Positions 1 to 64,000 of a DNA stretch of 64,000 bases are shown piece after piece. This DNA is from a virus (taxonomy: Duplodnaviria > Caudoviricetes): the IMG/VR virus record IMGVR_UViG_2061766007_001346, positions 64,001 to 128,000 of that record; one strand, written 5' to 3'. The position numbers and the translations under genes were made by a program. Positions within the stretch are counted from its first letter, which is position 1. Every line of letters starts with the position of its first letter. The notes beneath the pieces are model-generated. The model did no database searches, had not been told where the DNA came from, and worked only from the letters and a program-made list of their open reading frames with translations.

Positions 1-2249
1 GCAGCATCAGCCAAGTTAGACGACAGCGAGATTGTATTATTGGAAATATTAATCCACTGTTTGTCATTAAATCCACCGTTATTTCATAGTGCACAACTAA
101 ATTTTTCTGTAGAAGAATCGTAAACAATAAGGTTGGAACGCATCTTCTCTTCGATGATATCGTAATTAAGCTCGTTGTTATTCTCGCCAGTAAGATTATA
201 TCTTGCGAGGTTATTAATCCATCTGCAGGTAATCTGATAAGGGTTCAGACAAGTATTCCATAACGCTATGGACTGTAGATTAAAGTTTGTGTAATTCTCT
301 TGATTTTCATCACAACCAAGGAAAATCTGATTAAAATTCCTGAAAGCATATATATAAGAGTCCTGAGTTTCTACTGTCTGAAGCAGTACGCCGTTCTGAT
401 AGACTTTGACGAACACAGAAGTTCCATTATTTGTAGTCTTAATGACCTCGCCAAATACAATATCGATTTGCTGGAATATAGAATCTTGTAATTTACCAGT
501 GATTCGAGATGAAGAGCCACCCAACTGTATATAGTAATCATGATTATTGATAAGAATACCAGTACCAGTTGCTACACCGCCATTTTCATAACTCTCAGGA
601 ACATAGTTACCTAATTTAAGTATTGTACGATTATCATCCGGTGTAAAGTCATTATAGTACGAAATGGACAGCGTAAACTGTGGTCTTTGTGCCGAAATCA
701 AACCATTAGATGTTGATTCGGGGAACCATTTCTGCGATACACCATTTAACACGGAAGGTTGAATGATACCGTGAGCCTTATTGGAAAATCTACAGTGCGA
801 AGACGTAATGACAGATTTACCACCCATGTTGAACATTTCCAGTTCGGTAGTTACTGTACGAACGGCATTGTTATATAGGAACGAATCGTTCGTAGATACC
901 CAAGAGTTTATTGTAGCGTTAGAGCCAAACACATAGAAATCGAAGATATTGTTATAATCTGCATCGACAGGAAGTGTTTCTCCGGCACCGGAGGACACAA
1001 AGATATAAGTATCAAGAGAGCCTGTTTTAGAAGGATTATTGACGTCTGTTACAGAAGTTGTAATTCTATAATACGCATTTCTTCTAAATCAAGAAACACT
1101 CGGAAACTCATTATACTGAACAACCGTTGTTCGTCCATATTCACCACGTCCGTCCGTAATTATCGTATAAGGTTCTCCGACATTAATTCATTCCTCTCCA
1201 CTAAGTTCGATTTCCTGAGCACCGATGTTATATCTATAGAAAGCACTACCTCCTGCGAGATATGCGATAAAGTTAGCATATAACACACTACTCCTCGAGA
1301 CTACGGCTGGATTGGATATGTCTGTAGAAAGGCTAACCTTAGCAACCGCGATATTATCAGGACTCACAATTAATATTGTAGAGTTTACCTGTTCAGAGTG
1401 TAGCACACTATCCGAAGCATTAACAAGTATGAAATACAGATCGAACGTCTGTCCTGTGGCAATAGTTTGTACGTTATGTAATAGTTCTGTATAAGGAATC
1501 GTATAATCCAACATACTTGTTGTCGGAATATTTAATTCCACAACACCTTCCGCTAAGGATAAATTCTTATACAGGTCTTTATCACGGCTATAATATAAAT
1601 TATATATGCCAATTTCGCTAGCACTATAAGATACATTCAATCCAGAAGTTTCAAAGTCCGTTCGATTAACATTGATGGAGTTTGGAACAAGAATCTTTAC
1701 AGATAATTCTGCGATTGTGCAGTCTGCATAGATTTCGTTTCCAAATGCATCGGTGGCAATTATTCTGAGCCGGTGAATCGCATTTGAAGAATAGGCGTTA
1801 ATGTTACGAATCTGAACACTTCTTACATTAGTCGCAGAAGGCTGTAGACCAGTACCAGACCAAATCTGCGTACCGTCAAGCAAGACGGTAACGGTAAATC
1901 TGGTAGATGTTTTCGATGATAGTAACCTGTAATCTACTGATTTGGAATTCTCTGTCCATAATATAGATGTTACAACATCACCGTTGTTTATAAATTCGAT
2001 TGAATTTTCTACTTCGGAACTTCCACCGCCGCCACCGGAGCCACCACCTCCGTGCAATGCTAGTCATGCAACATTTTTCTTAAGCAGTTCGATATCTTCT
2101 TTGTTACGAACAAGTGCTTGATCCACAGTTACATATTGTTCCGAATTCTCTAAAAGTAAAGGATTTATAGAATAAATTCCAGAGGCTGAACTAGCAGCCC
2201 AAGGGACTCATTGCCCAGTCTCTGGATTTTTCTTTTTAATTATGGCCAT
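1..2249 (-). CDS. Large virion/tail-associated protein, 3' end outside window (TGA=Trp)
   Basis: ATG at 2249; track ORFs 1188..2057 and 84..998 share a frame and are separated only by TGA; Gly-rich linker, Ig-like and lectin/LamG-like beta-rich segments. Confidence 0.75.
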
Positions 2250-2253
2250 ATAA

Positions 2254-5200
2254 TTAATCTAATGGAATTTCACAACTTGCCCAATGATAACGATATACAT
2301 TACTCATCTTTGCATCATGACCATTTGGCATATCTCTACTAATATTTCAGAAGTCTGCTTTGGAACTCGGCGTATAAAGTCCGCCAACGCGTTCCATATT
2401 TACATAGATGCGAGTAGGCGTTATTCTAAAGCGAGTATAGAATGGATACCACTGTGCAGAACCACCCAGCGGAACAAGATTACGTAGTCACTGGCAGTAA
2501 TCTGTATCTGCAGAAGTATCGGAGTTAGACAGATTCTTAAATCCTGTTGCCTGACACATTACATACGTAGGAGCTGTAACAGCATCAACAATTTCCGCAC
2601 GAACCAGAGGTCGTCCATTAGCGGAAGTGTTTGTTGATTGTGCGTCAAACGTTGTACTTCCGATAGTAACGGCTGTATTTGTCGAATTGAAGATATTACC
2701 GCGCTTATCGCTAAAGTTAGTAAGCAGATAAGAAAGTTTATCGTTTAGTCCGTGAGTAGTTTCGTTGGACGTTCTAAGCACCTGGATAATAGGATTAAAC
2801 GTATCCTTGTTTGACAGATCTCCCATTAAATCCTGAGGAGTATCAGAATAAGGAACATATGCCGTAGGAGCGTCGTAAATTGGATAGGAAATTGAGCACG
2901 TGTGCTTATGTCCACCGAAAACAAGACGGATATTCCAAATCTTAAATAGTCTCTGGAATTCGAAATTATGTCTTAGGTTGAGGTTGGCCTTTGCTTTTTC
3001 ACGCCAGATAGTACCTTCCTTAGTAGGATCGACATATTCTTCATATGTAGCTTCAGCAGTAATAGTGAATGGCATTTCATGGCAGTATACGATTGCTTTC
3101 TGGCAATTCTGAGGAGTATATCTGTCATATTCTGCGGGAACAGAACCTTGTTTCCAGATAAGAAGATCTCTAACCATCCAATCCTCAATTTGATCATAAA
3201 TAACGGAACGTCTTGCGCCGTTGGCCTGATCTTCTACACCAAATTCACCACGTAGCGTAGTAATCTTCGAAGGGTCGTCCGGCATAGTTCTAATCTCAGA
3301 GTTGAGGCTTATGAAGTGATAAGGGCCGTAGTTGAATGAATACAGCGAAGGAACCTTATACGTCTTTGTAGCACCACTGACAACAGATGTGCCTTCGAAA
3401 ATAGGAGGATTATTGTAATCCATTTCCTGAGTATAGAACAGATCTGCAACAACATGATTTACTTTATAAGGAGTTTCGGAACCATTTCCTAGTAACGTCA
3501 TTCCAAGTAATTCAGGATTAGATACGTCATTAGGATTTTCCGGAACTGGAGCAAGGTCATTATTGCCAAGCGTCAGCATTTCCTCTTTATCATCAAGATA
3601 AGAATATCCTCTATAGTAGTCAATCCATTCATTCGGACGGGAACCGTTATAGGTGATGTCGCCAGTATTGATAGTAAAGTCAAAATCGTGTTCGTTTGCA
3701 GAAGGGGTGGGATCGCCTTGTGCGACCACAGGTGTCTGTCCAACACGCTCGTTTCTATTGATATAATCTGCCGACAGATCCCATACTTGATATTCTTCCC
3801 AGTTTGCACCTTGTTGATCAGTCGTCTGAATGAAGTCAAACGATTGCACATCATTATCAGCACGAACAACAAACGTTCTGGTCTTACTCACATAATCGCT
3901 AACTTCTCCAGAAGCGTTCTTTCTGCCAACCTTGAAACTATATGTACCAGCAGTCAAACCAGCAATCATCACTTTGTGAGTTGTTATAGCAGCACCATAA
4001 TAAGTCTCCCATCTAATACGAGTGTAATATTCGGATAGGCCGAGTTTGATACATTCAGGATCAGTAGGGCGATTCAGGCCGGTTGCAGCAGTATAATCGA
4101 CACCTTCCTTATAAGATTCGACGCATGACCAATCGGCGTCTGTAGATTTCTTATACCACAGGAATTCGTCATAGTATCCAACCGAGTTCCAGTTAAAGCA
4201 TCGTGTAGCACCATTGCCACCCGAACCAGTATTATCAGTAGCCTGGATACCAAAGGAACAAGTTAGTGTATTCGGGCGATCCTCTAAGAAGTTATGCTTA
4301 TCGAAAGAAGCGTTCTTATTTTCAAAACTAGCCTTTGGAGTAAAGTCGACGATATTGTCGAATACCTCCTTAGACATATCGATATCTTTCCAAAATTTCT
4401 TGTTGTTTCGTTTATCAATTGATTTAGCGTTAGATTGAGATACCGGATCAAGAGTATAGTTTCTCTTGAATAGGGTATACGGAGTAATGCCGCTGGTAGG
4501 AACATACTTATTCTTTTCAGCTATGCTCGCTCCATTACCAACGCCTGCTAAATCAACGTAACCGCGAGCAACAGAAGGCGCGTTTTCATCAGTATTAATT
4601 AAGTCCAGTGCAGATTCCGGATAATCCTTCATAGGATTGGATGTTCCACCGGACGTATCTCTTACATAAATTTTGCCAGATTCAATATCATATCAGCACA
4701 GATAGAATGTGGCACATTGATTATTTCTATCAAATTTGATTAATTCTCCGTCAGCACGCCATTCCATATCGAATGTCTTAACCTTTATTAGAGTCGTATT
4801 AACATCCATTACGGAACATTGGGCACCACGAATTAGGAATGTAGATTGAGCTTTGCAAACACCCCATAACGGAAGTTTAAACCACCTACTGTTATCATAG
4901 GTATACATTAACTGTAAACCGTTTAGATTAATATCGTCGTAAGATATATTTGCGATTTCCACATAGTTATGAGAACACGGCTGATATGAGTGTTCGTCTG
5001 TATCCAGCCCACCTAAATAGAACGAGTTGATAATCAGGCTTCCCATTCCACTATTATTGAAGTAAATGGTGTTACTTGTTGGCTCGGCCTGTACAACATC
5101 GTTATTTGAATCGTAAACGATTAGATTTCCGTATTCATTAACACGAACAGTATATGTGGAATTTTCGTCGTTTAGTGGTACAAAACTAATCGAAGAAAGA

Positions 5201-5820
5201 TTGTTTAAATAATTTTGAAGTTCTGCAGTATCCATTTCGTCATCAGTTGGTGTGGGAGAATTCGAAGATGCCACTATGTAGAAATTACCATTATTATAAA
5301 TGTACATACATAAACGATCTGTACACCATACTAATTCTCCGTTAATAAAAAATCTTTTACTACTTTGTATCTCTTGATATGTGCCCATTTTAATAGACAC
5401 ATGATTAACCGTAGGCTCACTTTCCGAAGCGTATTCTGGAAATTCAACATCTCCGGATTCTTCATAATCATCTTCAATAATAGATGGAATTACCGCTTCG
5501 GTACTGTTGCCTAGTTCTGTCAGAGTACCGTCTGTAAGGTTACCGGAAACAACACCGTTGGTTCTTAGTAACATCAGTTTCGATACTTTCTGCTGTAATG
5601 TATATACAGCTGTCTGAATAGATCTAATAATTGTAGATTGGTCAACAGGCAAATCTCCTACATTATCCGAAGTATCAATCCACATGGACGCGTGTTCTGG
5701 AGCGGTGTCTCCAACATGCACCTCTTCCACTTTTATATCCGGAGGATTTAATATATTTTCATACTTGGTTATAGGAAATATCGCTTCACCTTTCTTTTTA
5801 AGAATTACATTTTTTGACAT
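2254..5820 (-). CDS. ~1188-aa protein with lamin-tail-like region plus purple acid phosphatase/calcineurin-like metallophosphoesterase domain (TGA=Trp)
   Basis: 4693..5820 and 2488..4632 join in frame across TGA to TAA at 2254; motifs TTDQQ, NTGDIT, LGNND, CHEMP, GGHKH. Confidence 0.8.
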
Positions 5821-5926
5821 GCTTGTATCTATTATATTAAAAAACTTTATTGATTACTTTCCCTAAAACCAAATCTACAGCTATCGGGAATCTTACTCTC
5901 TTATGGACATAATAATACATTTGCCG

Positions 5927-5957
5927 CAAATATACAAAAAAATTATTAAATATCAAA
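5927..5957 (-). promoter_or_regulatory. Bacteroidota-type promoter (TTTG-N19-TATATTTG)
   Basis: Matches the -33 TTTG / -7 TAnnTTTG consensus upstream of the gene starting at 5820. Confidence 0.7.
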
Positions 5958-5961
5958 AAGA

Positions 5962-5989
5962 AAAGGCGAGAATTTTCATTCCCGCCTTA
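5962..5989 (-). terminator. Intrinsic terminator
   Basis: aaggcgagaa...ttcccgcctt hairpin followed by a T-run on the minus strand, downstream of 5994. Confidence 0.5.
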
Positions 5990-5993
5990 ACAA

Positions 5994-6413
5994 TTATAGT
6001 ATTTCTTCTCTACAGTGCTCACATAAAAATCTTTTTGCCATAGGAAACATATTAAATCCAATATCTCCTGCTAAATAAGCTAAATCTTCGCTAAACGGAT
6101 CAATCTTATCTACTCGTGCAATATGCATTGCCAAATGTAGTTTTTCATGATCATAACTATGTGCAAATTCTGCAGGACAGCTCGTTTCACCTATAACGAT
6201 TATAGATTCACGATTTTCACTATTGGAAAATGTAATACCTCTGTTATCTTTATCGGAATCTAATACTTCAATTGCAGATTCGATATCTTGTTCATCGCAT
6301 CCAATCTCAACTAATTCATCAATAATAAAATCAATGGGAATAAGATCGACGACATAAAATGCCCTAACACGTCAGTTTCATTTTTCCAACGTAAAATCCT
6401 GTCCAAGTAGCAT
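5994..6413 (-). CDS. 139-aa HExxH (zincin-like) protein (TGA=Trp); absent from ORF track
   Basis: MLLGQDFTLEK*N*RVRAFY...GITFSN...YDHEKLHLAMH...EDLAYLAG; open only with TGA read-through. Confidence 0.7.
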
Positions 6414-6823
6414 TATATCAAATCCTCTCAATTAATTGGAGTACCTGTTCCTATACAATCTCCATAAAATCTTGTGAACGGAAGTTCTGGATATCCATCT
6501 GGATCATCCACGTAATCTTTAACAAATAATGCAAGATGTTGCTCATCAGGAACAGAAGAACCTAAATAATCAGCTTTACACATATTTGCTGCAAATACGT
6601 AATCATATCCAAATTTGTTTTCCAGAGTAATTCCGTATCTTTTTAGAAGCTCATCGACATTTTCTTTTGAAAGTGTTTGAACTTTAACCTTTCTTCCGTT
6701 TGGTTCTTTTTTATACATCATAGAACTTACTCATTCAAACATCTTTTTAGAAAAATGTCAACCGTTTTGAGCTAAGTATTCCTCCATTCCTGAAGGAAAA
6801 CTATCTCTTGCATCTAATCTCAT
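6413..6823 (-). CDS. Conserved Bacteroidota phage hypothetical protein, 136 aa (TGA=Trp)
   Basis: MRLDARDSFPSGMEEYLAQNG*HFSKKMFE*V continues into track ORF 6428..6721; 3 TGA. Confidence 0.75.
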
Positions 6824-7005
6824 TATCTACGCATTCTATATGAACGAGAAGACATTTTATAAGACTTCTCTCCTTCTTCCATCTCTTTCATTGCATCTTC
6901 CCAGCCATCTTCGTAGCCACACTCGTATGCTTCCTCTACTGATTTTTCATCGTGACGCATGTTTTTATAACCACGGTCTTTTTCTCTAATTTCCCACATT
7001 CTCAT
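6823..7005 (-). CDS. Small charged hypothetical protein
   Basis: EEAYECGYEDG motif; tightly packed in cassette. Confidence 0.7.
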   Translation of the reverse strand: MRMWEIREKDRGYKNMRHDEKSVEEAYECGYEDGWEDAMKEMEEGEKSYKMSSRSYRMRR

Positions 7006-7507
7006 TAATTGGTCCTCCTTTAAGTTCTTTAATCAATAAGGCCATATTCCTACTCATTTCATCCATTTGAGCGCGTAGTTCACTTATTTCTTTTTGTTGT
7101 GCCTGTTTTTCAGCCATTTCTGGATTAAAATCAGATAACAATTTATCATAAGTTGTAATTAAACTTTTATGATATGGTGCACTATTAATTATATCAACAC
7201 TCTTCTGCTTTAAACTCAATATTTCAGAATTCATCGCTTCTCTACTATCTGAAATAACTAAATTTTCACCATTACTGTAAGAATCCGCTATATCCAATTG
7301 AGCTGGAATAGCATTCATATTTACAGTAATATCGTTGAGTTTAATAACTAAATCTACTACCAATTCTTGAGGTTGTCCAAACGCATTAGGCATTTGATAT
7401 TTAGGTTTCGGGATAGGTTGATTTACAACATATCCTGTTTCCAACCTAGGATTATCTCCTTTATGCAATACATAAATAGGACTATTTGGTCTTACTGATT
7501 GAAACAT
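6986..7507 (-). CDS. Conserved phage hypothetical protein with C-terminal coiled coil
   Basis: 173-aa intact ORF within the cassette. Confidence 0.75.
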   Translation of the reverse strand: MFQSVRPNSPIYVLHKGDNPRLETGYVVNQPIPKPKYQMPNAFGQPQELVVDLVIKLNDITVNMNAIPAQLDIADSYSNGENLVISDSREAMNSEILSLKQKSVDIINSAPYHKSLITTYDKLLSDFNPEMAEKQAQQKEISELRAQMDEMSRNMALLIKELKGGPINENVGN

Positions 7508-7514
7508 AATTAAA

Positions 7515-7853
7515 CTAAATTAATAATTGTAATATACCATTTTCTCTATCATAGAATACTAGATGTATTCCTTCTGTCATTTCAACTCCACTTACAGGTG
7601 TACCTCCAAATGTAGTAACGGCGATATTAGTGCCAGCTACACTAGGAACATTGAAATAAACAGGAAGTGCGTCTCCACTTGTTGCTGCTTGTTCATCAAT
7701 TCTTACAGCAATTAAACCAGAAAATCTAGAGTTAACTGCTGGAGAAGTATTGAAATTGAAAGTAACAGAACTAGTAGATTCTGTAATACTTCTAGATTCG
7801 ATACATGGAATTCCATTAATATTTACTCTGTTATATACGAAATTCGTTGCCAT
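7515..7853 (-). CDS. Hypothetical beta-rich protein
   Basis: 112-aa intact ORF. Confidence 0.7.
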   Translation of the reverse strand: MATNFVYNRVNINGIPCIESRSITESTSSVTFNFNTSPAVNSRFSGLIAVRIDEQAATSGDALPVYFNVPSVAGTNIAVTTFGGTPVSGVEMTEGIHLVFYDRENGILQLLI

Positions 7854-7867
7854 AGTTAGGAGCCCTC

Positions 7868-8737
7868 CTATGCTCAGATGGAGCCAGTGCCTCCGTAATA
7901 TGGGAAATAATTAGAATTACCGTATAAATAGTAAGACGGAATAGCGGTTAATTGAGGATACTGTACTGTAGCGGTGCTAGGTTGTGCAGCTTTGATTTCA
8001 GAAACTTCTTTCTGAATTGGAGCGAGCATAGCGGCAACAGCAGCTGTTTGATTAGCATTATCAATCTGAGTCTTAAGAGCTGTATTATTAGCAGTAAGTA
8101 AATCAATTTTATCTTGTAATTCACGTTCTTTAAGAGCACAGAATTGGTCGTTCATAGCGATAGTTTGAGCGTTGATAGCGTTAATTATAGAACTAGCGTT
8201 TCTATCGGCTTGCGAACCTAACAGATTGGTTTGTTCAATGGTCTGAATTCTTGTTTCATAACCTTGCGTTGTAGTTAAAAGGCGATTTTCGCAGCAACAT
8301 TCTTGAAGTTTAGCAACAATAGAAGCATCGCCAGAAAGAATTGCGTTTTGTACCTGTAAACCAGAAAGTCCAACCTGAGAGCCAACATTAGCAAGAGCTA
8401 ATCTAGCATCAGAGATTCCCTGACTTATAGTTTCATAATTCATTCCTAAAGTGGTAGCTAACTGACGAACATCTGCATCGGTTCCATTAATTGCTTGAAG
8501 GACAACGTCACGATTGCTGTCAGAATTAACCATACCGTTAATGCCGTTTCCACCAAAGCCGCCGAAACCACCTCAACCACCAAAACCGCCAAAAGCGAGA
8601 CCGAGCAGGAATCCTACGATTCCGCCACCTCAGCCACCTAATCCGTTACCTCATCCGCCTCCATTATTGAGAGCGTAAGCAAGTGGGATATCGTTACGAG
8701 AAGCACCATCAAATACATAAGTTTTTTCGTCTGCCAT
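7868..8737 (-). CDS. Gly-rich, membrane-anchored coiled-coil protein with CCC motif (TGA=Trp)
   Basis: MADEKTYVFDG...GG*GGGIVGFLLGLAFGGFGG*GGFGG extends track ORF 7874..8533; ECCCENRL; ends GSI*A-TAG. Confidence 0.8.
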
Positions 8738-8837
8738 TTTAATAAAATTTAAAGTTATACATGAAATATTTGTTGATCAACAATACAAAAATACTATGTA
8801 AATAATATAAAATCGACACAATACTAATAAAAAAAAA

Positions 8838-8871
8838 TAAACCCTCGCAACCTATAGGGTCACAAGGGTTT
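8838..8871 (-). terminator. Intrinsic terminator
   Basis: aaaccct...agggttt hairpin with T-rich tail on the minus strand. Confidence 0.45.
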
Positions 8872-8898
8872 GTAAGTTTATAAATTAGCAACACATTG

Positions 8899-9798
8899 CT
8901 AATTCTCATATTTATCTGATTTTTCGGGGACTATCTCTTCAAATCAATCTTTTAGTTGTTGCGTCTGTGCATCAACAGCGGTGTCTAGGCCCGTATCATT
9001 AATGCAAACTATATGATATTCTCCGTTAAGTAAATCTTTTAAATTGATACACTTTTTAAAATCGTAGTATTTAGTCTTAATATCTCGAGATACTACATTA
9101 CCGGTGAAATACTCGTAATATGTACTTATCTGTTGAACTAGGTTACAACCTTTACGAAATGTGCTACAATATTGTTTAAAGTTTTTTTCATCTTTGTGCA
9201 ATATATCTCACGTGGATTTATGCATTGCTGTCCAGGAATGTCCATCGCGATAGAACTGGTTAGAATTATTTCTTGCTCTAATTCCTAAAATACGTTTTAC
9301 AAATAATTCAGAATACTTCAACATTGACCTATATGTATCAACTTTCTGTGTTTCTATTCTTATGTTCGCTCGTATTTTTCAATCTTCCGAAAAGAAGTCA
9401 GACGCATGCAATTCCGACAACGGATACATATCGTCATTTATATAAATAAAATTCTCAGATAAATTAGGAATTCTATAGACATAGCATTCTATCGTACCAC
9501 TATTATATGTGGGTAATAAATCTTCCGGAATTATATCTTTATGCTCAATTATTTTTAACTTACCAGATTCTTTTACATAATCAGGAACCTGATCTCTTGT
9601 TTGCACAACCAAATATAAGGTTCTTATGAAAGGGCAGTATTTATCTATACAACGTAAAAGATATTTCAAATCCAGCAGTTGCCTGTACCTATTATCCTCG
9701 GATAATTTCCTATGTAGTTTTAAATTTGTTTCGTTATAAAGTTGTTTCCATGCATCCTTACTCATATCAACATAAGGCAACACCAGATCTATATCCAT
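8899..9798 (-). CDS. Stealth-family (capsular hexose-1-phosphate phosphotransferase-like) protein, 299 aa (TGA=Trp)
   Basis: CR1 IDLVLPYVD; CR2 LKYLLRCIDKYCPF...HKDIIP...LPTYNS..IE...IPNLSENFIYINDD; CR4 CINDT...PEKSDKYE. Confidence 0.85.
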
Positions 9799-10163
9799 TA
9801 TTCCTTATGAGTAATTTCTTTTCTCCAAGCTTTTATGAACCATTTCTTTCCATAAATCGGATAGTATTTATATCGAGCCAGTTTCATTAGCTCTACCGGT
9901 GCGTAGAAAATAAGACTTACAAGTATGCCAACGGCAATTCCGCCGACAATCCATTTGGCTACTTCCTCGAATAGAGTTGCTTCAACAACCTTTCCAAAAA
10001 TTAGTCCTAGAATCCAAATGAAACCAGCAACAGATGCTGCAATAACAGCAAAGGCTTTATGACTTCATTTGTTATTTTCCTTAACCCACGCGAGTTCTTT
10101 TTCTTCTTGTTCCAACTCTTCCTGAGTTTTCACTACTTCTTGAATTTCTTGATTCTCTTCCAT
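9798..10163 (-). CDS. Two-TM membrane protein, 121 aa (TGA=Trp)
   Basis: Acidic N-terminus, hydrophobic helices AFAVIAASVAGFIWILGLIFG and WIVGGIAVGILVSLIFY; one TGA. Confidence 0.7.
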
Positions 10164-10195
10164 AATCATTAAAATTTTAAATTTTTAATCTATCA

Positions 10196-11656
10196 TTAAC
10201 CGGCAATAGACGCTTCTATGGATCTGACTCTATCGTCAAGTTCATTTAACGCCGCCGCAGTCACCTTTTCGTTTTCGATAATGACATCTTCGATATTTTT
10301 TGTTGTGTACTCTGTTATATAAACAGTTGGGAAACCACCGCTCTCCGATGTAATTTCTATGGGAGTTCCAATTTCAGTAGAAACAATTCCGTCTGTTCAA
10401 TTATCCATATCTATGCGTGTAGGAGTCATTGATGCATATTGAATTTTTGCAAGTTCTTCCAACTCAGATCTATCTGTAATAGAATCGTCACATATATATA
10501 GTACAAGCGTATCACCATTTATATCGAAGCCAGCCTTTTTATTTCCCAACTGTATTGTGCCATTTAAATTAACAACGTCGCCATATCTAGCAGAATAAAA
10601 CTTCTCTGTATATAGATCGGATATGGGAGTGTCGTTTAATACCGTATGATACGTATACATATGCATATCAGATTCGTAGCTATAGTCTCCGTTCAGAAGT
10701 AAATCGTGTGCATATTTTTCAATATATTTCGGATATGCAATATCACACATACTTCCCACACCGGATAAAAACGCTTCGGTTTCAAATGTGTGTTCGCCGA
10801 TAGTAACAATCGGATGCAGAACGATATTATTAATTTCTCCATTTTTAGTAATATCGTATCCTAGACTATGTATATATGTATATTTATTGCTTGTGTTTTC
10901 TAATTCAACTATTTCTTCGGGACGCAGCAGATCGTTTAATGAACAAATAAACCCATCGATCAACACATGATAATAATATTTTTTTGTTCCCGAATTCGTA
11001 TTAGATCCAACAGATACTGTATTTTTTAAAGTTGTTAGATTGGTATTCGCTTTAACAATAACATATTGCGATCTTGTTCCAGAAATTGAAGAAAGATACG
11101 TATTCCCGAAAGTAAAAACAGGACTTATATTCTCTACACTACCGGTAGATATATTTGTTCTAGTGGAATTATTTGTAATTTCCATATAATACCAATAATC
11201 ACTTTTTGTTACATACTGACGGGAGATTGTATTTGCTGACAATCTACTGGCAGCATAACTAGAACTATTTCCAGTGGTATCTATATCTATATTAACCTGC
11301 GTGAAAGAATAATGTCGTGGTTCCCTTCCAATAATTTTATCTACCGTAATAAATGTGGTCTCTGTTTCACTACGGCAAGCGCTTCTGGTATTTCCCGTAA
11401 GTAAAAAGTTCTGTGCGGTTAAATCCTTATATACAGTCTGTGGATTAAACGAGTTCTTTCCGTTGGAAGAACTTGTCTCATCACCGAGTTCCATTCATGC
11501 AATTAGTTGCTGTATCTTCTTTTTATTAATTATCGATCACTTGCCGTCTTTATATTCAAATCATCCAACAAATTCACCATCGTTATTTAATCGATATCAA
11601 ATATCAGATGTTGAAGTTGGCTCCGATGTATCTTTTCAGATATTTAATGTGTCCAT
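10196..11656 (-). CDS. Putative fibre/adhesin-like virion protein, 486 aa (TGA=Trp)
   Basis: N-terminal IW..P...IW module with 5 TGA; C-terminal IENEKVTAAALNELDDRV coiled coil. Confidence 0.7.
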
Positions 11657-11657
11657 A

Positions 11658-11951
11658 TTAATTGTTTTTGATATTAATTAAATCCTCTTTAAGTCAAAAG
11701 AGTTCTTTAAACCCTTGTTCCTTTTTTCCTTTAGGAATTTTTCCATCTCTAACTCAATTGTCGAAAGTGGCTCTGCTTTTATTTAAAAATTTGCAAGCTT
11801 GATACTTACTCAGTTTTTCTTTTGCGTTAGTTGTTTTGTTTATCATATCTAACACTTCATCACACTGTTCGTCCGGCATATTGGAGTTATTACAATCTAT
11901 ATTATTGATTATTGTCTGAAGCGCTGTTCGCACTAATTCTATTTTTGACAT
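11658..11951 (-). CDS. HTH DNA-binding protein (excisionase/AlpA-like) (TGA=Trp)
   Basis: LSKYQACKFLNKSRATFDN*VRDGKIPKGKKEQGFKELF*. Confidence 0.75.
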
Positions 11952-12360
11952 TACTCTTTTCTTTTAAATACATTCCTATTATAATAAACACGATCGTAAT
12001 CATTAGATATATTGCCAACATCGGTTTTCCGGTAATTGGCAGATTAAAATAATAATATATTGCGTTTAACAAATCTATCAGAACACAATATCACAATGGA
12101 AGTCTATGCCAACTGCAAAATCTCAATAACTTTGATATAGCAAAAATCACTATAAATGACATTATACTTAGACTGCATAGGCACGAAACAAAGGGAAATG
12201 TTATACCAAAACAAGATGCACCGGACATTATAAAATAACCAATTGCGATCACCATTGGTATATATTTGACAATGATTTTACAAAGTCTAAATTCTGTTCG
12301 CGATATTTCCTCCATTTCTATTTGCAACAGGTGTGTTTGTTCACGGAGTAAAACCCGCAT
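11902..12360 (-). CDS. Four-TM membrane protein (TGA=Trp); start possibly at MEEISR
   Basis: Track ORF extends through TGA at 12091 into two further hydrophobic helices to TAA at 11902. Confidence 0.65.
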
Positions 12361-12557
12361 AATAGGTGATACGAGGAATTCCGTATTTATTTCTGGGAAG
12401 TGCTTTTTGTCGAGAAGAAAGTCCCTCTATAGTATTTTTCTTATACATTGTACTAAGTTTTCTCAATTGTTCTATCAACGGAACAGAAGAACCCTTGTAC
12501 ATATATGCATTTCAATTTATCAAATCGTTCATATTAACAATAATTTATAATTTCCCG

Positions 12558-12589
12558 CAAATATAATAAATATTATTGAATTTTCCAAA
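12558..12589 (-). promoter_or_regulatory. Bacteroidota-type promoter
   Basis: TTTG-N20-TATATTTG on the minus strand. Confidence 0.65.
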
Positions 12590-12602
12590 ATTTATATAAA
12601 CA

Positions 12603-12630
12603 AAAATCCCGGATATTAATCCGGGATTTT
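12603..12630. terminator. Palindromic intrinsic terminator
   Basis: aaaatcccggat-atta-atccgggatttt perfect inverted repeat after the BACON gene. Confidence 0.75.
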
Positions 12631-12637
12631 ATTAATA

Positions 12638-13678
12638 CTATATAGATTGTTGTTCAAAGTATGCTTCTTCTGCGAAACTATTTGTTCCAGAGCAACTGAC
12701 AACCAAACTAAAATCATCTGCAATAGCCCCATTATAAGTTAACTGGGCTTTAGTATGATCGGCAAAGTTCGCTGCATTAAGACCCCAATAAACAGTCTGG
12801 TGAGCACCAAGACTCAGTGATTGGTTAGTCATTAATACTTGTTCTACTTGTCCATTATCTATATTTTGAATAAACACTTCAATTCCATTGTAATATGTGG
12901 TGGTATCACCTCCGACAAATTCAATCTGCCAGCTTTGTTTATTCAACCAACTATTATTGGAATCATTATATCAGTTGATTACTCTTGGTGTAATGGTCAC
13001 GGATGATTGTGATCCACCACCACCAGAACCAGATTGTGTAACAGTTATTGTTGCCGATTCACGACCCTCACTTTCCGAAATATAAATATATCCAGTTCTT
13101 AAAGCACCTGTATTTGCGGCAATCACTACCGAAACATTTGTACGACTTCCAGAACCATTTAAATTGTTTGAATCGACTGTTATCCAAGGGTCAGAACTGA
13201 TAGTTCATTCAAGACGAGAATCGATGGTGAAACTAAACTGTGTAGTTAAACCTGCGGCGGGAGCACTGATTGTATCAGGATTTACAGTAATTGTCACCGG
13301 CAAACTATCCTGATAAACAGTAATTGTTACCGATAGATTGCCATATGTGAACGTTACCGTTCCGGTCCTTGTATCAAAACTATTATTTTCTGCACAGGTT
13401 ATTACACAAGTGTTTCCGTTCGTTCCGCTATTTCGACTCAAAGTAATCCAGGCCCTATTTGAACTAGCTGTCCAAGTTCCAGTACATGTAACCGTTACTG
13501 TTCTAGAACCGCCACTTGCCTGACAACTAAAAGTCGAATTTGGACTTACTTGTAGGTTCTCTACGGGTGCGGTAGAACCCCACACCCGTGTTGAACCATA
13601 ATAAACCGATTTTACTTGACTGTTTCCATATCACATTTCGTTTATGGAACCAGAAATACTATATTTAATATCTCCCAT
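12638..13678 (-). CDS. BACON-domain protein, 346 aa (TGA=Trp)
   Basis: Two BACON-like repeats (WTASSNRAWITLS...ENNSFDTRTGTVTF; *TISSDPWITV...NTGALRTGYI); track ORFs join in frame. Confidence 0.8.
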
Positions 13679-13679
13679 A

Positions 13680-16600
13680 TTAATTTAAAACGAAATAAAG
13701 AGTTCTAGGATCACGACTCTGTGGCAAGGCACTAACTACTTCGATACGGTCAACAATATTACTAACATTATAAACGCTATCTTTTATAGTTGGTGTTTTA
13801 ATAACTTGATAAGTATTACCATTAGTTACATCTTGGAATTGCAATTGTTGCGAACTTAACACCGCGGTATCTATAAATTCATTACCGGTACTTCCTAGCT
13901 CAGAATGTACTTGTACCATGCCTAGTGAAAGTTTTGCATAATTTTCTAAGTTAAACATGGTATCTACACCAAGATCGTTTCTAATTTCATCTGGTGAGAG
14001 TGTTGATTTTTGAGTTCATGTGCTAGTCCCACCATCGCCGTTACTTCCAACTGTAACTGCTGTTGTAGTAATGCCACCTTCGCTACCAATAGTTAATACA
14101 CCGTCAATTGTACCACTTTCTGCATGAATTGTACCAGTAATTTCAGCATCGTCGGAGACAAGTTTACCAGTATTATCAACAGTAAATGGAGCGGTAGTTA
14201 GATCTCCCGGAGTTTCTGGTTCACCAGCCCAGATACGAACGTTGCCAACGGTATTTGCACCAGAAGCAGAAGCAACATCTGCACTAGATGCCATACCAGC
14301 AACAACAGCGTTTCCATCGGTGATAATAACCTGTTTTGCGGAAAGTTGATTGATATATGCGGAATTAGCCAGCATTGTTTCAAACCAACTATCGCTTTGA
14401 GGAGTATATGTTTCCCAATGACTAGGATCTGAAGCAGGACTTGCGGGCTTATTATTCGAACAAGTTACATCAGCCTTACATTTATAATAAGAAGTCGTTT
14501 GTCCAGAAACATATCTTACAACATCGAGACAATATATACCGTTAACAGCAGTCGTTCCACTAGAGTACTCGTTCTGAGGATCGGTCCAATCGGAAACTCT
14601 TACAACCTTACCGTCAAGATATTGATATGTTACCACAGTTTCACCGGGCTCACCCTGTTTACCAGGATAAATTACACCAACAGGTTCTGTATCAGTAACA
14701 GTTTGATTATAACCAACAATCGCCAACACGTTGTTCTTGACAACAGCAGATAGCTTCGTCAGATCGAGTATACCATAACAGCTGTAATCGTCGTAATTAC
14801 GCTGATTATCATCGGAATTATAGAATCGAACTGTGAATACAGCAGATGCTGCATTACCAACCCGATTGCCACTTTCGTCAAAGTATAATGTTGCATCAGA
14901 GACACCAGCGGAAACACTTCCACCATATTCTGTGAAGTTGAATGTACTTCTATCGTTGCCGGACGGTGTGGCGATATAATTCTTAAGATATACTAACTTC
15001 TGAGCACCACCATCAAGAGAGTAGCCAAGAACCATATTTCTTTGTGCATCCAGACTATTCGTGCCCATATAACCAGAAATCATAACCTGATTTGGACTAT
15101 AGTCTGTAGCATCCTCGCCACCCTTCTTAATTGCGGCAGGCATAGTATCAAGAACCGTCACAATCTTTTCTGCAAATACAGGAGAGATCGTTATCGTTTC
15201 AGAACCACTATATCCATCAGCATTAGAAGCGGTGATGGTCAGTACAAGCGTGTCGTCCAATATTGCCGGATCTGTAAACGTAACAGATAGCGAAACACTA
15301 TAGTAGATATGTTCGGAAATATATGCATATGCCGGGCGAATCGTTACTGTACCAGTAGATAATGGAAGCGTAACATAGTTGTTGCTTAACGTCTTAGTAA
15401 GATTTGTATTATTGAATGATACGAAATCTATACCGTTAATTGCAACATTGTCAATTGTACGAAGGGTCCCGCTATTATCGTACATAGCAAGGAATCCAAG
15501 ATTGAACGTGGTCTTCAGCGATGCATTCTCCACTCTATCTACGTTATTAATCATCGTCGGATGATTCTGATTCTCAACGCTTAATGAACAAGCCTTTGTA
15601 ACACGAGGGTCTATACCAGCCCAGAGAACTGCGTCTTGGAAGTCTCCCCATTCGCCACCAGTGCCGTCATCGTGGTATTTACGCTTGGAAGCATAAACGA
15701 ACGGACGAGCGTCGGTAACGCCAGGATTGTTATCGGTTGCCTGCAGACCAGGTTCTACCCAAGCGTTAAGAGCGTTCTTATATTTGCAGTAAGGACGTGC
15801 CTCATCTTGAGTATGATATACTGCAAGATTGATAACGGTTAACTTACCACTATTATTGCTCTGAATTAATCGATGCTGAGCGTCAGTTACAGCAAAGAAT
15901 ACATATTCAAGCCCATCGCCATCTCTACCATTCTCGCCAAACTTACTCCAGATAACAGGCGTGCTGAATGAACCATACACAGGATTATTGGAGGCGTCGT
16001 AGGTGATATCACGCTGAGATACATATTCGTACTTATTGACTGCATCAACACCTTCGGGATTATCTGACCAGAACGAAGACGGCGTAGTAACACTTGCGTT
16101 ATCGCCCGGAATGAAATCCTTATGCTGATTATTTACAACAGTCCTATTAGTATCTCCGGAAACATAGCCCTTCGTCTGATGAATTGCATTGAGTAATTCA
16201 GTAGCGTTAAGCTCGTGATCATACAGATGATATATATATTCTACATAGTCACCGTCTTTACCATCTTCAGCGTAACGATTATATATTTGCGGTTGGGACC
16301 ACTCTCTTAGAGTTGGATTGTCAAGCTTTCTTACGGAAATCCAGCAAGGCATTCCGTTAGCAGGAGTAATAGGGGTATCTTCCCACGTTTCATAAGTAAT
16401 AGTTGCGGGAGTTGTGCTATTATCAACAATACGAACTCTTGGAACAACGTTATACTGATAGTAGTACTCGTTCAGATTCGTAGTTACCGTAGAACCGTCG
16501 GGCAAATCAATAGCACCAACATTAGATGAAGTAGGAGTTGTAGGTCTTGTGGCGCTTAGTATAAAGATTTGCTCCATACCGAAGCCGTCATCACCAGACC

Positions 16601-19600
16601 ATTTTGCCCAAGTGTAATCGGTAATCGTAGAAGAATCTTCTACATTGAAGTCAACATACATACCAACATACTTACCAGGGAATTCACCAATTTGCGTGAA
16701 CGGTTGTGTAACTGGAGTAAATGCGAGACGAACCTGTCCAACACCCATTACCGTACATAAAGCACCGTTAGGAGCTTCGTTAGCAAACTTCTGATGGATG
16801 TAGGAACTTTCACCAGCAGGACCTTGAAGGGGACCAACACATCTCCAACCGTATACAAGACCATTTGCACAGTCATCAACAGCGGGAGTTTCTCCGGTAT
16901 AGACCCACATATCAGTATGGTCGATAATATTGTTACTATCAAATACAGTTACCAAGATGGAAGCACCAACCGTTGCAACAGAATTGAACGCGGCCATATT
17001 GGACTTCCAATTACTGGTTGCTTCAGTACAGCCTTCGTATTCAGTAATAAGGGCGTTTACAGTACCAATAGGAGCAAAGGATGTACCATCCTCACCTCGC
17101 CTACCAGTTTCACCTTTAATCTTAGCATACGTCCAGCCACTCCAAGTACCACCGTTTCTGACAGCCGTTGCCATCCATACAGGGGAAGGAATGTCATTTT
17201 CGTCGCCCCAGACAACATTGCCATCTTTTAATCCAGCGGCAGTTCTAAAGGCAACTTCGTCAACACCACCCAAAGCAGTATCATCAATGTATGCATCGTT
17301 GTTAAGATTAGGGAGCGGGTATGCGGTCTTGGCATTCTCTTCGGCACTGAATTCAATCTGGATTCGAGAAGAGTCGCCCAGCATACAAGGTGAAGACCAG
17401 CCAGTATCAGGAACATCTCCAATCAAGTTGTAGGACATCCAAACTGGAGCAGAACCACTAGGGATACTATCACTCCATTCGACATTAACTGTACTTCCAT
17501 TAATGGTAGTTACAATGTCAGAAGGGTCGGTATCGTTACTTAGTACAGCTGTAGAAAGGTTAATACTTGTTCTTGCAAAAATATATGATGTATAAACGCT
17601 TTCGCCATCTACAACATGTCTGTTTCATAGAACAGGAGTAGAGAATGGTTTCCAAACTTTATTGACACCATCATATTTTCTTATAGAAACGAACTGATAA
17701 GGAGTTGAACTGTTAACATTTAACGGTTCGTCGGTCCAGTTTCTATCCCAACCAGTATCGGACTGCCAGCCTTCCTCGGTTATACCAGTCGTTGCATTAG
17801 GATTGGTTCCACCAGGAATCCAGTCGTTTTCCTGATAGTGAGGCGGTACGACAAATTCATTATCCTCAAAGTCTTCTACAGTAGGAGGATATACAGCGCC
17901 ACCAGTATTGTTAAGAGTAACAGCACGGGTTACGCCGTCAATAGTAACATCGCTTTCTCCAGCGAGTCTATAGATGTATTCGACACCGTCGCCATCAACA
18001 CCGTTTTCTCCCCACATGGACCAGATAAACGGAGTGCAGTAGGCACCCCACTGGCCAGTTTCTCCATCCTTGATACGCATGGACGCACCTTCGATTTCGT
18101 GATCCACATCAATACCCTGAGGGTGATTGTACCAGTGTCCAACAGAATCTTCAGGTTCGGTGCTCGGAGGAATATTAACCTTATCTGCATTAAATGCGGC
18201 TAAATCAGCATATAGTTTGAAGATGAATTCAACGCTATCTCCATCGACACCAGGATTGCCATCTATACCAGAAATACATATAGGCGTTTGCCAATCAGAT
18301 GAGGCAATAACTGTACCATCGGAATCAAATGTAGCAGAAGTCATCCATAATCGACTACCATCGTTTGGATTGTTTTCCGGACTTTCCTTCCAAGGGCTGC
18401 CAGCAGCTAACGTAAGCGTGTTAGTAGATCTATCTCATGCACAACCAGCGGGTTTAGCAGGAACGGCAGGATCACCAGTACCCGGCTTATACCAACGATA
18501 GACAAGGAATGTTCTGGAAGTTACCACATTGAACTGACCGCCAGCAAGATTATCGATACGCGCATTAAGTGCGTCAATACCGGCCTGATAAGTAGCTCTT
18601 GTAACATAGTCGGTCAAATCCTGAATTGTATCGCTGTCAATGAACTCTCCTACATCGGTCCAAGTAGAACCATTGTTATAAGAGATATATAGATGATTTT
18701 GTGCAGGAGTTCCAACACTACCATCACCAATCTTTATCTTCAGCGCAGTAAGATCTGCGGAAGTACCGGAACCACCACCACCAACAGCACCGACTGGTTG
18801 CCAAGAATCTGCAACACCGTTTCGATATGAGATATAAAGATAGTTGTCCTCAATCTTAAGTTTGATATTAAAACCGTTAGCAACTAGATCCTGAAGTGTA
18901 GCGGAAAGATTATTAAGTTCGGTTTTAGTAGCATATGCAGATAAATCCTGATTTCCGCCGCCACCGGTGATAACGATATTTCCACCTTCGGTAATCTTTT
19001 GGCCATTAATCGTAGCCATGTCGGAATCCTTAAGGAAGCGTGCATCAGATTCAGCCTTTGTGTATGCATCCGGAACTTCGGATTTCTTGGCGTAATCGCT
19101 TAGATTTTCTGCAGTAAGATAAGCACCCTTGGTCTGATATCTTAAATCAGATTCAGTCTTGCTGTATGCATCAACAGGAGCGATGCTATTGACGGCAATT
19201 TCCAGTTGACGTAATTTATTATTAATTTGATTTAAATCTATTTCGTAATTGGCGAAAGGAATTTTACCAGCATCAAACAGAATATCGCCTAATTCAACGT
19301 CGGAAATAACTCTATGACCTTCGGCAGTGCTATCGTATGTGGCATGAATAACCTGTCGGTGTCCAAAGTGATAATAACCATCGTCATCGGCCCAGAACGA
19401 GACTCCTGCAAGAGCCAGGTTCATCAAGTCTGAGATGTGAATTAGGTTGTTCCATTCTTCATCGCCTTCGCGTTTCCATTGAATGAAATTAGCAGGTCCT
19501 GATTCTTCGTCAGAACGCTTAGTATTATCGGAATCAACTCTAAGGATAAGAGGTTTGTAATCCTGTGCACGAAGATCGTCTAAATTAATTGGTGCAGGAG

Positions 19601-20027
19601 CACGATTGCTTCTCGTTCTTTCCCAAACGATTGTATTATTAATTCGTTCCGGTCTCCAGGAAGGAGGGGTTAGATCCGTAGTGGCAGCAATACGTTCTCC
19701 GTCAGCATAAAGAATCACCTGTCCGTTGTCGAATCTTGCGGTAATTCTAGGAGTACGTCCAGGAATACCCTGAGCTCCAGTAGCACCATCGTGTCCGGTC
19801 TCACCTTCACTAACAATCTTCATTAAGTTGACCTGATCTTCTATATGAGCTGCAGTAGTAACAAGTTCCTGCACTGCGCACACATAAAGATTTCGGCCAT
19901 CGGTAACAAAGTCTACGTCTGTTCCATTATTATGGTAAGTAGCTCCTTGCTGATACACATAAAAGTTTAGTTTGGGCACAGAAACATTAGGGCTTGATGC
20001 GATATCTCTTGTTGTAGTTTTAATCAT
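13680..20027 (-). CDS. Giant tail/fibre protein, ~2115 aa (3 TGA=Trp)
   Basis: Four track ORFs share one frame; repeated G-x-DG-D-x-VE(Y/F)I(F/Y) / W-x-x-x-P / TPVIW modules and short collagen-like triplets. Confidence 0.85.
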
Positions 20028-20205
20028 AATAGTCTAAAATTTGTTTACGTTCTTTTAAACTTAAAGTATTACTATCTAATAACTCGTAGGCATTCATCAT
20101 ATCTCAGATTTCGCATACCATACCATCGGTAAGTACGTGTCCTACTTGTAAATCTCTCAGGTTCTCTATAAATTTATCATAAATTAACATCAAAAGTCTA
20201 TCCAT
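20020..20205 (-). CDS. Small hypothetical protein, 61 aa (TGA=Trp)
   Basis: MDRLLMLIYDKF...EI*DMMNAY...; fills the gap with overlapping start/stop junctions. Confidence 0.6.
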
Positions 20206-20788
20206 TGCAGCCACAGTTTTTATTATCAAGTAAATCATCACAGATTGAACCACAACTTAAAATTCCTTCGTAGATGTTATGTAATTGTTCAACTTTATCT
20301 TCTTCTGCGAGATGCTCCATTAACCAATTAGCGATGAAGAGAAAATCTCTTTGTGCTTTTAGTTCATCGTTTTTGCAACGCATTGAACCGCAGTTCTTTA
20401 ACATCTCTTGGAATACTTTCATTTGTAAATTTAAGAGACATTTCTTTAATTTACAATTACAGAATATTTCATCTGTATCAAGTTTTGCGTTATTAAATCC
20501 GACAACACCAGATTCAACAGCATCTATAAACTCTTTGACTGTATATGAAACAGAACCAATACGTAAGTTTCCATTCTGAAGTGAGATATCGTTTCCTTCA
20601 ATCATATACAACTTATAGATTCCATCTTTGGATAAGTCGTATTCAAAATCACCTGTTCATTGTACAAATTCCGAAACATCTTTTGTTTCTTCATTCAATA
20701 AAACTTGATACATATTCTGGTTGCCATTCGCCACATCTATAACGAGATGGCAACCATTCATGTATGCAGAAATATCAAATTTAGTCAT
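20198..20788 (-). CDS. Cys-containing structural/neck-region protein, 196 aa (TGA=Trp)
   Basis: ATG overlaps the portal stop; two TGA upstream of track ORF 20198..20611; ends NCGCNG. Confidence 0.7.
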
Positions 20789-23013
20789 TATACATCACGT
20801 ATTTGATTATTATAAGGATTACCGTCTCACATTTGCATAATTTCAGATTGCAATTGTTTCTCTTTCACTCCGATGAGTTTATCATTATAATCCTTCTTAT
20901 CACGAGCCTCTTTCTCTTCGATTTTGACTCTCTGAGCTTCAAGTTCGAGTTTAGCCTGATTATTAGCCTCAACCTGGGATTGCAGACGTTTGATTTCGTT
21001 CTGTAGGTCGGAAATAGTCTTCTGTGCCTGTTTGGCATCAGACTCATACTGTTGCACTTGTTGCTGTAATTGCTCGAGCATATTATTCTCGGCTTTCTTT
21101 TGTCGTATTGCTTTTGTCAGTCTACGACGTAACTGAGTTTCATTTTTTGCAGTTATAATGTCGATTGCCATTTCAACATCAACTTGATTGTTCTTAATAA
21201 GTTCAATATTCAGTTGCTTGGCAGTCTGCATTATTTCATAAGAATCAGAACTATCGGACAGATGGATATCAAAGTCACTCATTGTGAAATGCTCTGGAAG
21301 TGCTGTGAATGTTTTTACTAACTTGTCTCCAAGAATAATTGTACCGGTTAGTCCGTTCTTAAATACGAACTTGGACAGATTAAGTAAATCATAATAGATT
21401 TCTCTCTGCGCCAAATCCATTGCATAGAAGTATTGTTTTGTAATCAAACTGGACTGATGAATTCCCACCTTCACATTTGATGCAGCCTCACGTTCTTGGA
21501 TCTGGCCAAGTTTCTGAGGAAATACTCCAGAAATCGCAGATGCTTGGGCTTCGATAGAATCAATTGCAATCTGGATTGCCTGAATCGCTTGTGCTTTTAA
21601 GGTATCATCATATCCATTAAATGTGGTATTTAACAATTGGGCGCCGTCCTGAGAAGAATCGTATAGTGCCATTCCGTTCTTTTTATATGCCTGCCATTTC
21701 TGTAATCTTTCAGGCAATTCAACCCCTAAGAACGCTGGTAGACTTGCAACATCAATCCAATCTCCGATTGTGCCAGAAGTGGCAATAAGATTATCTCTGC
21801 AGTAAATGAGTAGATTATATTTCTCCTGCAGAGCCATTGTTGAACCTATAAGAGAAAATGGTTGTCCGTTCTTATCATTGAAGAACATGCCGTTTATGTT
21901 CAAACTACAGGAACGAGGATTGTGTTTACTTCGAATATAATAGTCTGGTTCTCCACGAACTACGTATATGTCATCACCTATTTTAACGCCTTCGTGCAAA
22001 ACAGACCTATTCTTTTTTCTATCGAATTCAAGTCATTGACACTCATACACCGGAATAACTTTGTTTCGCCATCTTGTAAAGTATTCCTCTCTATCTCAAA
22101 TCGGATGTGCTTCCAAACCTGCTAAAATACCTGGTTTAAGTCCCGCTTTTGATGATCGTTCTCCGTCGTCCAGGTATGATTCCATTACATTGGGTACTGT
22201 AATATGGGCGACAGATTGATCGTTTCTATTTTGCGTGGAATAGTAACTTTCCAACTTGGATGCAGCATCGTCAGAAAGATCCTCTCCAAATTCTTCAAAA
22301 ATTTCATCTTTTGTAAGCCAGCGACGAATAACAGCACGTCTGGATTTATTAAGAAAGAACTCATTTGAATTACGTTCGATAAACGTGTCTATAGGATTTA
22401 ATACATCAAACCGTAGATTGTCTTTTCCTCCAGATGGTTTCGTCCGCCAGTACATGCAACCTCCGACAAATAAATCCGTCAGAAGTTCTCTTAATTTATT
22501 TTTTACATCAAGATCTCTATTATGCCTTATATATTCTAAGATATTTTGTGCGGCAATTTCGAAATCCGATTCGAAAGAATTTTCAACATCATTCTTAATT
22601 CTTTCCAATTCTTTTTCAACAAACGGATCGTTTATTGGCGCTCTTCCATCTAATAAAATGCCTATTAACGCATTATGAAGATATTTTTGAAGATATTTAT
22701 ATACTTCTGTATCGATTTTTAATTTTTTGTCTCTCTGAATCTTCGCAATAGTCTCATCATCCTTACATGTAACCTGCATGCTCGGATCCATTTCGAGATA
22801 CTCACCAACCAAAACATCAATATGTTTCTTCATTAATGGAATAAACTCAACACTTGTTGGGACGCCAATTCCATAATTCTCTTCTATACTTCTGTATTGC
22901 TCGGCATCTAATTTGCCGTGATAATAATTGTATGCCTTTCGCAACGCTACTTTATCATAAACTAATTCCGCAATACAAAGGTCTATTTTTTCTATTTCTT
23001 GTTTTTTATTCAT
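20788..23013 (-). CDS. Portal protein, 741 aa (TGA=Trp)
   Basis: Follows terL; YNYYHG N-terminus, helical body, Q-rich C-terminal coiled coil; fragments join in frame. Confidence 0.75.
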
Positions 23014-23278
23014 CGTCCCAATCAGTTAAATCGACAAAAGGTTCACGAACTATCTTATAGTAACGAGTCTTTTCCATTTTACGAGTTTTGAATTCGTGAC
23101 GAAGAAACTTTTTAAACTCGGTTTCCGTTCCTTCCATGGCGAATACAGTAGGAGTATATTCTCTATCAAAATATAATAATAACTGCCACATATTGCCATC
23201 GTTCAATATTCGTAACTTACCAATATATTCGTAACCAGTTGTTTCTTTTATTAATTCATAAACCTCTTGCTCTTGCAT
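23006..23278 (-). CDS. Hypothetical protein between terminase and portal
   Basis: 90-aa intact ORF. Confidence 0.7.
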   Translation of the reverse strand: MQEQEVYELIKETTGYEYIGKLRILNDGNMWQLLLYFDREYTPTVFAMEGTETEFKKFLRHEFKTRKMEKTRYYKIVREPFVDLTDWDDE

Positions 23279-23279
23279 A

Positions 23280-25541
23280 CTATAAATAATTTTGTTTACT
23301 TGGGATTACGCCGTGTTTCAAATAACCTCGTTCATCCCTATACCAACCAATATCTTTTCATTGTGATGTAACAGCGTCTACTTTTTTAGGAGTAATTCCG
23401 GACATTGCTTCATCACCAATTTCACATGCCGACATAGCAGCAATTATATCGAACTTTCTTTTATCTTCATATGTATACTTAAGTAACTCATCAAGCATTT
23501 CTGTATAAGATATTGTATAATAATAGTCACTTAAGAATGCAGATATCAATTCCAGTCCATGTTTTATAACCGCTTCTGTTGACGGAATACCAATCAAGCG
23601 TTTCGTAGTTTTTTTCTTATTCTTTGCAGATACTGCATATTCTGGTCTACTCATAAGTAAGCCTTCTTTTTTACGCTCAATCAAAAACTGCTGGAAACTC
23701 ACTTTTGTAAATTCCAGCATACATTGACAGTTATACCACGTGAGTAGTTTTAATGCAATCATGTATGCAACTCTAATATCTCTCGGGCGATCTTTATACA
23801 AAGCAACATACTTCGGTTCTTGATCGCCAAAAACACGTTTCTTAATCACAATGCAGAAATTGGACACATCCGCGTCTTCTGCAGAATTATCTGTACCAAT
23901 ATCGATACTATCTATACCAGCTACATATAAATTCTTTCATACGTTTCCATCCGGATCTCTCTGCGGAGGCTCAATTATCTGAATTTTTGAATCTCCGGAT
24001 GTATAAGCGTTAACTTTAGAATATCGAGGAGCCTCCTTATCCCATTCTAACTGCATGGATGTCACCTTCTCTCCTAGATTTCGAATCTTAATATTCATCA
24101 TCTGTTGAGAGATCAGTTCGGCATCAAAGACGTTCGCACCAGTTTTAGCCAAAGCTTCTTCTGGAACGAAACAGTGCTCAGCACATTCGTCTAAGTACGC
24201 CTTTCCGCTAAGTTTAGAACGTTGTTCCTCGTAATATTTCTTTAATTCCGGCCAATTGGTAACGCCACGATTATCGAGATATTTTTTAGATAATGCAAAT
24301 TTATGGGCGGGTGCAAAGAATGCGGTAAGTTCTGGTTTGCCATCATAAGTGTCATAGTTCTTATAGGGCAATACGTCAAAACCTTTCGGATTGGTAAAAA
24401 GTGTACCTATACCACCAACAGCGACTTCGTCACCACCGGTGCCTAAGAAAATTCTTGTTCCGAAATGTATACCACCCAACTGTGTTAGAGCAGCACCCTG
24501 AATCCACGATTTGATAAGCTGCTTGTTAGAACCAGCTTCCTCATATACGAGTCTATCAACACGATGTCCTCTGATTTTATTTGGATTATCTGCAACAATA
24601 GAGTTAATCTCAGACATTCAACCGAATTCTTGATTATCGCGAGTTACTTTAGACGCACGTTTCGTTTCATTGTTATTGACTTTTTGTCTTACGTGCCTAA
24701 GTCCTCCACACGTATTCATATTCAATCAGTCCAACTGCAACCAGCATTTATCACGCAGCGGCTGTAATTTATCGTCAGCTTCACAAGTAAGAAGTATCTT
24801 ATACGAACTGTTGGTCGTGTAGGGTCTGACAGACATCGCAGCAGTCATCTCTGATCAACCAGTACCTCTAGCCTTTAAAGCACCGACATCCATGTGTAAC
24901 CGTTCGCCCATCTCCACATAATGAAACCATTCGTATTGTTTGGCAAGAAACGAGGGAAAGTTCTCCACACGACCTTCACCAGCGATTCTATCCTCTGGAA
25001 TGGTTTGCATTCTATAGTAGTTGATAAAATAATAATTATCCCCTGTTATTCTGTATTTTCCAACAGTATAACCGTTTACCATCTTATCAATTTCCGCGAA
25101 TCAAAAATCTCTATATGGTTTAGTTCCTTCAGGAAAATCTGTATATTTTCCGTTTGAATTATAGATTGCCGCCATTTCTGTAAACGGCGTTGGGTCGAAA
25201 TCCAATCCTTTCTCCATAGTGATAGGCCGATAACCTGTCAATTCGTATGATAACTCTGGATCAAAATACTGAATCTCTTCGGTAATTGGTACATCCCATT
25301 CTTCATTAGGTCTTTCGTGATGTACAAATGGACCAGCATAATTTGTTTCTTCTAAACCAATAGTTGAATCATCTACATAATTTTCTAATTTCTGTTTTTT
25401 GTCTTCAAAAAGCTGTTTAATTAACTCTTCTTCGTAGGTAGTATCGAACTTCGGGAGGGCTTTCTTGCGTTTTTCCTCTTGTTCCTCCAGAACGGTCTTT
25501 ACTATTTTTTTCCTCGTACCTGTAACTTTATCAATAGCCAT
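23280..25541 (-). CDS. terL: Terminase large subunit, 753 aa (TGA=Trp)
   Basis: Walker A LKARGTG*S (TGA at the aromatic position), Walker B LVYEEAG, GTGG, nuclease YVAGIDSID and C-terminal KFDIIAA. Confidence 0.9.
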
Positions 25542-25542
25542 A

Positions 25543-26115
25543 TTAGTCCAACATTCCTAAGGAAACTCCACCACGCACAGCAGCTTCTGCTTCCATACTA
25601 GTTTTATGTAACTCTTCAAGAGTCTTCAATTCAGTTCTTATTTTACTAATACTTGTTAAGTCAGCAATTACGTCTTTTGGTTTATAGATTGGTTTTCCAT
25701 CAGCGTCAACTTCACTGAAATCGATATTATCCAGATGGATTCTCATCTTATAAATCGTATTATACGCTGTCTTAATTAGTGCCAATATAGGATCTTCTTC
25801 CTGAATCTCCCTATATTTTCTAAATGCTGCAAGAAAAACGTCGTCTTCTAAATCTGCTTCCGTTAAACCGGAATCAGCTAAAGCAGCTTCGTGTTTATCT
25901 TTTTCAAGATACTTAAAATAAGGACTTTTGAAATCAAGAACCAAATAAATGTAAGTCAGTTCCTTATAGGCGCGAATTCGCAGCTCGCCTTTTTTATCCT
26001 CCTTACATTTATTTCTTTCTGGTTCTCATAATTTTGCGAATTCCTTAACTAATAATATGCTATAATCGTCTATTCGAAGAGAGTTTGTTGTATTATCGAA
26101 TATAAAGATTTGCAT
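25543..26115 (-). CDS. Conserved protein upstream of terL, possible terminase small subunit, 190 aa (TGA=Trp)
   Basis: MQIFIFDN...EFAKL*EPERNK extends track ORF; function inferred from position. Confidence 0.6.
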
Positions 26116-28198
26116 TATTTTAGATATTTTGAATATATAGCCCCATTACCTCTGGCAACATTTGTGAATATCTCCCGTTCATCAACAGGAAGTCCTTGTT
26201 CTCTCATTGACATGGCAATTTTGTCGGCCATTAGTTGTGTATCCGTTTTTCCACTCATATATCTATCTATATTAGACATCTGGCTTTTCGCTCTTTTACT
26301 TGCTCCAGATACACCTTCTTTAACGATTTTTATCTTACTTCCGTCAGGCAGAGTTTTTATAATAAATCCAGGAGCGGCTGCTAGACCTAAGCCTTCTGTA
26401 GCATCTTTAGGAATCATCCCATCGATTACTTTGCCCATTGCGGAATTTTTAAACTGATTAAAGCCGCTCTTTATTCGAAAAAATCGTTACTTCATTTATT
26501 TTTATAAAAATCAATTAGTCCGCCAGACTGTTTCTTTTCAGCGCTTTTGGAACCAGATTTATTTTCTTTTTTATCTTTTGTTTCAGATTCTGCCATTTTT
26601 GCTACAGCATACGCGGCTCCACCTAAAGCTGCTGTAATGCCACCACCAATAAGTCAATCTTCTAGATTTGCATGAGGCATTGTGATATTATTGAAATCAA
26701 TTCCACTATAATCCGTTTCTATGAAATTTGGTTGATTATACTCCGGCATTTCAAATTCCGGCCATTTGGTCTTATTCATATAATCTCCAGCATTTCTTAT
26801 CACATCGTCACCTTCCGTCTTAATGAAATTTCCTAGTTCGTCGAAGTATCCAAGAACTTTTACTTCATCGTCGAGTTTAGAAGCGGCTTTTCCTAATGAA
26901 GATATTTTGCCAACTGGTGCGGCAGCTCCTAGCATTCCAGACTCAGAATTAGGGTTTGGTATAAAAGCACCCCAAACTTTACCAGGAGCAGAATCTTTAA
27001 ACTTATTCCATCCAGAACGAATTCTATTTAAATCATTAGACCACTTGTTAGTATAGTAATCAAGTATACTTCCATCCTGTGCTTTTTCTACTTTGCCACC
27101 GTTTTCTTTAGATTTAGCTTTATTTTTTGTTTTAGCTTCGAGATTTTGTAAATCAGCAAGGTCTTTTTCTGAGAGTTTTGTACTACCAGTCGTTCCTACA
27201 TTTCAAGCTTTAAACTTTCCGAATGGAATAAAACCGTCTACTTGATTTGGATTAAAGAACATTATATCTGGACCGTTTCGATATGAATAAGAACCGTCAC
27301 GAAGTCTACTCCACGATACATCATTTCCATTAATATCTTTAAAATTTAATGCTTTAAATAAAGGATTATATGTAACTTTACTGGAATCCATCGGCGTTGT
27401 AGAAACAGGCTTCTGGTATGGAGTAACTCTTCCGAAAACATCGACATTGCCCCCATCCTGTTTGGACGAAACCCGTTGAATATCTGGACGCATTCTTTGC
27501 ATAATTGCTTCGCGGTCATAACTATCCAGAGGAGTAAGATGTTCGGAAGGAAGTTTCTGCATGATAATCGTATCTTTTTTAGGAGTTACGTTTACCCAAG
27601 TATCAGCAGAAGTACCATTAATACTGGCTTGTTCAAGATAATATTCGTTTCCGTTCTGTGTCGCATGACCAAATTTTCTATTCATAGCAGCACCTACAGT
27701 CGGAGTTCTCTTAGAATTAAAATATGCTTTCATATAAGCTAAGAATGGAACATCAAACTTACCACTAGATACACTGCGTTTTCCTATAACGCCGTTGGAG
27801 TTCTGATGTTTTTCAATCTTGTCTCCATTTTCCATTCCAGCAAGTTTTTCTTTTGGGCTACATCCGCAATCGGCCTTTCCACCTTTTCCATGCTTACAAA
27901 TAAAGTCGCGGAATTTTCCGCCGTCTCGCATAGAAGTAGGTTGCGCAGAAGCCGTTTGCGTAAATAAATTAACAATTAACTGCACACCTTTCTTTTTATC
28001 GGTTTGCATTACTTGAACCGCATCATGAAGCTGTCGCGATTCTTCAGGATTGGATTTTATCTCTTCAAATCTAGCCCTTACGTCTTCTGGATTTTGTCCT
28101 AACTGCTGAGCAATCGCGTTGATGAAATCTTCCTCAGCTTGTTGTTCAGCCATTGTGGTTCCACCAGCAGCATACTTATTTAAAGGATTTTCAAACAT
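26115..28198 (-). CDS. Cargo-like modular protein with K-x-x-GG motifs; 575-aa form ends at TAA 26471, ~694-aa form requires a -1 frameshift at 26478-26483
   Basis: In-frame joins across TGA; an internal repeat continues in the -1 frame into track ORF 26115..26438. Confidence 0.7.
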
Positions 28199-28211
28199 AA
28201 TATTTTATATT

Positions 28212-28451
28212 TTATTCTTTTATTAACATCAAGTCTTTCGTGTTGAAAATTCCTTCTTGTATATCGCCGTTTTTATTAAACCACCGGCATTTCATGCCTT
28301 GGAAGATTGGTTCGATTTCGTTTGTGGCGGAATTCTTTATATTTCGACTTGACTTCTCTACTACCCACATAATGGGCTTATTATCAACATTATGCCGTAC
28401 GGTGACCAAATCTCCTGGGGAAAAGAAAACGTACGACTCGTTCAAACCATT
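28212..28451 (-). CDS. DUF2158/YodC-like small beta-barrel protein
   Basis: FSPGDLVTVR...PIMWV...CRWF...QEGIFNTKDL. Confidence 0.65.
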   Translation of the reverse strand, partial: NGLNESYVFFSPGDLVTVRHNVDNKPIMWVVEKSSRNIKNSATNEIEPIFQGMKCRWFNKNGDIQEGIFNTKDLMLIKE

Positions 28452-28881
28452 CATACTTTTTACATTTACTAATTCTACATATAATGAGCTGTTCACCTGT
28501 CATAACCCAACCTTTTTTTCTAAACGGAATAACCGTCTCAGAATAAGTTGTATAATAAACATCGTCTCCAACTCTAACATTTTTACATGCTGGACCGATA
28601 GCCAGAACCTTTCCACATTTAATTACTTGTTTATTCTGTTCAATCTCTCCAGTCTCATTTGATTTATAGGTTTTGCTACTTTCTATACCGACGATTAAGC
28701 CGGATTCAGTAGTTTCTATATGTCTATAAGGATTCGTCTTATAAGGTTGTATCAACACATTCGCATTAACGGGTGTCACATAAACCTCATCCATGCAGAT
28801 ATCCTCAGTATTTTTTTCTACAATAACATCAGCTGTATTCTTAACAAGCTGCTCGAAACCATTAGGTATATTCATTATCAT
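28390..28881 (-). CDS. GroES-like co-chaperonin
   Basis: PVNANVLIQP...TESGLIV...GKVLAIGP...VRVGDDVYY. Confidence 0.75.
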   Translation of the reverse strand: MIMNIPNGFEQLVKNTADVIVEKNTEDICMDEVYVTPVNANVLIQPYKTNPYRHIETTESGLIVGIESSKTYKSNETGEIEQNKQVIKCGKVLAIGPACKNVRVGDDVYYTTYSETVIPFRKKGWVMTGEQLIICRISKCKKYEWFERVVRFLFPRRFGHRTA

Positions 28882-29087
28882 TTTTCATTTAAACATTTTT
28901 CTTTAGGAGAACGCGTTTTTGCACGGAGAAAACATCCGCATTCGGAACATATCCATTCGTTCTTCCCGATCTTTATCTTACTATCGCATTTCATGCAAAT
29001 CTCGTATCTTCTTTTTGCTTCAGGAGTTTCCTTTTGCATGATTACATTTCATCATCCAATAATAACTCGGCCGATTCAGTTTATCAT
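28875..29087 (-). CDS. Small Cys-rich Zn-finger protein (TGA=Trp)
   Basis: MIN*IGRVIIG**NV...CMKC...CSECGCFLRAKTR...C..EK* then TAA. Confidence 0.75.
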
Positions 29088-29299
29088 TTTCCGCATACAC
29101 AATGATTTTTGGGATTACGAGCTTTACGACTTAATATACATCCACAGCCTTTTTTTCATCCGGGATGTACAAAAAACGAACCTTTCGTACCATCAGGACT
29201 GATTCATTTTCTATCGTCACATTTCATTCCATCTTCGGTCATCCTCATTATTGGGCACATTCTGCATATAGCCAAACGAGCCTCTATAAATTCTTCCAT
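29081..29299 (-). CDS. Small Cys-rich Zn-finger protein (TGA=Trp)
   Basis: RLAICRMCP...GCGCILSRKAR...HCVCGK* then TAA; resembles the adjacent gene. Confidence 0.75.
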
Positions 29300-29300
29300 A

Positions 29301-30257
29301 TTATATAATATAAGGCGTATTCCTATCTAATAACTTCTTGTTTCTCTGTTTCTTTGCAAAGTCCTTGATAAGTCTATCCACGTCTTCCTTTAAATAAGGG
29401 ACTTCGTATAAGGATTGGTTGCCATCATGATCTATATGAATAATCTGCAATTGTTTAATCTTATATTTCGGATTTCTCTGCTGCAGCATTCTTGCATATA
29501 GACTTAACTGTAATTGATAGTGAACAAGGGTAGAATCCATGAGATTGTTTATGGGAGCTTTCATCATTTGATACTTCTTTCTTTTTTTATCGAAATAAGA
29601 AGTTTTCTTTATTTCTTTATTCGATTTATAGTCGCCAATATAAACATCATTTCCATCTACTATTAATAGGTCCGCTTGTCCTACCAGAGTTAAATCTTCG
29701 AATGTAGCTGATATCAGAAATTCAGGATAGACACCTTTATCTAAATCAAGAATGTTGTGATTCTGGATGCATGTGAACGAACCCTTCAATCCTTTGAAAC
29801 CATATGGTTCAAAATCGAAGGTATGTGAGCCATACATCTGCAATTCTTTTTCCAAATGTATGGCTGTACCTCTTTCACATGCCGTATCTCGTTTTTCTTT
29901 ATATTCTAATTTTATTTCGTTTTGTTTTAGAAGAAACGCTTCGCGATTAATATTATAGTTTTCAACAATATAATCTAATGTTTTACTGGAAAATTGCTTT
30001 GTAGCAAGTAACTTTGGTTTCAAGAACGATCATCTATCGCAATCGACCATTTCTTCAAGAGCTTTATACGCACTCCAGAAATTTTCATCAAATGGCTGCG
30101 AATATTGCGAAATTAACTGCGTGACCGATGTGTACTTTTCACCAGTTTGTTTATTAAAATAGAGATGCTTTTCGTCATTGAATGCACATAATTCATCTTC
30201 CTTGTCAACTCGAATTCCATTAATATATTTTTCTTCTATATTTTGAGCTTTAGGCAT
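29301..30257 (-). CDS. PD-(D/E)xK exonuclease, 318 aa (TGA=Trp)
   Basis: YTSVTQLI, RGTAIH, PE..I, GQADLL, IGDYKS, HYQLQLSLY. Confidence 0.85.
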
Positions 30258-30288
30258 ATAACATAATCATTAACATAACATAATCTAT

Positions 30289-30705
30289 TTATTCTTCGCT
30301 GACGTCCAGTTTTTCTGTGATTACTTCTTCCGGGCTAAGTTCCGTATAACCAAGTGGGGGTTTGCGCCGATCGCAGACGAGTCTTGTACACTTTAAGAGT
30401 GTTGCTTTCGCTAAATTTGTGTTTGCCTCATCTAATTTGTTCCTTAGTTCAGCATTTTTGTCACTCAATTCGATTATACGTCCGTCCTTGTTGGCAAGAG
30501 CCTCGTCTTTCTTTTCGTTCTGGGCCTGGAGTCTTTCGACTTGATCTTGCAATTGATCGACCAAGTGCTCCCATCTACTATCCTCTTTTTGCTTATTATC
30601 CAGCTTCATGCCGCGTTTGGTTTCTCTTATAGTGAACAGATGAATAATCTCGCTCACACTGAACGTTCCAATAACGGCAAGAACAACAGTTCCTCATTCA
30701 ATCAT
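30289..30705 (-). CDS. Putative holin-like/lysis membrane protein (N-terminal TM plus coiled coil), TGA at codon 4
   Basis: MIE*GTVVLAVIGTFSVSEIIHLF; coiled coil; C-terminal C..LVC..R.PP; divergent from the endolysin operon. Confidence 0.55.
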
Positions 30706-30773
30706 CTATATATCAAAAGTTTAAAGTTAAACATTCATTTTCTTATAAACACATTTATCCGATATTATCGGCG

Positions 30774-30822
30774 CAAATATAGCAAAAAAATTTTGTAATT
30801 CAAAATTATTTTAGTATTTTTG
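30774..30822. promoter_or_regulatory. Overlapping divergent Bacteroidota-type promoters
   Basis: Minus strand TTTG-N19-TATATTTG (30804->30774); plus strand TTTG(30792)-N19-TATTTTTG(30815). Confidence 0.7.
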
Positions 30823-30845
30823 CACAAATATTTAAGTACAATGCT

Positions 30846-31220
30846 ATGAAACCGCTAAAAGTTATATTTTCAAAATATATCCCATTTAAAGGTTATTATG
30901 CAATAACCTTATTTGACTACATGGTTATCAGGAAGGAGTTTGAGAATTATCCGATTAAAGCAAATGTGTATAATCACGAAAGCATCCATCAAGCGCAAAG
31001 TAGAGACTTCGGATTGGGATTCTTCGGATATTTCTTATTTTATCCATTGTATGTGCTGGAATGAATTTTCAAATTACCGTGAGCGTTACTGGGATACAAG
31101 CCCTATAAAAGTATAAGTTTCGAACAGGAGAGTTATCTCAATGAAGAAAATCCGACTTATTTAGATGAAAGAAAGAGATTTACATGATTAAAATATTTAT
31201 TTAAAGGAGTTAAAAAATAA
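30846..31220 (+). CDS. Membrane-associated HExxH (zincin-like) protein, 124 aa (TGA=Trp)
   Basis: NHESIH...YVLE*...ISFEQESY...YL..RKRFT*LKY; 3 TGA. Confidence 0.8.
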
Positions 31221-31639
31221 TGGCAAAATATTTTACACTTAGAGAAATGTACGCGTCCGATACCGCAAAGAAATTAGGTATTACAAATGTTCCGCCATCA
31301 AGTGCTGTAACGCATCTAAATGAGTTGATGGACTTCTTAGATGGATTACGTGCTGCATGAGGAAGCCCTATCATCGTAACTAGTGGTTATCGGTGTGCTA
31401 AACTAAATCGTGCTGTTGGTGGCTCTACTACTTCTGCACACTTAGTTGGATATGCTGCAGACCTAGTTCCTCAGAATGGAAAAATGGAGGAATTTAAGAC
31501 ATTCTGTCAGAAATGAATCAAAGATAAGCAATGGGATCAACTATTGTTAGAGAAATCTAAGACTTCGCAGTGGGTGCACATCGGATTAAAGAATAGATAT
31601 GGTGCTCAAAGAAAAGAAGTCAAAATGCTCACTGTATAA
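31220..31639 (+). CDS. Endolysin, peptidase M15 family, 139 aa (2 TGA=Trp); absent from ORF track
   Basis: KYFTLRE...LRAA*GSPIIVTSGYRC..LNRAVGG...SAH..GYAAD...DQL...WVHIG. Confidence 0.9.
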
Positions 31640-31929
31640 TGGAAGTATTTGATGACATGGTATGCGTTGTAACCTCCAATAAAATAAAGATAAAGGATAG
31701 TTACAAAATAAAATCTCGTGCCGATATGGCAGAGATTTTATACGCAATCCAACACAAGCATCCAGAATGTGAAGCATTCAAAAGAAGTTACACTAGTTTG
31801 ATTGCGGAATGAAGAACGCACAATAGATTGTATAGATTGGGATATAAACAACATCGTACTCGCGACGTTGATTTAGACTATCCGTTAAAATGATATTTTG
31901 AATTTGCTTATAGAATATTAGGTATATAA
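31639..31929 (+). CDS. Conserved phage hypothetical protein, 96 aa (TGA=Trp)
   Basis: E*RTHNRLYRLG...RTRDVDLD; coupled by TAATG overlap. Confidence 0.7.
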
Positions 31930-31930
31930 T

Positions 31931-32470
31931 ATGAAACATTTAAAAACTTTCGATTCAGAGGCAGAACAAAGTAGTTTTAGAGTCAGTTCGAATTATGTGG
32001 AACCGCACGTCAGTTGTATTTCCGATGCTACAGGTATTAAATATAATCGTAATAAATATAAGTTAGAAAACTTCTGGGGTACAAATGGTAACACAGGCGT
32101 TCTTCCCGATAAAATACTTGTTATGGATGCAAACCACTATGTTTGAGATATGAATAGCTATATTGATCCCGCAGAAGATATTCCAGATTATGTTACACAA
32201 GCTGCATATTATTCGTCCGTATACCAAACTGGAGTGGATGACTGATGGAATCTCGTAGACATTAGTACATTCGATGAAAATATGGAACCAGAAAAATACA
32301 TTTTCTTTGCGTGAAAGATAAATGATCCACCTCAGGATCTTAGTGAAAATCATGTCGTTTGAAGAACACCAGTCGAGGAATATTATAATTGAAGCAATCG
32401 TAGCAACGGCAGTTATATTATAAAAGATAATGATGATTTTTACGTATTTTTCTTCTACGTAGGTGATTAA
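31931..32470 (+). CDS. Hypothetical protein, 179 aa (5 TGA=Trp)
   Basis: MKHLKTFDSE...YVEPHVS N-terminus; open to TAA just before a terminator. Confidence 0.7.
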
Positions 32471-32475
32471 AATAG

Positions 32476-32502
32476 AAAACCCCGGCCAAATGGTCGGGGT
32501 TT
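32476..32502. terminator. Bidirectional terminator
   Basis: aaaccccggcca-aa-tggtcggggttt between convergent genes. Confidence 0.75.
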
Positions 32503-32509
32503 ATTGTTT

Positions 32510-33757
32510 TTATGCAGATTGTACCGTTCATCCTGAAGGTACAATGAATTCATTTGTCGGATCTCATACCGCTTCTGGATTTCTTATCAATACTCCGTTC
32601 GCAGCAGTACCTGTAAGTCAACCATACATAAATGAACTCGGATGTGGATCTACAGAAATAAACATAGCTTTCACACGATTTATCTTAGAACATCCTTTGA
32701 ACATTTGATAATAACAGCTATATGCACCGGTTAAAGCTGTAGCAGGTAGTTCCGGAGACATAACGAGATTCGTACATCCTTCGAACATACTGAGATAACA
32801 GCTTGATATAACGGTCGGAGCAAATTTAACGTTTACATCTTCTAAATTAGAACATCCGTAGAACATTTTATTGCAACAGGTATCTCCTGGAATTTCAATA
32901 GTAAACTTAGGTCCGTGGACAAGATTTGTACACCCTTGAAACATATTGATATAACAATACTTCGATAATGTCGTAGCTGGCAGTTCAAAAGAAGCATCCA
33001 CTAGATTAGGGCACTGATAAAACATGCTATTATAACAACTTTGTGGTAGTACCGTGGCCGGAAGAACCAGATTACTTACATCTACAACACTCTCGCTATT
33101 ATAAAACATGCTGTTGAAAGCGCCTGCTCCAAGTTCTGAACCATCTGCATTTTCGAAATCTTCTCCAGCAATAAGTGACATGATGTTACCTTTAAGATTA
33201 AATCGAATTCCGGTACGACGCTCATCATGTAAAAACGTAAATCCGTTACCCTGCGCATAACTACTGCCAGTTCCTCTGAACTGTACGACGTCTCCATCTT
33301 CAACGACAAAAGTACTATAGTCGAATTCCGATGTCCACTCACCACCGTTTATTGAATATTCCACAGGATTTCCTTTTGTTATACATCATACACGTCCACC
33401 TACAATAAATTCTGCAGTAAATGGCATTTTTGCATAAGGATTCTCTTCTTCCTCTTCTCCATCTACATCTTTAAGTGTCCAATATTTTTTCCATGAGTCA
33501 CCAAACCATTTGTATATACCGTCTTTTCTGTTCCATAAATAATTTCTTGGTGGTACAGAGTTAAGATCTCCCCACAATATCTGTTTTGGATCTGCGGATT
33601 CACCTAAAGATTCTTCGATACCTTCTACTTTTTCAGAAACTTTCGTTTTCTTTCAGCCATTGGTATAGGTATATATACCGTCTTCTTTCAGCCACAGATA
33701 GTTTTTCGGAGGTATGCTATTTAAGTCAATTCATAATATTTGTTTAGGATTATTCAT
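32510..33757 (-). CDS. BspA/DUF285-like leucine-rich-repeat adhesin, 415 aa (TGA=Trp)
   Basis: LPATxLxxxCYxxMFxGC repeats; ends IVPSG*TV; two N-terminal PKQILW modules. Confidence 0.85.
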
Positions 33758-33775
33758 AATATAATTAAAGTCTTA

Positions 33776-34822
33776 TTACATAGATTTTATCGGGGTGGGG
33801 TCGTCTGCAGCACTTATGGTTCATGGCCAAACAACCGAAGAAGTATGTTTACATGGTCTAACAGTACATGCGCCATTTGTATATCCTAAATTTATACCAA
33901 TCTCAGGTTCACCTTGTTCAACTCTAAGCTGTACATAATATACATATTGTCCATCTTCTGTAGCCGTATGAAGTCTTGTACCATTGCTTCTAAATTCGTC
34001 GCCAGTTGCTCCAGTTGGTTCATAATATCCTAATAATGGTATGAAGATGGAATTTGAATTAACTTTGGATGTAAATAATATACCCTCCACGTTGTCTATT
34101 GTTTCAACGGTTTGTATCGTTCCACTAATCAGTTCTTCGAAATCATTCTTTTGTGGAGCCCCAAACATCTCCGCGTATAGCACATCTGGATTTGGCCATA
34201 ATGCATTTGCTCCAGTTGTAGAATACTCGTTTATAGGGTTGCATATACCAAAATAGAAAAATGGGCCACTGGCTGTAGAAACCTTCGCACCAACATTCAT
34301 ATCTGCCCATAAATTACCTGATGGTAGTCCCAAGTCAACTCAACCAACAGAAGTGTCGTACGGACCTATCATTTGTGAGAGCAGAATTAATTCTTTATTC
34401 TTAAGATATATAATATATGGTGTGTTTGTATCTGCATCGTAAGCTCAGGTCATATATTCAGCGGTGTCTTTATCTCCTAAAGTAACAACATTTTCTTCCC
34501 CCGGTTCGTAACTAGTTTGGTCAACCGGATAAACATCGTCCGAAGTAAATGTATGATTGAAAGAGTTTTCTATAAGTCTCTTGGCTTCCATTAGGAAATC
34601 GTAATCGATACCTACTTCCTTACCTTCCGCGCCTTCATTGTCGTTATTTCCTTCGCCACTATTTTCTTCGTTATTAGTATTACCTGATACAGCTCCAGAT
34701 TCAACTCAGGCCTTTTCTATATAACTATACTCATACATCTTACCATCCGATTTTACCCAGATGTAATTTTTCGGTGGTTCGTTATTATCTTCCCAGATGA
34801 TTGTTTTCTTTTTAAATTCCAT
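33776..34822 (-). CDS. Protein with Bacteroidota DLGLPSG.LWA..N.GA domain (DUF1566-like), 348 aa (TGA=Trp)
   Basis: *VDLGLPSGNLWADMNVGA...NSIFIPLLGY...VRPC; N-terminal IIWEDNNEPPKNYIW module. Confidence 0.75.
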
Positions 34823-34834
34823 ATATAGTTCTTA

Positions 34835-36106
34835 TTAAATCGTTTTGCCGTCTGGGCCAATGTGCAAATGAGCACCCGTAGCTCCAGTTCGTCTTTGCAT
34901 CTCTTTACTTCTTTCATCGAGTATGCCTCATCTATGTTCCCTCAGATAAGCACATACTCTTGGACTACCATATATCTTGGAAAGCAGTTCATCCCATGAC
35001 TGTCCTGCCAATGGCGTGATATCCATTGCATTACCGTGCGCATGGTGAGAAACCTTACCGGTACTTGTTCTCGCACCAGGTCTAGACACAGAAGTGATTC
35101 TGAACGAAATTCCTTCTTCGGCCATAAGATCGATAAGTTCCTTCATATTACCTAAGTCCATGTTTTGCTGTTTAAGTTCAACAGCGCCTCTATCTTTTTG
35201 TTCAGGAACTGTATAATGTCAATTTCTACTAAAATCGTCAACATCCCACGCTGATACGGATTCGACAGGAAAAGAATCCATCTTTTCAAATACCAACGGT
35301 GGAGTTTCATCGGGAAGTTCCGTTGATGGTGATGTACTTGCATCAAACATGTTATAAACTAAACTTCCTCCATTTGCATAAAATCCTTTATATACTAAGA
35401 ATTTCGAAACATGATTTTCTGGATAAGAATAATGTAACATTTCTTCTAAATTTTTAGGGTCTTGCTGTCATTTCACTTCTTCTCCCCAACTTGGATGATA
35501 TACACTCTTAAGCCCATGCCAGTCTCCTTTTTCGTCCGTATATCCACTCGGCAGATGATTTTTTTCAGGATCTTGTCTTCAAGCATCGATCAATTCCGGA
35601 GGAAGTTCCCTTATAGCAGCTTTCGTATCATATTCCGGATCTTCTGGGATTGGAACCATTCCCAACTTGGCATATTCCAAACGCTTCTGAATTTCAGAGT
35701 CCACGTTCGCCGGACGTGCGAACCTACGAGTAAAGATTTCTACAGCTCTTTCTAAGGAATCAGCCTGTTTGAAAGCGTCTGAATTCGCAACTTGGTCCCG
35801 CCAAGTACGACCGCTCCAGCCCTTCTTTTCCAGTTCGTTCAATAATACCGCTGTTTGTCTTTTGAGTTCGGCGTTTCTATCATTGCTTCCAATCCTATAT
35901 CTATCCGAATCTCATTGAATTAGGCCGTGCCATAATCCGTTTGAACTGATAGCGAGTGGATTTCCACTAGATTCACGTTGTATGTTTCCTAAGATCGCGG
36001 CCCTTTGATATACACCATATCCAGCTTTTTGTAATTCCGAATTTATGTATTCGAATACCTTGGTAGCTTTAGGATTTATTTTTGTGTAATCAAGTTCGTC
36101 TCACAT
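34835..36106 (-). CDS. Dual peptidoglycan hydrolase: phage tail lysozyme plus M15 peptidase, 423 aa (TGA=Trp; begins ATG TGA)
   Basis: AAILGNIQRESS...GLIQ*...F...FARP; C-terminal ITS..RPG...SHH..GNAMD...HLHIG; track fragments share one frame. Confidence 0.8.
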
Positions 36107-36107
36107 T

Positions 36108-37364
36108 TTACTTATTTCTAATTAATTCGTATACTCAATTGGGGATAATGACTCCACCATTCTCATGTTTCCATTTTCTTGCATTGGCGGCAAAAGTTGC
36201 TCTCTTGCGTATTGCTGGATTGGAAGAATTCTTACCACGAGCAATGCATTCGGAAGTGACTTTTCCACCACAATAATCTGTAAATTTACCACGGTTCTCC
36301 TTCTTGATGTGAATTCCGGATTTAGCAGACAGAACACCACCCGCCTTCTTAATCAGACTTGCCGCATTTTCCAATCCTTCGCTCAACATTTGGATATTGG
36401 CGGAACCGGCGGTCCATTTGCCTAACTGGGAACCTTTAGAAGCCTCCCAGTAATTATTTGCAGCTTTCAACGGCTTTTCTAACTGTAGTACGGTAGAGTG
36501 CGGACCAAACTGTTTATCTGCAGCTTCCATTCAGTCGACAAGGGGTTCTCCCATAAACATCTTCTGCTCACCACCTTGATACACAGTCTTGGAAATATGT
36601 GTTTGAGGATCCACTATCGTTACAGGTACACCTCTTGTATATCCTGTTCTATATGGAACCATTCCGGGACCCAAAGCGGGCGGTGCGGATGCGGCAGGAT
36701 TTGTTTCTATGGCTTTCATCATAGCCTTTCTATGTCTGGCTGTAGTATTAATTCCCCGTTCATTAGCCAATCTTTGCAGGTATCTGGCCAAATAGATCTG
36801 GTTGGTTTTTACATCCGCTGCTTTCTGTGCTTGCTGTTTGGCCGATAAACTAACTGGTTCTCCGCTTTTTATATAATACGGTTTAAATTCTGTATGCTCT
36901 GGAACCACAACATCTTGTGTGAAAGTCTTAACCGCTGTTGGTGGTTCTTCAGTCGTCGCTTTAACTCTGGGTCTTTTTCCCTGCCTTACATTTTTGGAAG
37001 CGTCGACAGGTTTATTGATGCCTTCCGCAAATTCCATTCGCTTTTTTAAATCCCCTAATTCTCCAAAGGTTTTAATTTTCTTAAATCCGGGAGCAAATGC
37101 TTCTAACGCACTTTCTCCATTTTGCAGACCGGAAACCACATTCTTATATACATAGGGAGCCATCGCCTTGGTTAGTATACCGCCGGGCTGTGCGGCACCA
37201 AAAGCCAGATAATAGCCAGGATGTTCATCTACTAAGGGGTCACCTTGTGGCTTCCCTGCATATGCTTGTGCCGCTTTATTTTGGTCCAAAATTTCTCTAG
37301 CTACTTCATTACCGATTTGTTCTTGTGATTTCTCTCCAAGAAGACGTTTTAATCATTCCGGCAT
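36108..37364 (-). CDS. Cargo-like protein with C-terminal basic IHIKKENRGKF...FAANARKWKH domain, 418 aa (TGA=Trp)
   Basis: MPE*LKRLL start; fragments join in frame; basic domain recognised from crAss-like phages. Confidence 0.75.
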
Positions 37365-37365
37365 A

Positions 37366-37569
37366 TTACTTTACAATTTTTAGTTTAACATTTCCATTTT
37401 CTAAACGCACGTATTTACCACCCTCGTTCTGAAGTTTTAATCAACGATTCTTGGGAGAGTCTTCTTCCGGCGCAACATCTAATATTTCTATAGTTTTGGG
37501 CCACTTGATAGCCATGATGCTGATTATCAGGCACAAAACGACAATAATTCCAATTAAAAAATATTTCAT
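37366..37569 (-). CDS. Small N-terminal TM protein, 67 aa (TGA=Trp)
   Basis: MKYFLIGIIVVLCLIISIMAIKW...NR*LKLQNEGGK. Confidence 0.6.
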
Positions 37570-37603
37570 GTTATTAGTTTTAAATTTAAATTTTATATCG
37601 CCG

Positions 37604-37651
37604 CGAATATACAAAAAAATTTTGAGATATGCAAAATATTTTCTATATTTG
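37604..37651. promoter_or_regulatory. Overlapping divergent Bacteroidota-type promoters
   Basis: Plus strand TTTG(37621)-N19-TATATTTG(37644); minus strand TTTG-N20-TATATTCG. Confidence 0.65.
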
Positions 37652-37752
37652 CAAGAAATTATGTGGATATCATAACGACATAAACTAAGAAAGAAGAGTT
37701 CCAGAGGATTATAATAAGCGTCTGGATTAAATTAATTAAATAATGTTAAATA

Positions 37753-39030
37753 ATGGGAAAATACAAAGTAAGAAAAGGCGATTCCTGGATAAGCATTGCT
37801 AACAATAACGGCCTCAATCTTAATGACCTGTTATACTGGAACGGAATCGACCCTATGTCCAGAGAACAATTGCCAATGATAAATCCTGGCGCAGAGTTAT
37901 ACATATCAGATCCATACAGATTGCAACCGTCAATGGTTACTGCACAGGCACCTCAGGACTATACAGAGTTCGGAGAGACTGGACAGGATTTGATTAATAA
38001 GTATGCATTGGCTGTAAGACAAGGTAAGTTAAAGTTTGATCAGGTACCGAAGGTATATAAGACCGCTGTGTATCAGAAGATGATTACAAATACTACTGAC
38101 AAAGCCGCACACACTATCTTTAATGCGGGCCTCAACACAGGTTTGGCCATGACAGATCCTATAGGCTACGGTCTCGCTCTTGCTTCGCAAAAAGGCGCGG
38201 CATATGTAAATGATGCTGCATCTGGAAGACATGAATATGGAATTGGAGATTTGTTAGATTATACACCTGTAATGGGTACACGATATGCGCAGGAGAACCC
38301 TGGAAAATCTATAATGATTGACGCTGGTACAGGACTCGCTGGTGGTGCTGCATTAAGAAATCTTCCGAACTGGATACGGTATGTGGCTCAGAATGGACGC
38401 GGAATGATGCAGAATGCCTTACGTACCACTGGTATGCAAAGACAGGTACAAATGCAGCCCGGTAATCAAACTTTCGGTACTGTGTATACATCTGGTGGAA
38501 AAGGTGTTGGTAAAACTGGCACAGTTCGTGCAGGACATGTTGGCGGATACCAACCGAACGCTAGCGCTAAAGGTACGTTTGGTAACCAGTCTTCTGGAAA
38601 TGCGACCAGATGGATTGCGCCGGATAAGAATATTCCTGCCGTACCGGTCAATCCCGTACCATTCCGTCCTGTTATGTCTCCGGTCTTCGTACCGCCACCA
38701 GTCGAATCGCCTGTGCGCGTTCCTACTCCGGAAAAACATATCTACGAACAGCAATCGTTCAACAGATGGCAGATGCCTAATCCTACAGGTGTTGTCGGAC
38801 CATATCAACCCGGAACTGGTATATTTAGCATAAGCGGGCACGCTCCTGTCGGAAATACCGTCGATCAGCAAGCCCTTACAAGAGAAAGCCTGAAATTCTA
38901 TCCCAATGACTATGCTCCGAGAATTGCAACATTCGTTCCAGAAAAGATTTCTGGTACACCATCCAATGTGTTCAGCGGACTTGGTATATTATATGGTGGT
39001 GAGAATCCTGGTAGTTTAATTGTAAAATAA
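37753..39030 (+). CDS. LysM-domain protein with Gly/Pro-rich tail; no TGA
   Basis: YKVRKGDSWISIANNNGLNLNDLLYWN...INPGAELYI. Confidence 0.85.
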   Translation: MGKYKVRKGDSWISIANNNGLNLNDLLYWNGIDPMSREQLPMINPGAELYISDPYRLQPSMVTAQAPQDYTEFGETGQDLINKYALAVRQGKLKFDQVPKVYKTAVYQKMITNTTDKAAHTIFNAGLNTGLAMTDPIGYGLALASQKGAAYVNDAASGRHEYGIGDLLDYTPVMGTRYAQENPGKSIMIDAGTGLAGGAALRNLPNWIRYVAQNGRGMMQNALRTTGMQRQVQMQPGNQTFGTVYTSGGKGVGKTGTVRAGHVGGYQPNASAKGTFGNQSSGNATRWIAPDKNIPAVPVNPVPFRPVMSPVFVPPPVESPVRVPTPEKHIYEQQSFNRWQMPNPTGVVGPYQPGTGIFSISGHAPVGNTVDQQALTRESLKFYPNDYAPRIATFVPEKISGTPSNVFSGLGILYGGENPGSLIVK

Positions 39031-39031
39031 C

Positions 39032-41269
39032 ATGAAATACAAGTTTAAGGACGGCGGTGTCGTAAAATTGCAAAATGCGTGAACAACAATGCCCAATCCT
39101 GAAGATTCGATACGTCGTGCATGGGAAACACAGGCCCAAAGAGAAAGAGAGGCAGCCTTCACGGACTCTTTGGGCTATATTACCCAAGGCGATGGTAAGA
39201 AACGAAACGCTCTGACATGATGAGCACAGGACACTGCCAAAGGACAGGAAGCCGTACGTGCATTAAACACACTTAAATGAGCTGCCGACAAAGGTCTTAT
39301 GCTTGCCGGTGGAAACTGACTCCTAAAAGGCCTGAAGGCAAAGAAATATCTGACTACCGCTGGAGAACTTGTCGGTGGTGCTGTAGGTGCGGAAGGACTG
39401 AATCAGGCTGGAAAATGAGTAGATAATAAATTGGGAACATCCAATCCGTTCCTGGATTTCCAGAAACTAGGAACGTTGTCCGGAGTAATACTTGGTGCTT
39501 CTGGAGCAAAGAAAAGTTTGCAGTGAGCTGCCGGAAAGGGAGTCAATCTTCCCGCCAGCAATATGGAATTCAATAACTTAAGGACACAATATCTTAATAA
39601 TACTGCAGGAAGGGCAAAAATCCAGACTCCTAACAAGGGCTGGGAGAACTATTCCAACTATGATGTTTATGAGAACGCGTTCAAAAACAAACCGTCAGTC
39701 GATTTATCGGAACCGATAACAATGGATGAAGCTAAAGCTTCTGCAAGTCGGTGATTAGGTGATAGAATTCAACTTGGTGATCCAGAGATACTCAAGGATT
39801 TACAAATAGCTCCGAGCAGTACTCCAGAAACAGGATATATTGACTTCTACGATACATCGAAGCCTATAAACAAGTCGTTACGTAAGACGTTCTATGCCGC
39901 TCCTGATGGACAAGGTTATAGTTACGGCAGACCTGTAATACAAGGCGTTATGCACAGAACAGTCGATGGTACCGAATATCTGGAATATCCAAGAAACAGC
40001 AATATCAGATACTATCTCGGTAAGTTCAAAACCGAAGGAAAAGATCCTACCTTAGTACACATAGGCCCGCCAAATATGGATGGTACTGTAATGAAGCCTC
40101 GTCCGGATCCGTTACGCCGTGTCGATCAAGATTTTCTATGATGGCAGAGAAACAATCCGTTCTGGTCGAAAGGTGAAATTACCACTCGAATAAACGATGT
40201 GGTCCCGTCCAAATCAGCAATCGGAAACGTCAATTCAGACTATCCAACTCGATTGACAGGTGCAGTGGACTTAGCAGATCCGAAGCTAAATACCGTACAG
40301 ATGCAATACAATCCACTAACCAAAACGTTTGGTTGGATGAAGTATGTGGTTCCCAAGGAATTCGAACCTACACCACAAGAAGCGGCGACAACATATCACT
40401 GAGATCCGCGGGCGAAAGTAATGAGCAGACCGATAAGCGATGCTGAATTAGCCGGAACACCTAGAGGTGAGAGAAATCAACCGGCACCAAGACATCACAT
40501 TCCGATATCGTTAATCAATAGGTCGAATTCATACTTGCCGATTGAAGGCGACAGTTTCGCTCTCGAATCACCAGAAGTATCGAAACGTCTTGCTTCGGTT
40601 CACTTTACCATAAACGAACCTGTAACTGGAAACAGCGGCGGTAGTTGAGATTCAGCATCCACCACCCTCTTATTCCCGTATGGGAATCTTCGAAAAGTTG
40701 CCGCACCGATAAATCTGGAACCAATGGATACGTTCTTCCCGAACTATAATGGTTTGCGTTTCAGTACGAAGGGCGCAAAAGTCTTTACTGGAGATAGAGC
40801 GGTACACGATTATTACACACAGCACGGTGTAGATTCGAAGTTCTCGGAGGAACTGGAAGCGTTGCTTAGAGAATATAACGCGAAGAATGGTGTTGCTGAT
40901 AAATATCTTGCCGAACACGATTGGCTTCCGGATGAAGAATACTATAAATTACATAAGGCTGAAACAGATGTGTCTGATAAAATTCAGCAAATGCATTTCG
41001 ATTTTGTAGACCAGAATGCGGAACGTCCGTCTCTTGAAGATGTTCATAGATTAGAACAGATTGAAGGATTAAAAACCGGTGCGGATCCGGTTAGGTATGA
41101 TGGTATGGCTACAGACTTACAAAGAAGACTGGGATATACATGATTCAGTGCCCCATCTACACACTGGGCGTTAACTATGTACGAACCCGGAGAAGATCTT
41201 TCAAAGTTGCCGAAAGGAATGCAAGATTTCGTGAGATGAATATGGGCGCACAAAGCCGACTATAGATAA
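39032..41269 (+). CDS. Cargo-like protein, 745 aa (13 TGA=Trp)
   Basis: MKYKFKDGGVVKLQNA*; five track ORFs share the frame; no TAA/TAG until 41267. Confidence 0.8.
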
Positions 41270-41270
41270 T

Positions 41271-41304
41271 AAAAAATCCCGAGCAGCAATGCCCGGGATT
41301 TTTT
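41271..41304. terminator. Bidirectional terminator
   Basis: aaaaaatcccgagca-gcaa-tgcccgggatttttt between convergent genes. Confidence 0.8.
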
Positions 41305-41307
41305 GTT

Positions 41308-44300
41308 TTATTTATGTAATGGGTTCTTAAATCTACCGCCATTTCTGATCATATCGGGTGTAACCGTCCTACTAAAATTAGAGGCCACATCATTAAATAG
41401 ATGTAATAGAAAATCATCCGTATATCTGTCCAAAAACATTACTTTCAGACTATCTTTATCTTTAACAGTTCTTCGCATTACATCAAGGTCGTCCTTAGAA
41501 TACTTATATTGCGGAGATTTTCCGAATTGTTTTAATATCTCATTTCTCCTCGAATAAATTTCGGTGGGATGATCCCAATAATCGGCACGGTCCGTTGGGA
41601 AAGCATTCTTCGACAGATAGTCTCCATTTTTCATAAAGTCACGTATCTGCACTTCCTGTGGCGCACCACCGAGAGCGTGACTTTGTTCGTGAAGGATAGT
41701 GCCCGGATGTCAGTTACCTTTATATATTTTAATTTCAGGATTGTCTCTATATCTAGGAGGGCGTTGTATGTCTGTTCTGCCGTTTGGAGCGATATAGGAT
41801 AAACCAGACCATCAATTCAATTGATCCTCCGATTCAACATGTCTTACATTTCCAGTAGAACCGGATCTGAATGAACTATATCCAGTATCTTTATAGCTTG
41901 TTCTGTATAATTGGGATAGTTGTCTGGACAATTCCTCGTTTAAACTGGGATAATAGGTACTATATACATAACCCGTAGGATCCGTTTCCGTCGTGAGATG
42001 AGTATTTAGATTCTGAATGTTTTTATCGAGCAAACCCTTTCTGTTAATCAATCAATGAGTTAGCCAATCCTCACCTTCTTTAATCATGTTCTGTTTTCTA
42101 ACGGAAAGGCCTTCCTGTCCTTTTAGGATTCCGCCTCGCTTTTCCTTAGAAATCGTAGCTGTACCTAGTCCTATAGGAGCTGCGGCACCAACATATTTCA
42201 TAGCTTCTCTAAACGATTTTATTCTTTCGGGAGTTAACAAATTCTTGTTTCTTAAAGATTCTACAAATCTCTTTCCATATCCACTTGCGTTCTCAATCGA
42301 TTCCACTATTTTCTCATCAGGTACCTTATCTATAATCTTATCTTGTAGATCAATGGAAATCTTTTTACTTTTATAATTCCCCAATAATTTTTCTCTTGCA
42401 TCAGCATTAAGTGTTACCATTTCTCCTCCAAGGTCACTCATGTCTTTAAACACATCATATTCGTTGCGTAAATTTAAGAAATCGTTTCCATACGCATCTA
42501 TGAGAAATCCCTTTTCTTTATCAGTTAATGGTAAATGTTGATCTACAAGATGTCTCAGTTCATGCGGAATAACATCTTCTGGATTTTCAGAGCCCTTAAT
42601 GGCAACATAGTCTTTACCCGTAGCCGCGTTCTTATCATAAAATCCAATTATTTTACTATTTAATCCTGCAGCATCGAACGTCTTATTAGGGAACGTGTTA
42701 TATGTTATGTCAATCAAATCATTAAATTCGGAGTCCGAAATATTTCTTCCGTTTCTGCGTAATCTTGGAAGAGTTGTGTTCAACAGTAGTTGTTTTGAAT
42801 TATCGCTTACTGGGAATGTTGTCCCAAGGTAATCTTCGGATACTGGCAATGCCGGTTCTTTTCCCAACAGAACGTCCATATAACTATTCTTCATTAGCTT
42901 TTTTCAAGTGGCCAAATCATTGAGCGATACATAATGTCCTTTGAATAAATCGTCTTTATACGGATTTCCGTAAACGGAGAACTTGATGCCCGGCTCATTA
43001 TACTGAAAATGTCCCCCAACGAAATCTTTGAACTTTTCCACATCGGGTTTACTTCCCAGGATTTGGATTCGCTCTGGATTTACATCGGGAACAACCAGTA
43101 CATCCGAACCAAATTCATTATCGGCGTTATTGTGTAACAGTACATCAGCTCCCTTCTTTTTCATTAAATCTCATATACCTCTTTCGGAATAATACGTGTT
43201 CCCACCATTGATTTTAAGAGGTTTAGAAGCATCTACTTTTACATGATACAATCCGTTATATTTTCCGGAATTGTATATATCAGAGAATATCTTCCTGTTC
43301 CTGTTGACAAAGTCATTGAATGTTTCCCCTTCCCGTACACCAAGCTGTTTCAAGAAATCTGCATTTGATTTATCTCCAGCTCCAAATTCAGCCTTATATT
43401 CGGATAACCATTTGCCGTTGGTCCCGCCAGTATCTCTTGTGAACTTTCCAGCTCTGTTCGGAATCTTTTCCCGCAATGTCGCAGAAGTAATTGGTTGAGT
43501 TTTCCAGGCGTCCGATGTATATGGTTTACCAAGGATTTCTTTCAGCGGTCAATACACTCGTTTATTCCAATGTCCAAAAGGAATTCCGATTCCGTCAACA
43601 TATTGCAGCGACGTTTCTGGCTGTAGATTGAAATACATATCGTTACGTCCTAGTGTTTCCGGAGCACCTGTGTTTATTTGTTTTGTTGATTTGGACAAAC
43701 CTTCCGACAAATCGGAATTCGTACCATGTGCATATGGTATCTGTACCTTAGACGCAGGAAAAACAGTATCATAATACTGTCTATACATCTGTTTCGATCC
43801 AATCTTTCTAAGTTCAGGATTTTCCATGAACAGATGATCTATTGTACGGTCAATGTACTTATTGTCAGCGGGTTTCGGAGCTTTATTATACACTTTATTA
43901 AAGTACTGCCCTCTCAAATCGGAAAACGTTTCTTTTGGTATTCCCATTGTAATACCATTTCCGGCGGCAGATCTTAACAGGGGATTTACAGCACCAGAGC
44001 CTAGTACATAACCACCAAGTCCTCCGGCGATACGCATCGTCGGACCGACAAAATTACTGGCAAGCTTACTATCTACTCAATCTCCGGCTTTACCCAGAGC
44101 ATTGGACGCAACATTACTGGCGGCCAAGCCACCAGCAATCCTGGCAGCGCCGCCTAACGCACCATATGTCGTGAATTCGGGAGCAAATAATACCGCCAGT
44201 TCTGGATGTTCCGTCTGGAGCGGTAAATCTTTATTGAATTTTCCACTGGCACGACCATCGGATTTGGAGGCTGCTTCGGCAAGTATCTCGTGCAATATCT

Positions 44301-44463
44301 CCTCCGATTGTTTATCATTCTTGAATTTTATACGTCTCTGGCCAGTATCGATAGGGAAAATCTTGACTGATGTATTGTCTCTCTGCGTTTGGACAGGCTC
44401 CACTTCGGGTACCTTGCCCGCCCGTTGCAGTTTTATTATCTTGTTGTCAGTTTTATAGTTCAT
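41308..44463 (-). CDS. Polyvalent protein, 1051 aa: ADP-ribosyltransferase-like domain plus two zincin (HExxH) domains (TGA=Trp)
   Basis: Seven track ORFs share one frame; YAHGT...DMYF (ART-like), PHELRH...GEM, LHEQSH...PTEIYSR. Confidence 0.8.
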
Positions 44464-44485
44464 ATCAAGGTATTTATAGTTCGCG

Positions 44486-44517
44486 CAAATATAGTGAAAA
44501 AAATTGACAAAAACAAA
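44486..44517 (-). promoter_or_regulatory. Bacteroidota-type promoter
   Basis: TTTG-N20-TATATTTG upstream of 44463. Confidence 0.7.
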
Positions 44518-44525
44518 ATAATTAT

Positions 44526-45257
44526 CTAAAATTCATACTCTTTTTCAAAATTTACATCCTTGGAAACCTTCAATAATTCATTCTCCTTCTTTAAGTTCTT
44601 ATTCTCCCGAAGAGCCATTTCCAACATGCGTTCCAGATTGGTGATTCTGTCCTCATGATTATCAACCCTTTTATTAATGTAAAGAATGGCCTGTCCAATC
44701 TTATGCATATCAACCGCCTTGGCAGGAATGTTGAAACCAGCGTCATCCGTCAAGGAAGTGGCTATCTCAGTCATAATCTCCTTCTCCTGCAGAGACTTAT
44801 TATAGTTCTGAACGGTTCTTAACGGGATGTTCAGATTGTTTGCAATCTCCTGATTGGAGTATGTGGTAACTGCGTAATCCTCGCTTTTAAAAGATTGCGA
44901 GTGCAGGCCTATTAAATAGGCCTTTTCTTCGGGAGTTATCTTCTTATTATCAAGGAATTCCGGAGTAAACCGTTCGAAATTCTTGAGCAATTCCTTGAAA
45001 CGATACATGTCTGACTGGCCTTTCCTCTTAATGATCTCAATCAAACCCTCTTTATGTAATCTCTTAATACTCGTCCTAATCGTGGGGACAGAACAATCAC
45101 ATGCCGTGGCAACTGTGTTCAGCGATGGTCAGCAGCATTTAGTGTCCTTATTCATATACCTTCTAATGTTAGCATATACCAGATAGTCAATCGGTTTCAA
45201 TGTCTTTCTTTCTTTTACAGGATCTGGTACCTGTATGTGTTGTTGAGAATGTTCCAT
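44526..45257 (-). CDS. Double-HTH protein, putative replication initiator, 243 aa (TGA=Trp at codon 43)
   Basis: DYLVY...C*PSLNTVA..C..S..TI...IK.L.K.G.I HTH; second HTH SNQEIANNLNIPLRTV; adjacent to iterons. Confidence 0.7.
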
Positions 45258-45345
45258 ACTATATATATTATATTAATCATCTTTCGAATGCAAAGATAAT
45301 AATAATTTTTGACATATGCAATTTTTTTCTCACCTTTTCTCGGTA

Positions 45346-45421
45346 CGCAAAATTTTATAGGGGTTGACGCAAAAAATTATATAGGTTCGCGCAAAATCTT
45401 ATAGGGGTTCGCGCAAAATTT
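45346..45421. repeat. 3.5 direct repeats with 22-bp period (iteron-like; candidate origin)
   Basis: cgcaaaattttataggggttga / cgcaaaaaattatataggttcg / cgcaaaatcttataggggttcg / cgcaaaattt at the strand-switch point, flanked by AT-rich DNA. Confidence 0.75.
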
Positions 45422-45628
45422 TTCTACTAACTATATAATATATATAAAGAGAACTATACTTAATGGCTGGCGCCAAAATGAAAAATTGTGTGTTATGAGA
45501 GGGAAAGAAGACTCAGTAATCAGCACCCCCTGCCAGTATCATTGGGGAAATGAAATTAAATATACCAATGACCGGGGTAGGGTCTAAGTTTTCAAAATTG
45601 TGATTTGACAATCAATACCAAGCATCAT

Positions 45629-46060
45629 ATGCAACTCATGTTCAACCCGAAGGAGAAAAAGACTTACATGGTCAAGGGTCTTGGTGAGGCCCGCTCCTTC
45701 CGTATCGTCGGCGAAAACGACGCATGGAAGCCACTCACGTTTGAGGTGTGGAGTGAACTCGTACCTCTTCGTGATGGAAAGAAAGAATCTCATTGTTACT
45801 GGTCCTTACCGGATGACGATGATGCGTTCTACGATTTCCTCCGCCGTGAGTACAAGCTTCGGAGAGAAGGATTCTACACATCTAACTCGATCCAGATTGG
45901 CAGAATTCAATTCTCACTCTATCGCACTCACAACGAAGTTGGTGAGTCGTACTTCTCGACCACGGCCAAGATGCCGCGACACATTCTCGTCGGAATACTC
46001 AACATCATCGATGATGAGTTCTACGAATGGATGAAAACCCAAGAAAACAATAACGATTAG
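45629..46060 (+). CDS. Hypothetical early protein
   Basis: First gene of the plus arm; Trp only as TGG; TAG stop. Confidence 0.65.
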   Translation: MQLMFNPKEKKTYMVKGLGEARSFRIVGENDAWKPLTFEVWSELVPLRDGKKESHCYWSLPDDDDAFYDFLRREYKLRREGFYTSNSIQIGRIQFSLYRTHNEVGESYFSTTAKMPRHILVGILNIIDDEFYEWMKTQENNND

Positions 46061-46062
46061 CA

Positions 46063-46401
46063 ATGCTTCTCGAGTCTTTCCATCTTGCGATCAGCGAAAA
46101 GCTGGGATGGGGCGACATGTCCGCCGAAATCGCAATGCCTGCAATCAACGGGATCATCACGAATTACCTCAACATGATCAACGAGCGTACAGGCGATGTT
46201 ATCAGTCCAGAAGACGCTGTTCCTGCACTTCTGGAGAACTATACCGCAGACCAGATCTTTGGCCTGCTGGGTGACGATGGAGATCTCAATTATCTCGGTT
46301 CTGACAAGGAACGAATGTTCATTGCTCTCCGTGATGAAATTGAGGTATGGATGAAGATGGGCAATACTTTCGAGGAAGCCCGTAGAGAATGGGACGTTTA
46401 A
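46063..46401 (+). CDS. Hypothetical protein
   Basis: 112 aa, tightly packed. Confidence 0.7.
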   Translation: MLLESFHLAISEKLGWGDMSAEIAMPAINGIITNYLNMINERTGDVISPEDAVPALLENYTADQIFGLLGDDGDLNYLGSDKERMFIALRDEIEVWMKMGNTFEEARREWDV

Positions 46402-46413
46402 TGTGCAAACATC

Positions 46414-46812
46414 ATGAGAACGTACTGCGTATTCCAACTCTGCGACAAACACGGCAACTCACGCCTTGTTGATCGCATAACCGCAAGTGTCCAGGACGGC
46501 ATCAACATGTATGTCGATCGGTGCCGTTTTGGCGAAGTCCTGTTTCTTCCCGACCACAATGAGAAGAAGGACATGCCTGATTCACTGGTATTCTTAGAGC
46601 CCGAGGCAATCACACCCGCCGATATCGAGTGGCTCAGAAAGAACCAGGATTATTACAAGTTGCCTATTAAGGAGGCGATTCAGCGTTATGCCGACGAGGG
46701 CCATCTTGGCATCTATCGTGGCATTTGTGTCAAAGTTCTACACGGAGAAGTCATCGTGAAACATCTGTTTCTTGTTGAACTTCGACACGTCTATGACGAT
46801 ACTATCGTTTAA
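46414..46812 (+). CDS. Hypothetical protein
   Basis: 132-aa ORF. Confidence 0.65.
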   Translation: MRTYCVFQLCDKHGNSRLVDRITASVQDGINMYVDRCRFGEVLFLPDHNEKKDMPDSLVFLEPEAITPADIEWLRKNQDYYKLPIKEAIQRYADEGHLGIYRGICVKVLHGEVIVKHLFLVELRHVYDDTIV

Positions 46813-47152
46813 CGCAAGCGAAGCAAACATGTGCAGATTCATCAACATCAATCTCGAACAGAGATTAAGAAAAACGATCAGTTTTCAAGAACTTGTTGAA
46901 TTTGGGGCTCCGTGGTGGTTCCGTCTTGTTGTAGGTGAACAACTCACCGTTGGTTATCGAGATGATTCAGAAGTTAAGATTGTGTGGAAAGGTTCTATAT
47001 ACACAATTTCTTCCCAACACAGTCTTGCCAAACAACTGTCCAAATTTGACGTTGGATCAACTGTAAAGGTTGTTGAACGTACAACGGAACGGTACAAGCA
47101 TGATGACAAAACGTGGATGCGATTTGTTCACAAGTTTGAAATCGTAAAGTAA
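46793..47152 (+). CDS. Hypothetical protein
   Basis: ATG at 46793, TAA stop. Confidence 0.6.
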   Translation: MTILSFNASEANMCRFININLEQRLRKTISFQELVEFGAPWWFRLVVGEQLTVGYRDDSEVKIVWKGSIYTISSQHSLAKQLSKFDVGSTVKVVERTTERYKHDDKTWMRFVHKFEIVK

Positions 47153-47173
47153 TTCCCGATTCTCTCAATTCAT

Positions 47174-47332
47174 ATGGTAGATTTGAAAGTTGGAGATAAG
47201 ATAGACTTCGTTGATACAAAACACGTTCTTATAAACGGAGTCAAACACAAAATAGTTATTAAGAAACATCCTCTCCTTACAAGGACTGGTATTATGTTTA
47301 TAGCTTATTGTGAGTTTGTAAAAGACCGCTGA
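47174..47332 (+). CDS. 52-aa protein ending at TGA inside the hammerhead core (73 aa to TAA 47395 if TGA=Trp)
   Basis: MVDLKVGDKIDFVDTKHVLING...EFVKDR; below the ORF-track size cut-off. Confidence 0.55.
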   Translation: MVDLKVGDKIDFVDTKHVLINGVKHKIVIKKHPLLTRTGIMFIAYCEFVKDR

Positions 47333-47403
47333 TGAGCTAGTGAAATTCTAGCGAAACGATGCCCAAGTAGGCGAAAGCTGAGCACTTGGGTTTAAGTCCG
47401 GTC
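47324..47403 (+). ncRNA. Hammerhead ribozyme, type I
   Basis: Stem I gaccg/cggtc, core CTGATGA, stem II gctag/ctagc, GAAA, stem III, GTC cleavage triplet at 47396-47398. Confidence 0.85.
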
Positions 47404-47452
47404 ATATGATCGAAACATTAACTCATTTATTAACATCTAATTTAAAAGCCTT

Positions 47453-47845
47453 ATGGAAATTTTCGCAAAGGAAGGCTGGGGTATCCTCGCCGTGTCTGCC
47501 AAACTCAACATCAACGACCAGATCATTCTGTGTCAGGTTCTTGACAATCTTGATCGTTTCGACGGTTTCGTCGAGAAGATCGACGCGTGGGACAAAGAGG
47601 CAGAATGTCACACGCTCCAGGAGCTTAATGAAGAGACTGGCTGTTGGGAGCCGTCTCAGTGGGCCAAGGACAATCCTCGTCCTGGTGACCCGATGGAAGA
47701 AGCTCACAAGATGGGCTTCGATCCAATGGAAGAGCAGCGGAAACTGCGCAAGTTCTGCCGTAAGCTCTGCCATATCAAGCTTGGTGAGAGCAACATCTTC
47801 GACGATGAGGCCCAAGAGGCCAAAGTCGAGAAGGTCGCAAAGTAA
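47453..47845 (+). CDS. Hypothetical acidic protein
   Basis: 130 aa, strong codon bias. Confidence 0.7.
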   Translation: MEIFAKEGWGILAVSAKLNINDQIILCQVLDNLDRFDGFVEKIDAWDKEAECHTLQELNEETGCWEPSQWAKDNPRPGDPMEEAHKMGFDPMEEQRKLRKFCRKLCHIKLGESNIFDDEAQEAKVEKVAK

Positions 47846-47851
47846 CAATCT

Positions 47852-48076
47852 ATGGCACACGTTGTCACACTCTCAGAACAGCTGGAAACCGTCACACAGG
47901 CAATCCGGCCTCTCATCGATCGCCAAGAAGGCGATGACCCCGAAGGAGCAAACGGCCAGTGCAAAGCTGCAATAGCCGAATGCGAAGCTCTCGTAGCCAT
48001 GCTCAACGAAGTGAAATCACAGATTGAGTATGAGATTCTTGAACAGTGCCCAACTCCAGATCCTTACTGGGATTAG
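47852..48076 (+). CDS. Hypothetical helical protein
   Basis: 74 aa. Confidence 0.65.
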   Translation: MAHVVTLSEQLETVTQAIRPLIDRQEGDDPEGANGQCKAAIAECEALVAMLNEVKSQIEYEILEQCPTPDPYWD

Positions 48077-48079
48077 CCT

Positions 48080-57439: not shown

Positions 57440-57714
57440 TGAATGAACTTATGAACGGAATGAAGAAAATGTATGGTCTTCTTGCACCATTCCTTCTTGC
57501 CGCAGCAACTGGTAAAACCAGAATTACAGCGACTGAGAACGGAACGTATCGTACGAACAATTCGTACAAAGAGAACAACTCGCTTGAAGCAAAAGGTTTG
57601 CACACTTATAAGTGCAACGGATTCAAGTTTTATGCTCACAATGAGAAGGAAGCACTGAAGCGGGCCAAGCTTAGAGGCTATTGGAAACCTAACTCTTGCA
57701 TTGTCGAGGTATAG
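57439..57714 (+). CDS. Hypothetical protein
   Basis: FYAHNEKEALKRAK motif; TAATG coupling. Confidence 0.65.
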   Translation: MNELMNGMKKMYGLLAPFLLAAATGKTRITATENGTYRTNNSYKENNSLEAKGLHTYKCNGFKFYAHNEKEALKRAKLRGYWKPNSCIVEV

Positions 57715-57720
57715 CGAACT

Positions 57721-57794
57721 TGAAGCATGGTGTAATGGTAGCACTTGGGATTTTGGATCCCACAGTTCAAGTTCGAATCTTGATGTTTCAACCA
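57721..57794 (+). tRNA. tRNA-Gln(TTG)
   Basis: TGGGA-TTTTGGA-TCCCA; encoded CCA. Confidence 0.9.
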
Positions 57795-58168
57795 ACGAGT
57801 AACGCTACTTGTAAAGAAATTAGCGAAGTTCTTTGATTTGGAGCCTAAAGGGCAACTTTCTACTAACCGTGGCTCCCGTCTCATATAGGGTGATACCTAT
57901 GTGGGGCACCGAGTGAGTATGCAACTCTCGTCTGCGGACGCCAAATGCATGCCGTGTGGTTACATTATGTTAGTGCGACTAAACCGTAACAGGGCAGTAC
58001 GGAATGTGGTGTGACGCACCCAAATCATCACGCGAACAACTTTAAATATGTGTGTCGAAGACTTATCGTGAAACTCTATAGATTTTAATTAAATCGTTTA
58101 ATATATTGGAGGCACACATCATCGCTAGTAAACCTCATGTTTAAAGTTGTTCATTTTTCTTGAATATT

Positions 58169-58777
58169 ATGAAAATAGTAGATAATTGGAATTACTTACG
58201 TGGAAAGTTAGATTTCTCGGATCCTTCTATGTTTTATATGGTGCAATTGCAACAACGTAAGAAGGATGATGAAACCTTTCCAGCCAATAATCGGACCGTA
58301 AAGACATTCTTTATCGGTTCACTACAAGAATATGACGCATTAGAATCAGAGATAAAGAGATTATCTGATGAAACCAAAAGTAGGGTTTATATTCGTTTGA
58401 ACAGACGTTCTTATGAACACGTTGCATTGCAGGTAAATAAAGATCTTGCACAATTGTTGCAGGATAAGAATTTTCAGCATCTAAAGAATCTTGTTCCTTC
58501 TGCTGCTGGTAATGTCTGTTCTGAAAAGAAAGAAGATAGATTGTGGTTAATAGATGTTGACACAGATGATAAAGACAATTGGACAACTTTAGAATCTAGA
58601 ATTGTTCAATGGTTTGCTACATTCTATCGAGTGAATCTAATAAAATTCGAAGTACCTACTATACATGGTGTACATTTAATCACTTATAAATTTGATTCAG
58701 ACGCATTTGAAACAGCTTTTCCGAAAGTAGCAATACATAAGGATAATCCTACATTACTTTATTTCAAGCATGAATAA
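58169..58777 (+). CDS. Conserved phage protein with AEP primase-polymerase-like motifs
   Basis: WLIDVD and PTIHGVHLIT; QRKKD; IHKDNPTLLY. Confidence 0.55.
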   Translation: MKIVDNWNYLRGKLDFSDPSMFYMVQLQQRKKDDETFPANNRTVKTFFIGSLQEYDALESEIKRLSDETKSRVYIRLNRRSYEHVALQVNKDLAQLLQDKNFQHLKNLVPSAAGNVCSEKKEDRLWLIDVDTDDKDNWTTLESRIVQWFATFYRVNLIKFEVPTIHGVHLITYKFDSDAFETAFPKVAIHKDNPTLLYFKHE

Positions 58778-59243
58778 AATCATTTTTTTGGATTGCGACG
58801 GTGTTATCAATCATAATGCTTGGTATAAAGGCGCAGACTATTACAATAATGTATTTATAGACCCGGATATAGATCCGGCTGTTGTGAAAAGATTGAATGA
58901 TCTAACAGAACAGACTGGAGCAAAGATAGTAATATCTTCGTCTTGGAAAGTAGATGCTTATTGCATAACACGACTTGAAAAAGCAGGTCTTAATAACATC
59001 ATTGATGTAACACCGACGTTTGTATTTATTACAGGAGACGATTATTGTCGAGGGATGGAAATTCAAGCATGGCTAAATGCAAACTCTTGTAATAATTATG
59101 TTATCATCGATGACATACGAGATTTCTTTGAAAGTCAAAAAGAACACGTATATATTGTTGATTATCAAGTTGGATTGACAGATGAAGACTGCTTGGTAAT
59201 TAAGAATATGTTGTGTGCAAAATTACGTGACGCATTCGTCTAG
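58770..59243 (+). CDS. HAD-family phosphatase (RNA-repair-associated type); stop inside tRNA-Glu
   Basis: IIFLDCDGV, IVISSSW, RGMEIQAWL, YVIIDD. Confidence 0.85.
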   Translation: MNKIIFLDCDGVINHNAWYKGADYYNNVFIDPDIDPAVVKRLNDLTEQTGAKIVISSSWKVDAYCITRLEKAGLNNIIDVTPTFVFITGDDYCRGMEIQAWLNANSCNNYVIIDDIRDFFESQKEHVYIVDYQVGLTDEDCLVIKNMLCAKLRDAFV

Positions 59244-59299
59244 GGGTAGGACAGCAGATTTTCAGTCTGTCAGCGGGAGTTCGAATCTCCCATGCGTTA
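59229..59299 (+). tRNA. tRNA-Glu(TTC)
   Basis: GACGCAT/ATGCGTT acceptor; Glu-type D-arm; GCAGA-TTTTCAG-TCTGT. Confidence 0.85.
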
Positions 59300-59303
59300 C
59301 AAT

Positions 59304-59388
59304 GGTGGGTTGGGTGAGTGGTTTATACCAGCTGACTTGAAATCAGCCGTACCGTAAGGTACCGTGGGTTCGAATCCTACATCCACCG
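59304..59388 (+). tRNA. tRNA-Ser(TGA)
   Basis: GCTGA-CTTGAAA-TCAGC; long variable arm; G discriminator. Confidence 0.9.
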
Positions 59389-59394
59389 CACTAT

Positions 59395-60044
59395 GGCCTG
59401 GTGGTGAAATGGTAGACACTGGGGACTTAAATAATTTTTTCATAATAATCACTAGACATTGATTATGGTGATATTCGTCGTGAGACGCATATCACTGCTT
59501 AATGAAAAATTTGAGTGCACTCAGGGATAACCTGAGATGTAGAACCTCCCTAATTCGGTGAAAGCTAAAGTTGTATTATGTATAGCTCAGATTACAGAGC
59601 ATCAGTATATGGGGGTGAGAACCAAGGGAAGTCTCACATTACAATATGCCGATACCGAGCCAATGTCACTGACAATTTATCCCTGACAAGGATATTAACA
59701 ATGTTACTGCGAGTATATTGATTGTTAGACAGTGTGTAGAGACTATTACAGGAGGAACCTAAGTTGGAATTGTATATTTGCGGTTACTTCGGTTCAAGCA
59801 GATATGCATCTTGCAAGATTTCAATATGGTTAAGATAGAGTCCAGACCACAAATAAATACAAGTATGGGTAGTTTATATAAAACGAAGACAGTCAGAAAT
59901 GATGGGAGTCTTAGTTCTGTAGTGAGATTCTACAGCCATGTTCGCCAACACATTTATTGTGAATGTATTTAGTAGTGAAAACTATAGTGGTACAAAAATC
60001 CCCTGACCTGAAAGGTCGTGCGGGTTCGATTCCCGCCCGGGCTA
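59395..60044 (+). tRNA. trnL: tRNA-Leu(TAA), exons 59395-59428 and 59995-60044
   Basis: GGGGACTT | AAAATCCCC reconstitutes the anticodon arm; variable arm and T-arm in exon 2. Confidence 0.85.
59429..59994 (+). mobile_element. Group I intron in the tRNA-Leu anticodon (no homing endonuclease)
   Basis: P AATTCGGTGAAA, Q ATACCGAGCC, R GTGTAGAGACTA, S AAGATAGAGTCC; P1 acttaaat/atttgagt with U-G at the splice site. Confidence 0.85.
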
Positions 60045-60061
60045 CAAATAATTAAAACACT

Positions 60062-60331
60062 ATGAAAGCTCGTATAGATAGAATTATTAACTGGAAGGGC
60101 AAAGATTACGCACATGTTGTTGAGGATACACTCACTGAGTTTTGTAGTCTTTGTTCGTTTCAAGATGTGTGCGAGAAAGTAGTATCGCACGAAGTACCAG
60201 TTGATGAATCTCCAATGAAGATTTGTCAAAACATTAGCGACGAACTAAACATTAATACAGCATTCTTTATGGATGCTGTAGAAGCTGAAGGTTACGTTCA
60301 ACGTGTTAATAAGATTGATAAAAAATTATAA
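60062..60331 (+). CDS. Cys-containing hypothetical protein
   Basis: CSLCSF...C...C. Confidence 0.7.
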   Translation: MKARIDRIINWKGKDYAHVVEDTLTEFCSLCSFQDVCEKVVSHEVPVDESPMKICQNISDELNINTAFFMDAVEAEGYVQRVNKIDKKL

Positions 60332-60415
60332 ATTTCTCCATAGGGCATAACGAGTTCTCGTTAATAATAAGGGAGGTTTTCATAATTTTTCCTCCCTTTT
60401 CTAAAATTTTATGGT

Positions 60416-60706
60416 ATGAAACGAATAGAAGAATTACCTAGGCGAATTAAAACCGGACATAATCAACAGATTTACGAATTTCGTATATATGTTTATCTTA
60501 ATGGTGATTTAGGTGTAGCCTATGTCAAACCGGATGATACTCGTGATAAGATTCTTGTAACTAACATTAAACCGAATCAGGCAACAGTAAAAAAACTAAG
60601 TCTTTTTCAAGTTAGTTCAACTCCGACACTTAAAGAAGCAATTGAAGAAACCCATAATAAAATCAAGTACTTTAAAGAGTTAGGAGCAATAGAATGTCTT
60701 ACGTAG
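60416..60706 (+). CDS. Hypothetical protein
   Basis: 96 aa. Confidence 0.65.
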   Translation: MKRIEELPRRIKTGHNQQIYEFRIYVYLNGDLGVAYVKPDDTRDKILVTNIKPNQATVKKLSLFQVSSTPTLKEAIEETHNKIKYFKELGAIECLT

Positions 60707-60855
60707 CAGTTCCATTTCCAGGATGTGGAAAATATCGATCTTTTACTAACATCGAGCAAGCGTTAACCTTTTATAGAGGTAACTTAAACTATCTTGCTTT
60801 ATTATCTATGGTGGCTAATAAGCCACCTTACGTGGTCATTGAACAACGGTATTAA
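60694..60855 (+). CDS. Small hypothetical protein (53 aa)
   Basis: MSYVAVPFPGCG...IEQRY-TAA; overlaps the upstream stop. Confidence 0.45.
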   Translation: MSYVAVPFPGCGKYRSFTNIEQALTFYRGNLNYLALLSMVANKPPYVVIEQRY

Positions 60856-60963
60856 AAACGCAGAAACAACACCTCCTTCTTCTTCATGATCGGTTATTCT
60901 GAATTTAAGCATACTCTGAGCGAATAGTAGTTTCTCTGCGTTCTACTATTCATTTTTACAACT

Positions 60964-61188
60964 ATGTTACCAGACCTTATTAAAGAAAAAGCACGTACTC
61001 TTTACCCGGAATTATTAGTTGTAGATGAGGTAGGAGAGTTACAAGATCGAAACGGTAACGCTCGTCAAGCGTATATCGATGGCTGTTTTATGACCCTTAA
61101 ACACATAAAACCATTACTCGTTAAGTCTAAAGAAGGACTTGTGAGAAATGAGGATTTAGAGTGGATTATATCATGCGACTCCCTGTAA
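60964..61188 (+). CDS. Hypothetical protein
   Basis: A..LYP...N...RQAYIDG pattern. Confidence 0.65.
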   Translation: MLPDLIKEKARTLYPELLVVDEVGELQDRNGNARQAYIDGCFMTLKHIKPLLVKSKEGLVRNEDLEWIISCDSL

Positions 61189-61364
61189 TCAAAAAAGCTG
61201 GAGCATATCTTCAGTGGGCACATGGCGCAAAATATCTAGTAGGTAGAGGTAAACAATGGGATATGTGTGAAGATCTACCTAGCGCTATATGCTATTGGTT
61301 ATGGTGGTGTGGTGTTCCTCCAAGAATTGCGTTTATGTTTTTTAAAAAGCACAACAATGATTAA
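61161..61364 (+). CDS. Hypothetical protein
   Basis: Fills the gap with overlapping junctions. Confidence 0.5.
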   Translation: MDYIMRLPVIKKAGAYLQWAHGAKYLVGRGKQWDMCEDLPSAICYWLWWCGVPPRIAFMFFKKHNND

Positions 61365-62238
61365 CTATCTTCCTATTAGCGAGTCATTCTTTGGCCCCGA
61401 TGGCATTACTTCGACTAGTGCGAATCATCTTGCCAATCTCGCCAAGCAAAGGTATGAAGCACTTGCTACTACTTTAGGTGAGATTAAGTTCGTAACTGAA
61501 AAGTTCGGACTTATTGGGCAACCTGAAGAAGCATTTGCCATTAGTAGCGTTGCTAATGGACAATGCAATGTCGAACTGTATATCAGTATTCTCGACAAAA
61601 TTTCTACCTATAAAGGTTTTATCGCATTCCTTCGGGAAGCTATCAAGCACAAACGTGATCTTGAACAGGATGCTGTTGCTGCACGCGATCCTGAAATAAA
61701 GAACATTCCCACCAAGGACTTTCCTTCTAAAATGGATGTTTCGGAGTATCTTCTCCGACTTCCTATCAAGGAAAGGGAACACTATCTTTCTCTCGAGGCC
61801 AAATGTGCAACATATGGTAAGTTCATTCATCCGGATGGACCGTTCTATATCGGAAGAAAGAAACTTCTCAAAGCTCTCGCTGAGCCTCGCCATGTCGATT
61901 ATAATGGTAAGGACACAATCATCAAGATTGTTGAACCCACCTATCCCATCGAACATGTTGACCAAGTTCTCGATCGTCTTCAGGCAATTCATCGTGCCGC
62001 AGAGGCTGAGTTTAATGGTATTAAATCTACCATTGAACAGAATATCCTGAAGAAGTATAATGATGACCTGGCCGAATATCGTAAGGCAAATGAGGAACAT
62101 AACGCTAAAATGCGTGCTATTCTTCTTGCCGAAGAAGAGTCTCATAAGGAGCGTCTCGAACTGATTCGCAATTTGAAAATCCAGATTCCGAATAAATATA
62201 AGGAAATCTATTACGAACTTACTCAAAAGACTAACTAG
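61357..62238 (+). CDS. Conserved Bacteroidota-phage coiled-coil protein
   Basis: GITSTSANHLANLAK...LEAKCATYGKFIHPDG...LKIQIP; followed by a structured RNA. Confidence 0.8.
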   Translation: MINYLPISESFFGPDGITSTSANHLANLAKQRYEALATTLGEIKFVTEKFGLIGQPEEAFAISSVANGQCNVELYISILDKISTYKGFIAFLREAIKHKRDLEQDAVAARDPEIKNIPTKDFPSKMDVSEYLLRLPIKEREHYLSLEAKCATYGKFIHPDGPFYIGRKKLLKALAEPRHVDYNGKDTIIKIVEPTYPIEHVDQVLDRLQAIHRAAEAEFNGIKSTIEQNILKKYNDDLAEYRKANEEHNAKMRAILLAEEESHKERLELIRNLKIQIPNKYKEIYYELTQKTN

Positions 62239-62269
62239 AGACTGAGTGTTTACACGAAACTCTAGTGAA

Positions 62270-62465
62270 TACTGTATAAGGATTGTTATTACTTAACTTC
62301 TGTAAAGTTAATCAAGTTAATCAATCAATGGGGATTCGGTCCCCCCCAACAATGGTTCCCTGCCGAAACGTTTCCAATTTTTTCTTACGTTGTCCTAGTC
62401 CTCGCTGGCAGGGAAGTCTTCGACATTGCCATTGATTGTGTCTTTAGGACAGTTCTTATACAGTA
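62270..62465 (+). ncRNA. Structured RNA element downstream of 61357..62238
   Basis: 17-bp closing helix with 2 G-U; nested caatcaatgg/ccattgattg and ttccctgcc/ggcagggaa. Confidence 0.6.
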
Positions 62466-62529
62466 AGCCTTTTCTTTAATCTCTGGCGGAGTGATTTCCA
62501 CCAGAGGTTCCAATCCAAATATTTGTGCT

Positions 62530-62727
62530 ATGTTTCGACTTTACTTAGAGTACTTTAAAAAGTTTGGATCAGTTCGTAAGAAGAATTTTGTAATGAGGTA
62601 TTTCTGTATCGAGCGTGTTGATGATGGCGTTGGTGCCGACGATATACTGGATGCTCGTGGTTATACCTACGAAAAGTTTATTCTGGAATTGATCGATAGA
62701 AGAAGAGCGTATTTACTCTATCTCTAG
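62530..62727 (+). CDS. Hypothetical protein
   Basis: ATG at 62530. Confidence 0.55.
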   Translation: MFRLYLEYFKKFGSVRKKNFVMRYFCIERVDDGVGADDILDARGYTYEKFILELIDRRRAYLLYL

Positions 62728-62915
62728 AAAAACAAACCCTGATAAGTCAGTATAGAATGCAGCTTACTGATAAAACAGAGAGGCCACTGCATTAGGCTGA
62801 GGTGAACCATTTGTGTGTACATGCTAAAATGGAACTTCGATGGATAACTCCATTTAAAATTAACTTCCCGCGAACACTGGCTGCTGGTAAGTAGCGGGAA
62901 TTTAAAACGATTGTT

Positions 62916-63179
62916 ATGGTATTTCTTATATTTTATATTGTAAGTGTGTTGGTTTCAATGGGTATCTTTATAACAATGATTTGTTTGTTGTACAAATATG
63001 AAGATAAATTTCCTGATATCAACATAACATGCGTAACATACGGGTCACTTTGTATAGCAGTTATAATTACGATCGTTCCGCTTGTAAACGTAATAATCAG
63101 TCTAATGAAATTCGGTATATTTGTTTCACATTTAATACCTATGGGAGACTGGTTAAATAAAAGTCCATTTGATGAATGA
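62916..63179 (+). CDS. Two-TM membrane protein, TGA stop in an ATGA overlap
   Basis: Hydrophobic; P.VN motif; TGA=Trp would add only WKLY. Confidence 0.65.
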   Translation: MVFLIFYIVSVLVSMGIFITMICLLYKYEDKFPDINITCVTYGSLCIAVIITIVPLVNVIISLMKFGIFVSHLIPMGDWLNKSPFDE

Positions 63180-63406
63180 AAGTTATATTAATTATACTGT
63201 TGATTATCTTGACTATCGGCCAAATAAGTGTTGAAATCGATATAGATGATACGCTTTGGGCCGAAAGAACAACGGATCGTCCCGTTTATGTTCATCACTA
63301 TAGCAAAGATGAAGGTGTTGTTTATTCTTATTCAGATGATGGATTTAGAAGGACAATGCCTCTTTTAAGATTCTTAACGACGTTTAAACGTATTGATGAC
63401 AAATAA
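63176..63406 (+). CDS. Membrane-anchored hypothetical protein
   Basis: N-terminal TM helix. Confidence 0.6.
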   Translation: MKVILIILLIILTIGQISVEIDIDDTLWAERTTDRPVYVHHYSKDEGVVYSYSDDGFRRTMPLLRFLTTFKRIDDK

Positions 63407-64000
63407 AATAATTATTGTTCCAGATGTTCATTGCAGAAATTTCTATAAACCAGTTTTAAATGTCAAAGACACACCAATAGTTTTTTTAGGAGACTATATG
63501 GACCCTTATTCTTATGAAGGAACTAATGACCACGATGGTTTTGCAAATCTTGAAGAAATCATTGATTTTGCCAAAACAAATACCAATGTAACTTTGTTAT
63601 GTGGAAATCATGACGAATCTTGGATTTGGAATGCATTGGGATTCGAAAGAACTTCATATTATTGGTATCATGATTTACACACACTTTATAGGGAAAACAT
63701 ACAATTGTTTAAGCCATGCTTAAAAGTTGATAATGTGTTATTTACTCATGCTGGAGTTAGTGCGGGATGGATAAATACGATGAATCGTATATTTGAAATA
63801 AACGAAACAAACTTTACTCTAAATGAAAATAACATTGTTTCCTATATTGGTAATGAATTTGAAAAAGAACTTCAACGAGATGGAGTACTTGGGAATTTTC
63901 TAAATCGTGATCTAGAATCGCCAATTTTCTGTGTAGGTCGTTATAGAGGCGGTTATGCTCCACATGGAGGACCGTTTTGGAATGATTTTGATGAGTATCG
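63396..64000 (+). CDS. Calcineurin-like metallophosphoesterase, 3' end outside window
   Basis: PDVH, GDYMD, GNHD, THAG, RGG...GGPFW.D. Confidence 0.85.
   Translation, partial: MTNKIIIVPDVHCRNFYKPVLNVKDTPIVFLGDYMDPYSYEGTNDHDGFANLEEIIDFAKTNTNVTLLCGNHDESWIWNALGFERTSYYWYHDLHTLYRENIQLFKPCLKVDNVLFTHAGVSAGWINTMNRIFEINETNFTLNENNIVSYIGNEFEKELQRDGVLGNFLNRDLESPIFCVGRYRGGYAPHGGPFWNDFDEY

Follow-up and report, generated by a model that had tools for sequence, protein, structure and literature searches.

A TGA-free early block beside a TGA-to-tryptophan regime in a 177-kb crAss-like phage genome

Introduction

Reassignment of TGA to tryptophan (opal recoding) has been described in the Zeta group of Crassvirales, in genomes of 145-192 kb with a GC content of 30-33% (PMC7886860; the 'Echekviridae' proposal, with phage Lera, PMC12386605). 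These phages carry many tRNAs, including tRNA-Sup(TCA), and inteins occur in their TerL homologues; the reassignment extends over part of the genome, where TGA breaks the genes for TerL, polymerase, helicase and structural proteins and translation table 4 restores them. In Lera, 18% of all ORFs contain TGA. According to the model of Borges et al. (bioRxiv 10.1101/2021.08.26.457843), stop-codon recoding regulates late and lytic genes: early genes can be read with the standard code and include the suppressor tRNA, the recoded codon is rarely used for termination, and recoded genes become translatable later. Their TGA-recoded Agate spares the replication machinery, and their Jade phages carry a 'code-change module' that includes RF1 and TrpRS. 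Genomes divided into contiguous stretches that follow different codes are also the subject of Mgcod (bioRxiv 10.1101/2022.06.29.495998). Finally, in the crAss-like phage phi14:2, which uses the standard code, early genes depend on an injected RNA polymerase and show no promoter motif of the host type; promoters of that type precede the middle and late genes, which are served by the host RNA polymerase (Drobysheva et al., bioRxiv 10.1101/2020.03.07.982082).

Here we analyze a window of 64,000 nucleotides, bases 64001-128000 of a 177,170-bp IMG/VR phage record, together with the rest of that record. The window is best explained as part of the complete or almost complete genome (177 kb) of a crAss-like phage (Crassvirales), with a crAss-type TerL, a portal protein and the muzzle protein domain PF25731 as marks of that order. 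Its TerL is 26-28% identical to Crassvirales TerLs, the best named matches being Suoliviridae, and 46% identical to MT835470. The phage probably belongs to the Zeta group: it resembles the opal Zeta phages in genome size, in its many tRNAs including a UCA suppressor, in reassignment over part of the genome, in the classes of genes that TGA breaks and table 4 restores, and in inteins in TerL homologues, and differs in its higher GC content (37.6%) and in carrying TGA in about 70% of the genes outside its early block. The design has already been described (Yutin 2021; Borges 2021; Zeta crAss-like phages 2025; PMC7886860, bioRxiv 10.1101/2021.08.26.457843, PMC12386605), and no new principle is involved; the phage is a clean, complete example of two coding regimes, with two full-length relatives for comparison, from a lineage whose replication machinery lies on the recoded side.

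Results

Two coding regimes in one genome

Reading TGA as tryptophan raised the fraction of the genome covered by ORFs of at least 150 aa from 0.54 (code 11) to 0.82, against 0.56 when TAG was read as glutamine, in agreement with the split of codes that an earlier sequence-only reading of the window had proposed. The gain occurred all along the genome except at ~110k-151k, such that the recoded regime takes up about three quarters of the genome (~135 kb) and an early block of ~42 kb is without TGA. We called genes by simple ORF and codon scores rather than with a trained gene finder, and found 275 in-frame TGAs in 77 of 110 genes (~70%) outside the early block, with the reading frame kept at all of them. 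TGA occurs in 37/47 genes of the structural block (119 TGA, 192 TGG), in 30/52 genes of the replication block (72 TGA, 129 TGG) and in the giant genes (59 TGA, 67 TGG), amounting to 36-47% of the tryptophan codons in the recoded part, while the 71 genes of the early block have 137 TGG and no TGA.

Within the window (Table 1), the 37 genes of the left arm hold 106 TGA and 150 TGG codons. As had been claimed, its broken ORFs are fragments under table 11 that table 4 fuses into proteins of 753, 741, 2115 and 1051 aa. The names given to them fared unequally: TerL and portal are supported by PHROGs, but 'tail protein' for the 2115-aa product and 'polyvalent protein' for the 1051-aa product found no backing in Pfam or PHROGs, and the 1051-aa product has no family match there. 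The recoded arm extends leftwards beyond the window to genome base ~11.4k. Packaging, virion and giant ejected proteins are encoded by the minus strand; the recoded replication genes lie on the plus strand.

Recoding had also been thought to be confined to late genes, which does not hold. In-frame TGAs are present in giant virion proteins of 1521-3471 aa (14-18 each), and also in the DNA polymerase (phrog_1252, E 2e-138), two helicases, primase, ligase and NrdD, most of these genes lying outside the window; the replication apparatus also includes ThyX. Recoded non-late examples inside the window's left arm are the exonuclease and the replication-initiator-like gene. Since the recoded set includes replication genes, the split runs between early genes on one side and middle plus late genes on the other.

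Table 1. Features of the window and of the suppressor tRNA locus (window positions unless marked as genome)
Feature	Position	Strand	Remarks
Recoded arm in window	1-45257	mostly -	32/37 genes with in-frame TGA read as Trp
Plus-strand islets in recoded arm	28240-29271, 30846-32470, 37753-41269	+	
BACON-domain protein	12638-13678	-	3 TGA
2115-aa protein	13680-20027	-	3 TGA, 44 TGG; holds TPVL-TGA / TPVI-TGG control
Portal protein, 741 aa	20788-23013	-	3 in-frame TGA; phrog_6547, E 9e-58
Large terminase subunit TerL, 753 aa	23280-25541	-	6 in-frame TGA; phrog_6681, E 1e-60
PD-(D/E)XK exonuclease	29301-30257	-	1 TGA; non-structural gene inside recoded arm
Phage tail lysozyme domain protein	34835-36106	-	6 TGA
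LysM-domain protein	37753-39030	+	0 TGA, 5 TGG; within recoded arm
745-aa protein	39032-41269	+	TGA is 13/21 Trp codons, the window's heaviest TGA use
1051-aa protein	41308-44463	-	7 TGA
Bacteroidota-type promoter	44486-44517	-	23 nt upstream of 1051-aa gene
Same-pattern promoters	5927-5957, 12558-12589, 30774-30804	-	
Same-pattern promoters	30792-30822, 37621-37651, 51248-51278	+	
Replication-initiator or DnaD-like HTH protein	44526-45257	-	1 TGA; first gene of leftward arm
Divergent intergenic boundary	45258-45604		recoded minus-strand arm vs TGA-free plus-strand block
TGA-free ('code-neutral') early block	45605-64000	+	runs on to genome ~151k, 23 kb past window
tmRNA	56299-56691	+	ARAGORN; Rfam RF00023 67.1 bits vs gathering score 47
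Five tRNA genes (Met, Lys, Gln, Glu, Ser)	56949-59389	+	none reads UGA or UGG
RNA-repair HAD-domain gene	58770-59243	+	in early block
Trp-like tRNA(UCA)	genome 145708-145779		in early block, 17.7 kb beyond window

TGA behaves as a synonym of TGG

Three internal controls proposed earlier were recovered exactly: PKQIL is followed by TGA at codon 9 and by TGG at codon 62 of the gene at 32510-33757, NK-TGG-SND and NK-TGA-SND both occur within 26471-28198, and TPVL-TGA and TPVI-TGG both occur within the gene for the 2115-aa protein. Homologue alignments gave the same amino acid, with the TGA sites of TerL corresponding to tryptophan in up to 112 of 112 homologues (113 in all), and to W (TGG), F or Y in two standard-code crAss TerLs whose reading frames table 11 leaves unbroken. 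In 14 IMG/VR relatives, compared over 19 genes, the codons facing our TGA sites (n = 181) were TGA at 90, TGG at 49, TAT at 17, and GGN and TGY at 2 each, and the codon profile in relatives was alike at our TGA and our TGG sites. The base after TGA was distributed as the base after TGG (p = 0.15), and no positional bias of TGA relative to TGG was seen. The homologue alignments, the interchange of TGA and TGG in relatives, the density of tryptophan codons and the tryptophan-type tRNA(UCA) described below together support, by comparison of sequences, the reading of TGA as tryptophan.

TGA is avoided in the early block

The early block spans 109.6k-151k of the genome on the plus strand, and its portion within the window consists mostly of small ORFs (the longest 416 aa), tRNAs and the tmRNA. 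In accordance with the claim that tryptophan is encoded there by TGG only, no supported gene with an in-frame TGA was found at window positions 45605-64000. Stops were almost all TAA or TAG, also as claimed (TAA 21, TAG 11, TGA 3); the three TGA stops belong to short ORFs (42-52 aa) that score poorly for coding, and calls with a score of at least 10 end in TAA (15) or TAG (10) and never in TGA. Over the whole block, TGA ends 5 of 71 calls and none of the well-scoring genes. A few small early ORFs thus end in TGA, and one of these, at genome 143757-143903, is conserved in relatives, so that the absence of TGA from the block is close to complete but not absolute.

Two complete relatives (G001 and G002; TerL identity 61% and 60%) have the same TGA-free block, with a tRNA(UCA) at the block edge that adjoins the recoded replication genes. 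At 66 of our TGG sites in early-block orthologues, these relatives have TGG 42 times and TGA 0 times, as compared with TGA 99 and TGG 92 in their recoded blocks (Fisher p = 4e-12). This three-genome comparison is a direct measure of selection, in which early tryptophan is never TGA and elsewhere TGA and TGG are synonyms, and on this comparative footing it shows selection against TGA in the early block.

A tryptophan-type suppressor tRNA, and no release factor

A search of the rest of the genome had been suggested for a tRNA-Trp(UCA) and for RF1, and it yielded the former but not the latter. The tRNA(UCA) has 71 nt, a 7-bp acceptor stem, a short variable loop and a score of 52.9 bits against Rfam tRNA. 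All its annotated BLAST matches are tRNA-Trp, and its discriminator base is G73, as in the counterparts of the two relatives. These features show the tryptophan identity of the suppressor at the sequence level and predict its charging with tryptophan. Its own promoter (TTTG/TATATTTG) lies 58 nt upstream, and it is followed downstream by a GC-rich hairpin of 9 bp and a T-run. Suppressor tRNAs of the 'decoy-arm' type are present in one relative. Searches of the genome with PF00472, PF03462 and PF00579 returned no RF1, RF2 or TrpRS, control genomes being positive, and the 'code-change module' of the Jade phages is thus absent here.

Promoters point to a probable Bacteroidota host

Promoters of the Bacteroidota type (TTTG, a spacer of 17-23 nt, TAnnTTTG), which had been noted earlier, are real and enriched: intergenic DNA contains 13, compared with 0.95 +/- 0.96 in shuffles. 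All 13 aim at the next gene and most precede recoded operons, and such promoters are nearly absent from the TGA-free block. Because of these promoters, the BACON domain, the muzzle protein domain and the TerL kinship with Crassvirales, the host is probably a member of the Bacteroidota and would use the standard code, to which TGA avoidance in the early genes also points. Domains of the BACON family are characteristic of Bacteroidota and of crAssphage. No related sequence was found among 185,579 bacterial genomes, and iPHoP assigns some opal-recoding Zeta phages to Bacillota, also a standard-code group (PMC12386605).

Discussion

These results make it very probable that a phage with two coding regimes infects a standard-code host and that a suppressor tRNA unlocks the recoded part. 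The early block is almost completely devoid of TGA, whether within genes or at their ends, and should therefore be translatable in a naive cell, where it would supply tRNAs, the tmRNA and one tryptophan-derived tRNA with the anticodon UCA. As this tRNA accumulates and is charged by the host TrpRS, UGA would come to be decoded as tryptophan, and the remaining ~135 kb, encoding replication, virion, packaging and giant ejected proteins, would become translatable. We infer the temporal order of this switch, the identity and code of the host, and the outcompeting of host RF2. Against this model stands the lack of a phage RF1, RF2 or TrpRS, which leaves genes with up to 18 UGAs facing host RF2.

The arrangement is like that of the Borges model in its standard-code-compatible early genes, which include the suppressor tRNA, in the depletion of the recoded codon as a stop and, presumably, in the later translation of recoded genes, and differs from the Agate case in having TGA in replication genes. 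Because replication genes are themselves recoded, recoding fits better as a lock on everything after the early phase than as a lock on lysis alone. Compared with the Mgcod scheme, the non-recoded block here avoids TGA rather than using the standard code with TGA stops. Annotation of such genomes needs a block-aware code, without which some 40% of the coding capacity is missed.

The code switch may further be wired to a switch of RNA polymerase, with the tmRNA handling run-off ribosomes, although we consider this joint reading unlikely. As in phi14:2, host-type promoters stand before the recoded operons and are nearly lacking in the TGA-free block, which could then be the part transcribed by an injected phage polymerase; family searches of the genome identified no phage RNA polymerase. 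The suppressor tRNA, with its own promoter and terminator, would form a separate host-polymerase unit, and since its promoter is of the same class as those of the recoded operons, UGA decoding would be switched on together with the transcription of middle and late genes. A possible role of the phage tmRNA is to take care of ribosomes that, having read through UGA stops, reach the ends of host mRNAs.

Leaky, tunable read-through appears quite improbable. On this model, termination at UGA would never be fully abolished during infection, the output of full-length protein would depend on how many TGAs a gene holds, and TGA would be a translational attenuator rather than a clean change of code. The absence of RF1, RF2 and TrpRS genes does imply that host RF2 should keep competing, and the TGA share is uneven, with 13 of 21 tryptophan codons in the gene at 39032-41269 and 0 of 5 in its neighbor at 37753-39030. 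However, many TGAs lie in essential, abundant or very long proteins (14-18 in each giant, 6 in TerL), whose yield would be negligible at 50% read-through per site, and the TGA sites show no special downstream base or positional bias relative to TGG, with which TGA swaps as synonymous codons do.

We give very little weight to a host that itself reads TGA as tryptophan (code 4) or glycine (code 25), with the phage matching it. Code-25 phages of Absconditabacteria exist and no host genome was found for this phage, but a code-4 host leaves unaccounted for both the conserved phage tRNA(UCA) and a 42-kb TGA-free block in three diverged genomes (0/42 versus ~50%), and phages of code-25 hosts have TGA in ~90% of genes (Borges et al.). 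Glycine codons at just 2 of the 181 TGA sites, together with the TGA-free block, led us to reject a code-25 phage, and the Bacteroidota-type promoters, the BACON domain and the relationship to Crassvirales all indicate a phylum with the standard code.

Least probable of all is that the TGAs are real stops (pseudogenes or assembly errors) or encode selenocysteine, as all 275 codons keep the frame, sequences from independent metagenomes have either TGA again or TGG at these sites, cysteine codons face just 2 of 181 sites, and ARAGORN's label 'tRNA-SeC' for tRNA(UCA) follows only from the UCA anticodon. Selenocysteine decoding was rejected in that the tRNA does not have the 8-bp acceptor stem and the long variable arm of a tRNA-Sec and finds its closest annotated relatives among tRNA-Trp, and in that 275 in-frame TGAs contrast with the few UGA sites, accompanied by SECIS elements, that such decoding calls for.

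The genome encodes 15 tRNAs in all and one tmRNA, whose predicted tag has 30 residues and ends AA before a TAG stop; the papers on opal Zeta and recoded phages make no mention of tmRNA. In two unrelated phage contigs, too, UGA-suppressor tRNAs occur together with a tmRNA whose predicted tag is unusually long.

Genome, kinship and coding layout

The window spans bases 64001-128000 of its record, a single IMG/VR virus entry of 177,170 bp (completeness 100% by CheckV), in which the record end falls within a repeated gene, the final 50 bases recur near base 618, and one 10-N gap lies beyond the window. It encodes 15 tRNAs and one tmRNA, a DNA polymerase (phrog_1252, E 2e-138), SNF2-type and DnaB-type helicases, a Toprim primase, NrdD, an ATP-dependent ligase, ThyX, a chaperonin, and a gene with the crAss muzzle domain (see table). 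By tblastn, its TerL is 26-28% identical to classified Crassvirales TerL and 46% identical to that of one unclassified human-gut phage. With its size, tRNA complement and replication genes, the genome fits the Zeta group of crAss-like phages, whose members span 145-192 kb (Yutin et al. 2021, PMC7886860; PMC12386605).

Pfam gave no match for TerL, the portal, or the 2115-aa and 1051-aa proteins, so that PHROGs were needed for the first two, and a Pfam search of the genome gave no PolA (PF00476) or PolB (PF00136). The giant genes of 3471, 3197 and 2642 aa had no PHROG match, and an RNA polymerase is for this reason not confirmed. Several close TerL homologues (P0041, P0084, P0111, P0114, P0117 and P0119) contain intein or homing-endonuclease domains and reach lengths of 990-1135 aa; the present TerL has no intein. 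A Stealth CR2 protein, of a family resembling capsular polysaccharide phosphotransferases, is encoded amid the virion genes.

Locations of the features discussed, in window or genome numbering as marked
Feature	Location	Strand	Remarks
Stealth CR2 family protein	window 8899-9798	-	3 TGA
2115-aa protein	window 13680-20027	-	
Portal	window 20788-23013	-	phrog_6547, E 9e-58
TerL	window 23280-25541	-	phrog_6681, E 1e-60
1051-aa protein	window 41308-44463	-	
Genes of GC-rich segment	window 48540-49088, 49198-49866		
ORF-poor stretch	window 49870-51105		~1.2 kb
tmRNA	window 56299-56691	+	Rfam, 67 bits
RNA-repair genes	window 58770-59243; genome 5037-5918; genome 2257-3432	+ (first)	first: "Swiss Army Knife" RNA repair HAD domain
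crAss muzzle domain gene	genome 44467-49317		Pfam; outside window
GATase/amidoligase cluster	genome 129066-143612		L019:1066-15612
Predicted promoter of tRNA(UCA)	genome 145620-145650		L018:1421-1451
tRNA(UCA)	genome 145708-145779		
Hairpin and T-run	genome 145780-145830		L018:1590-1625
64-aa ORF	genome 146187-146381		3 TGA
10-N gap	genome 175730-175739		
tRNA(UCA) of relative G001	G001:80187-80280	-	L027:1450-1543
UUA-anticodon tRNA of relative G002	G002:83959-84033	-	

Under table 11 the left arm of the window breaks into a string of fragments, which table 4 merges into proteins of 753 (TerL), 741 (portal), 2115 and 1051 aa, as the sequence-only reading had claimed. The density comparison agrees: across the whole genome, ORFs of at least 150 aa reach a coverage of 0.54 under code 11, 0.82 with TGA as Trp and 0.56 with TAG as Gln. 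In-frame TGA occurs in 32 of the 37 genes of the window's left arm (106 TGA vs 150 TGG). The right arm, described from the sequence as free of in-frame TGA, indeed has none in any supported gene, and its stops are TAA (21), TAG (11) and TGA (3), the last closing ORFs of 42-52 aa that score poorly as coding sequence, one of which overlaps a tRNA.

On the scale of the genome, the TGA-free part forms one plus-strand block from 109.6k to ~151k (window 45.6k to its end and a further 23 kb). Its 71 genes called under code 11 contain 137 TGG and no in-frame TGA; stops are TAA 50, TAG 16 and TGA 5 among all calls, and TAA 28, TAG 8 and TGA 0 among those with a coding score of at least 15. Code-4 ORFs with TGA inside the block turned out, for the most part, to be artefactual N-terminal extensions or short tails of read-through, and a 64-aa ORF with three TGA had no homologue in two complete relatives, G001 and G002. 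Since treating TGA as sense also brought no gain in coverage, the block can rightly be called code-neutral. The recoded minus-strand arm runs from 109.3k down to 11.4k and holds structural genes and giant genes of 1255-3471 aa, and a recoded plus-strand replication block runs from ~151.5k across the record ends to 11.4k, with TGA in the genes for DNA polymerase (3), SNF2 helicase (6), DnaB (2), primase (5), NrdD (1) and ligase (1). The recoding first ascribed to a late arm therefore holds for that arm, but "late" is too narrow a term: because replication genes are recoded too, the split lies between early genes and everything later.

Evidence that TGA is read as tryptophan

The three internal controls noticed in the sequence, in which the same or a near-identical peptide occurs with TGA and with TGG within one gene (PKQIL, NK-SND and TPVL/TPVI), are codon-exact. 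Four independent lines point to tryptophan as the meaning of TGA: TerL homologues, codon interchange in relatives, Trp-codon density and a Trp-type tRNA(UCA), described below. Our TerL was aligned with 112 homologues (113 sequences in all). At four of its six TGA positions, 106-112 of these homologues have W, and at the other two they show W/L/F or W/Y/L/F mixtures, a pattern like that at TGG positions. Because the homologue proteins may themselves be table-4 translations, we also examined two TerL genes whose reading frame stays open under table 11; in these, TGA positions correspond to W (TGG), F, Y, P or L/I, and TGG positions behave alike.

We then compared the codons of 19 window genes with those of 14 IMG/VR relatives. 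At our 181 TGA sites the relatives have TGA (90), TGG (49), TAT (17), AGA (5), TTT (4), GGC (2) and TGY (2), and at our 302 TGG sites TGA (124), TGG (90) and TAT (29). Relatives swap the two codons at both classes of site, so that TGA and TGG act as synonyms; the counts of GGC and TGY exclude a reading of TGA as Gly (code 25) or Cys. Trp codons number 12.5-17.2 per 1000 codons in the recoded blocks and 13.8 in the early block, values that match only when TGA is counted as Trp. Tests rejected both a special base 3' of TGA, the distribution being as after TGG (p = 0.15), and a concentration of TGA near the beginning of genes (KS p = 0.11). TGA is therefore an ordinary sense codon and not a site of context-dependent read-through.

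Early genes of three genomes avoid TGA

The relatives G001 (176,795 bp, TerL identity 61%, GC 32%) and G002 (167,986 bp, 60%, 33%), both complete with terminal repeats, share the layout of the present genome, with a tRNA-rich block of ~35-45 kb in which reading TGA as Trp brings little or no gain. In both, tRNA(UCA) is the last tRNA of this block, at the edge adjoining the recoded replication genes. At the 66 TGG sites of the 16 early-block genes with orthologues, the relatives have 42 TGG and no TGA, vs 92 TGG and 99 TGA at our TGG sites in the recoded blocks (Fisher's exact p = 4e-12). This asymmetry shows active exclusion of TGA from early genes throughout the lineage, which provides the best internal argument that TGA is not readable as Trp in a naive host.

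A Trp-type suppressor tRNA and a tmRNA

A search beyond the window recovered the single UCA-anticodon tRNA of the genome, Trp-like and 17.7 kb past the window's end. At 71 nt, it has a short variable loop and an acceptor stem of 7 bp. All its annotated BLAST matches in the phage collection are tRNA-Trp, E. coli genomes gave no BLAST match, and the "SeC" label assigned by ARAGORN derives from the anticodon alone. The discriminator is G73, an identity element for bacterial TrpRS, both here and in the counterparts of the two relatives. The genome has no tRNA-Trp(CCA). A predicted TTTG/TATATTTG promoter ends 58 nt upstream, and a 9-bp GC-rich hairpin (GCCCCTACA/TGTAGGGGC) followed by a T-run lies downstream, so that tRNA(UCA) is predicted to form a separate transcription unit. 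Upstream of its counterparts in G001 and G002 no such promoter can be seen, a tRNA-like T-arm fragment lying in its place.

The G001 tRNA(UCA) is 94 nt long and has a second hairpin at the variable-arm position, the loop of which is a normal Trp anticodon loop, CUCCAAA. Such five-arm tRNAs occur in 14 IMG/VR contigs (G001 and 13 others; L027 and L050-L063), with A1-U72 and G73 invariant, compensatory changes in the outer base pairs of this additional arm, and an ordinary tRNA-Trp(CCA) nearby in 9 of the 14; the tRNA(UCA) of the present phage has no extra anticodon-like arm. Besides its tRNA(UCA), G002 has a UUA-anticodon tRNA that would read the ochre stop codon.

The predicted tag of the tmRNA is unusually long, at 30 residues, and ends in AA followed by TAG; a Pfam search of the genome gave no SmpB gene (PF01668). 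The tmRNA is missing from G001 and G002, the phage collection gave no match to it, and IMG/VR contained no exact 27-mer match. L061 and L062, two unrelated phage contigs with UGA-suppressor tRNAs, also have tmRNAs, with predicted tags of 16 and 23 residues. A link between the tmRNA and ribosome stalling after UGA read-through is possible. An RNA-repair set, comprising a "Swiss Army Knife" RNA repair HAD domain, a polynucleotide kinase-phosphatase and an ATP-dependent ligase, may shield tRNAs, the suppressor included, from host anticodon nucleases.

Promoters and host

We scanned for the bipartite motif TTTG-N17-23-TAnnTTTG, the consensus of Bacteroidota primary-sigma promoters. Bacteroidota-type promoters, already suspected from the sequence, are enriched: the motif occurs 13 times in 17.7 kb of intergenic DNA, where 300 shuffles gave 0.95 +/- 0.96 (maximum 4), with seven sites inside the window. 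Twelve of the 13 aim at a gene start or tRNA(UCA) 23-107 nt downstream, and from the thirteenth, at genome 42168, the closest plus-strand ORF begins 184 nt on. G001 and G002 show an approximately two-fold genome-wide enrichment as well. The sites precede recoded operons and replication genes, and the TGA-free block has only the tRNA(UCA) site and one other. Early genes of phi14:2, a crAss-like phage, share no promoter motif and are transcribed by an injected virion RNA polymerase, and its middle and late genes by host RNA polymerase (bioRxiv 10.1101/2020.03.07.982082). By analogy, the code boundary of the present phage may coincide with a polymerase boundary.

A BACON-domain protein and the kinship with Crassvirales also point to a Bacteroidota host. 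Scanning 185,579 bacterial genomes with TerL returned no relative and hence no hint of the host. For some opal-recoding Zeta phages, iPHoP predicts Bacillota hosts (PMC12386605), which likewise use the standard code.

Proposed mechanism and known systems

The model published by Yutin 2021 and Borges et al. is the best reading of these results. Early genes would be translated under the host code and a Trp-type tRNA(UCA), charged by host TrpRS, would build up; UGA would then be decoded as Trp, unlocking the replication, virion and packaging genes. A Pfam search of the genome found neither RF1/RF2 (PF00472, PF03462) nor TrpRS (PF00579). Genes with up to 18 UGAs each would thus have to be read in competition with host RF2, on which a putative early-gene product might act.

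Block-wise partial TGA-to-Trp recoding with suppressor tRNAs has been described in crAss-like phages, especially Zeta (Yutin 2021, PMC7886860), including the Zeta phage Lera (PMC12386605), stop recoding has been proposed as a general regulator of late genes (Borges et al., bioRxiv 10.1101/2021.08.26.457843), and block-wise dual coding is a use case of the Mgcod tool (bioRxiv 10.1101/2022.06.29.495998). Given these precedents, the design of the present genome is already known, and three points go slightly beyond them. The avoidance of TGA by early genes is quantified here in three genomes; replication genes lie on the recoded side, unlike in the Agate example of Borges et al.; and the present phage has a tmRNA, a feature not mentioned in those publications.

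Other features of the TGA-free block

A GC-rich segment (53% GC, window 48-50 kb) contains two well-scoring genes and is followed by an ORF-poor stretch, within which lies the sole result of an Rfam E-value search (window 45000-54500), a chance hairpin (49873-49933). The block also houses a cluster of two class-II GATases, an amidoligase, a phiEco32-like COOH-NH2 ligase and a peptidase C26, predicted to form a peptide or amino-group ligation system.

Follow-up and report, generated by a model that had tools for sequence, protein, structure and literature searches.

A predicted type I hammerhead ribozyme overlapping the UGA stop codon of a small gene in a TGA-recoded crAss-like phage

Hammerhead ribozymes located between phage or prophage genes cleave polycistronic RNA, which has been shown experimentally for examples other than the one described here (Perreault et al. 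2011, PMC3088659). Stop-codon recoding has been described as a late-gene timer in phages, crAss-like phages included (Borges et al., bioRxiv 10.1101/2021.08.26.457843; Yutin et al. 2021, PMC7886860). In the open-access literature we found no paper that mentions both hammerheads and crAss-like phages. The locus analyzed here lies in a 64,000-nucleotide stretch of phage DNA (the window, whose numbering is used throughout unless genome positions are stated), corresponding to bases 64001-128000 of one 177,170-bp contig with an overlap of ~700 bp between its ends.

Direct reading of the + strand revealed a type I hammerhead at 47324-47403, with stem I open and stems II and III closed, and the same assignment was obtained from the MFE fold and from the family model R1 described below. 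Stem I is formed by five Watson-Crick pairs, read directly, between GACCG (47324-47328) and CGGUC (47399-47403), and encloses the catalytic strand CUGAUGA (C3 to A9) at 47329-47335, which in the frame of the upstream ORF reads (CG)C UGA UGA with a tandem stop at 47330-47335. Stem-loop II (47336-47352) has 5 bp, the loop UGAAAUU and the closing pair G10.1-C11.1 (G47336-C47352), and is followed by GAAA at 47353-47356. Stem III (47356-47397), together with the GUC cleavage triplet (47396-47398), was identified by direct reading and in the fold; it has merely 2 bp beside the core (A47356-U47397 and C47357-G47396), then a 3x4 internal loop, an 8-bp helix (47361-47368/47384-47391) and a GNRA-capped tip, GGC-GAAA-GCU, at 47370-47379. 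C17 corresponds to C47398 and the predicted cut is 3' of C47398. The conserved hammerhead core is canonical at every position (C3 U4 G5 A6 N7 G8 A9, G12 A13 A14, A15.1-U16.1 and H17), three helices are predicted around it (I, 5 bp; II, 5 bp; III, 2 + 8 bp), and the MFE structure of 47320-47410 (RNAfold) is exactly this three-way junction. A hammerhead had been called here in a sequence-only reading of the region, and the complete core, the three helices, the GUC site and the fold bear that call out.

Could such a structure arise by chance, with no ribozyme behind it? A type I scanner run at very lax thresholds gave one match in the 177-kb genome where 0.3 were expected. When the 5' half was taken as given and the downstream 150 nt were shuffled, closure by a GUH triplet plus a 5-nt complement occurred in 0.3% (Watson-Crick pairs only) to 1.6% (G-U allowed) of the shuffles. 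Rfam speaks for chance, as nothing was found at gathering threshold and the best match, to Hammerhead_3, reached 14.8 bits (E = 5) against a threshold of 48.5. However, ten clear loci of the family described below (L008, L029, L056, L015, L011, L042, L066, L067, L009 and L071) also stay below the gathering score of every Rfam hammerhead model, so the negative Rfam result is uninformative for the window. With the core, the three helices and a family-specific loop jointly present, and with the fold, the scanner expectation, the closure shuffles and the R1 score all against it, chance resemblance is effectively refuted and we give it next to no weight.

The family was collected with a 5'-half pattern derived from the window itself (core, N4, UGAAAUU, N4, CGAAAC), which matched 69 IMG/VR viral contigs. 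Of the 74 pattern matches (window counted), 73 complete a type I hammerhead in which stem I has 5 bp and the cleavage triplet is GUC or GUA, and the stem-loop II of the window is identical to that of an unrelated IMG/VR contig (L008). Traits of the family are an A before an open 5-bp stem I, a 5-bp stem II, the loop UGAAAUU, a closed stem III of variable length and GUC or GUA at the cleavage site, and the window has all of them, including every feature that the pattern had left free: the four inner pairs of stem II, stem I, the A at -6, GUC and the closure of stem III. The G10.1-C11.1 pair is invariant in 53/53 sequences. Covariation is strong, with 97.9% of cells paired, 282 compensated cells and none of 500 shuffles as good, while slid controls were paired at 32-37%. 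A covariance model (R1), built from eight family sequences (alignment A3), found the window site as its sole match in the phage genome (40.1 bits, E 1.4e-7), a score that is high in part by construction because the pattern behind the family was taken from the window. R1 also offered a short alignment ending at 47377, which we rejected since it deletes C3 and mispairs stem I; the model shortens the 3' end in the same way and at equal score in the long-stem-III members L017, L023 and L039, which marks the shortened alignment as an artefact of R1. Inserts that lengthen stem III are common among family members. These sequence comparisons place the ribozyme of the window in a large family of phage type I hammerheads with strong covariation, which goes undetected at Rfam thresholds.

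Two observations on other family members were made along the way. R1 revealed arrays that are unseen by the exact pattern, with ~10 copies in L071:5973-12699, 6 in L066:5950-9172 and 3 each in L017:3366-5254 and L044:13558-14645; the window phage has a single copy. On the minus strand of L011 (7107-7387) a match to the Alphaproteobacteria (two-piece) tmRNA, cut off at the contig end, is followed ~54 nt downstream by a type I hammerhead, and ~20 IMG/VR contigs are near-identical there (L012, L013, L019, L021, L022 and others). Ribozymes of the L011 type may shape an end of a phage-borne permuted tmRNA.

Upstream of the ribozyme, a small + strand gene (47174-47332) runs from the ATG at 47174 to the TGA at 47330-47332, comprising 52 codons and ending CGC TGA TGA, so that its stop codon is U4-G5-A6 of the catalytic core. 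The sequence-only reading had placed an ORF from 47174 onto the CUGAUGA core; its coordinates are right, and the ORF proved to be a real gene with homologues. The clusters P0004 (90% identity), P0005 (85%) and P0006 (71%) all end in ...EFVKDR, and a profile search of 1.8 billion representatives added one distant 53-aa homologue (P0011) with a different C-terminus. AlphaFold2 predicted an all-beta protein (mean pLDDT 90) of four strands, the last reaching residue 50. This model had no match in the PDB by Foldseek, and Pfam and PHROGs gave no family for eight neighbouring proteins, the 52-aa protein among them. A paralogous relationship to the upstream gene was considered and rejected on comparison. 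Because the homologues are 52-53 aa long and the final predicted strand extends to residue 50, homology and model together indicate that the protein ends naturally at KDR and that UGA 47330 is a functional stop. The last six codons are doubly constrained, as they are invariant in the protein and also form the 5' strand of stem I and the conserved A-rich flank.

This UGA stop lies in a genome where TGA is also read as sense. The phage has a GC content of 38-39% and encodes a tmRNA and 15 tRNAs, one of them a suppressor tRNA with the anticodon UCA at genome position 145708-145779. Two further tRNA-like matches were returned by Rfam at L005:8126-8197 (48 bits) and L005:4965-5022 (41 bits, partial), which lie at about 135.9 kb and 132.8 kb of the genome and were not called by ARAGORN. 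In the left arm (minus strand) TGA is the sole interruption of long frames; at 13680-20033, one 2117-codon frame contains 3 TGA only, and under code 11 it falls into three exactly abutting ORFs. The long late-arm frames hold 155 in-frame TGA in 26,153 codons. A TGA-TGA pair is absent among these 155 sense TGAs, and a search for a +4-base signature separating sense from stop TGA found none. In the right arm, a 450-aa protein matches the SPFH protein of Bacteroides phage crAss001 at 67-70% identity, and Pfam searches with eight further right-arm ORFs returned only LysM and Metallophos. Based on the SPFH match, the UCA tRNA and the TGA-only breaks in late frames, we conclude from the sequence that this is a crAss-like gut phage with TGA recoded in its late genes, where Trp identity is assumed.

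The + strand arm that carries the ribozyme can be read in the standard code and probably belongs to the early or middle genes. The premise of the sequence-only reading, a code switch, was thus reasonable in view of the suppressor tRNA and the giant late ORFs broken by TGA alone, but our count did not reproduce its statement that the right arm has only two TGA stops, that of the small gene among them. Between 45.3 and 96 kb of the window, 100 + strand ORFs ended in TAA (61), TAG (23) or TGA (16), as counted from a crude ORF call; of its TGA endings, several are not real stops, being either spurious ORFs or sense codons. Stops of the TGA type are rare here, though there are probably more than two.

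If TGA is translated under code 4, the frame of the small gene runs through ...KDR-W-W and 19 more residues to a TAA at 47393-47395 (+ strand); this TAA falls within the stem III internal loop, 3 nt short of the cut site, and is directly followed by GTC 47396-47398. That the frame would stay open with TGA as Trp up to a TAA just ahead of GTC had been noted before, and the code 4 translation returned the same coordinates. Conservation of this frame in relatives was the proposed check, and here the outcome was negative. The sole readable relative is P0008, a 64-aa member of the P0004 cluster (90% identical) that was called in code 4 and ends ...KDR-WW-VAENCDDIIV, so its tail after WW has 10 residues compared with 19 unrelated ones in the window. 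As the P0008 tail closes 10 codons after WW, the frame is not kept open through the ribozyme. The residues of P0008 can only be encoded with a 5-bp helix immediately 3' of the core, where stem II would sit; compared with the window, four pairs of this implied stem have both bases exchanged and its loop has one extra base. GAAA after the stem was obtained in 0 of 73,728 back-translations of the P0008 tail, and judged from its protein sequence P0008 may have a broken catalytic core or a rearranged region. DNA of a relative was sought in several ways, in collections from which records very close to the window may be missing: viral contigs searched with the 47406 ORF, P0003, the 52-aa ORF and the 222-aa gene gave no related loci; alignment A1 had no match in metagenome and genome contigs; a degenerate DNA pattern (EFVKDR plus core) had none in viral, metagenome or genome contigs; and blastn and tblastn against GenBank phages found no relative's DNA.

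In longer RNAs a second structure competes with the hammerhead. The MFE fold of 47240-47470 contains a candidate competing hairpin of 16 bp and -14 kcal/mol at 47301-47339 (+ strand), which pairs the last ORF codons with the 5' strand of stem I, the core and the 5' strand of stem II, and in contexts of 123-231 nt the predicted MFE fold is this hairpin and not the hammerhead. For 47290-47412 the competing fold has -33.2 kcal/mol compared with -29.4 kcal/mol for the hammerhead-constrained fold, and extending the RNA to 60 nt upstream (47264-47412) widens the gap to 5.3 kcal/mol; the energy model leaves out the tertiary contacts that stabilise active hammerheads. Among shuffled versions of the upstream 60 nt, the advantage of the hairpin was equalled in 4.2% when codons and in 9.6% when nucleotides were permuted. 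Across the family the median gap is about 1.3 kcal/mol and only 3 of 47 members reach 5.2, the window being among these top 3. A competing hairpin does not belong to the common design of these ribozymes. In the window's transcript the hairpin is made first, and it falls within translated sequence.

The exact 5' end of the predicted 3' product is a + strand hairpin, CGGUC-AUAU-GAUCG (47399-47412), of -4.7 kcal/mol and z -2.1, with no unpaired 5' nucleotide, and hairpins close to the product's 5' terminus are found repeatedly across family members (mean z -1.17, with 26% below -1.64). The next gene on the + strand, P0003 (47453-47845; 130 aa), was identified by its translation and its homologues P0009 and P0010, and its ATG is 54 nt past the cut. 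P0003 is the first gene of a GC-rich + strand block (47453-49866; 50-62% GC versus 36-40% upstream), whose end lies close to another gene and to a strong hairpin resembling a terminator (49109-49131). A longer ORF at 47406-47975 (+ strand, 189 aa) was rejected as the downstream gene, because it has no relatives, is of odd composition and overlaps 47453-47845 in another frame; it is probably spurious, an artefact of the GC-rich block. The ribozyme itself is sense-oriented between same-strand genes, in a 120-nt spacer, ~2 kb into a + strand unit that begins at the strand switch near 45.3 kb.

Given the hairpin at the 5' end of the predicted product, the expected 5'-OH end and the GC-rich genes directly downstream, we consider it likely that the locus is a genuine type I hammerhead serving as an mRNA-processing site between the small gene and the GC-rich block, and that its overlap with the stop codon is incidental. 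The transcript would fold into the three-way junction and cut itself after C47398, giving an upstream RNA with the small gene and the ribozyme body that, by the chemistry expected of such a reaction, should end in a 2',3'-cyclic phosphate. The downstream RNA would carry a 5'-OH at C47399, and its first 14 nt could refold into the terminal hairpin, from where an AU-rich 54-nt leader would lead to the ATG at 47453. In bacteria, 5'-OH ends and 5'-terminal hairpins slow 5'-end-dependent decay. The cut would in this way uncouple two mRNAs, of which the downstream one is probably shielded from decay at its 5' end, a stabilising role that we propose for the ribozyme. The GC-rich block is probably strongly expressed.

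Several of our results sit uneasily with a processing site. Stem III is weak next to the core, the hammerhead is not the MFE fold in longer context, back-translations of P0008 do not yield core, stem and GAAA together, and the Rfam gathering threshold is not reached, though clear family members fail it too. The first three of these, together with the presence of a single hammerhead in 177 kb when family members often occur in arrays (~10 in L071 and 6 in L066), would also fit a decaying or inactive relic, that is, a former boundary element of a cassette whose fold is now outcompeted, which has no useful cut rate and which overlaps the stop codon by accident. Against a relic, no loss is seen in the invariant core, in G10.1-C11.1 and A15.1-U16.1, in the five Watson-Crick pairs of stem I or in the conserved A that precedes stem I, a state that would be unlikely without selection or very recent acquisition, and the product hairpin and the gene context match the pattern of the functional family. 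We therefore regard a relic as unlikely.

To place the overlap of stop codon and core in context, 32 family hammerheads with a clear upstream ORF were surveyed. The stop begins 8-10 nt before U4 in 23/32 members. Three ORFs (those of the window, L064 and one L066 copy) terminate at the core UGA, and two at the UGA in loop II. L066 is a standard-code phage, with code 11 ORFs covering 94% of its sequence. An ORF entering CUGAUGA will read UGA-UGA in one of three frames, and a further 19 codons without TAA or TAG are expected, by our estimate, in roughly half of such frames. The other members with this arrangement, L066 included, and the one-in-three odds of the frame identify the stop-on-core layout as a minor recurrent variant of a habit already known from phage hammerheads, and the family sequences suggest that the overlap is most likely a by-product of the tight packing typical for these ribozymes and not a dedicated sensor. 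Nearly every family sequence in alignments A2 and A3 has a UAA(A) motif 8-9 nt ahead of U4, most often in the role of stop codon; the TAA of this motif is in frame with the core UGA-UGA in 12 of the 32, which gives three stops within five codons, and in the window the UAA is present (region 47319-47323) but out of frame with the ORF. The motif may also be a structural element of the ribozyme.

A regulatory role of the overlap was nevertheless the central inference of the sequence-only reading, according to which ribosomes would take different positions on the ribozyme under the two codes, so that self-cleavage and the fate of the downstream mRNA could sense the code switch. The geometry of the overlap and the recoding of TGA stood up in our analysis; the sensing itself fared less well, given the same layout in the standard-code phage L066, the unconserved tail and the lack of tandem sense TGA. 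The comparative data, limited as they are, argue against code sensing. The competing hairpin allows a more explicit version, in which translation or the code gates the ribozyme: in untranslated RNA the hairpin at 47301-47339 would hide the core, and a translating ribosome would melt it. Under the standard code, termination at UGA 47330 would free the 5' half to pair with its stem II, stem III and stem I partners, by then already transcribed, leading to the cut, whereas under suppression ribosomes would travel to UAA 47393 and cover the cut site and the 3' strand of stem I, the hairpin would re-form and cleavage would fall, and the fate of the downstream mRNA would change upon the code switch. 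Such gating draws on a real overlap geometry, a UCA suppressor tRNA and sense TGA in late genes, a hairpin that beats the hammerhead fold by 3.8-5.3 kcal/mol (top 3 of 47 members), a P0008 sequence that in our reading is still compatible with the hairpin, and alternative partners for both strands of stem I. However, shuffled sequences match the hairpin advantage at the rates given above (p about 0.04-0.1, marginal), most family members are without such a competitor, the stop-on-core layout is also found under the standard code in L066, and the read-through tail is conserved in neither length nor sequence. Read-through would in addition require two successive suppressions, for which the 155 sense TGAs offer no tandem precedent. 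Gating of this kind is in our view quite improbable. Still more doubtful is a full two-state switch, with termination at the core UGA giving cleavage and a stabilised downstream mRNA early, and UGA-UGA read-through letting the hairpin silence cleavage once the suppressor tRNA has accumulated; if this were true, no RNA device that reports the genetic-code switch of a phage would have been known before it.

Taken together, our results describe what is new here, a hammerhead ribozyme in a crAss-like, TGA-recoded phage that is packed against and onto the stop codon of the upstream gene, and they place it in a large family of phage type I hammerheads invisible at Rfam thresholds, which amounts to a systematic annotation gap. 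The layout can serve as a test case for whether ribosomes that terminate on or near bacterial and phage hammerheads control self-cleavage, and the window phage itself supplies both conditions, a UGA stop or UGA read-through.

Like the described phage type I hammerheads (PMC3088659; Rfam clan CL00010, RF00163), the ribozyme of the window has the 13-nt core, the three-way junction and GUC, and sits, sense-oriented, in the spacer between genes of a polycistronic unit. It differs from them in being a single copy and not part of a pair or array, in a 42-nt stem III with 2 bp before the internal loop and a score below Rfam thresholds, and in residing in the genome of a TGA-recoded crAss-like phage. 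The 69 IMG/VR contigs have in common with the window the short 5-bp stem I, the loop II sequence UGAAAUU and the A that precedes stem I. As in phages with a recoding timer, the genome encodes a suppressor tRNA, in-frame TGA is concentrated in the structural/late arm and the block holding the ribozyme is compatible with the standard code. In contrast, the timer model concerns the translation of late proteins, and we know of no RNA element described to read out the code switch. With the hammerheads of L064 and L066, finally, the window shares an upstream ORF that ends on the core UGA; it differs from both in that the UGA of its phage is also a sense codon later in infection, and for this reason the same ribosome could either stop on the core or cross it.
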